Shown: piece by piece, positions 1 through 64,000 of the stretch
How positions within the stretch are numbered: the stretch's first letter is position 1
How the letters are laid out: each line of letters begins with the position of its first letter
Origin: Amphiscolops sp. MND2022
Lineage: Eukaryota
NCBI GenBank assembly: GCA_964187785.1
Contig: OZ076409.1
Span: forward strand, 72,914,001-72,978,000
Length of the DNA: 64,000 nucleotides
Direction of reading: 5' to 3'
Position numbers and translations under genes: made by a program
Notes under the pieces: model-generated
What the model was told of the DNA's origin: nothing
Database searches by the model: none
What the model saw: the letters and a program-made list of their open reading frames with translations, nothing else

Positions 1-270
1 CGCAAAAAGCACCGAACTACGGCCCTTACCTTCCCGAGCTACGCAGTATAAGGATTACATATTGGTTCCGACATTTTCATAGAGTTAAATCTTGGTAATC
101 TGTCTGGATATGCAGAAAAACCAGCACGTGCTTTTTTATACCAAGTTGCTTACAACGACAATTATTTTATATCAACGCCCCCATATTTATCAACGCCCCC
201 CGTCCGTGGGCATGCCGAGGCATGCCCTTCGACGACGTATACCAAGATATGTTCGAGCGCGTTAGCCTAG
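1..270 (+). repeat. U0, partial S-c unit (3' end only)
   Basis: Tail matches U9/U33/U37; 20-mer at 208-227, CTAG 267-270. Confidence 0.9.
208..227. promoter_or_regulatory. 20-mer GGGCATGCCGAGGCATGCCC: palindrome and candidate p53/p63/p73-family response element (representative of 40 copies)
   Basis: Decamers GGGCATGCCG + AGGCATGCCC, zero spacer, 19/20 match to (RRRCWWGYYY)x2; starts 55-75 nt upstream of every junction except those ending U2 and U34. Function inferred. Confidence 0.5.
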
Positions 271-748
271 GTGCCGGGATTTCTATTCGTTCAAGTAAGT
301 TGCGCGTGTGGGTAGGGCCCCTGGCGCGCTCTTGTGTTTGGGGGTTTCCTACTTCTAAATCACGTTCAGATTTCCGGGATCTCGTAAACTATCCATACGA
401 TTTGGCTGAAATTTGGCACACAGCCCCGTTGGAACATTCTAAGAACAAATCCCTACTGACGTTTTGCCCGCTAAACATTTTTTGTTGGTCAAAAATGCGA
501 TTTTCCGACAAAATTTTTGACTTTTTTTCATTTTACAGTCTATTTCTCGCCACAGGGTCTTGCTAGCTACCCTAAACCCTGCTAATTATAATTTGCAAAC
601 TGTCTCAGGAATGCGGTGTGAAAATTTCAGGTCAATCGGACTTAAACTCAGCGAGTTAGAGCAATTTTTTAGGTGCTTTTTTTGACATTTTTTGCATTTG
701 CCGATTTATCTCTGCCGTTTTTTGCCCAGATTTTTTTGAGACACTCTC

Positions 749-854
749 CTAAAGGCCTCCCCTGGCCGGTTTACCTCCCAGAGAAACCATTTGGCCCTAA
801 ATACGGAGTTTCAGCGTTCTAGCATTCGCGGGCGAAAAGTTGTGGGACTTAGAA
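749..854 (+). repeat. ~105-bp conserved core of all S-class units (representative)
   Basis: CTAAAGGCCTCCCCTGGCCG...AAACCATTTGGCCCTAAATACGGAGTTTCAGCGTTC...GGGCGAAAAGTTGTGGGACTTAGAA, nearly invariant across otherwise divergent S families. Confidence 0.85.
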
Positions 855-1227
855 TAAATTTTTGGAAACGCAAAATGTGTAAAGTCAACTTCAGGCCTCC
901 CAAAGTCAAAGAACTTCCACACAACTAGGATTGCAAGTGGATGCATGTGGAAAGTACTGGGATAGACGAGAAAAATGAGCTATAGAACAACTCTGTAGCT
1001 CAACCTGACGTTGACTAATGATGTTTTGAATGTGTGCTTGCTAAGGGGTCCCAAATTGAAAATTTTTAAAGAAAGTTAATATCGTCAAAAATTCATCGGA
1101 AAGCCTGCAATATACAGTAGAGCGTGTTCAATTGTAGCTGAATAATGCATCAACACCGTTCAAGGTCTTTTAAGTCAGTTTCAAAATTTTTGACACTGTA
1201 ATCTTCATCCGAGAGCACAAAACAGTT

Positions 1228-1270
1228 GAGTACATTCCATCTCCCTTTCGGGGGAGATGAGAATGTACTC
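1228..1270 (+). other. Hairpin A, bulged inverted repeat of S-class units (representative)
   Basis: GAGTACATTC-CATCTCCC / GGGAGATG-A-GAATGTACTC, one unpaired A; about 255-270 nt upstream of the unit end. Confidence 0.85.
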
Positions 1271-1534
1271 GCTAAAGAACATGTACTACAGCCAATTTTT
1301 GTTTTTATGCGAGGTCATTCTATGCTATTGCACACGAACACTTTAGTTTTGACAAACATATGTCTTTACATGCTGAATCTTACCTTACCTTTACTTTACG
1401 TTTTTGTACATACTACTACAACAACTCACCCCTAACGTCAACGTCCCATACTTTAAATCAACGCCCACCGTCCGTGGGCATGCCGAGGCATGCCCTTCGA
1501 CGACGTATGCCCTCTCAAACGCGGTAGCCGCTAG

Positions 1535-2808
1535 GTGCCGATCCCCTTTGGGATGCCTTAGTTTCGAGGGCGGTGTAGGGCCCCCTGCCCGAGTCTAGTA
1601 TAAACAACGTAAGGCGATTTTAACAGTGAGGTATCGATTTTCTAAACGAGCCATACGATTTGGCTGAAATTTTGCATACGGCTTCCTATAACAATCCTAA
1701 GAACTAATCCCTACTGGCGTTTTGCCCGGAAAAATCAAAAAGTGGGTCAAAATCTTAGTTTTTTGGTCAAAAAATGGCGTTTTTTTGGAAAAAAATTTTT
1801 TAAGAGCCAATATCTCGCTCCACAGGCCCCGGATCAAAAAGTGTACAATTGTTCGCGTGCTAGGCACTTCATGAACTGTCCGTAGACAAATTTTCGTCCA
1901 GATCGGATAAAAATTGACTGAGTAATAGAAAACTTTGAAAGTGATTTTGACGACATTTTTCGAAAACCTAGTCTATCTCTGCCGTTTTTTGCCCAGATTT
2001 TTTTCCAGGACCTCTCGTAAAGGCCTCCCCTGGCCGGTTTACCTCCCAGAAAAACCATTTGGCCCTTTTGCCGCAGTTTCAGCGTTCCAGGATTCCCCGG
2101 GTAAAAGATAAATGACTTAGAATTTTTTCAAAAATTTTTCAAAATTTTTTTTTTCAACTTCAGGCCTCCCAAAGTCAAGAAACTTCCATACAACTAGTAT
2201 TGCAAGTGAATGCATGTGGAAAGTGCTCGAATAGACGAGAAAAATGAGCTATTATAAACCTCTGTAGCTCAACCTGACGTTGACTTATGACAATTTTAGT
2301 GTGAGCTTGCTATATGGTAAAAAAATTCAAAAATTGAAAATCGAAGTTAAGTCTCATCCAAAACTCATCGGAATACGTTCAATCCATCCCAAAGCGGTTT
2401 ATTTCCAGCTATAGAGTGCAGCAACACCGTTCAAGGTCATTTGACCTATTTCAATAGGTTTTGACTCTGTCTTATCCATCCGATAGTTCGAAACAGTTGA
2501 GTACATTCCATCTCCCCTCCGTGGGAGATGGTAATGTACTCGCAAAAAGTCAAGGTCCTACCACCCTATTCTACCCGGAGTGGTGCTAGCAATGCAGTAG
2601 CGTGAGCCCCAGGTTGTTTGCAGTAGCCTTTACGTATGTTGTGACTATGTATTACAATTCTAACTCTGTTACTAAACAATAAAAATTGTTTCAATCTCAA
2701 ATTTTTTTTTCAACTTTAGTATGTCACCAATAAACATATATCCATCTTTCCTACTACAACCACCCTACCACCCGGCCCCTTGTCCACTGTTCAACCGTTC
2801 ACGTCTAG
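1535..2808 (+). repeat. U2, short unit, family S-b, lacks the 20-mer (1274 bp)
   Basis: Hairpin A 2499-2541; ends TTCACGTCTAG; near-identical to U34. Confidence 0.9.
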
Positions 2809-4083
2809 GTGCCGGTGTATTTTTACACAATGGGGGATGTTGCGCGTGTGGGGAGGGTCCCTGACGCGCTTCCGTGGTTTCGGGTCTTCTAACCTATGAT
2901 AGCGTGACACCTGACTTCGATCTCGTAAACTAGCCGTACGATTTGGCTGAAATTTGGCACACGTACCCCCCTCGACACGGTGAAGATGATTTCCTACTGA
3001 CGTTTTTCCCGCTAAACATTTTTTGTTGACCAAAATAACGGTTTTTGGGGTAAAATTTTGAATTTTTTTTAAATTTCATCTTATATCTCGCCACGGGTTT
3101 ACGCTAGCGCTTCCAAACCTTGCTGACGAAACCTTGCAAACTGTCTCAGGAATGCGGTGTGAAATTTTCAGCTCAATCGGACTCAAACTCGAGGAGATAT
3201 AGCGTTTTTCCGGAGCGGGGGGGTTTCATTTTTCTAACGGTCCAGCTTAACTTTGCCATTTTTTCGAAAATGTACTCGCCTAAAGGCCTCCCCTGGCCGG
3301 TTTGATTCCCAGCAAAACCATTTGGCCCTAAATACGGAGTTTCAGCGTTCCAGCATTCCCGGGCGAAAAGTTGTGGGACTTAGAAAAGTTCAAAAATTTT
3401 CAAAAAAATTTTTTTCCGTTATTTGGGCCCCCAAAGTGGGGGAAAAGACCCCCCAACCAGAAAAGCAAGTGAATGCATGTGGAAAGCCCTTGTTTAGACG
3501 AGAAAAATGCCGTTTAGAACGTCTTTTTATCTTAACTTGACATTGACTTTTGTCGTTTTGAAGGTGACCGTTAGATACGGAAAATTGATGTTTTGAGTAT
3601 TTATACCATCTGAAAGCCATTGAGATACAACATGTTTTGCTCAAAACGTGTTTCATTGCAGTTTCGCTGTCCATTATCACCCTTTGGTGTCTTTTCACGT
3701 AATTTTCGTTTCTATAATAACAATTTTTTTGTGTATTTATTCATTTTTTTCTCATCAAATAACTTGAAACAGTTGAGTACATTCCATCTCCCTTCCCGGG
3801 GGAGATGAGAATGTACTCGCTAAAGGTCAGGAACTACGGTCTATATCTTCCACAACACAAAAGGGATTGCAAATGGTTTCAGTTTGTTGCAGAAAACTTC
3901 TTTTTGCCCTCTGTGACTCGACAAAATGAACGTTTCTTACTTACTTTGAAACTCAGCATACCACAACTCATCTCTAACGTCAGCGCCCCCCTACTTGCAT
4001 CAACGCCCACCGTCCGTGGGCATGCCGAGGCATGCCCTTCGACGACGTATACCAAGATATACCTGGAGCGCGGTAGCCGCTAG
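2809..4083 (+). repeat. U3, short unit, family S-c, tail type c1 (1275 bp)
   Basis: Hairpin A 3775-3818, 20-mer 4018-4037. Confidence 0.9.
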
Positions 4084-5349
4084 GTGGCCGTGTCTTTTCG
4101 ACGTGCTTTTGCATCGAGGAGTGGGTAGGGCCCCGCGACGACCTAGAAGAATTGGATGCTCACCGAAACGTGCAGAATTCTACGAGATCTCATAGTTTGA
4201 GCCATACGATTTTGCTGAAATTTGGCATGTGGCCTGGAATTGGTGAGTAGGTAAAACGTGTAGGAGGTGATTTTTCCCAAATTCCACTGTGAGACGAGAT
4301 ATGGGCAAATAACGGTCCCAAAAATGGCAAAAATGCACTTTTTTCAACTTTGTCAGCCCATATCTCGTTCCCAGGTGCCCGGAGCGGGACGCGTTAAGCT
4401 GATTATAAACTCTAGGGTGTTGAGGCTGTACGGTGAACTTGGGCCCGTTCCGATCCGACTTGTAGTCTTGGAGAAATAACGGTATTTTTGGGGAACCTTT
4501 TCTAACGGTCCAGCTTATCTTTGCCATTTTTTCGAAAATGTACTCGCCTAAAGGCCTCCCCCTGGCCGAATTTACTCCCAGCAAAACCATTTGGCCCTAA
4601 ATACGGAGTTTCAGCGTTCCAGCATTCCCGGGCGAAAAGTTGTGGGACTTGGAAAATTTTCAAAAATTTTCAAAAAATTTTTTTTTCGTTTTCCGGGCCC
4701 CCAATGAAGGGGAAACGACCCCCCAACCAGTATTTTGAGTGAATTCATGTGGAAAGCCCTTGTTTTGACGAGAAAAATACCGTTTAGAACATCTTATCTT
4801 GACTCAACGTTGACTTATGACGTTTTGAATGTGATGTAAGGATGTAGGAGGCATGTGATAAGTTGATGTTTTGAGTCTTTATCTCATATGAAAGCGGTTG
4901 AGATGCAAGCTGTCCTGCTCAAAACGTCTTTCGTTGTAATTTTCCAGTGCACCAATACCCTTTGGTGTCATATAAACATACTTTTTGTCGATATATTAAC
5001 AATTTTAATGTATTTATTCCAATTTTTATTATCTTATAACTCAAAACAGTTGAGTACATTTCATCTCCCTTTCGGGGGAGATGAGAATGTACTCGCTAAA
5101 GACCTAGCGCCATGACCAAAAGTTTGAAACCCACGTTTTTTATCTTCTTACAGACTTGTTTTTGTATTTTTTCGGAATTTTTTAAAAATTAATATACTTG
5201 AAATACATTACTTGACTTTACTACTACAACCCACCTCCAACGACAACGCCCCCCTGCTTGCATCAACGCCCACCGTCCGTGGGCATGCCGAGGCATGCCC
5301 TTCGACGACGTATGCCAAATGCCCAGTGCCACGCAGTCATTATCGCTAG
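4084..5349 (+). repeat. U4, short unit, family S-d (1266 bp)
   Basis: Hairpin A 5052-5094, 20-mer 5281-5300; near-identical to U24 and U30. Confidence 0.9.
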
Positions 5350-7535
5350 GTGGAGGTTATTTTATAATAATTAAAGTGTTTTTTTCCGGAGTTTGTGGCT
5401 TTGGAAAAAACAAAAGGCGAGAAATTGGGCACTCCGGGCTGAACCGTATACACTCAATATTCGCCCAATATTTATACGATCTCGAAACCCAGCCGTACGA
5501 TTTGGCTGAAAATTTGCATGCGGCTAAAAAATCAGATTCTAAGAACTATTTCCTGCTGACATTTTTTTGAAATTTTTGTGTACGTTTCCCCCCCCCGCCC
5601 CCTAAAGGGGTCAATTTTCCCCAATTTTGCACTTATGAGTCAAATTCTCAAAACTGGTGGATCTGAGCGTATTCCCGGCGGGGACAACTTTTAACGAGCG
5701 CTCCTCAGTAGACCTTTTTGACTTTTTACTTTGGTGGTACGTTCACCCCCCGAGGAGGAAATGGCGTTTTTGTGACTTCCGGTCGAGGCTTTTTTCACCC
5801 AAAAAAAAAAATTAAGCCAATTTTGAGCAGGAAGGAGTGGATTTAAAGTGCCTGTACCCTGCTAAAAATTTGTTGGGCTTGTAGCGATATATCTCATACC
5901 AAGTCTGGTTTTCACCCCCAAACCCCCCTTGGGACCAAAATTCACCCAAACTTTTTTACCTCTGTTTGTAGTTTTTTTGCAAAATGTCGTCATTTCCATG
6001 GGTAAGGAGTTGAATTAGGGGCTCCTAATAGGGTACCAATGTTCAAGTACACTTGCAGTGCAACTGAGTGACCCTTTTGGGGCCTCTCCTGTGTTCGGCA
6101 AGGACCGGAAGTGGTGTAAACCCCCCTTTTTTGACGTTTGTTGACCTTGAGACTCGCGCTTAGATGACGTTTATGTCGCGCAAATCCTACAAACCAGTAT
6201 TAGGATGACATGCTAGCCAACTAGAGAGCACTAAGGGAAACTATACTATACCGGAAGTAACCCCCCGTGACCGGAAGTTGTCATTTTTGACCGGAAATGG
6301 TCCAAAACATAGCGTAAAAGCAGTTTTCATTGCTTTTAAAGTCAACTTATTACTTTTTTCAGTCTGCGCGAGCTTGTCTTCAGATTCGTTTTTGTTGTCC
6401 GTGCACACTACAACAAATTTACATCTGTAGAATTTTTGCTATAATATCGTCGGAGAGAGAAATAACGGGTTTCCGGAATTTTTTTCAAACATGTTTGTCT
6501 ATATCTATCATTTTTACCCAACGTTATTCAACAGTAGAACCACAGGGGTTAGTATCTGCCAAAATATATGCCTAACAAAACCACTCGTCCCATTGGTTGC
6601 AGTTTGAGCGTTCTAGCTTTGCCTGGTCACAAGTTGAGGGACTTCAAAAAGTTTCAAATTTTTTTGGAAATTTTTTTTAAACGTCACGTCTCCCAAAGTT
6701 AAGAATTTTCCACACAACTAGGATTGCAAGAGAATGCACATGGTAAGACCTATAAATGGAGAGAAAAATTCCGTTCAGAACGTCTCTTTATCGTTACGTG
6801 ACGTTAAAAGATGTTGCTTTGAATGTGAATTTGATAATGCGTCGAGAAGTAAAAGAGTGTGAATGGATCCTATGTCTCGACAAATACTCATCGCAATACA
6901 TACGATGAACCCTAATTACCCTCACTTTCAGTTGGCTAGTACATCAGCGTCTTCCAAGGACCGTTTACCTATTTGAAAATTGTCAAAATCATTATTAATA
7001 TCAGTTAGCAAGAAATGTTTGAGTACATTGTCATCTCTCCCCATCGGGTGAGATGAGAATGTTCTTGCTAAAAGTCAAGTACTACGGCCCATTTTTGTTT
7101 TATTGCGACGTTTTCTGTGCCTTAGCACAAGGATACTTTTATGTCATCTCACTTTTGTTATACAATCTGACTTGTTGTTATAAATTTCTCGTCATTACTT
7201 TACCTAAACTTACTACCATGCATCTTTAACGTCAAAGCCAAATTCATTTAGACGCCCACCATTCCGTAGGTATGCCGAGGTATGCCTTTCGAAGACGTAT
7301 GGCAAAACACAAACGGGCAAATGAAAAGGGCTGAAATTCAGAAACAGTCACAAACAATTTTGACTATTTGACCGATGGTAGGTTTTTATATGGAACTTAC
7401 ACATCACTGACATTTCAAAACATTCCAGCTGACGCCCACCCACAAACATCAACGCCCACGGTCCGTGGGCATGCCGAGGCATGCCCTTCGACGACGTATG
7501 GCAAATACCTTTTACGACGTCCCAACTTTCCCTAG
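5350..7535 (+). repeat. U5, composite unit H1 with two successive 3' ends (2186 bp)
   Basis: Degenerate hairpin A 7021-7066, decayed 20-mer 7268-7287, intact 20-mer 7467-7486; paralog of U18. Confidence 0.88.
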
Positions 7536-8806
7536 GTGGCCGCGTCTTTTAGATGGACTTTTAGCCCTGAGGCGCGGGTAGGGTCCTGCGCCGAGCTGGT
7601 GAAAATATACTACGTCCAAATCGCCCGTTCCGGAAACGATCTCAAAACTGGCCCGTACGATTTTCCTGAAAATTTGCATGTGGCCCCCAATTGGCGAGCA
7701 ATGAAAAAGTGTAGGAGGTCGTTTTTCCCAAATTCCACTGTGAGAGGAGATATATGAAAAAAACGGACCCCAAAATGACGAAATTTTCACTTTTTGACCA
7801 AAAATGTGACATTATCTCCTCAGACAAGGCTCGGAGCAAAATTTGTCAGAACCCAAACCTGCAGCAGACTGTTAGAGGACTACGCACAGTAAGTTTGAAG
7901 GAAATCGGATAATCACATGTTGAGAAATTGACGATTTTCCGACAAAATTTTTTGCATTTGCAGTCTATCTCTGCCGTTTTTTGCCCAAAATTTTTTCGAG
8001 ACCCTCTCCTAAAGACCTCCCCTGGCCGGTTTACCTCCCAAAAAAACCATTTGGCCCTAAATACGAAGTTTCAGCGTTTTAGCATTCCCCAGTGAAAAGT
8101 TATGGGACTTAGAACTTTTTCAAAAATTTTCAAAATTTTTCTAAAAAAGTTCAGGCCGCCCAAAGTGAAGAAACTTCCACACAACTAGTATTGCAAGTGA
8201 ATGCATGTGGAAAGCCCTGCACTTGACGAGAAAAATGCCGTTTAGAACGTCTTTTTATCTTGACTTGATGTTGACTTATGATCTTTTGAGTAGCGTATAA
8301 CACGTGATCACAGTAGTGAAAATCCTAATTTTCAATAATTTTCAAACAATAACGCATGAAAAGAACCTGGAAAAGGTTCCGATGGGTCAGTTGGGATGTC
8401 GGAAGCATGTGTACATTCCCGTAGTGTATAGCGGATGTATTTGGGACTTATTAGAAATTGTGATATATTTTATACAAGTCTTTGTTTCTCTTAGAATCTT
8501 ATTCAGTTGAGTACATTCCATCTCCCTCTCAGGGGAGATGTGAATGTACGTTTGCCAAATGCCTTGTAAAGCTCACAATTTTGATGGATTCAAATGACTA
8601 AACAAGTGTGATTTGCGTTTGCCGAACCACTGCGACAAAATATCCTAAATCTATAGCGAGATTGAATGGTTTTTGTCTTTAGTGTTTCTTCTTGTATAGC
8701 CGACTTCCACATCCAAATATCAACGCCCACCGTCCGTGGGCATGCCGAGGCATGCCCTTCGACGACGTATGCCAAATACCATATGCCACGCTGTCATTAT
8801 CGCTAG
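7536..8806 (+). repeat. U6, short unit, family S-e, single copy here (1271 bp)
   Basis: Head hairpin 7571-7592, hairpin A ~8509-8550, 20-mer 8738-8757. Confidence 0.88.
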
Positions 8807-10092
8807 GTGGCCGGAAATTTTTTTTTTCATCAAAATCTTTGCCATTGGGGGAGGGGCCCCGGATGGCCAGTAGTACGGCATAGCTCCCTACGGAATCCAG
8901 GCAGAAAAAACGTGATTTTGGAAACTAGCCGTCAGAATTTGCTCAAATTTTGCATACGGCTTCCTATAACAATCCTAAGAACTAATCCCTACTGGCATTT
9001 TGCCCAAAAAACGCAAAAAGTTGGTCAAAATCTTAGTTTTTTGGTCAAAAAATGGCAATTTTTCGAAAAAAAAATTTTTCAGAGACAATTACTCGTAACT
9101 GGTTCACCCAGCGCAAAAACGCCTAGCTGATTTATTGTTGGGCACTTCATGAGGAGTGCGTATACAAATTTTTGTCCAGATCGGAAAAAAAATGACTAAG
9201 TATTAGCCGGAATTCGGACGCATTTTTTCGCAAATTTTTGAAAACCTAGTCTATCTCTGCCGTTTTTTGCCCAGATTTTTTTCCAGGTCCTCTCCTAAAG
9301 GCCTCCCCTGGCCGGTTTACTTCCCAGAAAAACCATTTGGCCCTAAATACGGAGTTTCAGCGTTCTAGCATTCCCGGGCGAAAAGATGTGGGACTTAGAA
9401 AAAATTCAAAATTTTTCAAAAAAATTTTTTTCGTTTTCCGGCCCCCCAATGAAGGGGAACGACCCCCCAACGAGGATTATTGGTGAATTCACGTGGAAAG
9501 GCCTTGTTTTGTGGAGCAAATTGCCGTTTAGAGCAACTTTTTATCTTAACTTGACGTTGACCTCTGTCGTTTTGAATTTGATATTAGTATGCGTTGAGCA
9601 TGTGAAAAGTTGATGATTTCAGTTGTTCTCTCGTGTTCAAGCCATTGAGATACAAGCGGTAGTGATCAAAATGTGATTTATCGCAATTTGATGGTGCTTT
9701 TGGTGTATTTTGATTCTTTTAAATAAAAAGTTGTTCTTTTTATATTTGGTGTATTGATTCAAATGAACAAGAAACAGTTGAGTACATTTCATCTCCCCCC
9801 TTGTGGGGGAGATGAGGATGTACCCGCTAAATGACACGCACAATGGCCTAATTTTATTTTTATGCGACATTTTCTGGCTTTTGCGCAAGCCCACTAATAT
9901 TTAGACTGGTTTCCTTTTCTTTTACTCCAAAATTTTCCGTACTAACCACCTTACGCACCACCAGCTCAACGTAACATCTGTAACGTCAACGCCACACACT
10001 CTCACTAACGCCCACTGTCCGTGGGCATGCCGAGGCATGCCCTTCGACGACGTATGCCAAATAGCGCCACAGGGCGCAAACTTGTCCGCTAG
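8807..10092 (+). repeat. U7, short unit, family S-f (1286 bp)
   Basis: Hairpin A ~9780-9835, 20-mer 10023-10042; near-identical to U26. Confidence 0.9.
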
Positions 10093-10125
10093 GTGCGGGG
10101 GGGTAACCCCAACTTTTTTCTTGGA

Positions 10126-10149
10126 GGAATCGGGTAGGGTCCTGATTCC
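10126..10149 (+). other. Head hairpin H2 with conserved TAGGG(T/C) loop (representative)
   Basis: GGAATCGGG-TAGGGT-CCTGATTCC; stems covary between families. Confidence 0.8.
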
Positions 10150-11624
10150 GAGTTCAGTGCCGCCAGCTATCGTTAAAAACCCATACCTTTTAAACCCGAT
10201 CTCGGGAACTAACCACGCCCCTTCTTTAATTTTTTGGCCCCCACTCACTTTTTGAGAGTAGATCGCCCCCCACTGGGTTCCAAGTTGGGCAAAAATGGAG
10301 GTCATGGGTAACGGGGACCGTTAAGGGGTAACTCAGGGGGTAAAATTTATTTTTTGCGTCATATCTTTTCCCCCCGTGGATTTAGCGCTTCCGGTCAGCA
10401 GACAAAACCTCATGTACGTGATACGGGGCCTCCGTAGGTCCAAACAAAATTTTTCTATCATGCACCGTTACGGACTTGCCCCCCGGCCCAACCGTTATTT
10501 TACCGGAAATTGCACTTTTTGACCGGGAAGGAGTCGTCTGAGCATGGAGTCGTTTGGTAATGTTTTGTAGTGCATCTGGAGACGTGTTGGGGGACATGTA
10601 GTTTGCCGGCCCCAGTTTACCCCCCGGACGGGAAATGACCGTTATGTGAGTTTTAAAATTACCCCCCTTCAATTTTCCCCGTTATTTCCGGTGTGAAGGA
10701 GTGGGAGTAGCGCGTCGGGTGCCATATATCAAAAGTAGGTTTAGACAAGGACCAACCGGAAACTTGTGGTTTGGGACCCCCTGACCCAACCCGTTAGCCG
10801 TTATAAGGGTGATCGCCTCCTTTTTTTACTCTCAAAACCGGAAAACGGGCATTGAGGGGTAAATATCTCGTGAACGCGTGGAGCAATCGTGTCCATCACT
10901 ACTACAAGGTTTCATACCCATGATATGGTGCCTTCAGGGGGGCAAACAGATTACCGCTATCTATCACCGTTACCGACTTGGCCCCCCAGCCTAACCGCTA
11001 TGTGACCGGAAATTGCACTTTTTGAGCCCAAAGGGTCGATCCTAGCCGGGCAACGTTAGGTAACATATTGTAGTACTCATTGAGACGAGTTGGGGGATAT
11101 AGTTTCAGTCACCCCCCGTTACCCCTTGAGACCGGAAATGACCGTTATGTGAGTAGAATTGCAATTTTTATACCTTTTGAAGGGCATTTAGGTGTGGAAG
11201 GAATGGTAATAGGTGCTTGGACACTATATGATGTAATGGAGGTCGTGAAGAGAGCATTCGGAAATAACCGTTATGTTGACCCCAAAGTCCCCCTGGTACC
11301 GTTAACGACCGGAAATGGCCAAATTTTGTGTTCATAGGGTACAAATGTTTAGTATTTTATGGATAAAAGTACCTGGAAGATGTTTTAAAGGCCTCCAGAA
11401 GTGAACATAGTCATGAAACCTTGTGGGGGGTAACGGTATATAGCACCGTAAGTCCAAACCGTTGGTCACAGAATAGGTTTTTTGGTTTCAAAATGTCTTT
11501 AGGCGTAGTTATGTGGGTTGAATTGTCATAATATCAACTAATACGGACTTTTTTGGGAAATAAAATTTTTTCACATTAGTTTCAGGGACCTACAATGCTT
11601 CAGTCAACATAACCGTAACATTTT

Positions 11625-11668
11625 GATAGCCTTTCAAGTTGACCTGGTGTCAACTTGGAAGGGCTATC
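11625..11668 (+). other. Hairpin B, bulged inverted repeat of L-class units (representative)
   Basis: GATAGCCTTTCAAGTTGAC-CTGGT-GTCAACTTGGAAGGGCTATC; variants in U19 and U20 retain pairing. Confidence 0.85.
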
Positions 11669-12085
11669 CTTCTAAAATCGTTAATCAAGAGTGTTTTTGG
11701 ATAGGTATATGTTGCATTAGTACCAATTAGAGCTTCATCAACAGTTTGCCAACGGCAAAACAATGTCGTGATAATTCCGTTATAAGAATAACAGTTAACA
11801 AATTGTTTACAAAGTTGATTTTTCCCATTCAAAATGTGTCCAAATGCCACCAAATTGAATAAAATAATAAATGGTATTGACTAAAACTAACTAACATTGA
11901 AAAAGAAGCTCAACATTTTTAATAGGTCTCATTATGGAAGCTGAAACCTCACGTTTTAACTTAATTAACGTCAACGCCACATACTTTACATCAACGCCCA
12001 CCGTCTGTGGGCATGCCGAGGCATGCCCTTCGACGACGTATGCCAACTACTTTTTATATCTACACCCAATTGCGGTAGCAGCTAG

Positions 12086-13371
12086 GTGCCGGGATTTCTA
12101 TTCGATAAAGTATGTGGCGCGTGTGGGTAGGGCCCCTGGCGCGCTCTTGGGTATGGTGTTCACCAGCTAGGAAATAGGGGTCGATTTTTCGGGATCTCCT
12201 AAACTAGCCACACGATTTGGCTGAAATTTGGCACACGTACCCCCCTCGGCACGGTGAAGATGATTTCCTACTGACGTTTTTCCCGCAAAATTTTTTTTGT
12301 TGTCCAAAATAACGGTTTTTGGGGTAAAATTTTGAATTTTTTTTAAGTTTCATCTTATATCTCGCCACGGGTTTACGCTAGCGCTTCAAAACCTTGCTAA
12401 AGAAAGCTTGCAAACTGTCTCAGGAATGCGGTGTGAAATTTTCAGCTCAATCGGACTTAAACTCGGGGAGATATAGCGTTTTTCCGGAGCGGGGGGGTTT
12501 CATTTTTCTAACGGTCCAGCTTATCTTTGCCATTTTTTCGAAAATGCACTCGCCTAAAGGCCTCCCCTGGCCGGTTTTATTCCCAGCAAAACCATTTGGC
12601 CCTAAATACGGAGTTTCAGCGTTCCAGCATTCCCGGGCGAAAAGTTGTGGGACTTAGAAAAGTTCAAAAATTTTCAAAAAATTTTTTTTCCGTTTTCCGC
12701 CCTCCCCCCCTAGGGGAAAAGACCCCCCAACCAGTAATTTGAGTGAATTCATGTGGAAAGGCCATGTTTAGAGGAGAAAAATGCCGTTTAGAACGTCTTT
12801 TTATCTTGGCTCAACGTTGACTTATGACGTTTTGAAGGTGATGTTTGGAGGTGTAAAGCACGTGAATAGTAAACGTTATGAGTATTTATCTGATCTGAAA
12901 GCCATTGAGATGAATATGGTTTGCTCAAAACGTAATTCATGGCAGTTTGGCAATCAATCAACACCCTTTGTTGACATTTGACATCTTTTTTTGTTGATAT
13001 AAGAAAAAATTTCGTGTATTTATTCATTTTTTTCTCATCAAATAACTTGAAACAGTTGAGTACATTCCATCCCCCCTTCACGGGGGAGATGAGAATGTAC
13101 TCGCAAAAAGCCCCGAACTACGGCCCTTACCTTCTTGAGCTACGCAGTATAAAGATTGCATATTGGTTCCGACATTTTGATAGAGTTATATCTTGGTAAT
13201 CTGTCTGGGTATGCAGAAAAACCAGCACGTGCTTTTTTATACCAAGTTGCTCACAACGACATTTATTTTATATCAACGCCCCCATATTTATCAACGCCCC
13301 CCGTCCGTGGGCATGCCGAGGCATGCCCTTCGACGACGTATACCAAGATATGTTCGAGCGCGTTAGCCTAG
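12086..13371 (+). repeat. U9, short unit, family S-c, tail type c2 (1286 bp)
   Basis: 20-mer 13309-13328; an S unit between two L units. Confidence 0.9.
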
Positions 13372-16300
13372 GTGCGGGGGGGTAACCCCAACAAAGATAT
13401 TGGAGGATTCGGGTAGGGTCCTGAATCCGATCTTAGTACCGTCAGCTATCAGTAGAAAATTTCCCTCAAAAACCGGGATCTCGGGAACTAACCGTAGGAT
13501 TTGAAAGTTGGAGCGGCCCCCACCAGATTTTCCCGAATAGATCGCCCCCCACCGGGCTCCATACCCCGGAAAATTTTTTTTTGGCCACACGGGCGACAGT
13601 TAGGGGGTCATTTTAGGGGTAAAATTCATATTGGTCCATATAACTTTTTTCCTGTTGGTTTAAAAGTTTGGGAACCCTTCTAAAGGTTTTTCGACCATGT
13701 TGCAAGGGCTCCGGAGGTGCAAACCAAATTTTTCTATCTTGAAGCTATCTCCAAGTACCCCCCCGCTCAAACCGTTATTTTTCCGGAAACGCAGGTTTTT
13801 GACCCGGAAGGAGTCGTCTGAGCGCGGGGTCGTTAGGTGATGTTTTGGGGACGGCCTTGAGACGAAGTGGGGGACATGTAGTTTGCCAACCTCAGTTTAC
13901 CCCCCGGACGGGAAATGACCGTTATATGAGCGTGAAAAATGCCCCCCTCCACGTTTTACCGCTATTTCCGGTGTGAAGGTGTGGGAGTAGCGCGTCGGGT
14001 GCCATATATCAAAAGTAGGTTTAGACAAGGATCTATCAAAAACATGTGGTTTGGGACCGCCTGACCCAACCCGTTAGCGGGAAATGGGGCTTCCGCCTCC
14101 TTTTTTTTTGGTTAAAAACGGAAAATGGGCATTGAGGGGTAAATATCTCGTGAACGCGTGGAGCTACGGTGTCCTTCACTACTACAAGGTTTCATACCCA
14201 TGATATGGTGCCTTCAGGGGGGCAAACAGATTTCCGCTATCTATCACCGTTACGGACTTGGCCCCCCAGCCTAACCGCTATGTGACCGGAAATGTCACTT
14301 TTTGAGCCCAAAGGGTCGGTCCCAGCCAGGGAACGTTAGATAACTTTTTGTAGTACTCATTGAGACGAGTTGGGGGACATAGTTTCAGTCACCCCCCGTT
14401 ACCCCTTGTGACCGGAAATGACCGTTATGTGGGTAAAATTGGGATTTTTGTACTTTTTGAAGGGCAATTAGGTGCGGAAGGAGTGGTAATAGGTGCTTGG
14501 ACACTATATGATGGAATGGAGGACGTGAGGCGAACATTCAGACATAACCGTTATGTTGACCCTAAAGTCACCCTGGTACCGTAAACGACCGGAAATGGTC
14601 AAATTTTGTGTCTATTGGGTACAAATGTTTGGTATTTTGTAAATAAAAGTATCTATTAGGTGTTTCGACGGTCTGCAGTAGTGAACATAGTCATGAAACC
14701 TTATGGGGGGTAACGGTATATAGCACCGGAAGTCCAAAACGTTAGAGACGGGATAGGTTTTTCCGTTTTAAAATGTCTTTCGGCGTACTTTTGTCAACTA
14801 ATATGGAATATTTTTTAAAATTAAAGTTTTTCCATATAGTTTCAGAGACTCCCAAACCTCAAACAACATAACCGTTACCTTATGATAGCCTTTCAAGTTG
14901 GCCTGGTGTCAACTTGGAAGGGCTATCCTTCAAAAATCGTTGATCAAGTGTGTTTTTGGGTATGTTTGAATCATTTTAGAATCAATTAGAGCTTCAAGAA
15001 AAATTTGCCAACGACAAAAACTATGTCGTGATGATTCCGTTATTAGAGTAATAGTTAACAAAATATTGATTAAGTTGATTTTTTACATTTCAAAAGTGTC
15101 CTAAAAGCCAGAAAACCTCTTTACCAAACAAATGGTATTGATTGGATTGTATATAACAGGTAATAAAAGTTCAAATTGATTATTACGTTTTATTATGTAA
15201 GCTGAAACGTCATATTATAGTTTAATTAACGTCAACGCCACATACTTTACACCAACGCCCACCGTCTGTGGGCATGCCGAGGCATGCCCTTCGACGACGT
15301 ATACCAAACAACCTCCATATCTACACCCTAACCGCGGTAGCAGCTAGGTGCGGGGGGGTAACCCCAACAAAATTTTTGGAGGATTCGGGTAGGGTCCTGA
15401 ATCCGATCTTAGTACCGTCAGCTATCAGTAGAAAATTTCCCTCAAAAACCGGGATCTCGGGAACTAACCGTAGGATTTGAAAGTTGGAGCGGCCCCCACC
15501 AGATTTTCCCGAATAAATCGCCCCCCACCGGGCTCCATACCCCGGAAAATTTTTTTTTGGCCACACGGGCGACTGTTAGGGGGTCATTTTAGGGGTAAAT
15601 TTCATATTTGTCCATAAAACTTTTTTCCTGTTGGTTTAAAAGTTTGGGAACCCTGCTAAAGGTTTTTCGACCATGTTGCAAGGGCTCCGGAGGTGCAAAC
15701 CAAATTTTTCTATCTTGAAGCTATCTCCAAGTACCCCCCCGCTCAAACCGTTATTTTTCCGGAAACGCAGGTTTTTGACCCGGAAGGAGTCGTCTGAGCG
15801 CGGGGTCGTTAGGTGATGTTTTGGGGACGGCCTTGAGACAAAGTGGGGGACATGTAGTTTGCCGACCCCAGTTTACCCCCTGGACGGGAAATGACCGTTA
15901 TATGAGCGGAAAAAATGCCCCCCTCCACGTTTTACCGCTATTTCCGGTGTGAAGGAGTGGGAGTAGCGCGTCGGGTGTTATATAACAAAAGTAGGTTTAG
16001 ACAAGGATCTATCAAAAACATGTGGTTTGAGACCCCCTGACCCAACCCGTTAGCGGGAAATGGGGCTTCCGCCTCCTTTTTTTTCGGTTAAAAACGGAAA
16101 ATGGGCATTGAGGGGTAAATATCTCGTGAACGCGTGGAGCTACGGTGTCCTTCACTACTACAAGGTTTCATACCCATGATATGGTGCCTTCAGGGGGGCA
16201 AGCAGATTTCCGCTATCTATCACCGTTACGGACTTGGCCCCCCAGCCTAACCGCTATGTGACCGGAAATGTCACTTTTTGAGCCCAAAGGGTCGGTCCCA

Positions 16301-19300
16301 GCAAGGGAACGTTAGATAACTTTTTGTAGTACTCATTGAGACGAGTTGGGGGACATAGTTTCAGTCACCCCCCGTTACCCCTTGTGACCGGAAATGACCG
16401 TTATGTGGGTAAAATTGGGATTTTTGTACTTTTTGAAGGGCAATTAGGTGCGGAAGGAGTGGTAATAGGTGCTTGGACACTATATGATGGAATGGAGGAC
16501 GTGAGGCGAACATTCAGACATAACCGTTATGTTGACCCTAAAGTCCCCCTGGTACCGTAAACGACCGGAAATGGTCAAATTTTGTGTCTATTGGGTACAA
16601 ATGTTTGGTATTTTGTAAATAAAAGTATCTATTAGGTGTTTCGACGGTCTGCAGTAGTGAACATAGTCATGAAACCTTGTGGGGGGTAACGGTATATAGC
16701 ACCAGAAGTCCAAAACGTTAGAGACGGGATAGGTTTTTCCGTTTTAAAATGTCTTTCGGCGTACTTTTGTCAACTAATATGGAATATTTTTTAAAATTAA
16801 AGTTTTTCCATATAGTTTCAGAGACTCCCAAACCTCAAACAACATAACCGTTACCTTATGATAGCCTTTCAAGTTGGCCTGGTGTCAACTTGGAAGGGCT
16901 ATCCTTCAAAAATCGTTGATCAAGTGTGTTTTTGGGTATGTTTGAATCATTTTAGAATCAATTAGAGCTTCAAGAAATGTTTGCCAACGACAAAAACTAT
17001 GTCGTGATGATTCCGTTATTAGAGTAATAGTTAACAAAATATTGATTAAGTTGATTTTTTACATTTCAAAAGTGTCCTAAAAGCCAGAAAACCTCTTTAC
17101 CAAACTAATGATATTGATTGAATTGTATATAACAGGTAATAAAAGTTCAAATTGAATATTACGTTTCATTTTGTAAGCTGAAACGTCATATTATAGTTTA
17201 ATTAACGTCAACGCCACATACTTTACATCAACGCCCACCGTCTGTGGGCATGCCGAGGCATGCCCTTCGACGACGTATACCAAACACCCTCCATATCTAC
17301 ACCCTAACCGCGGTAGCAGCTAGGTGCGGGGGGGTAACCCCAACAAAGATATTGGAGGATTCGGGTAGGGTCCTGAATCCGATCTTAGTACCGTCAGCTA
17401 TCAGTAGAAAATTTCCCTCAAAAACCGGGATCTCGGGAACTAACCGTAGGATTTGAAAGTTGGAGCGGCCCCCACCAGATTTTCCCAAATAGATCGCCCC
17501 CCACCGGGCTCCATACCCCGGAAAATTTTTTTTTGGCCACACGGGCGACTGTTAGGGGGTCATTTTAGGGGTAAAATTCATATTGGTCCATATAACTTTT
17601 TTTCTGTTGGTTTAAAAGTTTGGGAACCCTACTAAAGGTTTTTCGACCATGTTGCAAGGGCTCCGGAGGTGCAAACCAAATTTTTCTATCTTGAAGCTAT
17701 CTCCAAGTACCCCCCCGCTCAAACCGTTATTTTTCCGGAAACGCAGGTTTTTGACCCGGAAGGAGTCGTCTGAGCGCGGGGTCGTTAGGTGATGTTTTGG
17801 GGACGGCCTTGAGACGAAGTGGGGGACATGTAGTTTGCCAACCTCAGTTTACCCCCCGGACGGGAAATGACCGTTATATGAGCGTGAAAAATGCCCCCCT
17901 CCACGTTTTACCGCTATTTCCGGTGTGAAGGAGTGGGAGTAGCGCGTCGGGTGCCATATATCAAAAGTAGGTTTAGACAAGGATCTATCAAAAACATGTG
18001 GTTTGGGACCCCCTGACCCAACCCGTTAGCGGGAAATGGGGCTTCCGCCTCCTTTTTTTACGGTTAAAAACGGAAAATGGGCATTGAGGGATAAATATCT
18101 CGTGAACGCGTGGAGCTACGGTGTCCTTCACTACTACAAGGTTTCATACCCATGATATGGTGCCTTCAGGGGGGCAAACAGATTTCCGCTATCTATCACC
18201 GTTACGGACTTGGCCCCCCAGCCTAACCGCTATGTGACCGGAAATGTCACTTTTTGAGCCCAAAGGGTCGGTCCCAGCCAGGGAACGTTAGATAACTTTT
18301 TGTAGTACTCATTGAGACGAGTTGGGGGACATAGTTTCAGTCACCCCCCGTTACCCCTTGTGACCGGAAATGACCGTTATGTGGGTAAAATTGGGATTTT
18401 TGTACTTTTTGAAGGGCAATTAGGTGCGGAAGGAGTGGTAATAGGTGCTTGGACACTATATGATGGAATGGAGGACGTGAGGCGAACATTCAGACATAAC
18501 TGTTATGTTGACCCTAAAGTCCCCCTGGTACCGTAAACGACCGGAAATGGTCAAATTTTGTGTCTATTGGGTACAAATGTTTGGTATTTTGTAAATAAAA
18601 GTATCTATTAGGTGTTTCGACGGTCTGCAGTAGTGAACATAGTCATGAAACCTTGTGGGGGGTAACGGTATATAGCACCGGAAGTCCAAAACGTTAGAGA
18701 CGGGATAGGTTTTTCCGTTTTAAAATGTCTTTCGGCGTACTTTTGTCAACTAATATGGAATATTTTTTAAAATTAAAGTTTTTCCATATAGTTTCAGAGA
18801 CTCCCAAACCTCAAACAACATAACCGTTACCTTATGATAGCCTTTCAAGTTGGCCTGGTGTCAACTTGGAAGGGCTATCCTTCAAAAATCGTTGATCAAG
18901 TGTGTTTTTGGGTATGTTTGAATCATTTTAGAATCAATTAGAGCTTCAAGAAATGTTTGCCAACGACAAAAACTATGTCGTGATGATTCCGTTATTAGAG
19001 TAATAGTTAACAAAATATTGATTAAGTTGATTTTTTACATTTCAAAAGTGTCCTAAAAGCCAGAAAACCTCTTTACCAAACAAATGGTATTGATTGGATT
19101 GTATATAACAGGTAATAAAAGTTCAAATTGATTATTACGTTTTATTATGTAAGCTGAAACGTCATATTATAGTTTAATTAACGTCAACGCCACATACTTT
19201 ACACCAACGCCCACCGTCTGTGGGCATGCCGAGGCATGCCCTTCGACGACGTATACCAAATACATTTCATATCTACACCCACCCGCGGTAGCAGCTAGGT

Positions 19301-22300
19301 GCGGGGGGGTAACCCCAACAAAGATATTGGAGGATTCGGGTAGGGTCCTGAATCCGATCTTAGTACCGTCAGCTATCAGTAGAAAATTTCCCTCAAAAAC
19401 CGGGATCTCGGGAACTAACCGTAGGATTTGAAAGTTGGAGCGGCCCCCACCAGATTTTCCCGAATAGATCGCCCCCCACCGGGCTCCATACCCCGGAAAA
19501 TTTTTTTTTGGCCACACGGGCGACAGTTAGGGGGTCATTTTAGGGGTAAAATTCATATTGGTCCATATAACTTTTTTTCTGTTGGTTTAAAAGTTTGGGA
19601 ACCCTTCTAAAGGTTTTTCGACCATGTTGCAAGGGCTCCGGAGGTGCAAACCAAATTTTTCTATCTTGAAGCTATCTCCAAGTACCCCCCCGCTCAAACC
19701 GTTGTTTTTCCGGAAACGCAGGTTTTTGACCCGGAAGGAGTCGTCTGAGCGCGGGGTCGTTAGGTGATGTTTTGGGGACGGCCTTGAGACGAAGTGGGGG
19801 ACATGTAGTTTGCCAACCTCAGTTTACCCCCCGGACGGGAAATGACCGTTATATCAGCGTGAAAAATGCCCCCCTCCACGTTTTACCGCTATTTCCGGTG
19901 TGAAGGAGTGGGAGTAGCTCGTCGGGTGCCATATATCAAAAGTAGGTTCAGACAAGGACCTATCGGAAACATGTGGTTTGGGACCCCCTGACCCAACCCG
20001 TTAGCGGGAAATGGGGCTTCCGCCTCCTTTTTTTTCGGTTAAAAACGGAAAATGGGCATTGAGGGGTAAATATCTCGTGAACGCGTGGAGCTACGGTGTC
20101 CTTCACTACTACAAGGTTTCATACCCATGATATGGTGCCTTCAGGGGGGCAAACAGATTTCCGCTATCTATCACCGTTACGGACTTGGCCCCCCAGCCTA
20201 ACCGCTATGTGACCGGAAATGTCATTTTTTGAGCCCAAAGGGTCGGTCCCAGCCAGGGAACGTTAGATAACTTTTTGTAGTACTCATTGAGACGAGTTGG
20301 GGGACATAGTTTCAGTCAACCCCCGTTACCCCTTGTGACCGGAAATGACCGTTATGTGGGTAAAATTGGGATTTTTGTACTTTTTGAAGGGCAATTAGGT
20401 GCGGAAGGAGTGGTAATAGTTGCTTGGACACTATATGATGGAAGGGAGGACGTGAGGCGAACATTCGGACATAACCGTTATGTTGACCCTAAAGTCCCCC
20501 TGGTACCGTAAACGACCGGAAATGGTCAAATTTTGTGTCTATTGGGTACAAATGTTTGGTATTTTGTAAATAAAAGTATCTATTAGGTGTTTCGACGGTC
20601 TGCAGTAGTGAACATAGTCATGAAACCTTGTCGGGGGGTAACGGTATATAGCACCGGAAGTCCAAACCGTTAGAGACGGGATAGGTTTTTTCGTTTTAAA
20701 ATGTCTTTCGGCGTACTTTTGTCAACTAATATGGAATATTTTTTAAAATTAAAGTTTTTCCATATAGTTTCAGAGACTCCCAAACCTCAAACAACATAAC
20801 CGTTACCTTATGATAGCCTTTCAAGTTGGCCTGGTGTCAACTTGGAAGGGCTATCCTTCAAAAATCGTTGATCAAGTGTGTTTTTGGGTATGTTTGAATC
20901 ATTTTAGAATCAATTAGAGCTTCAAGAAAAATTTGCCAACGACAAAAACTATGTCGTGATGATTCCGTTATTAGAGTAATAGTTAACAAAATGTTGATAA
21001 AGTTGATTTTGTACATTTCAAATGTGTCCTTTATGCCAGAAAACCTTTTTACCAAACTAATGATATTGATTGAATTGTATATAACAGGTAATAAAAGTTC
21101 AAATTGAATATTACGTTTCATTTTGTAAGCTGAAACGTGATATTATAGTTTAATTAACGTCAACGCCACATACTTTACATCAACGCCCACCGTCTGTGGG
21201 CATGCCGAGGCATGCCCTTCGACGACGTATACCAAACACCCTCCATATCTACACCCTAACCGCGGTAGCAGCTAGGTGCGGGGGGGGTAACCCCAACAAA
21301 GATATTGGAGGATTCGGGTAGGGTCCTGAATCCGATCTTAGTACCGCCAGCTATCAGTAGAAAATTTCCCTCAAAAACCGGGATCTCGGGAACTAACCGT
21401 AGGATTTGAAAGTTGGAGCGGCCCCCACCAGATTTTCCCGAATAGATCGCCCCCCACCGGGCTCCATACCCCGGAAAATTTTTTTTTGGCCACACGGGCG
21501 ACAGTTAGGGGGTCATTTTAGGGGTAAAATTCATATTGGTCCATATAACTTTTTTCCTGTTGGTTTAAAAGTTTGGGAACCCTGCTAAAGGTTTTTCGAC
21601 CATGTTGCAAGGGCTCCGGAGGTGCAAACCAAATTTTTCTATCTTGAAGCTATCTCCAAGTACCCCCCCGCTCAAACCGTTATTTTTCCGGAAACGCAGG
21701 TTTTTGACCCGGAAGGAGTCGTCTGAGCGCGGGGTCGTTAGGTGATGTTTTGGGGACGGCCTTGAGACAAAGTGGGGGACAAGTAGTTTGCCAACCTCAA
21801 TTTACCCCCCGGACGGGAAATGACCGTTATATGAGCGTGAAAAATGCCCCCCTCCACGTTTTACCGCTATTTCCGGTGTGAAGGTGTGGGAGTAGCGCGT
21901 CGGGTGCCATATATCAAAAGTAGGTTTAGACAAGGATCTATCAAAAACATGTGGTTTGGGACCCCCTGACCCAACCCGTTAGCGGGAAATGGGGCTTCCG
22001 CCTCCTTTTTTTTCGGTTAAAAACGGAAAATGGGCATTGAGGGGTAAATATCTCGTGAACGCGTGGAGCTACGGTGTCCTTCACTACTACAAGGTTTCAT
22101 ACCCATGATATGGTGCCTTCAGGGGGGCAAACAGATTTCCGCTATCTATCACCGTTACGGACTTGGCCCCCCAGCCTAACCGCTATGTGACCGGAAATGT
22201 CACTTTTTGAGCCCAAAGGGTCGGTCCCAGCCAGGGAACGTTAGATAACTTTTTGTAGTACTCATTGAGACGAGTTGGGGGACATAGTTTCAGTCACCCC

Positions 22301-25300
22301 CCGTTACCCCTTGTGACCGGAAATGACCGTTATGTGGGTAAAATTGGGATTTTTGTACTTTTTGAAGGGCAATTAGGTGCGGAAGGAGTGGTAATAGGTG
22401 CTTGGACACTATATGATGGAATGGAGGACGTGAGGCGAACATTCAGACATAACCGTTATGTTGACCCTAAAGTCCCCCTGGTACCGTAAACGACCGGAAA
22501 TGGTCAAATTTTGTGTCTATTGGGTACAAATGTTTGGTATTTTGTAAATAAAAGTATCTATTAGGTGTTTCGACGGTCTGCAGTAGTGAACATAGTCATG
22601 AAACCTTGTGGGGGGTAACGGTATATAGCACCGGAAGTCCAAAACGTTAGAGACGGGATAGGTTTTTCCGTTTTAAAATGTCTTTCGGCGTACTTTTGTC
22701 AACTAATATGGAATATTTTTTAAAATTAAAGTTTTTCCATATAGTTTCAGAGACTCCCAAACCTCAAACAACATAACCGTTACCTTATGATAGCCTTTCA
22801 AGTTGGCCTGGTGTCAACTTGGAAGGGCTATCCTTCAAAAATCGTTGATCAAGTGTGTTTTTGGGTATGTTTGAATCATTTTAGAATCAATTAGAGCTTC
22901 AAGAAATGTTTGCCAACGACAAAAACTATGTCGTGATGATTCCGTTATTAGAGTAATAGTTAACAAAATATTGATTAAGTTGATTTTTTACATTTCAAAA
23001 GTGTCCTAAAAGCCAGAAAACCTCTTTACCAAACAAATGGTATTGATTGGATTGTATATAACAGGTAATAAAAGTTCAAATTGATTATTACGTTTTATTA
23101 TGTAAGCTGAAACGTCATATTATAGTTTAATTAACGTCAACGCCACATACTTTACACCAACGCCCACCGTCTGTGGGCATGCCGAGGCATGCCCTTCGAC
23201 GACGTATACCAAATACATTTCATATCTACACCCACCCGCGGTAGCAGCTAGGTGCGGGGGGGTAACCCCAACAAAATTTTTGGAGGATTCGGGTAGGGTC
23301 CTGAATCCGATCTTAGTACCGTCAGCTATCAGTAGAAAATTTCCCTCAAAAACCGGGATCTCGGGAACTAACCGTAGGATTTGAAAGTTCGAGCGGCCCC
23401 CACCAGATTTTCCCAAATAGATCGCCCCCCACCGGGCTCCATACCCCGGAAAATTTTTTTTTGGCCACACGGGCGACTGTTAGGGGGTCATTTTAGGGGT
23501 AAAATTCATATTGGTCCATATAACTTTTTTTCTGTTGGTTTAAAAGTTTGGGAACCCTACTAAAGGTTTTTCGACCATGTTGCAAGGGCTCCGGAGGTGC
23601 AAACCAAATTTTTCTATCTTGAAGCTATCTCCAAGTACCCCCCCGCTCAAACCGTTATTTTTCCGGAAACGCAGGTTTTTGACCCGGAAGGAGTCGTCTG
23701 AGCGCGGGGTCGTTAGGTGATGTTTTGGGGACGGCCTTGAGACGAAGTGGGGGACATGTAGTTTGCCAACCTCAGTTTACCCCCCGGACGGGAAATGACC
23801 GTTATATCAGCGGGAAAAATGCCCCCCTCCACGTTTTACCGCTATTTCCGGTGTGAAGGAGTGGGAGTAGCTCGTCGGGTGCCATATATCAAAAGTAGGT
23901 TCAGACAAGGACCTATCGGAAACATGTGGTTTGGGACCCCCTGACCCAACCCGTTAGCGGGAAATGGGGCTTCCGCCTCCTTTTTTTACGGTTAAAAACG
24001 GAAAATGGGCATTGAGGGATAAATATCTCGTGAACGCGTGGAGCTACGGTGTCCTTCACTACTACAAGGTTTCATACCCATGATATGGTGCCTTCAGGGG
24101 GGCAAACAGATTTCCGCTATCTATCACCGTTACGGACTTGGCCCCCCCAGCCTAACCGCTATGTGACCGGAAATGTCACTTTTTGAGCCCAAAGGGTCGG
24201 TCCCAGCCAGGGAACGTTAGATAACTTATTGTAGTACTCATTGAGACGAGTTGGGGGACATAGTTTCAGTCACCCCCGTTACCCCTTGGGACCGGAAATG
24301 ACCGTTATGTGGGTAAAATTGGGATTTTTGTACTTTTTGAAGGGCAATTAGGTGCGGAAGGAGTGGTAATAGTTGCTTGGACACTATATGATGGAAGGGA
24401 GGACGTGAGGCGAACATTCGGACATAACCGTTATGTTGACCCTAAAGTCCCCCTGGTACCGTAAACGACCGGAAATGGTCAAATTTTGTGTCTATTGGGT
24501 ACAAATGTTTGGTATTTTGTAAATAAAAGTATCTATTAGGTGTTTCGACGGTCTGCAGTAGTGAACATAGTCATGAAACCTTGTCGGGGGGTAACGGTAT
24601 ATAGCACCGGAAGTCCAAATCGTTAGAGACGGGATAGGTTTTTTCGTTTTAAAATGTCTTTCGGCGTACTTTTGCCAACTAATATGGAATATTTTTTAAA
24701 ATTAAAGTTTTTCCATATAGTTTCAGAGACTCCCAAACCTCAAACAACATAACCGTTACCTTATGATAGCCTTTCAAGTTGGCCTGGTGTCAACTTGGAA
24801 GGGCTATCCTTCAAAAATCGTTGATCAAGTGTGTTTTTGGGTATGTTTGAATCATTTTAGAATCAATTAGAGCTTCAAGAAAAATTTGCCAACGACAAAA
24901 ACTATGTCGTGATGATTCCGTTATTAGAGTAATAGTTAACAAAATGTTGATAAAGTTGATTTTGTACATTTCAAATGTGTCCTTTATGCCAGAAAACCTT
25001 TTTACCAAACTAATGATATTGATTGAATTGTATATAACAGGTAATAAAAGTTCAAATTGAATATTACGTTTCATTTTGTAAGCTGAAACGTGATATTATA
25101 GTTTAATTAACGTCAACGCCACATACTTTACATCAACGCCCACCGTCTGTGGGCATGCCGAGGCATGCCCTTCGACGACGTATACCAAACAACCTCCATA
25201 TCTACACCCTAACCGCGGTAGCAGCTAGGTGCGGGGGGGTAACCCCAACAAAGATATTGGAGGATTCGGGTAGGGTCCTGAATCCGATCTTAGTACCGTC

Positions 25301-27204
25301 AGCTATCAGTAGAAAATTTCCCTCAAAAACCGGGATCTCGGGAACTAACCGTAGGATTTGAAAGTTGGAGCGGCCCCCACCAGATTTTCCCAAATAGATC
25401 GCCCCCCACCGGGCTCCATACCCCGGAAAATTTTTTTTTGGCCACACGGGCGACTGTTAGGGGGTCATTTTAGGGGTAAAATTCATATTGGTCCATATAA
25501 CTTTTTTTCTGTTGGTTTAAAAGTTTGGGAACCCTACTAAAGGTTTTTCGACCATGTTGCAAGGGCTCCGGAGGTGCAAACCAAATTTTTCTATCTTGAA
25601 GCTATCTCCAAGTACCCCCCCGCTCAAACCGTTATTTTTCCGGAAACGCAGGTTTTTGACCCGGAAGGAGTCGTCTGAGCGCGGGGTCGTTAGGTGATGT
25701 TTTGGGGACGGCCTTGAGACGAAGTGGGGGACATGTAGTTTGCCAACCTCAGTTTACCCCCCGGACGGGAAATGACCGTTATATCAGCGGGAAAAATGCC
25801 CCCCTCCACGTTTTACCGCTATTTCCGGTGTGAAGGAGTGGGAGTAGCTCGTCGGGTGCCATATATCAAAAGTAGGTTCAGACAAGGACCTATCGGAAAC
25901 ATGTGGTTTGGGACCCCCTGACCCAACCCGTTAGCGGGAAATGGGGCTTCCGCCTCCTTTTTTTACGGTTAAAAACGGAAAATGGGCATTGAGGGATAAA
26001 TATCTCGTGAACGCGTGGAGCTACGGTGTCCTTCACTACTACAAGGTTTCATACCCATGATATGGTGCCTTCAGGGGGGCAAACAGATTTCCGCTATCTA
26101 TCACCGTTACGGACTTGGCCCCCCAGCCTAACCGCTATGTGACCGGAAATGTCACTTTTTGAGCCCAAAGGGTCGGTCCCAGCCAGGGAACGTTAGATAA
26201 CCTATTGTAGTACTCATTGAGACGAGTTGGGGGACATAGTTTCAGTCACCCCCGTTACCCCTTGGGACCGGAAATGACCGTTATGTGGGTAAAATTGGGA
26301 TTTTTGTACTTTTTGAAGGGCAATTAGGTGCGGAAGGAGTGGTAATAGTTGCTTGGACACTATATGATGGAAGGGAGGACGTGAGGCGAACATTCGGACA
26401 TAACCGTTATGTTGACCCTAAAGTCCCCCTGGTACCGTAAACGACCGGAAATGGTCAAATTTTGTGTCTATTGGGTACAAATGTTTGGTATTTTGTAAAT
26501 AAAAGTATCTATTAGGTGTTTCGACGGTCTGCAGTAGTGAACATAGTCATGAAACCTTGTCGGGGGGTAACGGTATATAGCACCGGAAGTCCAAACCGTT
26601 AGAGACGGGATAGGTTTTTTCGTTTTAAAATGTCTTTCGGCGTACTTTTGTCAACTAATATGGAATATTTTTTAAAATTAAAGTTTTTCCATATAGTTTC
26701 AGAGACTCCCAAACCTCAAACAACATAACCGTTACTTTATGATAGCCTTTCAAGTTGGCCTGGTGTCAACTTGGAAGGGCTATCCTTCAAAAATCGTTGA
26801 TCAAGTGTGTTTTTGGGTATGTTTGAATCATTTTAGAATCAATTAGAGCTTCAAGAAAAATTTGCCAACGACAAAAACTATGTCGTGATGATTCCGTTAT
26901 TAGAGTAATAGTTAACAAAATGTTGATAAAGTTGATTTTGTACATTTCAAATGTGTCCTTTATGCCAGAAAACCTTTTTACCAAACTAATGATATTGATT
27001 GAATTGTATATAACAGGTAATAAAAGTTCAAATTGAATATTACGTTTCATTTTGTAAGCTGAAACGTGATATTATAGTTTAATTAACGTCAACGCCACAT
27101 ACTTTACATCAACGCCCACCGTCTGTGGGCATGCCGAGGCATGCCCTTCGACGACGTATACCAAACACCCTCCATATCTACACCTTAACCGCGGTAGCAG
27201 CTAG
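13372..27204 (+). repeat. U10-U16, seven tandem near-identical long units, family L-b (1975-1977 bp each)
   Basis: Units start at 13372, 15348, 17324, 19299, 21276, 23252, 25229; 20-mers at 15270, 17246, 19222, 21198, 23175, 25151, 27127; hairpin B e.g. 14884-14927. Confidence 0.95.
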
Positions 27205-29179
27205 GTGCGGGGGGGAAACCCCAACAAAATTTTTGGAGGATTCGGGTAGGGTCCTGAATCCGAGTTCAGTGCTGCCAGCTTTCGTTAAGAAAATTTGGAT
27301 AGGATTCGGGATCTCGTGATCTAACCATAGGATTTTAAAGTTGGAGCGGCCCCCACCAGATTTTCCGAAAATTAGCGCCCCCCACCGGGTTCCAGACCCC
27401 GGAAAATTTTTTTCTGGCCACACGGGCGACCGTTAGGGGGTCATTTTAGGGGTAAAATTCATATTGGGCCACATAACTTTTTTTCTGTTGATTTAAAACT
27501 TTGGGACCCTGCTAAAAGTTTCTTGACCGTGTTGCAAGGGCTCCGGAGGTCCAAACCAAATTTTTCTATCTTGAAGCTATCTCCAAGTACCCCCCCGCCC
27601 AAAACGTTATTTTTCCGGAAACGCAGGTTTTTGACCCGGAAGGAGTCGTCGGAGCGCGGGGTCGTTAGGTGATGTATTGGGGACGGCCTTGAGACGAAGT
27701 GGGGGACATGCAGTTTGCCAACCCCAGTTTACCCCCCAGACGGGAAATGACCGTTATATGAGCGGCAAAAATGTCCCCCTCCACGTTTTACCGCTATTTC
27801 CGGTGTGAAGGAATGGGAGTAGCGCGTCGGGTGCCATATATCAAAAGTAGGTTTAGACAAGGATCTATCGGAAACATGTGGTTTGGGACCCCCTAGACCA
27901 ACCCGTTAGCAAAAAATGGGGCTTCCGGCCCGTTTTTTTACGGTTAAAAACGGAAAATGGGCATTGAGGGGTAAATATCTCGTGAACGCGTGGAGCTACG
28001 GTGTCCTTCACTACTTCAAGGTTTCATACCCATGATATGGTGCCTTCAGGGGGGCAAACAGATTTCCGCTATCTATCACCGTTACGGACTTGGCCCCCCA
28101 GTCTAACCGTTAAGTGACCGGAAATGTCATATTTTGAGCCCAAAGGGTCGGTCCCAGCCAGGGAACGTTAGGTAACTTATTGTAGTACTCATTGAGACGA
28201 GTTGGGGGACATAGTTTCAGTCACCCCCCGTTACCCCTTGTGACCGGAAATGACCGTTATGTGGGTAAATTTGCCATTTTTGTCCTATTTGAAGGGCATT
28301 TAGACGCGGAAGGAGTGGTAACAGGTGCTTGGACACTATATGAGGTAAGGGAGGACGTGAGACGAGCATTCGAAAATAACCGTTATGTTGACCCCAAAGT
28401 CCCCCTGGTACCGGAAGTGACCGGAAATTGTCAAATTTTGTGTTTTTAGGGTACAAATGTTTAGTGTTTTATGGATTAAAGTACAGGTTAGGTGTTTTCA
28501 CGGTCTGCAGTAGTCAACATAGTCATGAAACATTGTGGGGGGTTACGGTATATAGCACCGGAAGACGAAAACGTTGGAGAGATGTTAGGTTTTTTGGTTT
28601 TAAAATGTCTTTCGGCGTACTTTTGTCCACTATTATGAACTATTTTTGAAAGTTAAAGTTTTTCCATATAGTTTCAGAGACTCCCAAACCTCAACCAACA
28701 TAACCGTTACATTTTGATAGCCTTTCAAGTTGGCCTGGTGTCAACTTGGAAGGGCTATCCTTCAAAAATCGTTAATCAAGTGTGTTTTTGGGTATGTTTG
28801 TATCATTTTAGAATCAATTAGAGCTTCAAGAACAGTTTGCCAACGACAAAAACTATGTCGTGATGATTCCGTTATTAGAATACTTGTTAACAAAGTTTTA
28901 AAAACGTTGATTTTTTACATTTCAAATATGTCCTAAATGCCAGAAAACCTCTTTACCAAACAAATGGTATTGATTGAATTGTATATAGCAGCTAATAAAA
29001 GTTCAAATTGAATATTACGTTTCATTTTGGAAGCTGAAACGTCATTTTATAGTTTCATTAACGTCAACGCCACATACTTTACATCAACGCCCACCGTCCG
29101 TAGGCATGCCGAGGCATGCTTTTCGACGACGTATACCAACTTCCTTTAACACAACACCCTCGAGCGCGGTAGCAGCTAG
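27205..29179 (+). repeat. U17, long unit, family L-c (1975 bp)
   Basis: Head shared with U21/U23; variant 20-mer AGGCATGCCGAGGCATGCTT at 29102-29121. Confidence 0.9.
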
Positions 29180-31370
29180 GTGGAGGTTATTTTATAATAA
29201 TTAAAGTGTTTTTTTCCGGAGTTTGTGGCTTTGGAAAAAACAAAAGGCGAGAAATTGGGCACTCCGGGCTGAACCGTATACACTCAAAATTCGCCCAATA
29301 TTTATACGATCTCGAAACCCAGCCGTACGATTTGGCTGAAAATTTGCATGCGGCTAAAAAATCAGATTCTAAGAACTATTTCCTGCTGACATTTTTTTGA
29401 AATTTTTGTGTACGTTTCCCCCCCGCCCCCTAAAGGGGTCAATTTTCCCCAATTTTGCACTTATGAGTCAAATTCTCAAAACTGGTGGATCTGAGCGTAT
29501 TCCCAGCGGGGACAACTTTTAACAAGCGCTCTTCAGTAGACCTTTTTGACTTTTTACTTTGGTGGTAGGTTCACCCCCCAAGGAGGAAATGGCGTTTTTG
29601 TGACTTCCGGTCGAGACTTTTTTCACCCAAAAAATTGAAATAAGCCAGTTTTGAGCAGGAAGGAGTGGATTTGAAGTGTCTGTACCCTGCTAAAAATTTG
29701 TTGGGCTTGTAGCGATATATCTCATACCAAGTCTGGTTTTCATCCCCAAACCCCCCTTGAGACCAAAATTCAAACAAACATTTTACCTCTATTTGTCGTT
29801 TTTTTCACAAAATGTCGTCATTTCTATCGGCAAAGATTTGAATTAGGGGCTCCTAATAGCGTACCAAAGTTCAAGTACACTTGGAGTGCAATTGAGTGAC
29901 CCTTTTTGGGCCTCTCGTGTGTTCGGCAATGACCGGAAGTGGTATAAACCCCCCTTTTTTGACGTTTGTTGACCTTGAGACTCGCGCTTAGATGACGTTT
30001 GTGTCGCGCAAATCCTACAAACCAGTATTAGGATGACATGCTAGCCAACTAGAGAGCAATAAGGGAAACTATACTATACCGGAAGTAACCCCCTCTTGAC
30101 CGGAAGTTGTCATTTTTGACCGGAAATGGTCCAAAACCTAGCGTGAAAGCAGTTTTTCATTGCTTTTAATGTCAACTTAATACTTTTTTCACTCTGCGCG
30201 AGCTTGCCTTCAGGTCCGTTAGTGTTGCCCGTGCACACTGCAACAAATATACATCTGTAAAGATTTGGCTATAATTTCGTCGGAGAGAGAAATAACGGAT
30301 TTTTGTGATTTTTTTTCAAAAATATTAGTCTTTATCTGTCATTTTTACTCAACGTTATTGAACAGTAGAACCACAGGTGTTAGTCTCTGCACAAATATAT
30401 GTCTAACAAAAGCACTTGTTCCATTGGTTGCAGTTTGAGCGATCTAGTTTTGCCTCGTCACAAGTTAGGGGACTTGAAAAACTTTCAAAATCTTTTCCGA
30501 ACTTTTTTCTAAACGTCACGTCTCTCAAAGTTAAGAAACTTCCTCACAACTAGGACTGCAAGTGAATGCATGTGGTAAGACCTATAAATGGAGAGAAAAA
30601 CTCCGTTTAGGACGTCTCTTTATCTTAACGTGACGCTAAGAGATGTTGCTTTGAATGTGAGTTTGATAATGCGTCGAGAAGTAAAAGCGTGTAAATGGAA
30701 CCTTTGTCTCGATAAATACTCATTGCACAACACGCGATGAACCCCAATTACCCTCAGTTTCAGTTGTTTAGTACATCAACGTCTTCCAAAGACCTTTTAT
30801 CTATTTTGAAAAGTGTCGAAATCAATATTGATATCAGTTATCATGAAACACTTGAGTACATTCTCATCTCTCCCCATCGGGTGAGATGAGAATGTTCTTG
30901 CTAAAAGCCAGGTACTACGGCTCCCTTTTGTTTTAATACGATGCATTCTCTGCTTTAGCACATATATATTTTATTTCGCCTGATTGCTTGTATACTCTCT
31001 GACTTGTTGTTATAAATCTCTCGTCATTACTTTACATAAATATACAACCAAAAATCATTATCGTCAACGCCACATACATTTAGACGCCCACCATTCCGTA
31101 GGTATGTCGAGGCATACCTTTCGATTACGTATGTCAAAACGCAAACGCGATAAAAAGTGCTGAAAGTCTGAAACAGTGACAAACAATTTAGACTATTTGA
31201 CATATGGTAGGTTTTAATATGGGAGTTACACATCACTGACATTTCACATCATTCCAGCTGACGCCCACATACCAACATCAACGCCCACCGTCCGTGGGCA
31301 TGCCGAGGCATGCCCTTCGACGACGTATGCCAATTTCTGCATATCTACACTCAATTGCGGTAGCAGCTAG
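29180..31370 (+). repeat. U18, composite unit H1 (2191 bp)
   Basis: Paralog of U5; decayed 20-mer 31100-31119, intact 20-mer 31296-31315. Confidence 0.88.
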
Positions 31371-32760
31371 GTGGTTGGGGCGGTCCCCAGAACGCACAAG
31401 GAGGCGCGGGGAGGGTCCTGCGCCGACGTAGAATAATTTCATATAATACTAGTATCCTACATGGGTGTTTTAGAGGCGATTTTGGAATCTAACCGTAGGA
31501 TTTGGATAATTTTTTGCATGCGGCCATAACTCGAAATTCTAAGAACTTTTTCCTTCTGTCATTTTCCCCGCAAATTGTTTTTTGTTGACTTATGGCCGAA
31601 AAACCGGAAATAACGTCCTTTTTAGACGTTATATCCGAAGTGTCGTCATAACTTTTTTCCAGGGCATGCTAGCGTTCTCGTTCACTTTTACACTTAGTTG
31701 CAGCATCTCAAAATACAACTGGTGGAAAATTTTGGTTGCATTCGGATCACCCCCCACCGAGATAGAAGGGTTCCCCCCTCCAGTTTTACCCCCCAAATTT
31801 GCAAAATAGCCAATTTTGAGCATGAAGCCGAGGATTTAGCGTACCCGCACCCCCCTGATGTTTTGTTGTACGTATTGGGGTCAATCTGATGACATGTGTG
31901 GTTTTCACCCCCAACCCCCCCTTGGACCGGAAATGACACTTTTTTGTGTTTTTTGGCAGAATTTAGCCTTTTTCATTATTAGAAAGTCGTTTTAGGGACT
32001 CCTAGCAGGATATCGAAATTGAAATACAACCTGATCACAACCCAGTGACAACATGTTGGCCACTTGGAGGTATCATCATGACCGGAAGTGGGGTCAACCC
32101 CCCTTTTTGTGACCGCTTTTTGACCTTGTGCACCAAAAATGCCAACATCTTGAGGCCTAATGAGGCATTCAAATCTGTACAAAGATAAAATGTTAGACAA
32201 CCGAAGTCCCGGAAGATCTTTAGCATATACCGGAAATTACCCCCCATGACCGGAAGTTACCCAATGTGACCGGAAATGGTCCAAAAATTAATGTAAAGTT
32301 GAATTTTTCACTATTTCAAGACCACTTAATTGAAACTTTTCAATCTCAAAACTAGCGTACTGGCTTGTTTTGCTGAATTTATGGAAATTGATGAGCTCTA
32401 TTGCCCCCGATAGCCTTCGAAGTTGACCTTGCGTCAACTTTGGAGGCTATCGATAAAGAAAAATGAACAACAAAGTACATTGTTGCTCTCGTTTTTTTCC
32501 CGTTGTTTTTCCTCAAACATTCTTGAGACATATACATGGCCGTTAGTTGAAATCAATATTTAGCCCATGTTATAGCTGGAGCAGCGAAACGTTACACAGA
32601 CTAGTGTGGTTTTGAAATCACACTATTTAAATTAACAACTGACCGTCTTAGTCAACTCCACACATTCATACCAACGCCCACCGTCTGTGGGCATGCCGAG
32701 GCATGCCCTTCGACGACGTATGACGAATCCACTCCAACGACACCCGCAGTCCTCAGCTAG
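31371..32760 (+). repeat. U19, divergent hairpin-B unit L-d (1390 bp)
   Basis: Hairpin B variant 32409-32451, 20-mer 32689-32708; body partly homologous to the 5' half of U5/U18. Confidence 0.88.
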
Positions 32761-34776
32761 GTGGGCGGGGAAATTTCACCCCGTTTGTATTCGGCCGACG
32801 GGTAGGGTCCTGGCGGCCGACGATCCGCCTTAAGCTAGCGGTATGTAGCAGAAATTGCAAAAAAAAGACCTAAAATTTAATCTAACCATTAGAATTTGCT
32901 CAAAATTTGCATGCGGCCCTCAAATCCTATTGCAAGACGAAGTTCCTGCTGACGCTAAGCGTTCTATAAACTTTATAAAAAGTTATGGTCAATTTTTTGT
33001 TCAAAATTTCAACATTTTTGGGAAATTTCTAATTTTTCACCTAATATCTCAAAATGTGTTAATTTTTGGACTTTGACTGTGGAACAAGCTTGGAACCTTC
33101 ATTTTGTGGCTGTGGCATTGCACTGAACACAAAAGATGTAAAGTTTTTACATTTTTCGAAAATTCGAGATTTTTGAAATTTTTTTCACTACTATCAGTAC
33201 CCCATATGTCAAAAACACATCAGAAAAAAATTTTTATTTGATTTAAATTGGAAACCTTGGTATCCATGGTTTCTGTCGGAACCTACTCGCTGCCAAACAC
33301 CCAACAGTTTGCATCCAGTGTGAATTTAAAATTTTTTTCGAGGTCTTAGGTGTTTCACAAGGATTTCTCAACTTGGTTTTAATTTACAAATTGGTCATTT
33401 TGAACACAATATTTTCATCGAGGCTTGTCGGCTATAGTCTTAATGTTATAGAACGGTCCCACTGGCAACGTAGGAACCATTTATAGTAATAGAAAGTTTT
33501 AAAAAAAATATTTTCACCCGGTCTTCAGTCATTTTTCAGTCATTCGGAACTTAACATAGAAAAATTTCGACACAAAAACCCATTTTGTGTCAGGTCGAAA
33601 ATTCAAATTCAACTATTGAAGTAAAATTATTTACTCTGACGTAACCAGTGGGGCCCATGATACACAAAAACACGAATGGGACTGATACCAGTGGCTCCAA
33701 TAACATATGAGTCGGGATAAGACGTTATTCAGAGCTAAACCTCTAAATCGGAGTAAACATCTCGGAAGCCCGGGATCACAGTGAAATGTGAGATCACCAA
33801 AAGTTTACATATTTTTGTCAATTAGTATGTACACAGAGTGCATAGGATGAGTTTCAGCACTATAATGAGGTTTTTGAAGTAATCGGCCTGCTCAAGGGGG
33901 TGTATGAGACATTTTTTTCCCATATAGTACTGTATTTTCCAAAATTTTTAGCCCATTATCTCAAAAACCTAACTTCGCAAAATGCTTTCAATTACTTTAT
34001 TCTAAGGTTAGAATAAGAATGAACACTGTGGTTGATCAGAACCTCTCAGTTTTTTTGTTTTCCGAAATAATACTTTCGCATGGGTTACATTTATGGCGGA
34101 AAAAAAAGCAGAAGCTAAAAAATACGCTATTTTGCTAAGATAGAAACGCGATGATTGTGCCTAAATACCCTTTAAATACTTCTAACGCAACCTTATGGAT
34201 CCAATATGATTGGAAATACCGTTCACAGTCCTCACATGTACTCTTTCTACAATCCAGACTGCACATTTTTTGAAAATTTTACATGTAGCTTCAAACTGAA
34301 TCTTGTGATAGCCTTTTAAGTTGGCCTTGTGTCAACTTGGGAAGGCTATCACCACAAAAAACTATAAACAAAAGTACCATTTATTAATTGGATTTTGCTG
34401 TCGATGCCTATTTTCGTAATTCAATCCTATCGTTAGATCCTTCCATCAGGTCAGCTAACGATTGCTTTCAGTGTTTGATAAGAATGTATTTGATAAGAAT
34501 GTATGAACTTGAAGACAATTCTCTTTTTTTGTTTACAAAAATTAAAAACAAATATTTAAAAAAACTTAATTGAAACCACTAGGAAGTATAACTTCTATAT
34601 TTTCTACCGTTATCATCCCCAGCCATCCCCTACGTCCTCGCAATGTATGTCCTTATTACAACGCCGCGTCACATAGCGTTCCGACGCCCATAGTCTGTGG
34701 GCATGCCGAGGCATGCCCTTCGACGACGTCTGCCAAAAATAGCGCCCTCCGCGGTCACTACCGCGGTAGCAGCTAG
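32761..34776 (+). repeat. U20, divergent hairpin-B unit L-e with unique interior (2016 bp)
   Basis: Head hairpin 32791-32820, hairpin B 34307-34350, 20-mer 34699-34718. Confidence 0.88.
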
Positions 34777-36769
34777 GTGCGGGGGGGAAACCCCAACAAA
34801 ATTTTTGGAGGATTCGGGTAGGGTCCTGAATCCGAGTTCAGTGCTGCCAGCTTTCGTTAAGAAAATTTGGATAGGATTCGGGATCTCGTGATCTAACCAT
34901 AGGATTTTAAAGTTGGAGCGGCCCCCACCAGATTTTCCGAAAATTAGCGCCCCCCACCGGGTTCCATACCCCGGAAAATTTTTTCTGGCCACACGGGCGA
35001 CCGTTAGGGGGTCATTTTAGGGGTAAAATTCATATTGGGCCACATAACTTTTTTTCTGTTGATTTAAAACTTTGGGACCCTGCTAAAAGTTTCTTGACCG
35101 TGTTGCAAGGGCTCCGGAGGTCCAAACCAAATTTTTCTAGCTTGAAGCTATCTCCAAGTACCCCCCCGCCCAAAACGTTATTTTTCCGGAAACGCAGGTT
35201 TTTGACCCGGAAGGAGTCGTCTGAGCGCGGGGTCGTTAGGTGATGTTTTGGGGACGGCCTTGAGACGAAGCGGGGGACATGTAGTTTGTCAACCTCAGTT
35301 TACCCCCCGGACAGGAAATGACCGTTATATGAGCGGGAAAATTGCCCCCCTCCACGTTTTACCGCTATTTCCGGTGTGAAGGAGTGGGAGTAGCGCGTCG
35401 GGTGCCATATATCAAAAGTAGGTTTAGACAAGGACCTATCAGAAACATGTGGTTTGGGACCCCCTGGACCAACCCGTTAGCGGGAAATGGCGCTTCCGCC
35501 TCCTTTTTTTACTGCTAAAACCGTAAAATGGGCATTGAGGGGTATATATCTCGTGAACGCGTGGAGCTACGGTGTCCATCACTACTACAAGGTTTCATAC
35601 CCATGATATGGTGCCTTCAGGGGGGCAAACAGATTTCCGCTATCTATCACCGTTACCGACTTGGCCCCCCAGTCTAACCGCTATGTGACCGGAAATGTCA
35701 CTTTTTAAGCCCAAAGGGTCGGTCCCAGCCGGGGAACGTTAGGTAACTTATTGTAGTACTCATTGAGACGAGTTGGGGGACATAGTTTCAGTCACCCCCC
35801 GTTACCCCTTGGGACCGGAAATGACCGTTATGTGGGTAAAGTTGCGATTTTTGTACTTTTTGAAGGGCAATTAGGTGCGGAAGGAGTGGTAATAGGTGCT
35901 TGAACACTATATGATGGAAGGGAGGACGTGAGGGGAGCGTTCGGAAATAACCGTTATGTTGACCCCAAAGTCCCCCCGGTACCGTAAACGACCGGAAATG
36001 GTCAAATTTTGTGTTTTTAGGGTACAAATGATTAGAATTTTATGGAAAAAAGTACCTGGTCGGTGTTTCAACGGCTTGCAGTAGTGAACATAGTCATGAA
36101 ACCTTGTGGGGGGTAACGGTATATAGCACCGGAAGTCCAAACCGTTGGAGACAGGATAGGTATTTTGGTTTTAAAATGCCTATAAGCGTACTTTTGTGGG
36201 TTGAATCGTTTCAATATCGACTAATTTGGATATTTTTTGGACATTGAAGGTTTTTTCAATAGTTTCAGGGACCTCCAATGCTTCAATCAACATAACCGTT
36301 ACCTTATGATAGCCTTTCAAGTTGGCCTGGTGTCAACTTGGAAGGGCTATCCTTCGAAAATCGTAATTCAAGTGTGTTTTTGAGTACGTTTTTATTACTT
36401 TAATATCTATTAGAGCCTAATCATTAGTTTGCCAACGACAAAAACTATGACGTGATGATACCGTTAGTAGAAGAATAGTTAACAATTTGTTGACAAAATT
36501 GATTTTTTGCATTTTAAATGTTTCCTAAATGCCGGGAAAACAATTTATCTAATGAATGGTACTGATTGAACCCAAGTATCATTTGAAAAAAAGTTAAACA
36601 TTGTTTTTTCGTTTCATTATGGAAGCTGAAACCTCACGTTTTAGATCACTTAACGTCAACGCCACATACTTTACATCAACGTCCGCCGTCTGTGGGCATG
36701 CCGAGGCATGCCCTTCGACGACGTATACCAATTACATATATATCTACACCCACCCGCGGTAGCAGCTAG
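34777..36769 (+). repeat. U21, long unit with L-c head (1993 bp)
   Basis: Hairpin B 36308-36351, 20-mer 36694-36713. Confidence 0.9.
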
Positions 36770-38764
36770 GTGCGGGGGGGTAACCCCAACTTTTTTCTTG
36801 GAGGAATCGGGTAGGGTCCTGATTCCGAGTTCAGTGCCGCCAGCTATCGTTAAAAACCCATACCTTTTAAACCCGATCTCGAGAACTAACCACACCCCTT
36901 CTTTAATTTTTTGGCCCCCACTCACTTTTTGATAGTAGATCGCCCCCCATTGGGTTCGATGTTGGGCAAAAATGGAGATCATGGGTAACGGGGACCGTTA
37001 AGGGGTAACTCAGGGGGTAAAATTTATTTTTTGCGTCATATCTTTTCCCCCCGTGGATTTAGCGCTTCCGGTCAGCAGACAAAACCTCATGTACGTGATA
37101 CGGGGCCTCCATAGGTCCAAACAAAATTTTTCTATCATGCACCGTTACGGACTTGGCCCCCCGGCCCAACCGTTATTTTACCGGAAATTGCACTTTTTGA
37201 CCGGGAAGGAGTCGTCTGAGCACGGAGTCGTTTGGTAATGTTTTGTAGTGCATCTGGAGACGTGTTGGGGGACATGTAGTTTGCCGGCCCCAGTTTACCC
37301 CCCGGACGGGAAATGACCGTTATGTGAGTTTTAAAATTACCCCCCTTCAATTTTCCCCGTTATTTCCGGTGTGAAGGAGTGGGAGTAGCGCGTCGGGTGC
37401 CATATATCAAAAGTAGGTTTAGACAAGGACCAACCGGAAACATGTGGTTTGGGACCCCCTGACCCAACCCGTTAGCCGCTATTAGGGTGATCGCCTCCTT
37501 TTTTTGCTGTCAAAACCGGAAAACGGGTATTGAGGGGTAAATATCTCGTGAACGCGTGGAGCCATCGTGTCCATCACTACTACAAGGTTTCATACCCATG
37601 ATATGGTGCCTTCAGGGGGGCAAACAGATTACCGCTATCTATCACCGTTACTGACTTGGCCCCCCAGCCCAACCGCTATGTGACCGGAAATTGCACTTTT
37701 TGAGCCCAAAGGGTCGATCCTAGCCGGGCAACGTTAGGTAACATATTGTAGTACTCATTGAGACGAGTTGGGGGATATAGTTTCAGTCACCCCCCGTTAC
37801 CCCTTGAGACCGGAAATGACCGTTATGTGAGTAGAATTGCAATTTTTATACCTTTTGAAGGGCATTTAGGTGCGGAAGGAATGGTAATAGGTGCTTGGAC
37901 ACTATATGATGTAATTGAGGTCGTGAAGAGAGCATTCGGAAATAACCGTTATGTTGACCCCATAGTCCCCCTGGTACCGTAAACGACCGGAAATGGTCAA
38001 ATTTTGTGTTTCTAGGGTACAAATGTTTGATGTTTTATGGATAACAGTACCTATTAGGTGTTTCGAAGGTCTGCAGTTGTGAACATAGTCATGAAACCTT
38101 GTGGGGGGGTAACGGTATATAGCACCGTAAGTCCAAACCGTTGGTCACAGAATAGGTTTTTTGGTTTCAAAATGTCTTTAGGCGTAGTTATGAGGGTTGA
38201 ATTGTCATAATATCAACTAATACGGACTTTTTTGGGAAATAAAATTTTTTCACATTAGTTTCAGGGACCTACAATGCTTCAGTCAACATAACCGTAACAT
38301 TTTGATAGCCTTTCAAGTTGACCTGGTGTCAACTTGGAAGGGCTATCCTTCTAAAATCGTTAATCAAGAGTGTTTTTGGATAGGTATATGTTGCAATAGT
38401 ACCAATTAGAGCTTCATCAACAGTTTGCCAACGGCAAAACAATGTCGTGATAATTCCGTTATAAGAATAACAGTTAACAAATTGTTTACAAAGTTGATTT
38501 TTCCCATTCAAAATGTGTCCAAATGCCACCAAATTGAATAAAATAATAAATGGTATTGACTAAAACTAACTAACATTGAAAAAGAAGCTCAACATTTTTA
38601 ATAGGTCTCATTATGGAAGCTGAAACCTCACGTTTTAACTTAATTAACGTCAACGCCACATACTTTACATCAACGCCCACCGTCTGTGGGCATGCCGAGG
38701 CATGCCCTTCGACGACGTATGCCAACTACTTTTTATATCTACACCCACCCGCGGTAGCAGCTAG
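36770..38764 (+). repeat. U22, long unit, family L-a (1995 bp)
   Basis: Near-identical to U8; 20-mer 38688-38707. Confidence 0.9.
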
Positions 38765-40436
38765 GTGCGGGGGGGAAACCCCAACAAAATTTTTGGAGGA
38801 TTCGGGTAGGGTCCTGAATCCGAGTTCAGTGCTGCCAGCTTTCGTTAAGAAAATTTGGATAGGATTCGGGATCTCGTGATCTAACCATAGGATTTTAAAG
38901 TTGGAGCGGCCCCCACCAGATTTTCCGAAAATTAGCGCCCCCCACCGGGTTCCATACCCCGGAAAATTTTTTTTTGGCCACACGGGCGACCGTTAGGGGG
39001 TCATTTTAGGGGTAAAATTCATATTGGGCCACATAACTTTTTTTCTGTTGATTTAAAACTTTGGGACCCTGCTAAAAGTTTCTTGACCGTGTTGCAGGGG
39101 CCCCGGAGGTCCAAACCAAATTTTTCTATCTTGAAGCTATCTCCAAGTACCCCCCCGCCCAAAACGTTATTTTTCCGGAAACGCAGGTTTTAGACCCGGA
39201 TGGAGTCGTCTGAGCGCGGGGTCGTTAGGTGATGTATTGGGGACGGCCTTGAGACGAAGTGGGGGACATGTAGTTTGCCGACCTCGGTTTACCCCTCGGA
39301 CAGGAAATGACCGTTATATGAGCGGGAAAATTACCCCCCTCCACGTTTTACCGCTATTTCCGGTGTGAAGGAGTGGGAGTAGCGCGTCGGGTGCCATATA
39401 TCAAAAGTAGGTTAAGACAAGGACCTATCGGAAACATGTAGTTTGGGACCCCCTGGTCCAACCCGTTAGCGGGAAATGGGGCTTCCGCCTCCTTTTTTTA
39501 CTGCTAAAACCGTAAAATGGGCATTGAGGGGTAAATATCTCGTGAACGCGTGGAGCAATCGTGTCCATCACTACTACAAGGTTTCATACCCATGATATGG
39601 TGCCTTCAGGGGGGCAAACAGATTTCCGCTATCTATCACCGTTACCGACTTGGCCCCCCAGCCTAACCGCTATGTGACCGGAAATGTCACTTTTTGAGCC
39701 CAAAGGGTCGGTCCCAGCCGGGGAACGTTAGGTAACTTATTGTAGTACTCAATGAGACGAGTTGGGGGATATAGTTTCAGTCACCCCCCGTTACCCCTTG
39801 GGACCGGAAATGACCGTTATGTGAGTAAATTTGCCATTTTTGTCCTATTTGAAGGGCATTTAGACGCGGAAGGAGTGGTAACAGATTGCTTGGACACTAT
39901 ATGAGGTAAGGGAGGACGTGAGGCGAGCATTCGGACATAACCGTTATGTTGACCCTAAAGTCCCCCTGGTACCGTAAACGACCGGAAATGGTCAAATTTT
40001 GTATTTTTAGGGTACAAATGTTTGGTATTTTATGGAATAAAGTACATGGAAGGTGTTTCAAAGGCATCCAGAAATGAACATAGTCATGAAACCTTGAGGG
40101 GGGTAACGGTATATAACACCGGAAGTCCAAGCCGTTGGACACAGTATAGGTTTTTGCACTCGATGAGAATGTACTCGCTAAAATCCAGGTACTACAACCC
40201 ATATTTGTTTTTTGCGACGCTCTCATGCTAGTGCGAATACTTATTGATCTTTTAACTGAATTTTTTTGTCGGCACTTTGACTTTGACCTGACATATAGTG
40301 AATATTTTGTCCTTTTAATATACACATAACTAACGTCAACGCCCCATCCTTGCATCAACGCCCACCGTCCGTGGGCATGCCGAGGCATGCCCTTCGACGA
40401 CGTATACCAAGATATACCTTGAGCGCGTTAGCCTAG
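38765..40436 (+). repeat. U23, chimeric unit H2: L-c body fused to an S-type end (1672 bp)
   Basis: L sequence to ~40155, then only the right arm of hairpin A (40162-40176); 20-mer 40373-40392. Confidence 0.88.
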
Positions 40437-41705
40437 GTGGCCGTGTCTTTTCGACGTGCTTTTGCATCGAGGAGTGGGTAGGGCCCCGCGACGACCTAGA
40501 AGAATTGGATGCTCACCGAAACGTGCAGAATTCTACGAGATCTCATAGTTTGAGCCATACGATTTTTCTGAAATTTGGCATGTGGCCTGGAATTGGTGAG
40601 TAGGTAAAACGTGTAGGAGGTGATTTTTCCCAAATTCCACTGTGAGACGAGATATGGGCAAATAACGGTCCCAAAAATGGCAAAAATGCACTTTTTTCAA
40701 GTTTGTCAGCCCATATCTCGTTCCCAGGTGCCCGGAGCGGGACGCGTTAAGCTGATTATAAACTCTAGGGTGTTGAGGCTGTACGGTGAACTTGGGCCCG
40801 TTCCGATCCGACTTGTAGTCTTGGAGAAATAACGGTATTTTTGGGGAACCTTTTCTAACGGTCCAGCTTATCTTTGCCATTTTTTCGAAAATGTACTCGC
40901 CTAAAGGCCTCCCCCTGGCCGAATTTACTCCCAGCAAAACCATTTGGCCCTAAATACGGAGTTTCAGCGTTCCAGCATTCCCGGGCGAAAAGTTGTGGGA
41001 CTTGGAAAATTTTCAAAAATTTTCAAAAAAATTTTTTTTCGTTTTCCGGGCCCCCAATGAAGGGGAAACGACCCCCCAACCAGTATTTTGAGTGAATTCA
41101 TGTGGAAAGCCCTTGTTTTGACGAGAAAAATACCGTTTAGAACATCTTTTTATCTTGACTCAACGTTGACTTATGACGTTTTGAATGTGATGTAAGGATG
41201 TAGGAGGCATGTGATAAGTTGATGTTTTGAGTCTTTATCTCATATGAAAGCGGTTGAGATGCAAGCTGTCCTGCTCAAAACGTCTTTCGTTGTAATTTTC
41301 CAGTGCACCAATACCCTTTGGTGTCATATAAACATACTTTTTGTCGATATATTAACAATTTTAATGTATTTATTCCAATTTTTATTATCTTATAACTCAA
41401 AACAGTTGAGTACATTTCATCTCCCTTTCGGGGGAGATGAGAATGTACTCGCTAAAGACCTAGCGCCATGACCAAAAGTTTGAAACCCACGTTTTTTATC
41501 TTCTTACAGACTTGTTTTTGTATTTTTTCGGAATTTTTTAAAAATTAATATACTTGAAATACATTACTTGACTTTACTACTACAACCCACCTCCAACGAC
41601 AACGCCCCCCTGCTTGCATCAACGCCCACCGTCCGTGGGCATGCCGAGGCATGCCCTTCGACGACGTATGCCAAATGCCCAGTGCCACGCAGTCATTATC
41701 GCTAG
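40437..41705 (+). repeat. U24, family S-d (1269 bp)
   Basis: Copy of U4; 20-mer 41637-41656. Confidence 0.9.
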
Positions 41706-42976
41706 GTGCCGGGATTTTCTATTCGACAAGTTTGCGCGCCTTGGGGAGGGTCCCTTTGCGCGCTTTAAGATCCAGGTGTTTCCAACTCCTAAACGGGCAT
41801 GTGATTTCGACGATCTCCTAAACTAGCCATACGATTTGGCTGAAATTTGGCACACGTACCCCCCTCGGCACGGTGAAGATGATTCCCTACTGACGTTTTT
41901 CCCGCTAAACATTTTTTGTTGACCAAAATAACGGTTTTTGGGGTAAAATTTTCAACTTTTTTTAAATTTCATCTTATATCTCGCCACGGGTACACGCTAG
42001 CGCTTCAAAACCTTGCTGACGAAAGTTTGCAAACTGTCTCAGGAATGCTGTGTGAAATTTTCAGCTCAATCGGACTCAAACTCGAGGAGATATAGCGTTT
42101 TTCCGGAGCGGGGGGGTTTCATTTTTCTAACGGTCCAGCTTATCTTTGCCATTTTTTCGAAAATGCACTCGCCTAAAGGCCTCCCCTGGCCGGTTTTATT
42201 CCCAGCAAAACCATTTGGCCCTAAATACGGAGTTTCAGCGTTCCAGCATTCCCGGGCGAAAAGTTGTGGGACTTAGAATTTTTCAAAAATTTTCAAAAAA
42301 AATTTTTCCTGTTATTTGGGCCCCCAAAGTGGGGGAAAGCACCCCCCAACCATTAAAGCAAGTGAACGCATGTGGAAAGCCCTTGTTTAGACAAGAAAAA
42401 TGGCGTTTAGAACGTCTTTTTATCTTAACTTGACATTGACTTTTGTCGTTTTGAAGGTGACCGTTAGATACAGAAAATTGATATTTTGAGTATTTATCCC
42501 ATCTGAAAGCCATTGAGATACAACATGTTTTGCTCAAAACGTGTTTCATTGCAGTTCCGCTGTCCATTGACACCCTTTGATGTCTTTTGACGTAATTTTC
42601 TTTTCTATAATAACAATTTTTTAGTGTATTTATTCATTTTTTTCTCATCAAATAACTTGAAACAGTTGAGTACATTCCATCTCCCTTCCCGGGGGAGATG
42701 AGAATGTACTCGCTAAAGGTCAGGAACTACGGTCTATATCTTCAACAACACAAAAGCAATTGAAAATTGTTTCAGTTTGTTGCAGAAAACTTTTCTTTTT
42801 GCACTCAGTGACTCGGCAAAGTGAACGATTTTGACCCATATTGAATCTTACTTTACCACAACTCATCTCTAACGTCAACGCCCCCCACACACATCAACGC
42901 CCCCCGTCCGTGGGCATGCCGAGGCATGCCCTTCGACGACGTATAGCAAAATATATTCGAACGCGGTAGCCGCTAG
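41706..42976 (+). repeat. U25, family S-c, tail c1 (1271 bp)
   Basis: 20-mer 42912-42931. Confidence 0.9.
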
Positions 42977-44264
42977 GTGGCCGGAAATTTTTTTTTCATC
43001 AAAATCTTTGCCATTGGGGGAGGGGCCCCGGATGGCCAGTAGTACGGGATAGCTTCCTACCAAATCCAGATGGAAAAAACGTGATTTCGGAAACTAGCCG
43101 TCAGAATTTGCTCAAATTTTGCATGCGGCTTCCTATGACAATCCTAAGAACTAATCCCTACTGGCATTTTGCCCAAAAAACGCAAAAAGTTGGTCAAAAT
43201 CTTAGTTTTTTGGTCAAAAAATGGCGTTTTTTCGAAAAAAAAAATTTTCAGAGACAATTACTCGTAACTGGTTCACCCAGCGCAAAAACGCCTAGCTGAT
43301 TTATTGTTGGGCACTTCATGAGGAGTGCGTATACAAATTTTCGTCCAGATCGGAAAAAAAATGACTAAGTATTAGCCGGAATTCGGACGCATTTTTTCGC
43401 AAATTTTTGAAAACCTAGTCTATCTCTGCCGTTTTTTGCCCAGATTTTTTTCCAGGTCCTCTCCTAAAGGCCTCCCCTGGCCGGTTTACTTCCCAGAAAA
43501 ACCAATTGGCCCTAAATACGGAGTTTCAGCGTTCTAGCATTCCCGGGCGAAAAGATGTGGGACTTAGAAAAAATTCAAAATTTTTCAAAAAAAATTTTTT
43601 TCGTTTTCCGGTCCCCCCAATGAAGGGGAACGACCCCCCAACGAGGATTTTTGGTGAATTCACGTGGAAAGGCCTTGTTTTGTGGAGCAAATTGCCGTTT
43701 AGAGCAACTTTTTATCTTAACTTGACGTTGACCTCTGTCGTTTTGAATTTGATATTAGTATGTGTTGAGCATGTGAAAAGTTGATGATTTCAGTTGTTCT
43801 CTCGTGTTCAAGCCATTGAGATACAAGCGGTAGTGATCAAAATGTGATTTATCGCAATTTGATGGTGCTTTTGGTGTATTTTGATTCTTTTAAATAAAAA
43901 GTTGTTCTTTATATATTTGGTGTATTGATTCAAATGAACAAGAAACAGTTGAGTACATTTCATCTCCCCCCTTGTGGGGGAGATGAGGATGTACCCGCTA
44001 AATGACACGCACAATGGCCTAATTTTATTTTTATGCGACATTTTCTAGGCTTTTGCGCAAGCCCACTAAAATTTAGACTGGTTTCCTTTTCTTTTACTCC
44101 AAAATTTTCCGTACTAACCACCTTACGCACCACCAGCTCAACGTAACATCTGTAACGTCAACGCCACACACTCTCACTAACGCCCACCGTCCGTGGGCAT
44201 GCCGAGGCATGCCCTTCGACGACGTATGCCAAATAGCGCCACAGGGCGCAAACATTCCCGCTAG
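42977..44264 (+). repeat. U26, family S-f (1288 bp)
   Basis: Copy of U7; 20-mer 44195-44214. Confidence 0.9.
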
Positions 44265-47200
44265 GTGCCGGGATTTCTATTCGTTCGAGTATGTGGCGCG
44301 TGTGGGTAGGGCCCCTGGCGCGCTCTTTTATTTCGGGTACACCTACTCCAAATTCACGATGTGATTTCGACGATCTCGTAAACTAGCCACACGATTTGGC
44401 TGAAATTTGGCACACGTACCCCCCTTGGCACGGTGAAGATGATTCCCTACTGACGTTTTGCCCGCTAAACATTTTTTGTTGACCAAAATAACGGTTTTTG
44501 GTGGAAAATTTTCAACTTTTTTTAAATTTCATCTTATATCTCGCCCCAGGTTTACGCTAGCGCTTCAAAACCTTGCTGACGAAAGTTTGCAAACTGTCTC
44601 AGGAATGCGGTGTGAAATTTTTAGCTCAATCGGACTTAAACTCGAGGAGATATAGCGTTTTTCCGGAGCGGGGGGGTTTCATTTTTCTAACGGTCCAGCG
44701 TATCTTTGCCATTTTTTCGAAAATGCACTCGCCTAAAGGCCTCCCCTGGCCGGTTTTACTCCCAAAAAAACCATTTGGCCCTAAATACGGGGTTTCAGCG
44801 TTCTAGCATTTTCGGGCGAAAAGTTGTGGGACTTAGAAAATTTCAAAAATTTTCAAAAAAATTTTTTTCCGTTATTTGGGCCCCCAATGTGGGGGAAAGG
44901 ACCCCCCAACCAGTATTTTGAGTGAATGCATGTGCAAAGCGCTTTTTTAGAGGAGAAAAATGTCGTTTAGAACGTCTTTTTATCTTTACTCAACGTTGAC
45001 TTATGACGTTTTGAAGGTGATGTAAAGAGGTGTGAAGCACGTGAAAAGTAAACGTTATGAGTATTTATTTGATCTGAAAGCCATTCAGATGCAATCTGAT
45101 TTGCCCAAAATGTAATTCATTTCAGTTTAGCAGTCAATCAACACCCTTTGTTGTCGTTTGACATATTTTTTTGTTGATATAATAAAAAATTTTGTGTATT
45201 TATTTATTTTTTTCTCATCGAATAACTTGAAACAGTTGAGTACATTCCATCTCCCTTCCCGGGGGAGATGAGAATGTACTCGCAAAAAGCCCCGAACTAT
45301 GGCCCTTACCTTCCCGAGCTACGCAGTATAAAGATTGCATATTGGTTTCGACATTTTGTTAGAGTTATATCTTGGTAATCTGTCTGGATATGCAGAAAAA
45401 TCAGCACGTGCCTTTTTATACCAAGTTGCTCACAACGACAATTATTTTATATCAACGCCCCCATATTTATCAACGCCCCCCGTCCGTGGGCATGCCGAGG
45501 CATGCCCTTCGACGACGTGCACCAAGATATACCCCGAACGCGGTAGCAGCTAGGTGCCGGGATTTCTATTCGTTCGAGTATGTGGCGCGTGTGGGTAGGG
45601 CCCCTGGCGCGCTCTTGGGTATGGTGTTCACCAGCTAGGAAATAGGGGTCGATTTTTCGGGATCTCCTAAACTAGCCACACGATTTGGCTGAAATTTGGC
45701 ACACGTACTCCCCTCGGCATGGTGAAGATGATTCCCTACTAGCGTTTTGCTCGCAAAATTTTTTTTGTTGTCCAAAATAACGGTTTTTGGTGGAAAATTT
45801 TGAATTTTTTTTAAATTTCTTCTTATATCTCGCCACGGGTTCACGCTAGCGCTTCAATACCCTGCTAAAGAAAGCTTGCAAACTGTCTCAGGAATGCGGT
45901 GTGAAATTTTCAGCTCAATCGAACTCAAACTCAGGAAGATATAGCGTTTTTCCGGAGCGGGGGGGTTTCATTTTTCTAACGGTCCAGCTTATCTTTGCCA
46001 TTTTTTCGAAAATGCACTCGCCTAAAGGCCTCCCCTGGCCGGTTTTATTCCCAGCAAAACCATTTGGCCCTAAATACCGAGTTTCAGCGTTCCAGCATTC
46101 CCGGGCGAAAAGTTGTGGGACTTAGAAAAATTTCAAAAATTTTCGAAATTTTTTTTTCCGTTTTCCGGCCCCTCCCCCGAGGGGAAAAGACCCCCCAACC
46201 AGTAATATGAGTGAATTTATGTGGAAAGGCCATGTTTAGACGAAAAAATTGCCGTTTAGAACGTCTTTCTATCTCAACCTGACATTGACTTATGAAGCTT
46301 TAAAGGTGATGTTTGGACGTGTGAAGCATGTAAAAAAAGGAATTTTTTTGATTTTATTTCATCAGAAAGTCATTGAATCACACGCTGTGAAGCCCAGAGC
46401 GTGATTTCTAATAGTTTGGTATCGTTTAAACGCATTTTGGTGTCTTTTTACTCTGTTTAAAAAACTTTTCTCCTGAAAATTAATAAATTTTGATTACTTT
46501 TCTTACTTTCCATTAATTTTTTTTTCTTATATTTTTACTTGAAACAGTTGAGTACATTCCATCTCCCTTCCCGGGGGAGATGAGAATGTACTCGCAAAAA
46601 GCCGCGAACTACGGCCCATACCTTCCCGAGATACGCAGTATAAAGATAACATAATGGTCCAGACATTTTAATGGAGTTGTATCTTGGTAATATGTCTGGA
46701 TTTGCAGAAAAATCAGCACGTGCCATTTTATACCAAGTTGCTCGCAACGACAATTAATTTAAATCAACGCCCCCCACAAAAATCAACGCCCCCCGTCCGT
46801 GGGCATGCCGAGGCATGCCCTTCGACGACGTGCACCAAAATATGCCCCGAGCGCGTTAGCAGCTAGGTGCCGGGATTTCCATTCGATAAGGAATTCTGCG
46901 CGTGTGGGTAGGGCCCCTGGCGCGCTCCTGTGTTTTCGGTTTTCCTACTCCAAATTCACACCCCAGTTATCTCCGATCTCGTAAACTATCCATACGATTT
47001 GGCTGAAATTTGGCACACGTACCCCCCTCGGCACGGTGAAGATGATTCCCTACTGACGTTTTGCTCGCTAAACATTTTTTGTTGACCAAAATAACGGTTT
47101 TTGGGGTAAAATTTTCAATTTTTTTTAAATTTCATCTTATATCTCGCCACGGGTTTACGCTAGCGCTTCCAAACCTTGCTGACGAAACCTTGCAAACTGT

Positions 47201-48154
47201 CTCAGGAATGCTGTGTGAAATTTTCAGCTCAATCGGACTTAAACTCCGGGAGATATAGCGTTTTTCCGGAGCGGGGGGGTTTCATTTTTCTAACGGTCCA
47301 GCTTATCTTTGCCATTTTTTCGAAAATGCACTCGCCTAAAGGCCTCCCCTGGCCGGTTTTATTCCCAGCAAAACCATTTGGCCCTAAATACGGAGTTTCA
47401 GCGTTCCAGCATTCCCGGGCGAAAAGTTGTGGGACTTAGAAAATTTCAAAAATTTTCAAAAAATTTTTTTCCGTAATTTGGGCCCCCAAAGTGGGGGAAA
47501 GCACCCCCCAACCAGTAAAGCAAGTTAATGCATGTGCAAAGCCCTTGTTTGGACGAGAAAAATGCCGTTTAGAACGTCTTTTTATCTTGGCTCAACGTTG
47601 ACTTATGACGTTTTGAAGGTGATGTTTGGAGGTGTAAAGCACGTGAATAGTAAACGTTATGAGTATTTATCTGATCTGAAAGCCATTGAGATGCAATATG
47701 GTTTGCTCAAAACGTAATTCATTGCAGTTTGGCAGTCAATCAACACCCTTTGTTGTCGTTTGACATACTTTTTTGTTGATATAATAAAAATTCATTGTGT
47801 ATTTATTAATTTTTTTCTCATCAAATAGCTTGGAACAGTTGAGTACATTCCATCCCCCCTTCCGGGGGAGATGAGAATGTACTCGCAAAAAGCACCGAAC
47901 TACGGCCCTTACCTTCCCGAGCTACGCAGTATAAGGATTACATATTGGTTCCGACATTTTCATAGAGTTAAATCTTGGTAATCTGTCTGGGTATGCAGAA
48001 AAACCAGCACGTGCTTTTTTATACCAAGTTGCTCACAACGACATTTATTTTATATCAACGCCCCCATATTTATCAACGCCCCCCGTCCGTGGGCATGCCG
48101 AGGCATGCCCTTCGACGACGTATACCAAGATATACTTCGAGCGCGTTAGCCTAG
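44265..48154 (+). repeat. U27-U29, three S-c units with different heads (1289, 1313, 1288 bp)
   Basis: Starts 44265, 45554, 46867; 20-mers 45488, 46801, 48091. Confidence 0.9.
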
Positions 48155-49418
48155 GTGGCCGTGTCTTTTCGACCTGCTTTTGCCTTGAGGAGTGGGTAGG
48201 GCCCCGCGACGACCTAGAAGAATTGGATGCTCACCGAAACGTGCAGAATTCTACGAGATCTCATAGTTTGAGCCATACGATTTTGCTGAAATTTGGCATG
48301 TGGCCTGGAATTGGTGAGTAGGTAAAACGTGTAGGAGGTGATTTTTCCCAAATTCCACTGTGAGACGAGATATGGGCAAATAACGGTCCCAAAAATGGCA
48401 AAAATGCACTTTTTTCAACTTTGTCAGCCCATATCTCGTTCCCAGGTGCCCGGAGCGGGACGCGTTAAGCTGATTATAAACTCTAGGGTGTTGAGGCTGT
48501 ACGGGGAAGTCAGGCCCGTTCCGATCGGACTTGTAGTCTTGGAGAAATAACGGTATTTTTGAGGAACCTTTTCTAACGGTCCAGCTTATCTTTGCCATTT
48601 TTTCGAAAATGTACTCACCTAAAGGCCTCCCCTGGCCGAATTTACTCCCAGCAAAACCATTTGGCCCTAAATACGGAGTTTCAGCGTTCCAGCATTCCCG
48701 GGCGAAAAGTTGTGGGACTTGGAAAATTTTCAAAAATTTTCAAAAAAATTTTTTTTCGTTTTCCGGGCCCCCAATGAAGGGGAAACGACCCCCCAACCAG
48801 TAATTTGAGTGAATTCACGTGGAAAGCCCTTGTTTTGACGAGAAAAATACCGTTTAGAACATCTTTTTATCTTGACTCAACGTTGACTTATGACGTTTTG
48901 AATGTGATGTAAGGATGTAGGAGGCATGTGATAAGTTGATGTTTTGAGTCTTTGTCTCATATGAAAGCGGTTGAGATGCAAGCTCTCCTGCTCAAAACGT
49001 CTTTCGTTGTAATTTTCCAGTGCACCAATACCCTTTGGTGTCATATAAACATACTTTTTGTCGTTATATTAACAATTTTAATGTATTTATTCCAATTTTT
49101 ATTATCTTATAACTCAAAACAGTTGAGTACATTTCATCTCCCTTTCGGGGGAGATGAGAATGTACTCGCTAAAGACGTAGCGCCATGACCAAAAGTTTGA
49201 AACCCACGTTTTTTATCTTCTTTCAGACTTGTTTTTGTATTTTTTCGGAATTTTTTAAAAATTAATATACTTGAAATACATTACTTGACTTTACTACTAC
49301 AACCCACCTCCACAACGCCCCCCTGCTTGCATCAACGCCCACCGTCCGTGGGCATGCCGAGGCATGCCCTTCGACGACGTATGCCAAATGCCCAGTGCCA
49401 CGCAGTCATTATCGCTAG
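48155..49418 (+). repeat. U30, family S-d (1264 bp)
   Basis: Third copy of U4; 20-mer 49350-49369. Confidence 0.9.
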
Positions 49419-52400
49419 GTGCCGGGATTTCTATTCGTTCGAGTATGTGGCGCGTGTGGGTAGGGCCCCTGGCGCGCTCTTGTGTTTGGGGGTTTCCTAC
49501 TTCTAAATCACGTTCAGATTTCCGGGATCTCGTAAACTATCCATACGATTTGGCTGAAATTTGGCACACGTACCCCCCTCGGCACGGTGAAGATGATTTC
49601 CTACTGACGTTTTTCCCGCTAAACATTTTTTGTTGACCAAAATAACGGTTTTTGGTGGAAAATTTTTGATTTTTTTTAAATTTTATCTTATATCTCGCCA
49701 CGGGTCCACGCTAGCGCTTCCAAACCTTGCTGACGAAACCTCGCAAACTGTCTCAGGAATGCTGTGTGAAATTTTCAGCTCAATCGGACTTAAACTCGGG
49801 GAGATATAGCGTTTTTCCGGAGCGGGGGGGTTTCATTTTTCTAACGGTCCAGCTTATCTTTGCCATTTTTTCGAAAATGCACTCGCCTAAAGGCCTCCCC
49901 TGGCCGGTTTTACTCCCAAAAAAACCATTTGGCCCTAAATACGGAGTTTCAGCGTTCTAGCATTCCGGGGCGAAAAGTTGTGGTACTTAGTAAATTTCAA
50001 AAATTTTCAAAAATTTTTTTTTCGTTATTTGGGCCCCCAAAGTGGGGGAAAAGACCCCCCAACCAGTAATTTGAGTGAATTCATGTGGAAAGGCCATGTT
50101 TAGCGGCGAAAAATGCTTTTTAGATCGTCTTTTTATTTTAACCTGTTGTTGACTTATGTTGTTTTGAAGGTGATGTTTGGATGTGTGAAGCATGTGAAAA
50201 GGTAATTTTTTGTGTCTTTATCTCTTCTAAAAGCCATTGAGATGCAATCTGTTTTGCTCAAAACGTAATTCAATGCAATTTGGCAGTCAATGAACACAAT
50301 TTGGTGTCTTTTGTTATATTTTTCTGTTGATATAATAAAAAACTTTGTGTCTTTATTAATTTTTTTTAAATAAAATAACTTGAAACAGTTGAGTACATTC
50401 CATCCCCCCCTTCCGGGGGAGATGGAAATGTACTCGCTAAAAGCCGCGAACAAGAGCCCATACCTTCCTGCGCTACGCAGTATAAAGATTGCATGTTGGT
50501 TCCGACTTTTTGGTAGTGTTATATCTTGGTAATTTGACTGAATATGGAGAAAAATCAGCAAGTGCTCTTTTATAGCAAATTGCTGACAACGACAATTTTT
50601 TTATATCAACGCCCCCATATTTATCAACGCCCCCCGTCCGTGGGCATGCCGAGGCATGCCCTTCGACGACGTATACCAAGATATACTCCCGAGCGCGGTA
50701 GCCGCTAGGTGCCGGGATTACTATTCGTTCGAGTATGTGGCGCGTGTGGGTAGGGCCCCTGGCGCGCTCTTTTATTTCGGGTACACCTACTCCAAATTCA
50801 CGATGTGATTTCGACGATCTCGTAAACTAGCCACACGATTTGGCTGAAATTTGGCACACGTACCCCCCTCGGCACGGTGAAGATGATTCCCTACTGACGT
50901 TTTGCCCGCTAAACATTTTTTGTTGACCAAAATAACGGTTTTTGGGGGAAAATTTTGAACTTTTTTTAAATTTCGTCTTATATCTCGCCACGGGTTTACG
51001 CTAGCGCTTCAAAACCTTGCTAACGAAAGCTTGCAAACTGTCTCAGGAATGCGGTGTGAAAATTTCAGCCCAATCGGACTTAAACTCGAGGAGATATAGC
51101 GTTTTTCCGGAGCGGGGGGGTTTCATTTTTCTAACGGTCCAGCTTATCTTTGCCATTTTTTCGAAAATGCACTCGCCTAAAGGCCTCCCCTGGCCGGTTT
51201 TATTCCCAGCAAAACCATTTGGCCCTAAATACGGAGTTTCAGCGTTCCAGCATTCCCGGGCGAAAAGTTGTGGGACTTAGAAAATTTCAAAAATTTTCAA
51301 AAAAATTTTTTCCGTTATTTGGGCCCCCAAAGTGGGGCAAAAGACCCCCCAACCAGTAAAGCAAGTGAATGCATGTGGAAAGCCCTTGTTTAGACGAGAA
51401 AAATGGCGTTTAGAACGTTTTTTTATCGTAACTTGACATTGACTTTTGTCGTTTTGAAGGTGACCGTTAGATACGGAAAATTGATGTTTTGAGTGTTTAT
51501 CCCATCTGAAAGTCATTGAGATACAACATGTTTTGCTCAAAACGTGTTTCATTGGAGTTTCGCTGTCCATTAACACCCTTTGGTGTCTTTTGACGTAATT
51601 TTCGTTTCTATAATAACAATTTCTTTGTGTATTTATTCATTTTTTTCTCATCAAATAACTTGAAACAGTTGAGTACATTCCATCTCCCTTCCCGGGGGAG
51701 ATGAGAATGTACTCGCTAAAGGTCAGGAACTACGGTCTATATCTTCCACAACACAAAAGAGATTGCAAATTGTTTCAGTTTGTCGCAGAAAACTTCTTTT
51801 TGCACTCTGTGACTCGACAAAGTGAACGTTTCTTACTTACTTTGAATCTCACCATACCACAACTCATCTCTAACGTCAACGCCCCCCACACACATCAACG
51901 CCCCCCGTCCGTGGGCATGCCGAGGCATGCCCTTCGACGACGTATAGCAAAATATATTCGAACGCGGTAGCCGCTAGGTGCCGGTGTATTTTTACACAAT
52001 GGGGGAAGTTGCGCGGTTGGGTAGGGTCCCTGACGCGCTCCCGGGATTTCGGATTTTTTAACCTTTACGTACCCATCAAAAATTTTGGGATCTCGAAAAC
52101 TAGCCGTACGATTTGGCTGAAATTTGGCACACGTACCCCCCTCGGCACGGTGAAGATGATTCCCTACTGACGTTTTTCTCGCTAAACATTTTTTGTTGAC
52201 CAAAATAACGGTTTTTGGGGTAAAATTTTCAACTTTTTTTAAATTTCATCTTATATCTCGCCACGGGTACACGCTAGCGCTTCCAAACCTTGCTGACGAA
52301 AGTTTGCAAACTGTCTCAGGAATGCTGTGTGAAATTTTCAGCTCAATCGAACTCGAACTCGAGGAGATATAGCGTTTTTCCGGAGCGGGGGGGTTTCATT

Positions 52401-53267
52401 TTTCTAACGGTCCAGCTTATCTTTGCCATTTTTTCGGAAATGCACTCGCCTAAAGGCCTCCCCTGGCCGGTTTTATTCCCAGCAAAACCATTTGGCCCTA
52501 AATACGGAGTTTCAGCGTTCCAGCATTCCCGGGCGAAAAGTTGTGGGACTTAGAAAAGTTCAAAAATTTTCAAAAAAATTTTTTTCCGTTATTTGGGCCC
52601 CCAAAGTGGGGGAAAAGACCCCCCAACCAGTAAGGCAAGTGAATGCATGTGCAAAGCCCTTGTTTAGAGGAGAAAAATGCCGTTTAGAACGTCTTTTTAT
52701 CTTGGCTCAACGTTGACTTATGACGTTTTGAAGGTGATGTTTGGAGGTGTAAAGCACGTGAATAGTAAACGTTATGAGTATTTATCTGATCTGAAAGCCA
52801 TTGAGATGCAATATGGTTTGCTCAAAACGTAATTCATGGCAGTTTGGCAATCAATCAACACCCTTTGTTGTCGTTTGACATACTTTTTTGTGGTTATAAT
52901 AAAAAATTTTGTGTATTTATTCATTTTTTTCTCATCGAATAACTTGAAACAGTTGAGTACATTCCATCCCCCCTTCCGGGGGAGATGAGAATGTACTCGC
53001 AAAAAGCCCCGAACTACGGCCCTTACCTTCCCGAGCTACGCAGTATAAAGATTGCATATTGGTTCCGACATTTTCATAGAGTTAAATCTTGGTAATCTGT
53101 CTGGATATGCAGAAAAACCAGCACGTGCTTTTTTATACCAAGTTGCTCACAACGACAATTATTTTATATCAACGCCCCCATATTTATCAACGCCCCCCGT
53201 CCGTGGGCATGCCGAGGCATGCCCTTCGACGACGTATACCAAGATATGTTCGAGCGCGTTAGCCTAG
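49419..53267 (+). repeat. U31-U33, three S-c units with different heads and tails (1290, 1269, 1290 bp)
   Basis: Starts 49419, 50709, 51978; 20-mers 50642, 51913, 53205. Confidence 0.9.
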
Positions 53268-54541
53268 GTGCCGATCCCCTTTGGGATGCCTTAGTTTCGA
53301 GGGCGGGGTAGGGCCCCCTGCCCGAGTCTAGTATAAACAACGTAAGGCGATTTTAACAGTGAGGTATCGATTTTCTAAACGAGCCATACGATTTGGCTGA
53401 AATTTTGCATACGGCTTCCTATAACAATCCTAAGAACTAATCCCTACTGGCGTTTTGCCCGGAAAAATCAAAAAGTGGGTCAAAATCTTAGTTTTTTGGT
53501 CAAAAAATGGCGTTTTTTTGGAAAAAAATTTTTTAAGAGCCAATATCTCGCTCCACAGGCCCCGGATCAAAAAGTGTACAATTGTTCGCGTGCTAGGCAC
53601 TTCATGAACTGTCCGTAGACAAATTTTCGTCCAGATCGGATAAAAATTGACTGAGTAATAGAAAACTTTGAAAGTGATTTTGACGACATTTTTCGAAAAC
53701 CTAGTCTATCTCTGCCGTTTTTTGCCCAGATTTTTTTCCAGGACCTCTCGTAAAGGCCTCCCCTGGCCGGTTTACCTCCCAGAAAAACCATTTGGCCCTT
53801 TTGCCGCAGTTTCAGCGTTCCAGGATTCCCCGGGTAAAAGATAAATGACTTAGAATTTTTTCAAAAATTTTTCAAAATTTTTTTTTTCAACTTCAGGCCT
53901 CCCAAAGTCAAGAAACTTCCATACAACTAGTATTGCAAGTGAATGCATGTGGAAAGTGCTCGAATAGACGAGAAAAATGAGCTATTATAAACCTCTGTAG
54001 CTCAACCTGACGTTGACTTATGACAATTTTAGTGTGAGCTTGCTATATGGTAAAAAAATTCAAAAATTGAAAATCGAAGTTAAGTCTCATCCAAAACTCA
54101 TCGGAATACGTTCAATCCATCCCAAAGCGGTTTATTTCCAGCTATAGAGTGCAGCAACACCGTTCAAGGTCATTTGACCTATTTCAATAGGTTTTGACTC
54201 TGTCTTATCCATCCGATAGTTCGAAACAGTTGAGTACATTCCATCTCCCCTCCGTGGGAGATGGTAATGTACTCGCAAAAAGTCAAGGTCCTACCACCCT
54301 ATTCTACCCGGAGTGGTGCTAGCAATGCAGTAGCGTGAGCCCCAGGTTGTTTGCAGTAGCCTTTACGTATGTTGTGACTATGTATTACAATTCTAACTCT
54401 GTTACTAAACAATAAAAATTGTTTCAATCTCAAATTTTTTTTTCAACTTTAGTATGTCACCAATAAACATATATCCATCTTTCCTACTACAACCACCCTA
54501 CCACCCGGCCCCTTGTCCACTGTTCAACCGTTCACGTCTAG
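53268..54541 (+). repeat. U34, family S-b, lacks the 20-mer (1274 bp)
   Basis: Same length as U2 and almost the same sequence. Confidence 0.92.
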
Positions 54542-55821
54542 GTGCCGGTGTTTTCTTCACTTTTGAGGAAGTTGCGCGTGTGGGTAGGGCCCCTGGCGCG
54601 CTCCGTTGTCCCTGTGTTTACATCTTAGAAAATTTGAGTAAAAAAATGGGATCTCGAAAACTGGCCACACGATTTGGCTGAAATTTTGCATACGGCTCCC
54701 TATGACAGTTGTAAGAACTAATCCCTAGTGGCGTTTTGCCCGGAAAATTTTTTTTGTTGACTTATTCACATTTTTAGGGTCAAAAAATGGCGTTTTTTTG
54801 AAAAATTTTTTTTCAGAGACAATTACTCGAAACTGGTGCACCCAGCGCAGTAACGCCTAGCTGATTTATTGTTGGGCATTTCATGAGGAGTCCGTATACA
54901 AATTTTCGTCCAAATCGGATAAAAAATGATTGAGAAATAACTGAAAATTTGAGGAATTTTTTGGGAAATTTTCGACAACCCAGTCTATCTCTGCCGTTTT
55001 TTGCCCAGATTTTTTTTGAGACACTCTCCTAAAGACCTCCCCTGGCCGGTTTACCTCCCAGCAAAACCATTTGGCCCTAAATACGAAGTTTCAGCGTTCT
55101 AGCATTCCCGGGCGAAAAGTTGTGGGACTTAGAATAAGTTTTTGGAAACGCAAAATGTGTAAAGTCAACTTCAGGCCTCCCAAAGTCAAGGAACTTCCAC
55201 ACAACTAGGATTGCAAGTGGATGCATGTGGAAAGTACTGGGATAGACGAGAAAAATGAGCTATAGAACGACTCTGTAGCTTAACTTGACGTTGACTTATG
55301 ATGTTTTGAATGTGTGCTTGCTAAGGGGTCCGAAATTGAAAATTTGTAAAGAAAATTAATTTCGTCAAAAATTCATCGGAATGCCTGCAATGTACAGTAG
55401 AGCGTGTTCAATTGTAGCTGAGTAATGCATCAACGCCGTTCAAGGTCTTTTAACTCAGTTTCAAAATTTTTTACACTGTATTATCCATCCGAGAGATCGA
55501 AACAGTTGAGTACATTCCATCTCCCTCCCGGGGGAGATGAGAATGTACTCGCTAAAGTCCAGATACCACAGCCCATATTTGTTTCTCTGCAACGCCATCT
55601 ATGCTACTGCACATAACTACTAATCTTAAGACTGAATTTTGCCTTCACTTTGAGTTGACATATGATGAAGGTTTGATCCTTTCACACATCATTATTACCT
55701 GAACAAAACAACCCTAACATCAACGCCCCACACTCACATCAACGCCCACCGTCCGTGGGCATGCCGAGGCATGCCCTTCGACGACGTATACCAAGATATA
55801 CATAAGCGCGGTAGCCGCTAG
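54542..55821 (+). repeat. U35, mosaic short unit with S-a 3' body (1280 bp)
   Basis: 5' body resembles U7, 3' body resembles U1; 20-mer 55757-55776. Confidence 0.88.
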
Positions 55822-58800
55822 GTGCCGGTGTCTTTTTACACAATGGGGGAAGTTGCGCGGTTGGGGAGGGTCCCTGACGCGCTTCCGTGAGATCAGGTTT
55901 TTCAACTAGTGAAATCGACAAAGAAAATTGAGATCTCGTAAACTAGCCATACGATTTGGCTGAAATTTGGCACACGTACCCCCCTCGGCACGGTGAAGAT
56001 GATTCCCTACTGACGTTTTGCTCGCTAAACATTTTTTGTTGACCAAAATAACGGTTTTTGGGGTAAAATTTTCAACTTTTTTTAAATTTCATCTTATATC
56101 TCGGCACGGGTACACGCTAGCGCTTTCAAACCTTGCTGACGAAAGTTTGCAAACTGTCTCAGGAATGCTGTGTGAAATTTTCAGCTCAATCGGACTCAAA
56201 CTCGAGGAGATATAGCGTTTTTCCGGAGCGGGGGGGTTTCATTTTTCTAACGGTCCAGCTTATCTTTGCCATTTTTTCGAAAATGTACTCGTCTAAAGGC
56301 CTCCCCTGGCCGGTTTTATTCCCAGCAAAACCATTTGGCCCTAAATACGGAGTTTCAGCGTTCCAGCATTTCCGGGCGAAAAGTTGTGGGACTTAGAAAA
56401 TTTCAAAAATTTTCATAAAAATTTTATTCCGTTATTTGGGCCCCCAAAGTGGGGGAAAAGACCCCCCAACCAGTAAAGCAAGTGAATGCATGTGCAAAGC
56501 CCTTGTTTGGACGAGAAAAATGCCGTTTAGAACGTCTTTTTATCTTGACTCAACGTTGACTTATGACGTTTTGAAGGTGATGTTTGGAGGTGTAAAGCAA
56601 GTGAATAGTAAACGTTATGAGTATTTATCTGATCTGAAAGCCATTGAGATGCAATATGGTTTGCTCAAAACGTAATTCATTGCAGTTTGGCAATCAATCA
56701 ACACCCTTTGTTGTCGTTTGACATACTTTTTTGTTGTTATAATAAAAAATTTTGTGTATTTATTCATTTTTTTCTCATCAAATAACTTGGAACAGTTGAG
56801 TACATTCCATCCCCCCCTTCCGGGGGAGATGAGAATGTACTCGCAAAAAGCACCGAACTACGGTCCTTACCTTCCCGAGCTACGCAGTATAAGGATTACA
56901 TATTGGTTCCGACATTTTCATAGAGTTATATCTTGGTAATCTGTCTGGATATGCCGAAAAATCAGCACGTGCCTTTTAATACCAAGTTGCTCACAACGAC
57001 AATTATTTTATATCAACGCCCCCATATTTATCAACGCCCCCCGTCCGTGGGCATGCCGAGGCATGCCCTTCGACGACCCGCACCAAAATATGCGTTAGCG
57101 CGGTAGCTGCTAGGTGCCGGGATTTCTATTCGATAAAGTATGTGGCGCGCCTTGGGTAGGGTCCCTTGCGCGCTCTTGGGTATGGTGTTCACCAGCTAGG
57201 AAACAGGGGTCGATTTTTCGGGATCTCCTAAACTAGCCACACGATTTGGCTGAAATTTGGCACACGTACCCCCCTCGGCACGGTGAAGATGATTTCCTAC
57301 TGACGTTTTTCCCGCAAAATTTTTTTTGTTGTCCAAAATAACGGTTTTTGGGGGAAAATTTTGAACTTTTTTTAAATTTCATCTTATATCTCGCCACCGG
57401 TTTACGCTAGCGCTTCAAAACCCTGCTAAAGAAAGCTTGCAAACTGTCTCAGGAATGCGGTGTGAAATTTTCAGCTCAATCGGACTCAAACTCGGGGAGA
57501 TATAGCGTTTTTCCGGAGCGGGGGGGTTTCATTTTTCTAACGGTCCACCTTATCTTTGCCATTTTTTCGAAAATGCACTCGCCTAAAGGCCTCCCCTGGC
57601 CGGTTTTATTCCCAGCAAAACCATTTGGCCCTAAATACGGAGTTTCAGCGTTCCAGCATTCCCGGGCGAAAAGTTGTGGGACTTAGAAAATTTCAAAAAT
57701 TTTCAAAAAATTTTTTTTCCGTTATTTGGGCCCCCAAAGTGGGGGAAAAGACCCCCCAACCAGTAGGGCAAGTGAATGCATGTGCAAAGCCCTTGTTTAG
57801 AGGAGAAAAATGCCGTTTAGAACGTCTTTTTATCTTGGCTCAACGTTGACTTATGACGTTTTGAAGGTGATGTTTGGAGGTGTAAAGCACGTGAATAGTA
57901 AACGTTATGAGTATTTATCTGATCTGAAAGCCATTGAGATGCAATATGGTTTGCTCAAAACGTAATTCATGGCAGTTTGGCAATCAATCAACACCCTTTG
58001 TTGTCGTTTGACATACTTTTTTGTTGTTATAATAAAAAATTTTGTGTATTTATTCATTTTTTTCTCATCAAATAACTTGAAACAGTTGAGTACATTCCAT
58101 CCCCCCCTTCCGGGGGAGATGAGAATGTACTCGCAAAAAGCACCGAACTACGGCCCTTACCTTCCCGAGCTACGCAGTATAAGGATTACATATTGGTTCC
58201 GACATTTTCATAGAGTTAAATCTTGGTAATCTGTCTGGATATGCAGAAAAATCAGCACGTGCCTTTCAATACCAAGTTGCTTACAACGACAATTATTTTA
58301 TATCAACGCCCCCATATTTATCAACGCCCCCCGTCCGTGGGCATGCCGAGGCATGCCCTTCGACGACGTATACCAAGATATGTTCGAGCGCGTTAGCCTA
58401 GGTGCCGGTGTCTTTTTACACAATGGGGGAAGTTGCGCGGTTGGGGAGGGTCCCTGACGCGCTTCCGTGAGATCAGGTTTTTCAACTAGTGAAATCGACA
58501 AAGAAAATTGAGATCTCGTAAACTAGCCATACGATTTGGCTGAAATTTGGCACACGTACCCCCCTCGGCACGGTGAAGATGATTTCCTACTGACGTTTTT
58601 CCCGCTAAACATTTTTTGTTGACCAAAATAACGGTTTTTGGGGTAAAATTTTCAACTTTTTTTAAATTTCATCTTATATCTCGCCACGGGTTTACGCTAG
58701 CGCTTCCAAATCTTGCTGACGAAACCTTGCAAACTGTCTCAGGAATGCTGTGTGAAAATTTCAGCTCAATCGGACTTAAACTCGATGAGATATAGCGTTT

Positions 58801-59692
58801 TTCCGGAGCGGGGGGGTTTCATTTTTCTAACGGTCCAGCTTATCTTTGCCATTTTTTCGAAAATGCACTCGCCTAAAGGCCTCCCCTGGCCGGTTTTATT
58901 CCCAGCAAAACCATTTGGCCCTAAATACGGAGTTTCAGCGTTCCAGCATTCTCGGGCGAAAAGTTGTGGGACTTAGAAAATTTCAAAAATTTTCAAAAAA
59001 TTTTTTTTTCGTTATTTGGGCCCCCAAAGTGGGGGAAAAGACCCCCCAACCAGTAAATCAAGTGAATGCATGTGGAAAGGCCATGTTTAGAGGAGAAAAA
59101 TGCCGTTTAGAACGTCTTTTTATCTTGGCTCAACGTTGACTTATGACGTTTTGAAGGTGATGTTTGGAGGTGTAAAGCAAGTGAATAGTAAACGTTATGA
59201 GTATTTATCTGATCTGAAAGCCATTGAGATGCAATATGGTTTGCTCAAAACGTAATTCATTGCAGTTTGGCAATCAATCAACACCCTTTGTTGTCGTTTG
59301 ACATACTTTTTGGTGTTAAAATAAAAAATTTTGTGTATTTATTCATTTTTTTCTCATCAAATAACTTGGAACAGTTGAGTACATTCCATCCCCCCCTTCC
59401 GGGGGAGATGAGAATGTACTCGCAAAAAGCACCGAACTACGGCCCTTACCTTCCCGAGCTACGCAGTATAAGGATTACATATTGGTTCCGACATTTTCAT
59501 AGAGTTATATCTTGGTAATCTGTCTGGATATGCCGAAAAATCAGCACGTGCCTTTTAATACCAAGTTGCTCACAACGACAATTATTTTATATCAACGCCC
59601 CCATATTTATCAACGCCCCCCGTCCGTGGGCATGCCGAGGCATGCCCTTCGACGACCCGCACCAAAATATGCGTTAGCGCGGTAGCTGCTAG
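55822..59692 (+). repeat. U36-U38, three S-c units; U36 and U38 share head and tail (1292, 1288, 1291 bp)
   Basis: Starts 55822, 57114, 58402; 20-mers 57049, 58339, 59628. Confidence 0.9.
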
Positions 59693-60972
59693 GTGCCGGG
59701 ATTTCTATTCGATAAAGTAAGTTGCGCGGTTGGGTAGGGCCCCGTGAGCGCGCCCGTGTCTGTGTTTTTTGAACCTGAATTTGCGGGTGCCAAAATAGAC
59801 GATCTCCTAAACTATCCATACGATTTGGCTCAAATTTGGCATACGGGTTCCTGAGACAGATATAAGAACTAATTCCTACTGGCGTTTTGCCCGGAAAATT
59901 TTTTTTGTTGCGCAAACTTGAAATTTTTGACAAAAAAATGCGATTTTTTTTGAAAATTTTTTTTTGAGAGGCCATATCTTTTTTCAGGGTGCCCGGAGCG
60001 GAACGCGTTAAACTGATTATAAACTCTACGGTTCATGGGCTGTACGGGGAACCTATTTTTGTTGGAATCCGACTTGTAGATTTTGAGATATATTATCAAA
60101 TTTGGGTGTTTTTTTTCCAATTTTTCGAAAAACCTGTTTTATCTCTGCCGTTTTTTGCCCAGATTTTTTTCTAGACCCTCTCCTAAAGGCCTCCCCTGGC
60201 CGGATTACGTCCCAGCAAAACCATTTGGCCCTAAATACGAAGTTTCAGCGTTCTAGCATTCTCGGGCGAAAAGTTGTGGGACTTAGAAAATTTTTTTTTA
60301 AAACGCAAAATGTGTAAAGTCAACTTCAGGCCTCCCAAAGTCAAGGAACTTCCACACAACTAGGATTGCAAGTGGATGCATGTGGAAAGTGCTTGAATAG
60401 ACGAGGAAAATGAGCTATTTTAAAACTCTGTAGCTTAACCTGACGTTGACTTATGACAATTTTAGTGTGAGCTTGCTATGTGAGAAAAAAGTTCAAAAAT
60501 TGAAAATCGAAGCTAAGTCTCATCCAAAACTCATCGGAATACGTTCAATCCATTCCAAAGCGGTTTACTTCCAGCTATAGACTGCAGCAACACTATTCAA
60601 GACCATTGTACCCCTTTATATTAGTTTTGACATTGTATTATTCATCCGAGAGCACAAAGCAGTTGAGTACATTCCATCTCCCTTTCGGGGGAGATGAGAA
60701 TGTACTCGCTAAAGAACAGGTACTACAGCCAATTTTTGTATTTATGCGAAGCCATTCTATGCTATTGCACATAACAACTATGCTATTGACTTAATTGTGC
60801 CTACACTTTGCTATGACATATGCTAAACGTTTGGTCCTTACAACAACATACACATGACTAACGTCAACACCACATACTGTTACCAACGCCCACCGTCCGT
60901 GGGCATGCCGAGGCATGCCCTTCGACGACGTATGCCGAATACCTTCCAGCGACGCTCGCGCTCCCCGGCTAG
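59693..60972 (+). repeat. U39, mosaic short unit with S-d, S-a and S-b-like blocks (1280 bp)
   Basis: 20-mer 60901-60920. Confidence 0.88.
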
Positions 60973-62259
60973 GTGCCCGGATTTCTATTCATTAAAGTAT
61001 GTTGCGCGTGTGGGTAGGGCCCCGTGGCGCGCTCTTGTGTCCCTGTTCTCATAACTGCAATTTCCGGCAGCATTCTGAGCGATTTTCTAAACTATCCATA
61101 CGATTCGGCTGAAATTTGGCACACGTACCCCCCTCGGCACGGTGAAGATGATTTCCTACTGACGTTTTTCCCGCAAAATTTTTTTTGTTGTCCAAAATAA
61201 CGGTTTTTGGGGTAAAATTTTGAACTTTTTTTAAATTTCATCTTTTATCTCGCCACGGGTTTACGCTAGCGCTTCAAAACCCTGCTAAAGAAAGCTTGCA
61301 AACTGTCTCAGGAATGCGGTGTGAAATTTTCAGCACAATCGGACTTAAACTCGGGGAGATATAGCGTTTTTCCGGAGCGGGGGGGTTTCATTTTTCTAAC
61401 GGTCCAGCTTATCTTAGCCATTTTTTCGAAAATGTACTCGCCTAAAGACCTCCCCTGGCCGGTTTTATTCCCAGCAAAACCATTTGGCCCTAAATACGGA
61501 GTTTCAGCGTTCCAGCATTCCCGGGCGAAAAGTTGTGGGACTTAGAAAATTTCAAAAATTTTCAAAAAAATTTTTTTCCGTTTTCGCCCTCCCCCCCGAG
61601 GGGAAAAGACCCCCCAACCAGTAATTTGAGTGAATTCATGTGGAAAGGCCATGTTTAGAGGAGAAAAATCCCGTTTAAATCGTCTTTTTATCTTTATTCA
61701 ACGTTGACTTATGACGTTTTGAAGGTGATGTTTGGAGGTGTGAAGCACGTGAAAAGTAAACGTTATGAGTATTTATCTGATCTGAAAGCCATTGAGATGA
61801 AACCTGTTTTGCTCAAAACGTAATTCATATCAGTTTGGTAGTCAATCAACACCCTTTGTTGTCATTTGACATCTTTTTTTGTTGATATAAGAAAAAATTT
61901 CGTGTATTTATTCATTTTTTTCTCATCAAATAACTTGAAACAGTTGAGTACATTCCATCCCCCCTTCACGGGGGAGATGAGAATGTACTCGCAAAAAGCC
62001 CCAAACTACGGCCCTTACCTTCCCGAGCTACGCAGTATAAAGATTGCATATTGGTTCCGACATTTTGATAGAGTTATATCTTGGTAATCTGTCTGGATAC
62101 GCAGAAAAACCAGCACGTGCTTTTTTTACCAAGTTGCTTACAACGACATTTATTTTATATCAACGCCCCCATCTTTATCAACGCCCCCCGTCCGTGGGCA
62201 TGCCGAGGCATGCCCTTCGACGACGCGCACCAAAATTTTCACCGAGCGCGTTAGCCTGG
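60973..62259 (+). repeat. U40, family S-c, ends in CTGG (1287 bp)
   Basis: 20-mer 62196-62215; junction reads GCCTGGGTGGCC. Confidence 0.88.
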
Positions 62260-63536
62260 GTGGCCGGAAATTTTTTTTTCAGCAAAATCTTTGCCATTGG
62301 GGGAGGGGCCCCGGATGGCCAGTAGTTCGGCTTGGCTACCTGCAAATTCAGGTACAAAAAAACACGATCTCAAAATTGGCCCGTCAGAATTCGCTCATTT
62401 TTTGCATGCGGCCCTAGAATCAATATATAAGAACAAAGTCCTGCTGACGTTTTGCCGAAAAAACATTTTTTGTTGACCAAAAATAACATTTTTCATGCCA
62501 AAATTACCGTTTTTTCACATTTTTCAACTTTGAGAGCTCATATCTCGTTCCCAGGTGCCCGGAGCGGTTCGCACGTGAACTGCAATATTGCTCAACGTTG
62601 TTAACGGAGTGCGTGGACAAATTTTGGTCCAAATTGGACTTAATCTCGGGGAGATATAAACGGATTTTTGGGGGTTTCCGGGGTAAATTTTTTAACGGTC
62701 CAGCTTATCTTTGCCATTTTTTCGAAAATGTACTCGCCTAAAGGCCTCCCCCTGGCCGAATTTCCTCCCAGCAAAACCATTTGGCCCTAAATACGGAGTT
62801 TCAGCGTTCTAGCATTTCCGGGCGAAAAGTTGTGGGACTTAGAAAAAATTCAAAATTTTTCAAAAATTTTTTTTTCGTTTTCCGGCCCCCCAATGAAGGG
62901 GAACGACCCCCCAACTAGGATTTTTGGTGAATCCATGTGAAAGGGTCTTGTTTAGTGAAGAAAAATGCCGTTTAGAGCGACTTTTTATCTTAACTTGACG
63001 TTGACTTATGCCGTTTCGAATTTGATATTAGTATGTGTTGAGCATGTGAAAAGTTGAATATTTCAGTTGTTCTTTCGTGTTAGCCATTGAGATACAAGCT
63101 GTAGTGATCAAAATGTGATTTTTCGCAGTTTCGTGGTGCTTTTGGTGTATTTTGATTCTTTTGATAAAAAAGTTGTTCTTTATATATTGACAATTTTGGT
63201 GTATTGATTCAAATGAACATGAAACAGTTGAGTACATTTCATCTCCCTCTTGAGGGAGATGAGAATGTACTCGCTAAAGTCCTAGTACTATGGCCCATTT
63301 TTGTTTTTTTCAGACGCAGATACTGCCAACGGATACTTTTTGCTGGTGCAACTTTCCTGTGCACAATGTCTTTAGAAGCTAGAAAACTCTATGTCTCTAG
63401 CTTACTTCTCCTACAAATTCGTCACCGACGTCAACGCCACACACTCTCACTAACGCCCACCGTCTGTGGGCATGCCGAGGCATGCCCTTCGACGACGTAT
63501 GCCAAATAGCGCCACAGGGCGCCCAATTTTGTCTAG
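62260..63536 (+). repeat. U41, S-f-related mosaic unit (1277 bp)
   Basis: Head and tail like U7, internal block like U4; 20-mer 63468-63487. Confidence 0.88.
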
Positions 63537-64000
63537 GTGCCGGGATTTCTATTCGTTCGAGTAAGTGGCGCGTGTGGGTAGGGCCCCTGGCGCGCTCTTG
63601 TGTTTCGGGTTTTCCTACTCCTAAACCGCGTTCAGATTTTCGGGATCTCGTAAACTAGCCATACGATTTGGCTGAAATTTGGCACACGTACCCCCCTCGG
63701 CACGGTGAAGATGATTCCCTACTGACGTTTTGCCCGCTAAACATTTTTTGTTGACCAAAATAACGGTTTTTGGTGGAAAATTTTCAACTTTTTTTAAATT
63801 TCATCTTATATCTCGCCCCAGGTTTACGCTAGCGCTTCAAAACCTTGCTGACGAAACTTCGCAAACTGTCTCAGGAATGCGGTGTGAAATTTTCAGCTCA
63901 ATCGAACTTAAACTCGGGGAGATATAGCGTTTTTCCGGAGCGGGGGGGTTTCATTTTTCTAACGGTTCAGCTTATCTTTGCCATTTTTTCGAAAATGTAC
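63537..64000 (+). repeat. U42, partial S-c unit (5' part)
   Basis: Standard head and S-c body, cut by the window edge. Confidence 0.9.

Follow-up and report, generated by a model that had tools for sequence, protein, structure and literature searches.

Helitrons copy themselves and do not excise, and integron cassette arrays consist of co-oriented units that are reordered at a short core. Helraiser forms and re-cleaves precise tail–head junctions (PMC5876387), and IS91 targets CTTG, GTTC or GTCC and terminates at a similar tetramer (PMC13181058). Head-to-tail pairs of different Helitrons, formed by consecutive insertion, have been described in maize (PMC2267711), Helitron arrays of 2-7 copies in Xenopus (PMC12001565) and one HLE2 family with a captured GIY-YIG domain in Sphagnum (PMC11417382). 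In guayule and rice, the SaTar MULEs form arrays of unrelated non-autonomous elements that are linear and free of nesting, and in this respect resemble the array reported here; they differ in being DDE Mutator-like elements with microsatellite targets (PMC5907723). The passage from mobile element to megabase tandem array has been framed as an open question (PMC5932611). Our literature search did not find arrays of the scale, unit mixing and target logic seen here described.

The window, i.e. the whole 64,000-nucleotide stretch of Amphiscolops sp. MND2022 DNA that was analysed (GCA_964187785.1, contig OZ076409.1, hereafter C1), lies entirely (1..64000, + strand) in the interior of an array of co-oriented, head-to-tail Helitron-like elements (Table 1). 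The 7-mer CTAGGTG occurs 41 times on its + strand and 0 times on its − strand, against a Markov expectation of 1.7–3.8, in agreement with an initial annotation that described the units as co-oriented and free of spacer. A 42nd junction at 62256 is the variant CTGGGTG, and the final 2.56-kb unit of that annotation is thus two units. The complete units range from 1264 to 2191 bp, contain no protein-coding ORF of note and gave no Rfam match. In the array sequence analysed (304 kb, N-free), 205 of 211 junctions ended in CTAG and 6 in CTGG, and all 35 Rep matches counted by hand in C1:70.5-76.5 Mb were on the + strand. The whole genome holds 53,189 copies of CTAGGTG; it contains ~64 long-ORF autonomous copies and thousands of non-autonomous units, plus solos and empty sites.

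Table 1 Features of the array and of the window (window positions unless a contig is given)
Feature	Position	Strand	Remarks
Enclosing array	C1 ~70.46-76.46 Mb (~6 Mb)		co-oriented; window = C1:72,914,001-72,978,000
Complete non-autonomous units, n=41	271..63536	+	GTG...CTAG (one ends CTGG), spacer-free
Internal stretch with two target-like sites	91..112	+	uninterrupted
First junction	267..273	+	CTAG = 3′ end of preceding unit ^ GTG = U1 5′ end
U1, 1.3-kb class	271..1534	+	
U1 conserved left-end blocks	311..960	+	putative Rep-binding origin
Long inverted repeat GAGTACATT...AATGTACTC	1227..1281	+	~300 bp before 3′ end of 1.3-kb units
Subterminal hairpin GGGCATGCCGAGGCATGCCC	1476..1495	+	8-bp stem; 55-74 bp upstream of final CTAG
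U2	1535..2808	+	twin U34
U4	4084..5349	+	twins U24 (40437-41705) and U30 (48155-49418)
U5, 2.2-kb type	5350..7535	+	relative U18 (29180-31370)
U6	7536..8806	+	both ends 91% to 15.6-kb autonomous element at C1:75.62 Mb
U7	8807..10092	+	twin U26 (42977-44264)
U8, 2-kb class	10093..12085	+	twin U22 (36770-38764)
U10-U16, seven 2-kb units	13372..27204	+	tandem run, 97-99% identical
U23, chimera	38765..40436	+	internal break
U34	53268..54541	+	99.9% to U2; both neighbours differ
Variant junction CTGG^GTG	62256..62262	+	escapes strict 7-mer search

The recurrence of units with new neighbours, already noted in the initial annotation, was verified for all the pairs named there (identities 90.3-99.9%). 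Over their full length U2/U34 are 99.9% identical, U4/U24 99.5%, U4/U30 98.0%, U7/U26 97.9% and U8/U22 97.7%; U5/U18 match at 90.3% across ~2,155 bp and diverge over the final ~30 bp. The flanks quoted were also correct, with GAGG after U4 as against CCGG after U24 and U30, and CG-CTAG before U2 as against GC-CTAG before U34. The nearest twin of ≥98% identity lay at a median distance of 50 units, compared with 49 at random, and within 2 units in 0 of 65 cases, while a second array, 35 Mb distant, has 43 units, of which 37 find a ≥97% twin in this array. In the 304 kb array, 179 of 207 dimers were distinct. Continuity was followed through the same 304 kb from 120 exactly shared upstream bases into the next 100 bases: 24 of 294 pairs (0.08) kept matching across junctions, as against 0.43–1.0 within units (≥0.89 at 13 of 18 offsets), which bears out the claim that identity switches at CTAGGTG.

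Unequal exchange gives similar neighbours and breaks within units. The hallmarks of a satellite, most-alike neighbours and breakpoints within monomers, were absent except in the 2-kb run U10-U16, which is a local tandem amplification (by concatemer or unequal exchange) and an exception to the scrambled order. Classical satellite DNA was rejected, as twin distances are close to random and continuity collapses at junctions. Shuffling precisely at the core, as first proposed, was overstated. Adjacent pairs recurred 35 times versus 14±4 in shuffles at 97% identity, and 12 times versus 1.6 at 98.5%. Breakpoints inside units were named in the initial annotation as evidence against its reading; in a copying model, 60 of 149 well-explained 1.3-kb units changed donor internally one or more times. 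Homologous exchange is therefore also operating, and the recurring dimers, the 2-kb tandem run and the internal mosaics show that unit order is not fully random and that secondary recombination has occurred. U23, for example, joins a 2-kb-class head (bases 1-1391, 95% to U21) to a 1.3-kb-class tail. Mid-unit nesting, reported as absent, is indeed absent from the window but present elsewhere in the genome.

Solo copies and empty sites showed that the element spans GTG...CTAG, with its break point at CTAG^GTG, and that it inserts in one orientation, usually without duplication, at a target that is loosely CTNG^DT. In 34 tails that were not followed by NNG, position +2 was T in 33 and position +1 was A in 15, G in 14, T in 5 and C in 0. 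Both flanks were visible for 15 insertion events, of which 10 had CTNG on the left and 5 lacked it; one event carried a 35-bp duplication. Comparison with two unoccupied copies of a host repeat confirmed a precise, duplication-free insertion, and in a copy on contig C8 of the internal stretch listed in Table 1 units have been inserted at both sites, again without duplication. Solo insertions at loose targets are present on many contigs. Since the target is loosely CTNG^DT, each tail–head junction is a perfect target. The 7-mer is not the crossover overlap that had been suggested: it consists of the CTAG that closes one element and the GTG that opens the next, and the break between them is at one defined position. 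One tail type was followed by GTG 1,169 times and by NNH 34 times (~97% adjoining GTG), in a count pattern that is blind to NNG ends other than GTG and with the 1,169 GTG ends partly checked as unit heads. This ~97% share is possibly inflated by post-insertion amplification and selection against solos.

Following a suggestion of the initial annotation, the genome was searched for longer cassettes with the same ends and a RepHel or HUH protein, and autonomous units of 12–16 kb with GTG…CTAG ends were found. These encode an RPA-like protein and an HUH-Rep/Pif1 helicase, which in most cases carries a fused SLX1-like GIY-YIG nuclease. Specifically, a 13.7-kb unit bounded by CTAGGTG junctions has an ORF of 2377 aa that combines Helitron_like_N, PIF1 and GIY-YIG domains, and a Pfam scan of the partner ORF placed PF14214 and PF05970 above cut-off; the Helitron Rep score was weak (40 bits versus 205 bits for a control). 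All 17 of the 17 aligned proteins keep the HUH, YxxxY and Walker A motifs, GIY-YIG is missing or degenerate in several relatives, and a few relatives (P0016, P0019, P0109) have an OTU domain. All 11 autonomous elements examined adjoin other units; 8 have GTG...CTAG with both ends seen, and for 3 only the 3′ end lay within the retrieved sequence. Three family-A copies, 94-99% identical, lie on three contigs and differ in both their left and their right neighbours. Up to ~850 bp of common 5′ end (76-91%), plus 3′ blocks, is shared between autonomous elements and U1, U2, U6, U35 and U39. Overall, several deeply diverged families, with their autonomous as well as their non-autonomous members, have common ends and are intermixed in co-oriented arrays.

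A Y2 HUH Rep fused to Pif1, termini common to autonomous and non-autonomous copies and, one 35-bp exception in 15 events aside, the lack of target-site duplication are general Helitron-like traits. Resemblance to HLE1/Helitron1 (Helraiser, maize, bat) extends to a RepHel with HUH, two tyrosines and Pif1, a 3′ CTAG (agreeing with CTRR), a subterminal hairpin in most members, no target duplication, an RPA-like gene downstream of RepHel and non-autonomous derivatives with common ends. The 5′ end is, however, GTG rather than TC, and the target is CTNG^DT rather than A^T, so that internal junctions remain targets; the hairpin lies 55-74 bp rather than 11 nt from the end, a C-terminal GIY-YIG is present and the arrays hold thousands of mixed units. 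The array proteins also stood apart (SH-aLRT 99) from a single DUF6570-free, high-scoring HLE1-like control in a quick Rep tree with long branches, where this own-genome control represents the HLE1 side in place of a curated reference set. With HLE2/Helentron the elements share a long RepHel and an extra C-terminal nuclease, and the OTU domain of a few relatives, but they have no DUF6570, AP endonuclease or T^T target. DUF6570 was missing from P0001 and 19 relatives, none of its 42 genomic matches fell at the array-clade loci compared by eye, and short terminal inverted repeats, an HLE2 trait, were not apparent on visual inspection of the element ends. Rep and helicase trees both separated the array proteins from own-genome DUF6570-bearing (HLE2-like) controls. 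By their description, the third-clade Helitrons of Paramecium are similar in falling outside HLE1/HLE2, in having many diverged, strictly oriented families and in being concentrated through target specificity; they differ in targeting telomeric repeats, which separate the copies, and GIY was not mentioned in the text and supplements searched (PMC13085455). Like the present elements, IS91 inserts its origin end at a tetranucleotide similar to its own terminal cleavage tetramer, without duplication, and it has circle junction intermediates of the kind predicted here, but it is prokaryotic, lacks a fused helicase or GIY-YIG, and no megabase mixed arrays are described in the account consulted (PMC13181058). 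This resemblance is one of logic, not of membership. Replitrons have a Y1 Rep with HUQ, no helicase and terminal direct repeats (PMC10288648), and membership was rejected, the partners being Y2 HUH proteins fused to Pif1. The system is judged a novel form of Helitron whose target logic is IS91-like, and probably a lineage without a name so far.

We consider it likely that the repeats belong to this Helitron-like lineage as non-autonomous members, moved in trans by a RepHel-GIY-YIG transposase and building the array by junction insertion. New copies most likely land exactly between old ones, yielding a shuffled, one-directional megabase array; the earlier claim that whole units move as entities and re-integrate at existing junctions was judged supported. 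If the mechanism resembles that of Helraiser and IS91, Rep would nick the top strand at CTAG^GTG, the Pif1 helicase would peel away one strand, termination at the next CTAG would give a circular molecule whose ends meet at CTAG|GTG, and this circle would be strand-transferred to a new CTNG^DT nick. A 3′ end and the next 5′ end would together spell the best target, within a Rep-binding left-end context, and we therefore propose that a chromosomal tail–head junction is equivalent to the enzyme's circle substrate; the junction at the start of U1 matches the predicted circle junction and optimal target. One junction insertion would create two such sites, and this positive feedback could produce megabase arrays of random unit order. 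Dimers transposed by read-through, together with ordinary unequal exchange or gene conversion, would form a second layer, and the GIY-YIG domain may, speculatively, trim or resolve a branched intermediate.

Alternatively, the same elements might insert at any CTNG^DT without preference for junctions, with rolling-circle concatemers or rare seed dimers being enlarged and scrambled through unequal exchange or conversion and the arrays persisting thanks to a gene-poor chromatin location. This joint reading, which we hold to be unlikely, draws on the solo insertions at loose targets, on the seven-unit tandem run, the excess dimers and the common internal mosaics, and on the documented expansion of TE dimers by unequal exchange (PMC5932611). 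Against it stand the near-random twin distances, the junction continuity of only 0.08 and near-identical 13.7-kb elements that have different flanking units on each of three contigs. The order could also have arisen mainly in cis, with Rep nicking chromosomal junctions and driving junction-to-junction recombination or template switching, both inside one array and from array to array, rather than free-circle insertion. Such a process predicts the same junction-centred breakpoints and co-orientation, and Helraiser both cleaves tail–head junctions (PMC5876387) and reads through its own 3′ end (PMC4778049); precise solo insertions in unrelated host DNA nevertheless represent true transposition and the twins have no local bias, making a cis origin very unlikely.

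The reordered, co-oriented, spacer-less units around a 7-bp word had suggested an integron-like cassette system, in which a tyrosine recombinase uses the 7-mer as crossover core. This idea is largely refuted and scarcely credible: the degenerate targets centre on a single break and lack inverted binding sites on either side, the units have no cargo genes, no integrase was found in the partner ORFs and there are no attC folds, and units would be copied in rather than excised and reintegrated. As the Pfam scans of partner ORFs gave no tyrosine-recombinase family, 'integron' is an analogy only; the trans-acting enzyme postulated in the initial annotation is accounted for by the Helitron-type HUH Rep/Pif1 helicase of the same-end partners, and its alternative of a tyrosine recombinase was not borne out. 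Mis-assembly of a heterogeneous satellite is exceedingly improbable as the source of the scrambled order. Repeats are difficult to assemble and one small array flips orientation across a 200-N gap, but the 304 kb contain 0 N, twin differences of 0.1-3% suffice for phasing, and mis-joins cannot yield solo copies, empty sites or intact ORFs bounded at the identical break.

Whether junction insertion reflects an unnamed deep eukaryotic rolling-circle lineage (RepHel with SLX1-like GIY-YIG and an RPA-like helper), widespread in public sequence data and with self-targeting ends that build multi-megabase strand-polarised domains, is in our judgement evenly balanced. If true, the ends have evolved to spell their own nick and target site, families and gene-less parasites form a mutual, self-renewing safe harbour, and ordered single-unit insertion takes a mobile element to a satellite-scale array by transposition alone. 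The system extends Helitron diversity beyond HLE1/HLE2 and shows IS91-like end-equals-target logic in a eukaryote; software that looks for TC...CTRR or T^T would overlook it. The array is a readable record in which insertion and unequal exchange are directly testable within one genome. Were the junction preference intrinsic, the enzyme would be a candidate HUH integrase for targeted, repeatable gene stacking, with duplication-free, orientation-fixed insertion of 1-16-kb units. That the array domains act as centromeric or subtelomeric chromatin is quite improbable.

The 5′ end of an autonomous element whose RepHel measures 2349 aa matches bases 1-808 of U1 at 87% identity, and the two have the 3′ hairpin block in common. 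The left-end blocks of U1 (GGNAGGGYCC at +41, ACGATT..CTGAAA at ~+127, AAGGCCTCCCC at ~+480 and CATGTGGAAAG at ~+675) recur in varying combinations in 1.3-kb units and autonomous elements and form a putative Rep-binding origin. The long inverted repeat was not found among the 10 autonomous sequences checked. U2 resembles a family-A autonomous element at both ends: bases 24-853 of U2 match the 5′ end of that element at 88% identity, and the two have the same hairpin-less type of 3′ end. The termination signal is not uniform, since the 3′ hairpin is missing in U2/U34 and in family-A autonomous elements; together with the adjoining CTTCGACGAC, this hairpin has 4,239 exact copies in the whole genome.

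The window array is a real feature. The 7-mer CTAGGTG occurs 41 times on its forward strand and never on the reverse (Markov expectation, 1.7–3.8) and, when a variant junction CTGGGTG at 62256 is counted as well, the window holds 41 complete units of 1,264–2,191 bp, each running GTG...CTAG except for one that ends in CTGG. The recurring twin units reported in the initial annotation (U1, U2 and so on being successive units) proved genuine, with identities of 99.9% for U2/U34, 99.5% for U4/U24, 97.9% for U7/U26, 97.7% for U8/U22 and 90.3% for U5/U18, and comparison of twin flanks confirmed that identity switches at the junctions; different unit types fall to about 40–65% pairwise identity. No Rfam family matched in the window, and its only 11 ORFs of at least 120 aa are short and appear to be chance frames. 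TRF reported no array-scale period there because the units are diverged and longer than its 500-bp limit.

The initial annotation had proposed looking for a longer cassette with the same ends encoding RepHel or another HUH protein, and such a cassette was found in a small array at 24.0 Mb on C1, the contig carrying the window. Specifically, this unit of 13,675 bp is flanked by CTAGGTG on both sides and carries an ORF of 2,377 aa that matches Helitron_like_N (E 5e-10), PIF1 (6e-11) and a C-terminal GIY-YIG domain (4e-4, just under the cut-off). A profile of 17 relatives searched against the PDB matched Pif1 helicases, Helraiser (7lcc, 4e-13) and SLX1 nucleases (3e-10); Rep motif 1, the HUH pair, YxxxY and Walker A were kept in all 17 aligned proteins. 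Most have an intact GIY-YIG, and in about six the domain is lacking or degenerate. The Rep region had 135 genome matches (31–100% identity), about 64 of them, by hand count, in open frames of at least 2,100 aa. All 11 autonomous elements examined adjoin other units; eight were seen at both ends, invariably GTG...CTAG, and for three the fetched sequence included only the 3' end. Three copies of one family, family A, on contigs C1, C6 and C8 are 94–99% identical and have different neighbours on both sides.

An ORF of 330–470 aa downstream of RepHel was kept in 8/8 aligned elements. Its predicted structure (pLDDT 78, best of five models) had RPA/CST OB-fold proteins as top structural matches at low TM-scores of about 0.2–0.3, and POT1, CTC1 and MEIOB as Atlas leads with weak recognition. 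A further ORF of about 210 aa in some autonomous families is SGNH/GDSL hydrolase-like as a lead only. Among the window units, U6 matches a 15.6-kb autonomous element at both ends (91% identity), U1 a 12.0-kb element over 808 bp (87%) and U2 family A over 830 bp (88%); the 2-kb units have mainly the head motif and 3' hairpin block in common with autonomous elements. On these sequence comparisons the window units are derivatives of the autonomous elements. The long hairpin of the 1.3-kb units had no counterpart in those autonomous elements that were checked for it and may be a parasite-specific signal.

The bases next to one common tail, CGCGGTAGCMGCTAG, were GTG in 1,169 cases and NNH in 34, with a pattern that misses ends followed by NNG other than GTG. 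The first base after the NNH tails was A in 15, G in 14 and T in five, and the second was T in 33; two of the 34 (loci L116 and L119) have the tail pattern without an upstream unit and were kept out of the insertion-event count. In the 15 events with both flanks visible, the left flank was CTNG in ten (CTAG five, CTTG three, CTGG and CTCG one each) and another tetramer in five, GTCC among them; the right flank was DT in 15/15. A host repeat reads CTAG^AT in two empty copies and CTAG/GTG...CTAG/AT in the filled one (^, break; /, joint), and a unit nested in another unit changed CTTG^GTA into CTTG/GTG...CTAG/GTA. Taken together with the GTCC flank, these cases fix the break between CTAG and GTG, with no duplication. 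The exception is one event with a precise 3' joint and a 35-bp duplication at the 5' joint (L094), which suggests that different steps form the two joints. A target duplication as the origin of the core was ruled out, since at the right flank the element's CTAG replaces the target's CTTG and empty sites hold one copy. It follows from the break position and the absence of duplication that CTAGGTG is a 3' end joined to a 5' end; the same word also fits the target consensus.

The 7-mer is present 53,189 times genome-wide against several thousand array junctions, an estimate from a 29-base subterminal motif with 4,239 exact copies genome-wide (clusters and one solo unit among the first 100 listed). 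The 7-mer alone therefore does not account for the roughly 97% of tails that lie directly against a head, and the preference would require more, such as binding of Rep to the neighbouring left end, an effect of chromatin, or subsequent amplification and selection. One young subfamily of about 2 kb gives most clean solo insertions, on different contigs (L099, L100, L103, L106 and L120), and may have a weaker junction preference.

Unit order was analysed for 166 units in 244 kb surrounding the window and for 43 units in 60 kb of an opposite-strand array 35 Mb away; together they clustered at 97% into 89 types. Among 617 same-type pairs, the left neighbour type was common to 42 and the right to 41 (shuffle mean 17.5). 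Where 120 bases upstream of a junction were identical, 24 of the 294 pairs also agreed over the next 100; inside units, at 18 offsets, the share of agreeing pairs was 0.43–1.0, with dips at conserved blocks. For the 65 units of 1.3 kb with a best twin of at least 98% in the same array, the median twin distance was 50 units (random, 49), with none within two, and in the distant array 37/43 units have a window-region twin of at least 97%. Several results speak against moves of single units alone: of the 107 adjacent pairs that could be assessed, 35 recur (shuffle 14±4), U10–U16 are arranged in tandem, U23 is chimeric, and internal donor switches (74, scattered) are present in 60 of the 149 units that were well explained. 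Per base, switches are still roughly 250-fold denser at junctions than inside units (our arithmetic, with a junction taken as 7 bp). Overall, we consider it probable that junction-targeted insertion was the main builder of the array.

The initial annotation had read an integron-like array rearranged at CTAGGTG by either a HUH endonuclease or a tyrosine recombinase. The former idea was borne out, the same-ended partners encoding a Helitron-type Rep/PIF1 and the breaks centring on junctions, whereas the integron and recombinase framing was not, given a partner ORF of Helitron_like_N plus PIF1 and a 7-mer composed of two element ends. The units are almost certainly Helitron-like. Helraiser forms circles with precise CTAG/TC junctions, which it cuts again in their top strand (PMC5876387), and the terminator provided by its 3' hairpin can be bypassed by read-through (PMC4778049); IS91, with a terminal cleavage site CTCG, inserts beside CTTG, GTTC or GTCC without duplication (PMC13181058). 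We propose that the Rep of the array lineage would nick CTAG^GTG to start copying, end copying and open targets, so that chromosomal junctions would be its best substrates and would grow in number at every insertion. For canonical Helitrons, by contrast, a normal target is described at the outer A^TC edge alone (PMC2267711); here every internal junction would be one. Any part played by GIY-YIG is speculation.

A phmmer search of 1.84 billion representatives gave 688 matches at E<=0.001; among 19 long matches scanned, 15 had GIY-YIG and none had DUF6570, the marker of the Helitron2/Helentron group (HLE2). Dispersed Helitron1-group (HLE1)-like elements (205 bits) and DUF6570-bearing HLE2-like elements are present in the Amphiscolops genome too. 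The array lineage and its relatives lay across a long branch from the controls in a quick IQ-TREE Rep tree (46 rows, 5 controls, SH-aLRT 99; 8/54 rows lacking the trimming motif were dropped) and in a FastTree helicase tree (45 rows, 4 controls, support 100; 9/54 rows were dropped, hence no HLE1 control), both trees being unrooted, with relatives picked by query similarity and controls taken from the same genome, a single one of them HLE1-like. HLE2 membership, first suggested by OTU in some relatives, was ruled out by the DUF6570 and tree tests; Pfam did not confirm an OTU-like motif in a 2603-aa ORF. The lineage works like a Helitron and belongs within Helitron-like elements broadly, differing from both HLE1 and HLE2 in their defining ends, target and marker. 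Scanning metagenomes turned up a single contig, 6.4 kb long and lacking usable termini, and scanning viruses one generic helicase.

The openly accessible literature searched yielded no account of this lineage or its architecture, nor of elements with GTG...CTAG ends, of a CTNG^DT target or of mixed Helitron arrays on the megabase scale. Centromeric Helitron arrays were reportedly described by Xiong et al. in 2016. HELIANO (PMC11417382) describes two groups of Helitron-like elements, a captured GIY-YIG in one HLE2 of Sphagnum, and unclassified elements in 19 genomes, which might include the array lineage. Related accounts cover a third Helitron clade in Paramecium (PMC13085455), a head-to-tail pair in maize (PMC2267711), 2–7-copy arrays in Xenopus (PMC12001565), subtelomeric Helitron-like repeats in Hydractinia (PMC11934779), double insertion of transposable elements (PMC5932611), Replitrons (PMC10288648), SaTar arrays (PMC5907723) and a centromere atlas (10.64898/2026.09.17.752431).

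A search of sequencing runs gave one run with a small share and none of RNA; its assembled contigs contained only seven matching pieces of 30–110 bp, none across a junction. In the 1.07-Gb genome, probes found unit DNA in forward orientation at 19/20 places within C1:72.3–73.8 Mb, at 7/7 further places within 70.46–75.3 Mb and at 0/5 outside 70.45–76.48 Mb, boundaries drawn from the earlier Rep and tail-pattern searches. All 35 Rep matches within 70.5–76.5 Mb lie on the forward strand (hand count). The window thus sits in a co-oriented region that extends, mostly unbroken, over about 6 Mb.

Locations of the array features and of individual observations (L, fetched genome loci; G000:C, contigs)
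Feature	Location	Observation
Window	G000:C1:72.914-72.978 Mb	
Long hairpin	window 1227-1281 and equivalents	about 300 bp from 3' end; kept across diverged 1.3-kb units
Units without the otherwise conserved 3' hairpin	window 1535-2808; family-A elements	precise CTAG end
Solo unit	L017:4614-5872	breaks Gypsy-type retrotransposon ORF
Insertion in unit head	L094 (G000:C1:76,236,349)	3' joint precise; duplication at 5' joint
Minus-strand unit	L092 (G000:C1:72,444,504)	23 bp into plus-strand unit head; tail-to-tail junction inside mega-array
SGNH/GDSL-like small ORF	L020:7362-7979 and homologues	upstream or downstream of RepHel
Family-A minisatellites	L020-L021: 8232-8673; 9212-9922	77-bp x5.8; 76-bp x9.3; between RepHel and accessory ORFs; copy number differs among copies
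Separate GIY-YIG	L084:988-1599	overlapping frame, one family
Broken RepHel of another copy	L081-L082	three frames, through introns or frameshifts
Two other clusters with intact autonomous copies	G000:C2:102.0-103.9 Mb; C3:2.4-3.9 Mb	near contig ends; matches − at lower, + at higher coordinates, as divergent blocks around a centre
Unit class of about 1.07 kb	L023-L026, L028, L090	CTGG or CTTG ends; not in window

Follow-up and report, generated by a model that had tools for sequence, protein, structure and literature searches.

Helitron-like elements and the array at this locus

Among the described systems nearest to the sequences studied here are the canonical rolling-circle transposons of the HLE1 group such as Helraiser. 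As described in the portions of the literature available to us, these elements encode a RepHel protein combining an HUH Rep with two tyrosines and a Pif1 helicase, end in CTRR/CTAG, possess a non-essential 3′ hairpin, cause no target-site duplication, carry a gene for a single-stranded-DNA-binding OB-fold protein downstream of RepHel, and are known to form head-to-tail junctions (PMC4778049, PMC5876387, PMC11417382). These traits, the CTRR end included, recur in the elements reported here, whereas the 5′ ends are GTG rather than TC, the insertion edges fit CTNG^DT rather than A^T, the hairpin lies 39–58 nt from the 3′ end or is absent instead of standing ~11 nt before it, and the RepHel, which is ~2,370 aa long and has a different motif II, forms a separate long branch in both Rep and helicase trees. 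The OTU, USP/UCH-like and GIY-YIG domains of the elements resemble those carried by HLE2, and with proto-Helentrons they share a 5′ stem-loop and a 3′ CTAG, as far as the available sections of the source describe them (PMC11417382); they differ from HLE2, Helentron and HLE2-reverse elements in that DUF6570 is absent, insertion is not at T^T, and the proteins stand apart in unrooted trees.

Three other systems bear comparison, each known to us from excerpts of the respective reports. The "third clade" Helitrons of Paramecium also fall outside HLE1 and HLE2, are target-specific, have an absolute orientation bias and build a chromosomal compartment, but their target is telomeric repeats in a ciliate rather than their own junction in an animal, a comparison made by description (PMC13085455). 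The IS91/ISCR and IS200/IS605 families likewise insert in one orientation, beside a short target of about four bases belonging to the cleavage site and with hairpin recognition; however, they are bacterial, have no fused helicase and do not build megabase arrays of themselves (PMC10288648). Long tandem tracts of Helitrons, some of them subtelomeric, occur in plants, Xenopus and Hydractinia, yet these are described as concatemers of one family, in contrast to the dozens of families that alternate at one exact junction here (PMC12001565, 10.1101/2024.11.21.624632).

The window, by which we mean the whole stretch of 64,000 nucleotides that was analysed, is part of a one-strand array about 6 Mb long and is no simple satellite. 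Helitron tandem arrays are said to have been treated by Xiong in 2016. The features to which we refer are the following.

1..64000, + strand: the whole window, which lies inside a one-strand array on contig C1; the array starts at ~70.455 Mb, and its RepHel units reach 76.46 Mb
202..236, + strand: complete subterminal block GTCYGT-20-mer-TTCGACGAC, with a stem that the flanks can extend
208..227, + strand: 20-bp palindrome with an 8–9-bp stem and a CGAG/GA loop, a near-perfect p53-type double site; first of 40 copies
267..273, + strand: junction CTAG|GTG, the 3′ end of one element and the 5′ start of the next; putative site of nicking, termination and insertion; 42 in the window
271..1534, + strand: first complete non-autonomous unit, 1,264 bp
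302..329, + strand: 5′-terminal stem-loop with a conserved GGGKAGGG loop (310–320) and a covarying stem; the loop motif follows 40 of the 42 window junctions
393..414, + strand: second conserved 5′ motif CCATACGATTT..CTGAAATTT, ~120 nt past the junction
1228..1270, + strand: long internal hairpin GAGTACATTC...GAATGTACTC with a variable loop, 27 copies in the window
1535..2808, + strand: unit without the 20-mer, ending CACGTCTAG; 88% identity over ~740 bp with the 5′ end of a RepHel-encoding autonomous unit
7268..7287, + strand: internal degenerate copy, C4T+C14T, in which both p53 core Cs are T and both stem pairs are G·T
13372..27204, + strand: seven near-identical 1,976-bp units in a row, neighbour alignment score 0.97–0.99
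29102..29121, + strand: variant A1/T19/T20, which keeps both the R/Y pattern and the pairing
53268..54541, + strand: second unit without the 20-mer, same family as 1535..2808

The array units are 1.3–2.8 kb long, start with GTG and end with CTAG, and every unit boundary in the window reads CT[AG]G|GTG (n = 42). A contiguous 224 kb contains 156 junctions that delimit 155 units of 1.3–2.8 kb; all 156 plus-strand occurrences of CTDGGTG in this region are junctions, compared with 19 occurrences of CTDGGTG on the minus strand, and the 3′ ends at the junctions comprise 154 CTAG and 2 CTGG, with a few CTTG ends at other loci. Junctions lie on the + strand in all 13 array samples taken from ~70.455 to 75.41 Mb of C1, and none was found in two samples before ~70.455 Mb or in five from 76.1 Mb on. 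C1 is a 104-Mb contig with the multi-megabase array inside it; other arrays lie near contig ends, and arrays made largely of families without the block also exist. The GGGKAGGG motif, found ~40 nt into most unit starts (it was partly built into the junction filter), occupies the loop of a hairpin; the two stem arms vary from family to family yet still pair.

Unit starts in the 224 kb fall into 66 families. A shuffle test on 115 neighbouring pairs of 1.3-kb units shows that the start type of a unit goes with its own end type (none of 2,000 shuffles reached the observed value), whereas no such association exists across the junction (285 of 2,000 did); local clustering of unit types appears once the 2-kb units are counted in. 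Tandem copying also occurs, as the seven-unit run at 13372–27204 shows by its local amplification. The window gave no match in an Rfam scan and holds 11 frames of at least 120 aa, the longest of 176 aa; TRF found no array in it, since the units are longer than its 500-bp period. Internal hairpins of the 1228–1270 type are present in families with and without the 20-mer and were not found in the autonomous ends read. A unit type of 4.77 kb with internal repeats of ~340 bp (L014:3128–7897) is also a member of these arrays.

Autonomous partners and classification

Long units within the arrays encode RepHel proteins with the Pfam domains Helitron_like_N (PF14214) and PIF1 (PF05970), several with a GIY-YIG and some with an OTU domain. 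In the alignment the HUH Rep shows H-x-H and Y-x-x-x-Y, the latter with two tyrosines, and is fused to a Pif1 helicase. These RepHel units lie on the same strand and have the same ends as the arrays, and we regard the units as very likely rolling-circle elements of the Helitron-like kind, an identity missed by the sequence-only reading, which had seen the repeat units. Of 466 candidates scored with a Rep query, 116 yielded a total of 121 matches, many of them in frames longer than 2,000 aa, and three copies on C1, C6 and C8 have Rep domains that are 99–100% identical with left and right neighbours that are all different. Non-autonomous units share their ends with autonomous ones: the 5′ 740 bp are 88% identical, and the last ~80 bp are 85–91% identical in four of five carriers of the 20-mer, the fifth giving a shorter match.

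Both ends were read for 20 autonomous units, of which 12 lack the 20-mer, 5 have it and 3 were not assigned. Those without it are 11 close relatives of the Rep query, which end ...CACGTCTAG, and one distant unit, which ends ...CACCGCTAG; the carriers are five distant units (35–42% identity) with the 20-mer in A1/T20 form ~65 nt before CTAG. Both window units that have no 20-mer show 88% identity to the type ending ...CACGTCTAG at its 5′ end. Since other families end precisely without the 20-mer, it is not essential.

An ORF downstream of RepHel that is common to the autonomous units models as tandem OB folds like those of RPA or LEF-3 (pLDDT 87). The N-terminal part of RepHel contains many invariant Cys and His residues, and its model (pLDDT 70) gave only USP-type matches in a PDB search. 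Neither of these two models points to an element-encoded protein of p53 fold. The autonomous units scanned have no integrase family among their ORFs and no tyrosine recombinase, which speaks against cassettes of Crypton or integron type. The gene set recurs in a relative from another assembly (L206), in whose contig element ends were not recognised. An ORF of ~220 aa is frequent in the autonomous units (L092:2515–3174; L026:4363–5028), one example having weak GDSL/SGNH-type Pfam matches below the cut-off. Near ORF starts upstream of OTU-like domains we also observed ESNPGP, IEWNPGP and IERNPGP (L097:2861–4027; L033:9322–9999; L206:1387–1700), which we take to resemble 2A ribosome-skipping peptides. 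Further intact RepHel clusters lie near contig ends at C2:102.0–103.9 Mb, C3:2.5–3.6 Mb and C9:3.4 Mb.

The Rep tree has 43 rows, and the 31 that are array-type proteins (10 of them database homologues) make up one clade with support 100/99, apart from 3 HLE1-type and 9 other rows; the tree is unrooted with long branches, its HLE1 rows all belong to one family, and one control was dropped as it had no anchor motif. An unrooted helicase tree of 26 rows agrees, with the array-type proteins separate at support 100. DUF6570, proposed as an HLE2 marker in the available part of the source, which also reports OTU, UCH and GIY-YIG as HLE2 accessory domains (PMC11417382), was found in 6 controls from the same genome and in none of the array-type RepHels scanned. 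The array RepHels thus appear to group apart from the HLE1 and HLE2 proteins of this genome, and since the trees are unrooted with long branches, the lineage may nonetheless have a derived origin within HLE2. A Replitron, defined in the accessible text by a Y1 Rep without helicase and by terminal direct repeats (PMC10288648), does not fit a RepHel with fused Pif1 and two tyrosines. HLE1 controls in this genome end in a hairpin and CTAG|T. The genome also contains several DUF6570-positive HLE2 elements, together with canonical HLE1-type elements (L186–L188) whose RepHel is preceded by a GATC-rich minisatellite. Our best reading is that the arrays likely belong to an unusually divergent Helitron-like lineage with its own ends, which may be represented among the unclassified elements of HELIANO.

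The subterminal block as a probable hairpin and a possible p53-family site

The sequence-only reading drew attention to a 20-mer that it described as a near-perfect p53-type element in about 40 copies and as the most conserved element of the stretch. Both descriptions hold: an exact-match search finds GGGCATGCCGAGGCATGCCC 39 times on the + strand of the window, first at 208–227, to which the variant at 29102–29121 is added, and none in 100 shuffles of the window. Its 10-mers are present in 38–39 of the 41 complete units, which makes it the block most widely common to units; motifs outside the 20-mer end block reach at most 27 of 41, poly-A/T runs aside. The supposed invariance needs qualification, as two of the 41 complete units (1535–2808 and 53268–54541) lack the 20-mer and a further degenerate copy lies at 7268–7287. 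In its own genome of 1.07 Gb the exact 20-mer occurs 4,293 times, compared with none for the reversed control, and nearly all copies among the first 100 matches listed are clustered.

The full conserved block extends over ~35 bp, GTCYGT-[20-mer]-TTCGACGAC (n = 40 in the window). Over 232 de-duplicated copies on C1, positions 2, 3, 5–13 and 16–18 of the 20-mer are invariant, as are most bases of the two flanks, a tally that is partly circular because these flanks served as anchors. In the 153 of 155 units of the contiguous 224 kb that carry it, the 20-mer lies 39–58 nt from the 3′ end. A block without special function, made uniform solely by the recent spread of a single 3′ end through the arrays via recombination or conversion, is very improbable. 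The arrays are indeed young, with near-identical RepHels on several contigs, and some units have mosaic combinations of starts and ends, but the tail between block and CTAG falls into 68 sequence types of 39–58 nt and the upstream bodies cannot be aligned between 1.3- and 2-kb families, and the block is fixed nonetheless.

According to the available part of the source, p53 response elements follow a consensus of two RRRCWWGYYY half-sites, with CATG giving high affinity and R1 and Y10 not contacted (PMC7897521). The 20-mer agrees with the consensus RRRCWWGYYY ×2 at 19 of 20 positions, with two CATG cores and zero spacer; the exception, G instead of Y at position 10, falls at a base described there as non-contacted (PMC7897521), so that binding of p53 in vitro is likely. 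The chance that such a palindrome fits the p53 consensus is about 1 in 2,800, before correction for the many motifs that could be matched. The host does possess a p53-family gene, which matches the p53/p63/p73 DNA-binding domains (best E 4.5e-50). It keeps the zinc and DNA-contact motifs RCPNH, CYGSCVGGLNRRP and VRICACPSRDR, which we equate with the human p53 residues. Transposon-carried p53 response elements have reportedly been found elsewhere. It is plausible, judging from the sequence, that the duplex 20-mer is a target of the host p53-family protein.

Whether this would account for its conservation is another matter. Under such an explanation, a host p53-family tetramer on duplex DNA keeps the motif, opening the array, timing mobilisation to germline or DNA-damage states, or being soaked up by the array, while the hairpin is incidental. 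The near-optimal site and the host gene speak for it, as do the occurrence of the 20-mer with RepHels of different subclades, as expected for a slowly evolving host factor, and its dominance in the sampled array (153 of 155 units). We nevertheless rank it second and consider it rather unlikely, in view of the variation of the motif. Genome-wide, positions 1 and 20 are G1/C20 in 4,293 copies, A1/T20 in 676, A1/C20 in 1 and G1/T20 in 10, a coupling that p53 does not explain, nor does it explain fixed A11 or the fixed flanks; and because p53 cannot fix non-contacted bases, the fixed G10 is not explained either. G10 is changed to A in 13 copies, to T in 2 and to C in none, so that the form with perfect consensus (G10 to Y) exists in just 2 copies. 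C14T, which loses a p53 core C and keeps a G·T pair, has 9 copies and is carried by a multi-copy autonomous family: 8 of the 9, distributed over four contigs, lie at ~6.95 kb on the downstream side of a stop-free Rep match. C4T+C14T is found in 24 copies, at least 2 of them internal duplicates. Pairing on the plus strand is preserved by all of the amplified changes, two of which abolish p53 cores; this is not the pattern of p53 tolerance, namely free R/Y swaps with fixed cores. These changes represent few independent events, the 676 A/T copies perhaps one. Sporadic mutants have no clear strand bias (C14T 3 versus G7A 4; C4T 6, at least one an internal duplicate, versus G17A 0). In addition, 12 of the 20 autonomous units lack the 20-mer, and there are just 3 other p53-like sites in ~980 kb of array loci. 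Compared with p53 response elements, the 20-mer stands out by its ~5,000 near-identical genomic copies, which have a set position within element ends and vary in line with pairing rather than with p53 tolerance.

The earlier suggestion that the array could recruit a p53-family protein accordingly retains a near-optimal site and a host gene with the contact residues, and is weakened by this variation and by the absence of the motif from most autonomous units examined. The 29102 variant had been taken to change only R to R and Y to Y; it does, but it keeps the stem too (an A1–T20 pair and a G2·T19 wobble), and so gives no preference for p53 over a hairpin. The contrast between an unvarying 20-mer stem and a covarying 5′ stem-loop, once taken to favour base-specific recognition, is real and counts for that reading, but the amplified base changes keep the hairpin pairing.

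The alternative that the sequence-only reading had left in second place is the one that we now prefer: the 20-mer, which forms the centre of a conserved 3′-subterminal module in one class of Helitron-like elements, probably acts as a hairpin on the displaced single strand, and as the cause of conservation this is the best-supported explanation. Besides the coupling of positions 1 and 20 and fixed G10, it accommodates flanks as conserved as the 20-mer. When folded, the block gives a CGAG loop and z = −3.5. This loop fits d(cCNNGg), reportedly, from a cited title, a class of stable hairpins. Ends that lack the 20-mer are not consistently structured and show no 3′ hairpin, their 42 end types, among which are some genomic left flanks, averaging z +0.15; a second terminator hairpin in the tail is not general, with z below −1.5 in only 14 of the 68 tail types. 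An old copy at L135:1438 has its loop inverted, TC for GA, as expected for template switching in a palindrome. The 3′ hairpin of Helraiser, in the accessible account, is a non-essential terminator in which the loop matters and the stem can be swapped (PMC4778049); the fixed loop of the 20-mer is in line with that model. On the other hand, a fixed and internally palindromic stem and the existence of hairpin-less families are not the Helraiser model, the distance of 39–58 nt from the end compares with 11 nt in Helraiser, the stem is fixed although the RepHels are just ~35–40% alike, and the palindromes within the arms, at a 10-bp period, are not needed for a hairpin.

These arm palindromes suit a different idea, that the 35-bp block is a base-specific duplex site of some other dimer-of-dimers protein of host or element, for example one that organises centromeres or chromatin, with the arrays kept as chromosomal structure. 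A double palindrome of 10-bp period with fixed flanks, a multi-megabase one-strand array inside a 104-Mb contig with others near contig ends, the many invariant Cys and His in the N-terminal part of RepHel, and Helitrons in Meloidogyne centromeres, as reported in the available text (PMC13404089), can be read in its favour. It is improbable, however: no candidate protein was found, the accessory ORF being an OB fold of single-strand type and the RepHel N-terminal model a USP fold, pair-preserving variation is not what it predicts, and arrays built largely of block-less families exist. With the 3′ hairpin as the preferred reading, the duplex 20-mer would probably be bound by the host p53-family protein too, as a by-product or second role. 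A true dual use, in which an undescribed clade homing to its own junction has a 3′ module that serves as RepHel hairpin when single-stranded and as near-optimal p53 site when double-stranded, is conceivable but doubtful; if it were true, rolling-circle transposition would be tied through ~5,000 clustered sites to the p53 response of the germline or to DNA damage, or these sites would titrate p53. Should host p53 occupy the arrays, thousands of near-optimal sites would be concentrated at one locus, and the use or sequestering of p53 by a DNA transposon would be directly testable.

Probable insertion at the elements' own junction

Left edges found without assuming a motif are CTAG ×3, CTTG ×3, CTCG ×1 and GTCC ×1, i.e. 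CTNG in 7 of 8, and the motif filter adds three more, CTAG, CTTG and CTAG. For one common right end there are 43 sites at which the next base is other than G; the 30 of these that were read, a few of which may be chance matches, all have A or T next, and 27 have T as the second base. A recognisable 5′ start was absent at 12 of 20 right-edge sites extended upstream. The outer edges fit CTNG^DT, and there is no target-site duplication, as the solo copies L142, L151 and L152 have unlike left and right 4-mers (CTTG or CTCG left, CTAG right). The random order of neighbours together with these outer edges suggests that insertion is quite likely targeted to the elements' own junction; one left edge of GTCC and one solo copy (L010) with CTTGGT on both sides, which is ambiguous for duplication, stand against this.

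The following sequence of events would be consistent with these observations. The CTAG|GTG junction and the 5′ stem-loop downstream of it would rebuild a complete origin, which would be origin and preferred target at once. RepHel would nick at a junction, peel off one unit and close at the next CTAG, the element's own machinery reading the 20-mer hairpin to finish and re-join the 3′ end, and the excised unit would be inserted at a site resembling the junction. Existing junctions being the best targets, mixed arrays would grow. The 20-mer block may improve recognition of the 3′ end and may have spread between lineages by swapping of ends within arrays. For Helraiser, circles with a precise end-to-end junction and cleavage of the plus strand are described in the available part of the report (PMC5876387).

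The literature searched, outside Repbase and subscription papers, contains neither an account of GTG...CTAG elements with their own junction as target nor one of a p53 site placed at the end of a Helitron. The lineage is of interest for its own ends, its six-base target that copies its own junction, its dozens of co-existing families and its many intact autonomous copies. Even without p53, it would offer a naturally occurring and perhaps active rolling-circle system with site specificity, and a way in which transposons may build satellite-scale chromosome domains without homogenisation of units.

Two further observations were made in this genome. We saw no sequence link between the Helitron arrays and a tandem array of 1.25- and 1.9-kb period at C2:2,333,000–2,360,500 (L017–L020), which is made up of a diverged p53-domain gene repeated in broken form, every copy adjoining protein-kinase-like fragments; related diverged p53-like frames are present on C26 and C13. 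At L140 (C2 near 16.308 Mb), a solo copy of 1,977 bp lies within a sequence that by eye resembles a tRNA.

Follow-up and report, generated by a model that had tools for sequence, protein, structure and literature searches.

The closest described relatives of the elements analysed here are the Helitron-like elements (HLEs), of which HLE1 includes Helraiser and HLE2 includes Helitron2, Helentron, FoHeli, and DINE/HINE. Target choice and left-end recognition of Helitrons are poorly known, and the described targets are mostly dinucleotides. According to the available text on Helraiser, this element needs its left end, and mutants of the right end stop at CTTG (PMC4778049). The available part of the HELIANO survey states that the left ends of HLEs are usually more diverse, that unclassified clusters exist, and that HelenSM92 has a GIY-YIG domain but also TIRs and TT sites (PMC11417382). 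The same text, together with a second source available in part, describes 3' ends of FoHeli1/2 that resemble their own target and reversed ORFs in HLE2 (PMC11417382, PMC5148889). As far as the accessible sections of the reports on other HUH enzymes go, IS91 carries out rolling-circle transposition beside a tetranucleotide target (PMC10288648), and TrwC integrates into a copy of its own origin (PMC5714925).

A head-to-tail cassette array

The window, that is, the whole 64,000-nt stretch that was analysed (C1:72914001-72978000 of the 1.07-Gb Amphiscolops genome), is an unbroken + strand array of 42 units (U) arranged head-to-tail. Units of ~1.27, 1.39, 1.98, 2.0, and 2.19 kb follow one another in mixed order, and their 42 junctions read CTAG^GTG in 41 cases and CTGG^GTG in one (at 62256). 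No ORF longer than 163 aa was found in the window, and its tRNA scan was blank. The array was sampled further at C1 70.54, 71.6, and 72.6-76.46 Mb. A tail motif was counted 5,059 times genome-wide, which gives at least 5,059 copies, and its places are mostly in same-strand clusters among the matches listed (the first 100 of the 5,059). Most copies stand in arrays with random neighbour order. The features of the window to which we refer, including the head hairpins H1 and H2, are as follows.

1..64000, + strand: non-autonomous Helitron-like cassettes, forming a section of a head-to-tail array of several megabases
208..227, + strand: tail hairpin of the cassette preceding U1, 38-60 nt before the 3' end
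267..270, + strand: 3'-terminal CTAG of the upstream cassette (from solo and array-end flanks)
271..296, + strand: 5' end of U1 (GTG...), with the H1 region unfolded in this head type
297..334, + strand: H2 of U1, conserved core at 310-320
1541..1554, + strand: H1 of U2, 5-bp stem
2815..2828, + strand: H1 of U3
5377..5412, + strand: unrelated long hairpin in place of H2 in U5 (likewise in U18, head at 29180)
7251..7310, + strand: degenerate older tail within U5, ~230 nt before the present end
7571..7592, + strand: H2 of U6, with a G·T pair and GA on both arms at the stem base
8841..8867, + strand: H2 of U7
10126..10149, + strand: H2 of U8
31376..31389, + strand: H1 of U19
32766..32819, + strand: H1 and H2 of U20
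62256..62327, + strand: head with the variant junction CTGG^GTG, which escapes notice when only CTAG is counted

The tail hairpin was present in 210 of 251 units and missing in other tail classes, including that of the family-A autonomous elements (41/251). The block around it (189-245 and similar tails) is nearly invariant over unrelated unit families and has repeated CAACGCCC-like motifs upstream, while the final ~30 nt change fast; the block is possibly a promoter or pause element. The older tail within U5 fits growth by extension at the 3' end. Several other structural observations were made. Another long hairpin (1225-1272 and equivalents), whose arms are conserved while its loop varies, lies ~280-320 nt before the end in most 1.27-kb and 2.19-kb units, its arm motif occurring at 27 places. 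U23 (38765-40436) is chimeric, with 1,392 nt of a 2-kb family followed by the final 275 nt of a 1.27-kb family. Inverted cassette blocks occur in or beside + strand arrays at L017 (C1:76050001-76060000) and L178, and L185 and L186 are ~700-nt solo derivatives of a 2-kb family in which head and tail are kept.

Ends, target, and reassortment of the cassettes

To the 5' side, CT occupied -4/-3 in all 13 heads that had been picked for a non-A base at -2, a choice that leaves these places unforced. Among 10 non-junction heads picked otherwise, CTNG preceded 7 and TTAG, CTCA, and ATAT the others. The 14 unforced 3' flanks after a terminal CTNG, a count that leaves out 4 pattern-forced flanks, had G (9), A (3), or T (2) at +1 and T at +2 in 12. 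At 244 junctions the 3' ends were CTAG (230), CTGG (10), CTCG (2), and CTTG (2). The pre-insertion homologue of one insertion inside a unit reads CTGG^GTA, and target-site duplication was absent from this insertion as well as from the full-length solos. According to these data, the element runs 5'-GTG...CTNG-3' and enters CTNG^[G/A/T]T sites without duplicating them, which makes the joint of its own tail and head an ideal target. For U1, the nick and insertion point would fall between 270 and 271. Since the solo and internal insertion sites carry no H2, H2 is dispensable in the target. The junctions of a circle would be the same as those of the array.

Solos lacking their 5' part would speak for the tail as origin. 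This idea was rejected, as most solos are full length with variant loops and two are too decayed to call. A short-pattern count (5,393 vs 4,510 in the control) was uninformative as a measure of occupancy.

Within a unit, the type of the head is linked to that of the tail (MI 4.48 vs 3.26±0.03), whereas a tail and the next head are independent after correction for locality (3.392 vs 3.389, p=0.46); the 167 junctions comprised 146 types. This indicates that cassettes reassort exactly at the junction, where the 7 shared bases would be too few for homologous exchange. Homogeneous runs (U10-U17), the existence of solos, and the tandem Helitrons of other genomes described in the available part of PMC5148889 would each suit insertion at any CTNG^GT, with arrays arising secondarily through concatemers, unequal crossing-over, and loss of dispersed copies, and with H2 as an ordinary origin signal. 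We consider this unlikely, because neighbours are independent across the 7-nt junction, adjacent U10-U17 copies are not mutual closest relatives, lineages only ~30% identical are interleaved, 17 internal CTNGGT sites in the window are unused against 42 junctions, and internal insertions at such sites were found at one locus only among 251 units. Arrays formed without true targeting can be compatible with an origin role of H2. Under the targeting of junctions that we favour, solo-copy removal and local duplication could also inflate the arrays.

Autonomous elements and their proteins

A genome search with PF14214 detected many ORFs of ~2,370 aa inside arrays. Their product, RepHel, scored above the cut-off for both PF14214 and PF05970; its HUH and two-Tyr residues (H1125, H1127, Y1296, and Y1300) were invariant in 43 sequences, and its helicase is of the Pif1 type with a match to Helraiser (7lcc). 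In several lineages RepHel ends in a C-terminal GIY-YIG domain, the best solved relatives of which are SLX1. This domain was above the Pfam cut-off in 4 of 7 scanned proteins and looks decayed in some lineages. RepHel with an N-terminal OTU-like protease domain was observed at L046:1890-9698 (- strand) and in P0015, P0018, and P0056.

In each of the first ten RepHel loci, the unit opens with an H2 head at a CTNG^GTG junction, is 12-17 kb long, and ends in CTAG or CTGG, after which another head follows. These ten loci represent four lineages that are only ~30% identical to one another, so that the same H2 head is found on gene-less cassettes and on at least four such RepHel lineages. In a second ten loci from other lineages, a head was the nearest landmark 1-12 kb upstream in nine, at the longer distances as the putative start of the element; the head at L140 had a non-CTNG flank, and no head was found within 16 kb upstream at L152. 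In the Amphiscolops genome the H2 head is on the sense strand, ~1 kb ahead of the ORF. All 35 RepHel matches in C1:70.5-76.5 Mb, among the 150 matches listed, are on the + strand. Over their initial ~770-800 bp, the gene-less 1.27-kb units share homology with the beginning of the autonomous lineages A, B, and D. The gene-less cassettes are non-autonomous copies of 12-17-kb Helitron-like elements, with which they have the head in common.

A second ORF, ORF2, is conserved even in metagenomic relatives. By sequence it had no Pfam or PDB match, and its single-sequence fold reached a pLDDT of 33. The ORF2 model (pLDDT 84.7) had RPA and other OB-fold ssDNA binders as top matches (Foldseek E 8e-7; VIA Z 9.5, rmsd 3.0, 112 aligned). 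From this model, ORF2 is predicted to be an RPA-like protein.

Cassette arrays with a short common core and no duplication are what would be expected of Integron- or Crypton-like cassettes moved by a tyrosine recombinase on folded attC-like sites. We give this explanation next to no chance and rejected it, because PF00589 gave just 4 weak matches in the genome and none in the sampled arrays, and because the RepHel ORFs have the ends of the cassettes. Three tyrosine-recombinase-like stretches, 993 nt apart, were seen in one 1,055-aa open frame at C3:2083091-2085292.

The head hairpins

A sequence-only reading of this DNA had proposed that two hairpins open every cassette. A covariance model of H2 (36 rows, 12 of them from the window itself) found this hairpin at 40 of the 42 heads in the window; U5 and U18 have no H2, and H1 proved weak. 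The same reading had placed an unrelated hairpin at the H2 position of U5 and U18, which was found (5377-5412). The H2 core is GGG-[T/G]AGGG[T/C]-CC, and its exact form occurs 36 times in the window, always on the + strand, with 0.11 occurrences expected. H1 was not borne out in the segment that had been singled out (271-330), because this part of the head 271-335 remained unfolded under DNA energies; U1-type heads account for 12 of the 42. The hairpins quoted in the earlier reading were otherwise all in place (H1 of U2, U3, U5 at 5357, U19, and U20, and five H2), except that H1 of U6 (at 7543) has a loop of 3 nt, one T short of that quoted. Among 32 head types, H1 reached p<0.05 in 6 and H2 in 18. 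Summed over 23 types, the H1 excess was 106.8 vs 81.3±4.5 (maximum 97.2 in 300 shuffles).

Column-wise covariation in a MAFFT alignment of H2 gave a score of 0.215 vs 0.156±0.018 (1/500). This alignment pairs only 41% of the outer-stem cells and its bulges misalign. Since sequence-only alignment misregisters the bulged outer stem, alignment-free tests were used. When arms were swapped among 16 stem types more than 4 edits apart (100,000 permutations), own arms gave -8.0 and swapped arms -5.0 kcal/mol (p~1e-5 with DNA or RNA energies), and the own partner was the best for 7 of the 16. When 149 distinct heads were joined in a minimum spanning tree (116 of its 148 edges used), 15 pair-keeping double changes were counted vs 6.8±2.5 (maximum 17 in 2,000 random scatterings). 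Compensatory changes stood against single pair-breaking changes at 7 vs 53 in H1 and 8 vs 29 in H2, where 2 of the 8 come from one doubtful edge or alignment. A clean compensatory swap from A-T to T-A distinguishes the H2 of U8 from that of U10 (13405-13428). The covariation tests and the pair-breaking counts indicate that H2 is constrained and H1 loosely so. The proposal that selection acts on the structure is thus supported for H2 by the arm-swap and spanning-tree tests, and weakly for H1.

H2 was more stable on the + strand in 25 and on the - strand in 2 of 32 head types. In 36 heads, which are partly non-independent, tandem GA/GA at the base of the H2 stem was seen in 15 on the + strand and 1 on the - strand, and the outer core pair was G·T in 9 and A·C in 0. 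Tandem GA pairs are stable in DNA. The tandem G·A and G·T pairs together with the higher + stability indicate that the fold forms on the + strand.

The strand of the fold bears on the polarity of transposition. With the opposite polarity, the - strand would be peeled, the tail would be the origin, the head hairpins would be the terminator before the 3' end, and the ORF would be reversed. We regard this as rather improbable, because the tandem GA and G·T pairs belong to the + strand, the tail end looks extensible (as the older tail of U5 illustrates), and the target is most constrained at CTNG, on the 5' side of the cut in the + strand, like the CTRR ends of Helitrons in the available text of PMC4778049. 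That text also gives a hairpin a few bases before the cut as the usual terminator layout of Helitrons, which the reversed polarity would match; 5' stem-loops as well as reversed ORFs, the latter in some elements of FoHeli and Paramecium, appear in the accessible parts of PMC13085455, PMC11417382, and PMC5148889, and many tails have no hairpin able to terminate on the + strand. The left-end diversity stated in the HELIANO text would likewise fit the tail, not the head, as origin.

Relatives and phylogeny

The group to which RepHel belongs comprised 69 proteins, and 377 clusters, mostly unnamed, at E<=1e-10. Named members come from Styela clava (a tunicate) and Myxine glutinosa (a hagfish), and many others are metagenomic. 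A profile search with A1 added just 5 proteins, and no relative was found in the viral contigs searched. P0100 and P0102 (cluster of P0068) carry the NCBI label 'bacterium', which may reflect either binned DNA of eukaryotic origin or a branch in prokaryotes. In a tree of Rep plus helicase, built without an outgroup and leaving out 4 short or mis-parsed ORFs of the own genome and some redundant rows, 19 members formed a clade (0.97) apart from 15 HLE2 (0.98) and 2 HLE1 sequences, both of the latter from the Amphiscolops genome. The distance from the group to HLE1/HLE2 was 5.2, and that from HLE1 to HLE2 3.8. The helicase-only tree nests the group in HLE2, and the Rep-only support was 0.25.

In 63 metagenome loci, the H2 model gave 5 matches, of which 4 are independent and each is individually weak (E 0.055-4.7). 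All lie within 250 nt of a contig end, such ends making up ~8% of the bases. For three of the four heads the two-hairpin fold surpasses most shuffles (z -2.1 to -2.6), and for that of L134 it is no better than shuffles (z +1.16). Two of the hairpins are upstream on the strand of the ORF; the other two (L105 and L118) are downstream on the opposite strand, their membership of the same element being assumed. No terminal overlap indicative of tandem arrays was found in the metagenomic loci. Extra ORFs of 923-1,140 aa without a Pfam match lie beside RepHel at L105:3408-6176 and L134:2615-6034.

The sequence-only reading had left the choice between an ssDNA recognition end and a structured RNA. An RNA starting near the junction (a 5' leader, a small RNA, or a silencing signal) might use the hairpins while the transposase reads a short sequence only. 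The G·T and tandem GA pairs on the + strand are just as compatible with RNA, the significance of the arm-swap test holds for RNA energies as for DNA, and the head precedes the ORF in the sense direction. We nevertheless see only a slim chance for an RNA role, because the hairpins of L105 and L118 lie downstream of the ORF on the opposite strand, the distance to the DNA insertion point is fixed across thousands of gene-less copies, and Rfam has no matching family (0 matches at the gathering score in the 64-kb window, with two chance-level matches in 1-16000). The ssDNA recognition end is favoured, as the same head starts the autonomous elements that encode the HUH protein RepHel.

Proposed mechanism

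Taken together, the H2 head is the left end of a Helitron-like element and, as we think likely, the ssDNA signal that RepHel binds beside its cut site, so that new copies would favour CTNG^GTG joints and mixed arrays would result. RepHel would nick the + strand after CTNG and remain attached to the 5' G; its helicase would peel the + strand, which the RPA-like ORF2 would coat. The site bound by RepHel would be H2 of the displaced + strand, at a distance of ~40-50 nt from the nick. In this scheme, the loop and 3-bp core of H2 would be the binding determinant, and H1 may be a minor spacer or structure. Copying would stop at the next CTNG^, and in an array a head again comes next. A circle closed at CTAG^GTG would integrate where the sequence resembles the junction, preferably in front of a head. 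As a guess, the GIY-YIG domain might cut a branched intermediate. The site CTTG^AT resembles the nick sites of phiX174, pC194, and IS91. The diversity of tails, together with the 41 of 251 units without a tail hairpin, agrees with an essential left end and a flexible right end as given for Helraiser in the available text. Counter-evidence comes from the U5 and U18 heads, which sit in arrays without H2.

A wider proposal, which we hold tentatively and rate at a little under an even chance, is that these elements form a further widespread clade (RepHel-GIY-YIG with an RPA-like protein) in which one conserved ssDNA hairpin is origin, terminator, and landing pad, and in which the transposase integrates single strands site-specifically and so builds megabase arrays of mixed cassettes, similar to integrons, in an animal genome. 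A direct test is possible, as numerous intact transposases and natural substrates in the thousands exist and both target and junction are exactly defined. If junction targeting is true, it shows how a DNA transposon can avoid genes by stacking on itself and thereby create repeat blocks of several megabases, distinct from satellites and from nested junk alike; a eukaryotic HUH enzyme that places cassettes of 1-17 kb at a short defined site without target duplication would also become available.

Comparison with known systems

An HUH Rep with two Tyr followed by a Pif1-type helicase, the absence of target-site duplication, and gene-less copies with the termini of the autonomous elements mark these elements as Helitron-like. 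No description of a GIY-YIG RepHel clade with self-targeted CTNG^GT arrays was found in the main texts of openly accessible papers, and resources such as Repbase or Dfam may list the family by a different name.

With HLE1 and Helraiser the elements share a RepHel protein (HUH, two Tyr, Pif1), a 3' CTAG that conforms to the CTRR of HLE1, the lack of duplication, and a downstream RPA-like gene, as well as an invariant left end and a flexible right end so far as the available Helraiser text describes them. They differ from HLE1 in starting with GTG instead of TC, in the target CTNG^[G/A/T]T instead of A^T, in a tail hairpin 38-60 nt from the 3' end instead of one at 10-12 nt, and in the conserved left-end hairpin and the GIY-YIG fusion. 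The transposase has diverged far, with about 50-70 BLAST bits as against 280-1450 between group members, and did not group with the two HLE1 sequences, both from Amphiscolops, in the tree.

HLE2 resembles the present elements in having hairpins near the 5' end, a long single ORF, and in some cases OTU. The asymmetric terminal inverted repeats of HLE2 (12-16 nt) were not found, as the longest exact inverted match was 4-9 nt (mean 5.56 vs 5.60 in swapped pairs). DUF6570 was detected in 0 of 7 group proteins vs 4 of 4 HLE2 proteins of the same genome, and the elements have neither an AP endonuclease nor a T^T or T^C target. HelenSM92, an HLE2 with a GIY-YIG domain in common, is set apart by the TIRs and TT sites in the available part of its description.

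IS91 and TrwC offer analogies in HUH transposition at a tetranucleotide and in integration into a copy of the own origin, respectively. Both are prokaryotic, IS91 is without a fused helicase, and the available texts describe no megabase mixed arrays. The third-clade Helitrons of Paramecium, as the accessible part of PMC13085455 presents them, are set apart by targeting telomeric repeats rather than their own junctions, and a GIY-YIG fusion is not among the features described there. They resemble the present elements in being a divergent branch of the HLEs that keeps a strict orientation, apparently has a sequence target, and has accumulated in a single compartment together with numerous derivatives that lack genes. 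The element described here is a Helitron-like element that stands apart from HLE1 in the TC start, the A^T target, and the 3' hairpin, and from HLE2 in the TIRs, the T^T target, and DUF6570.
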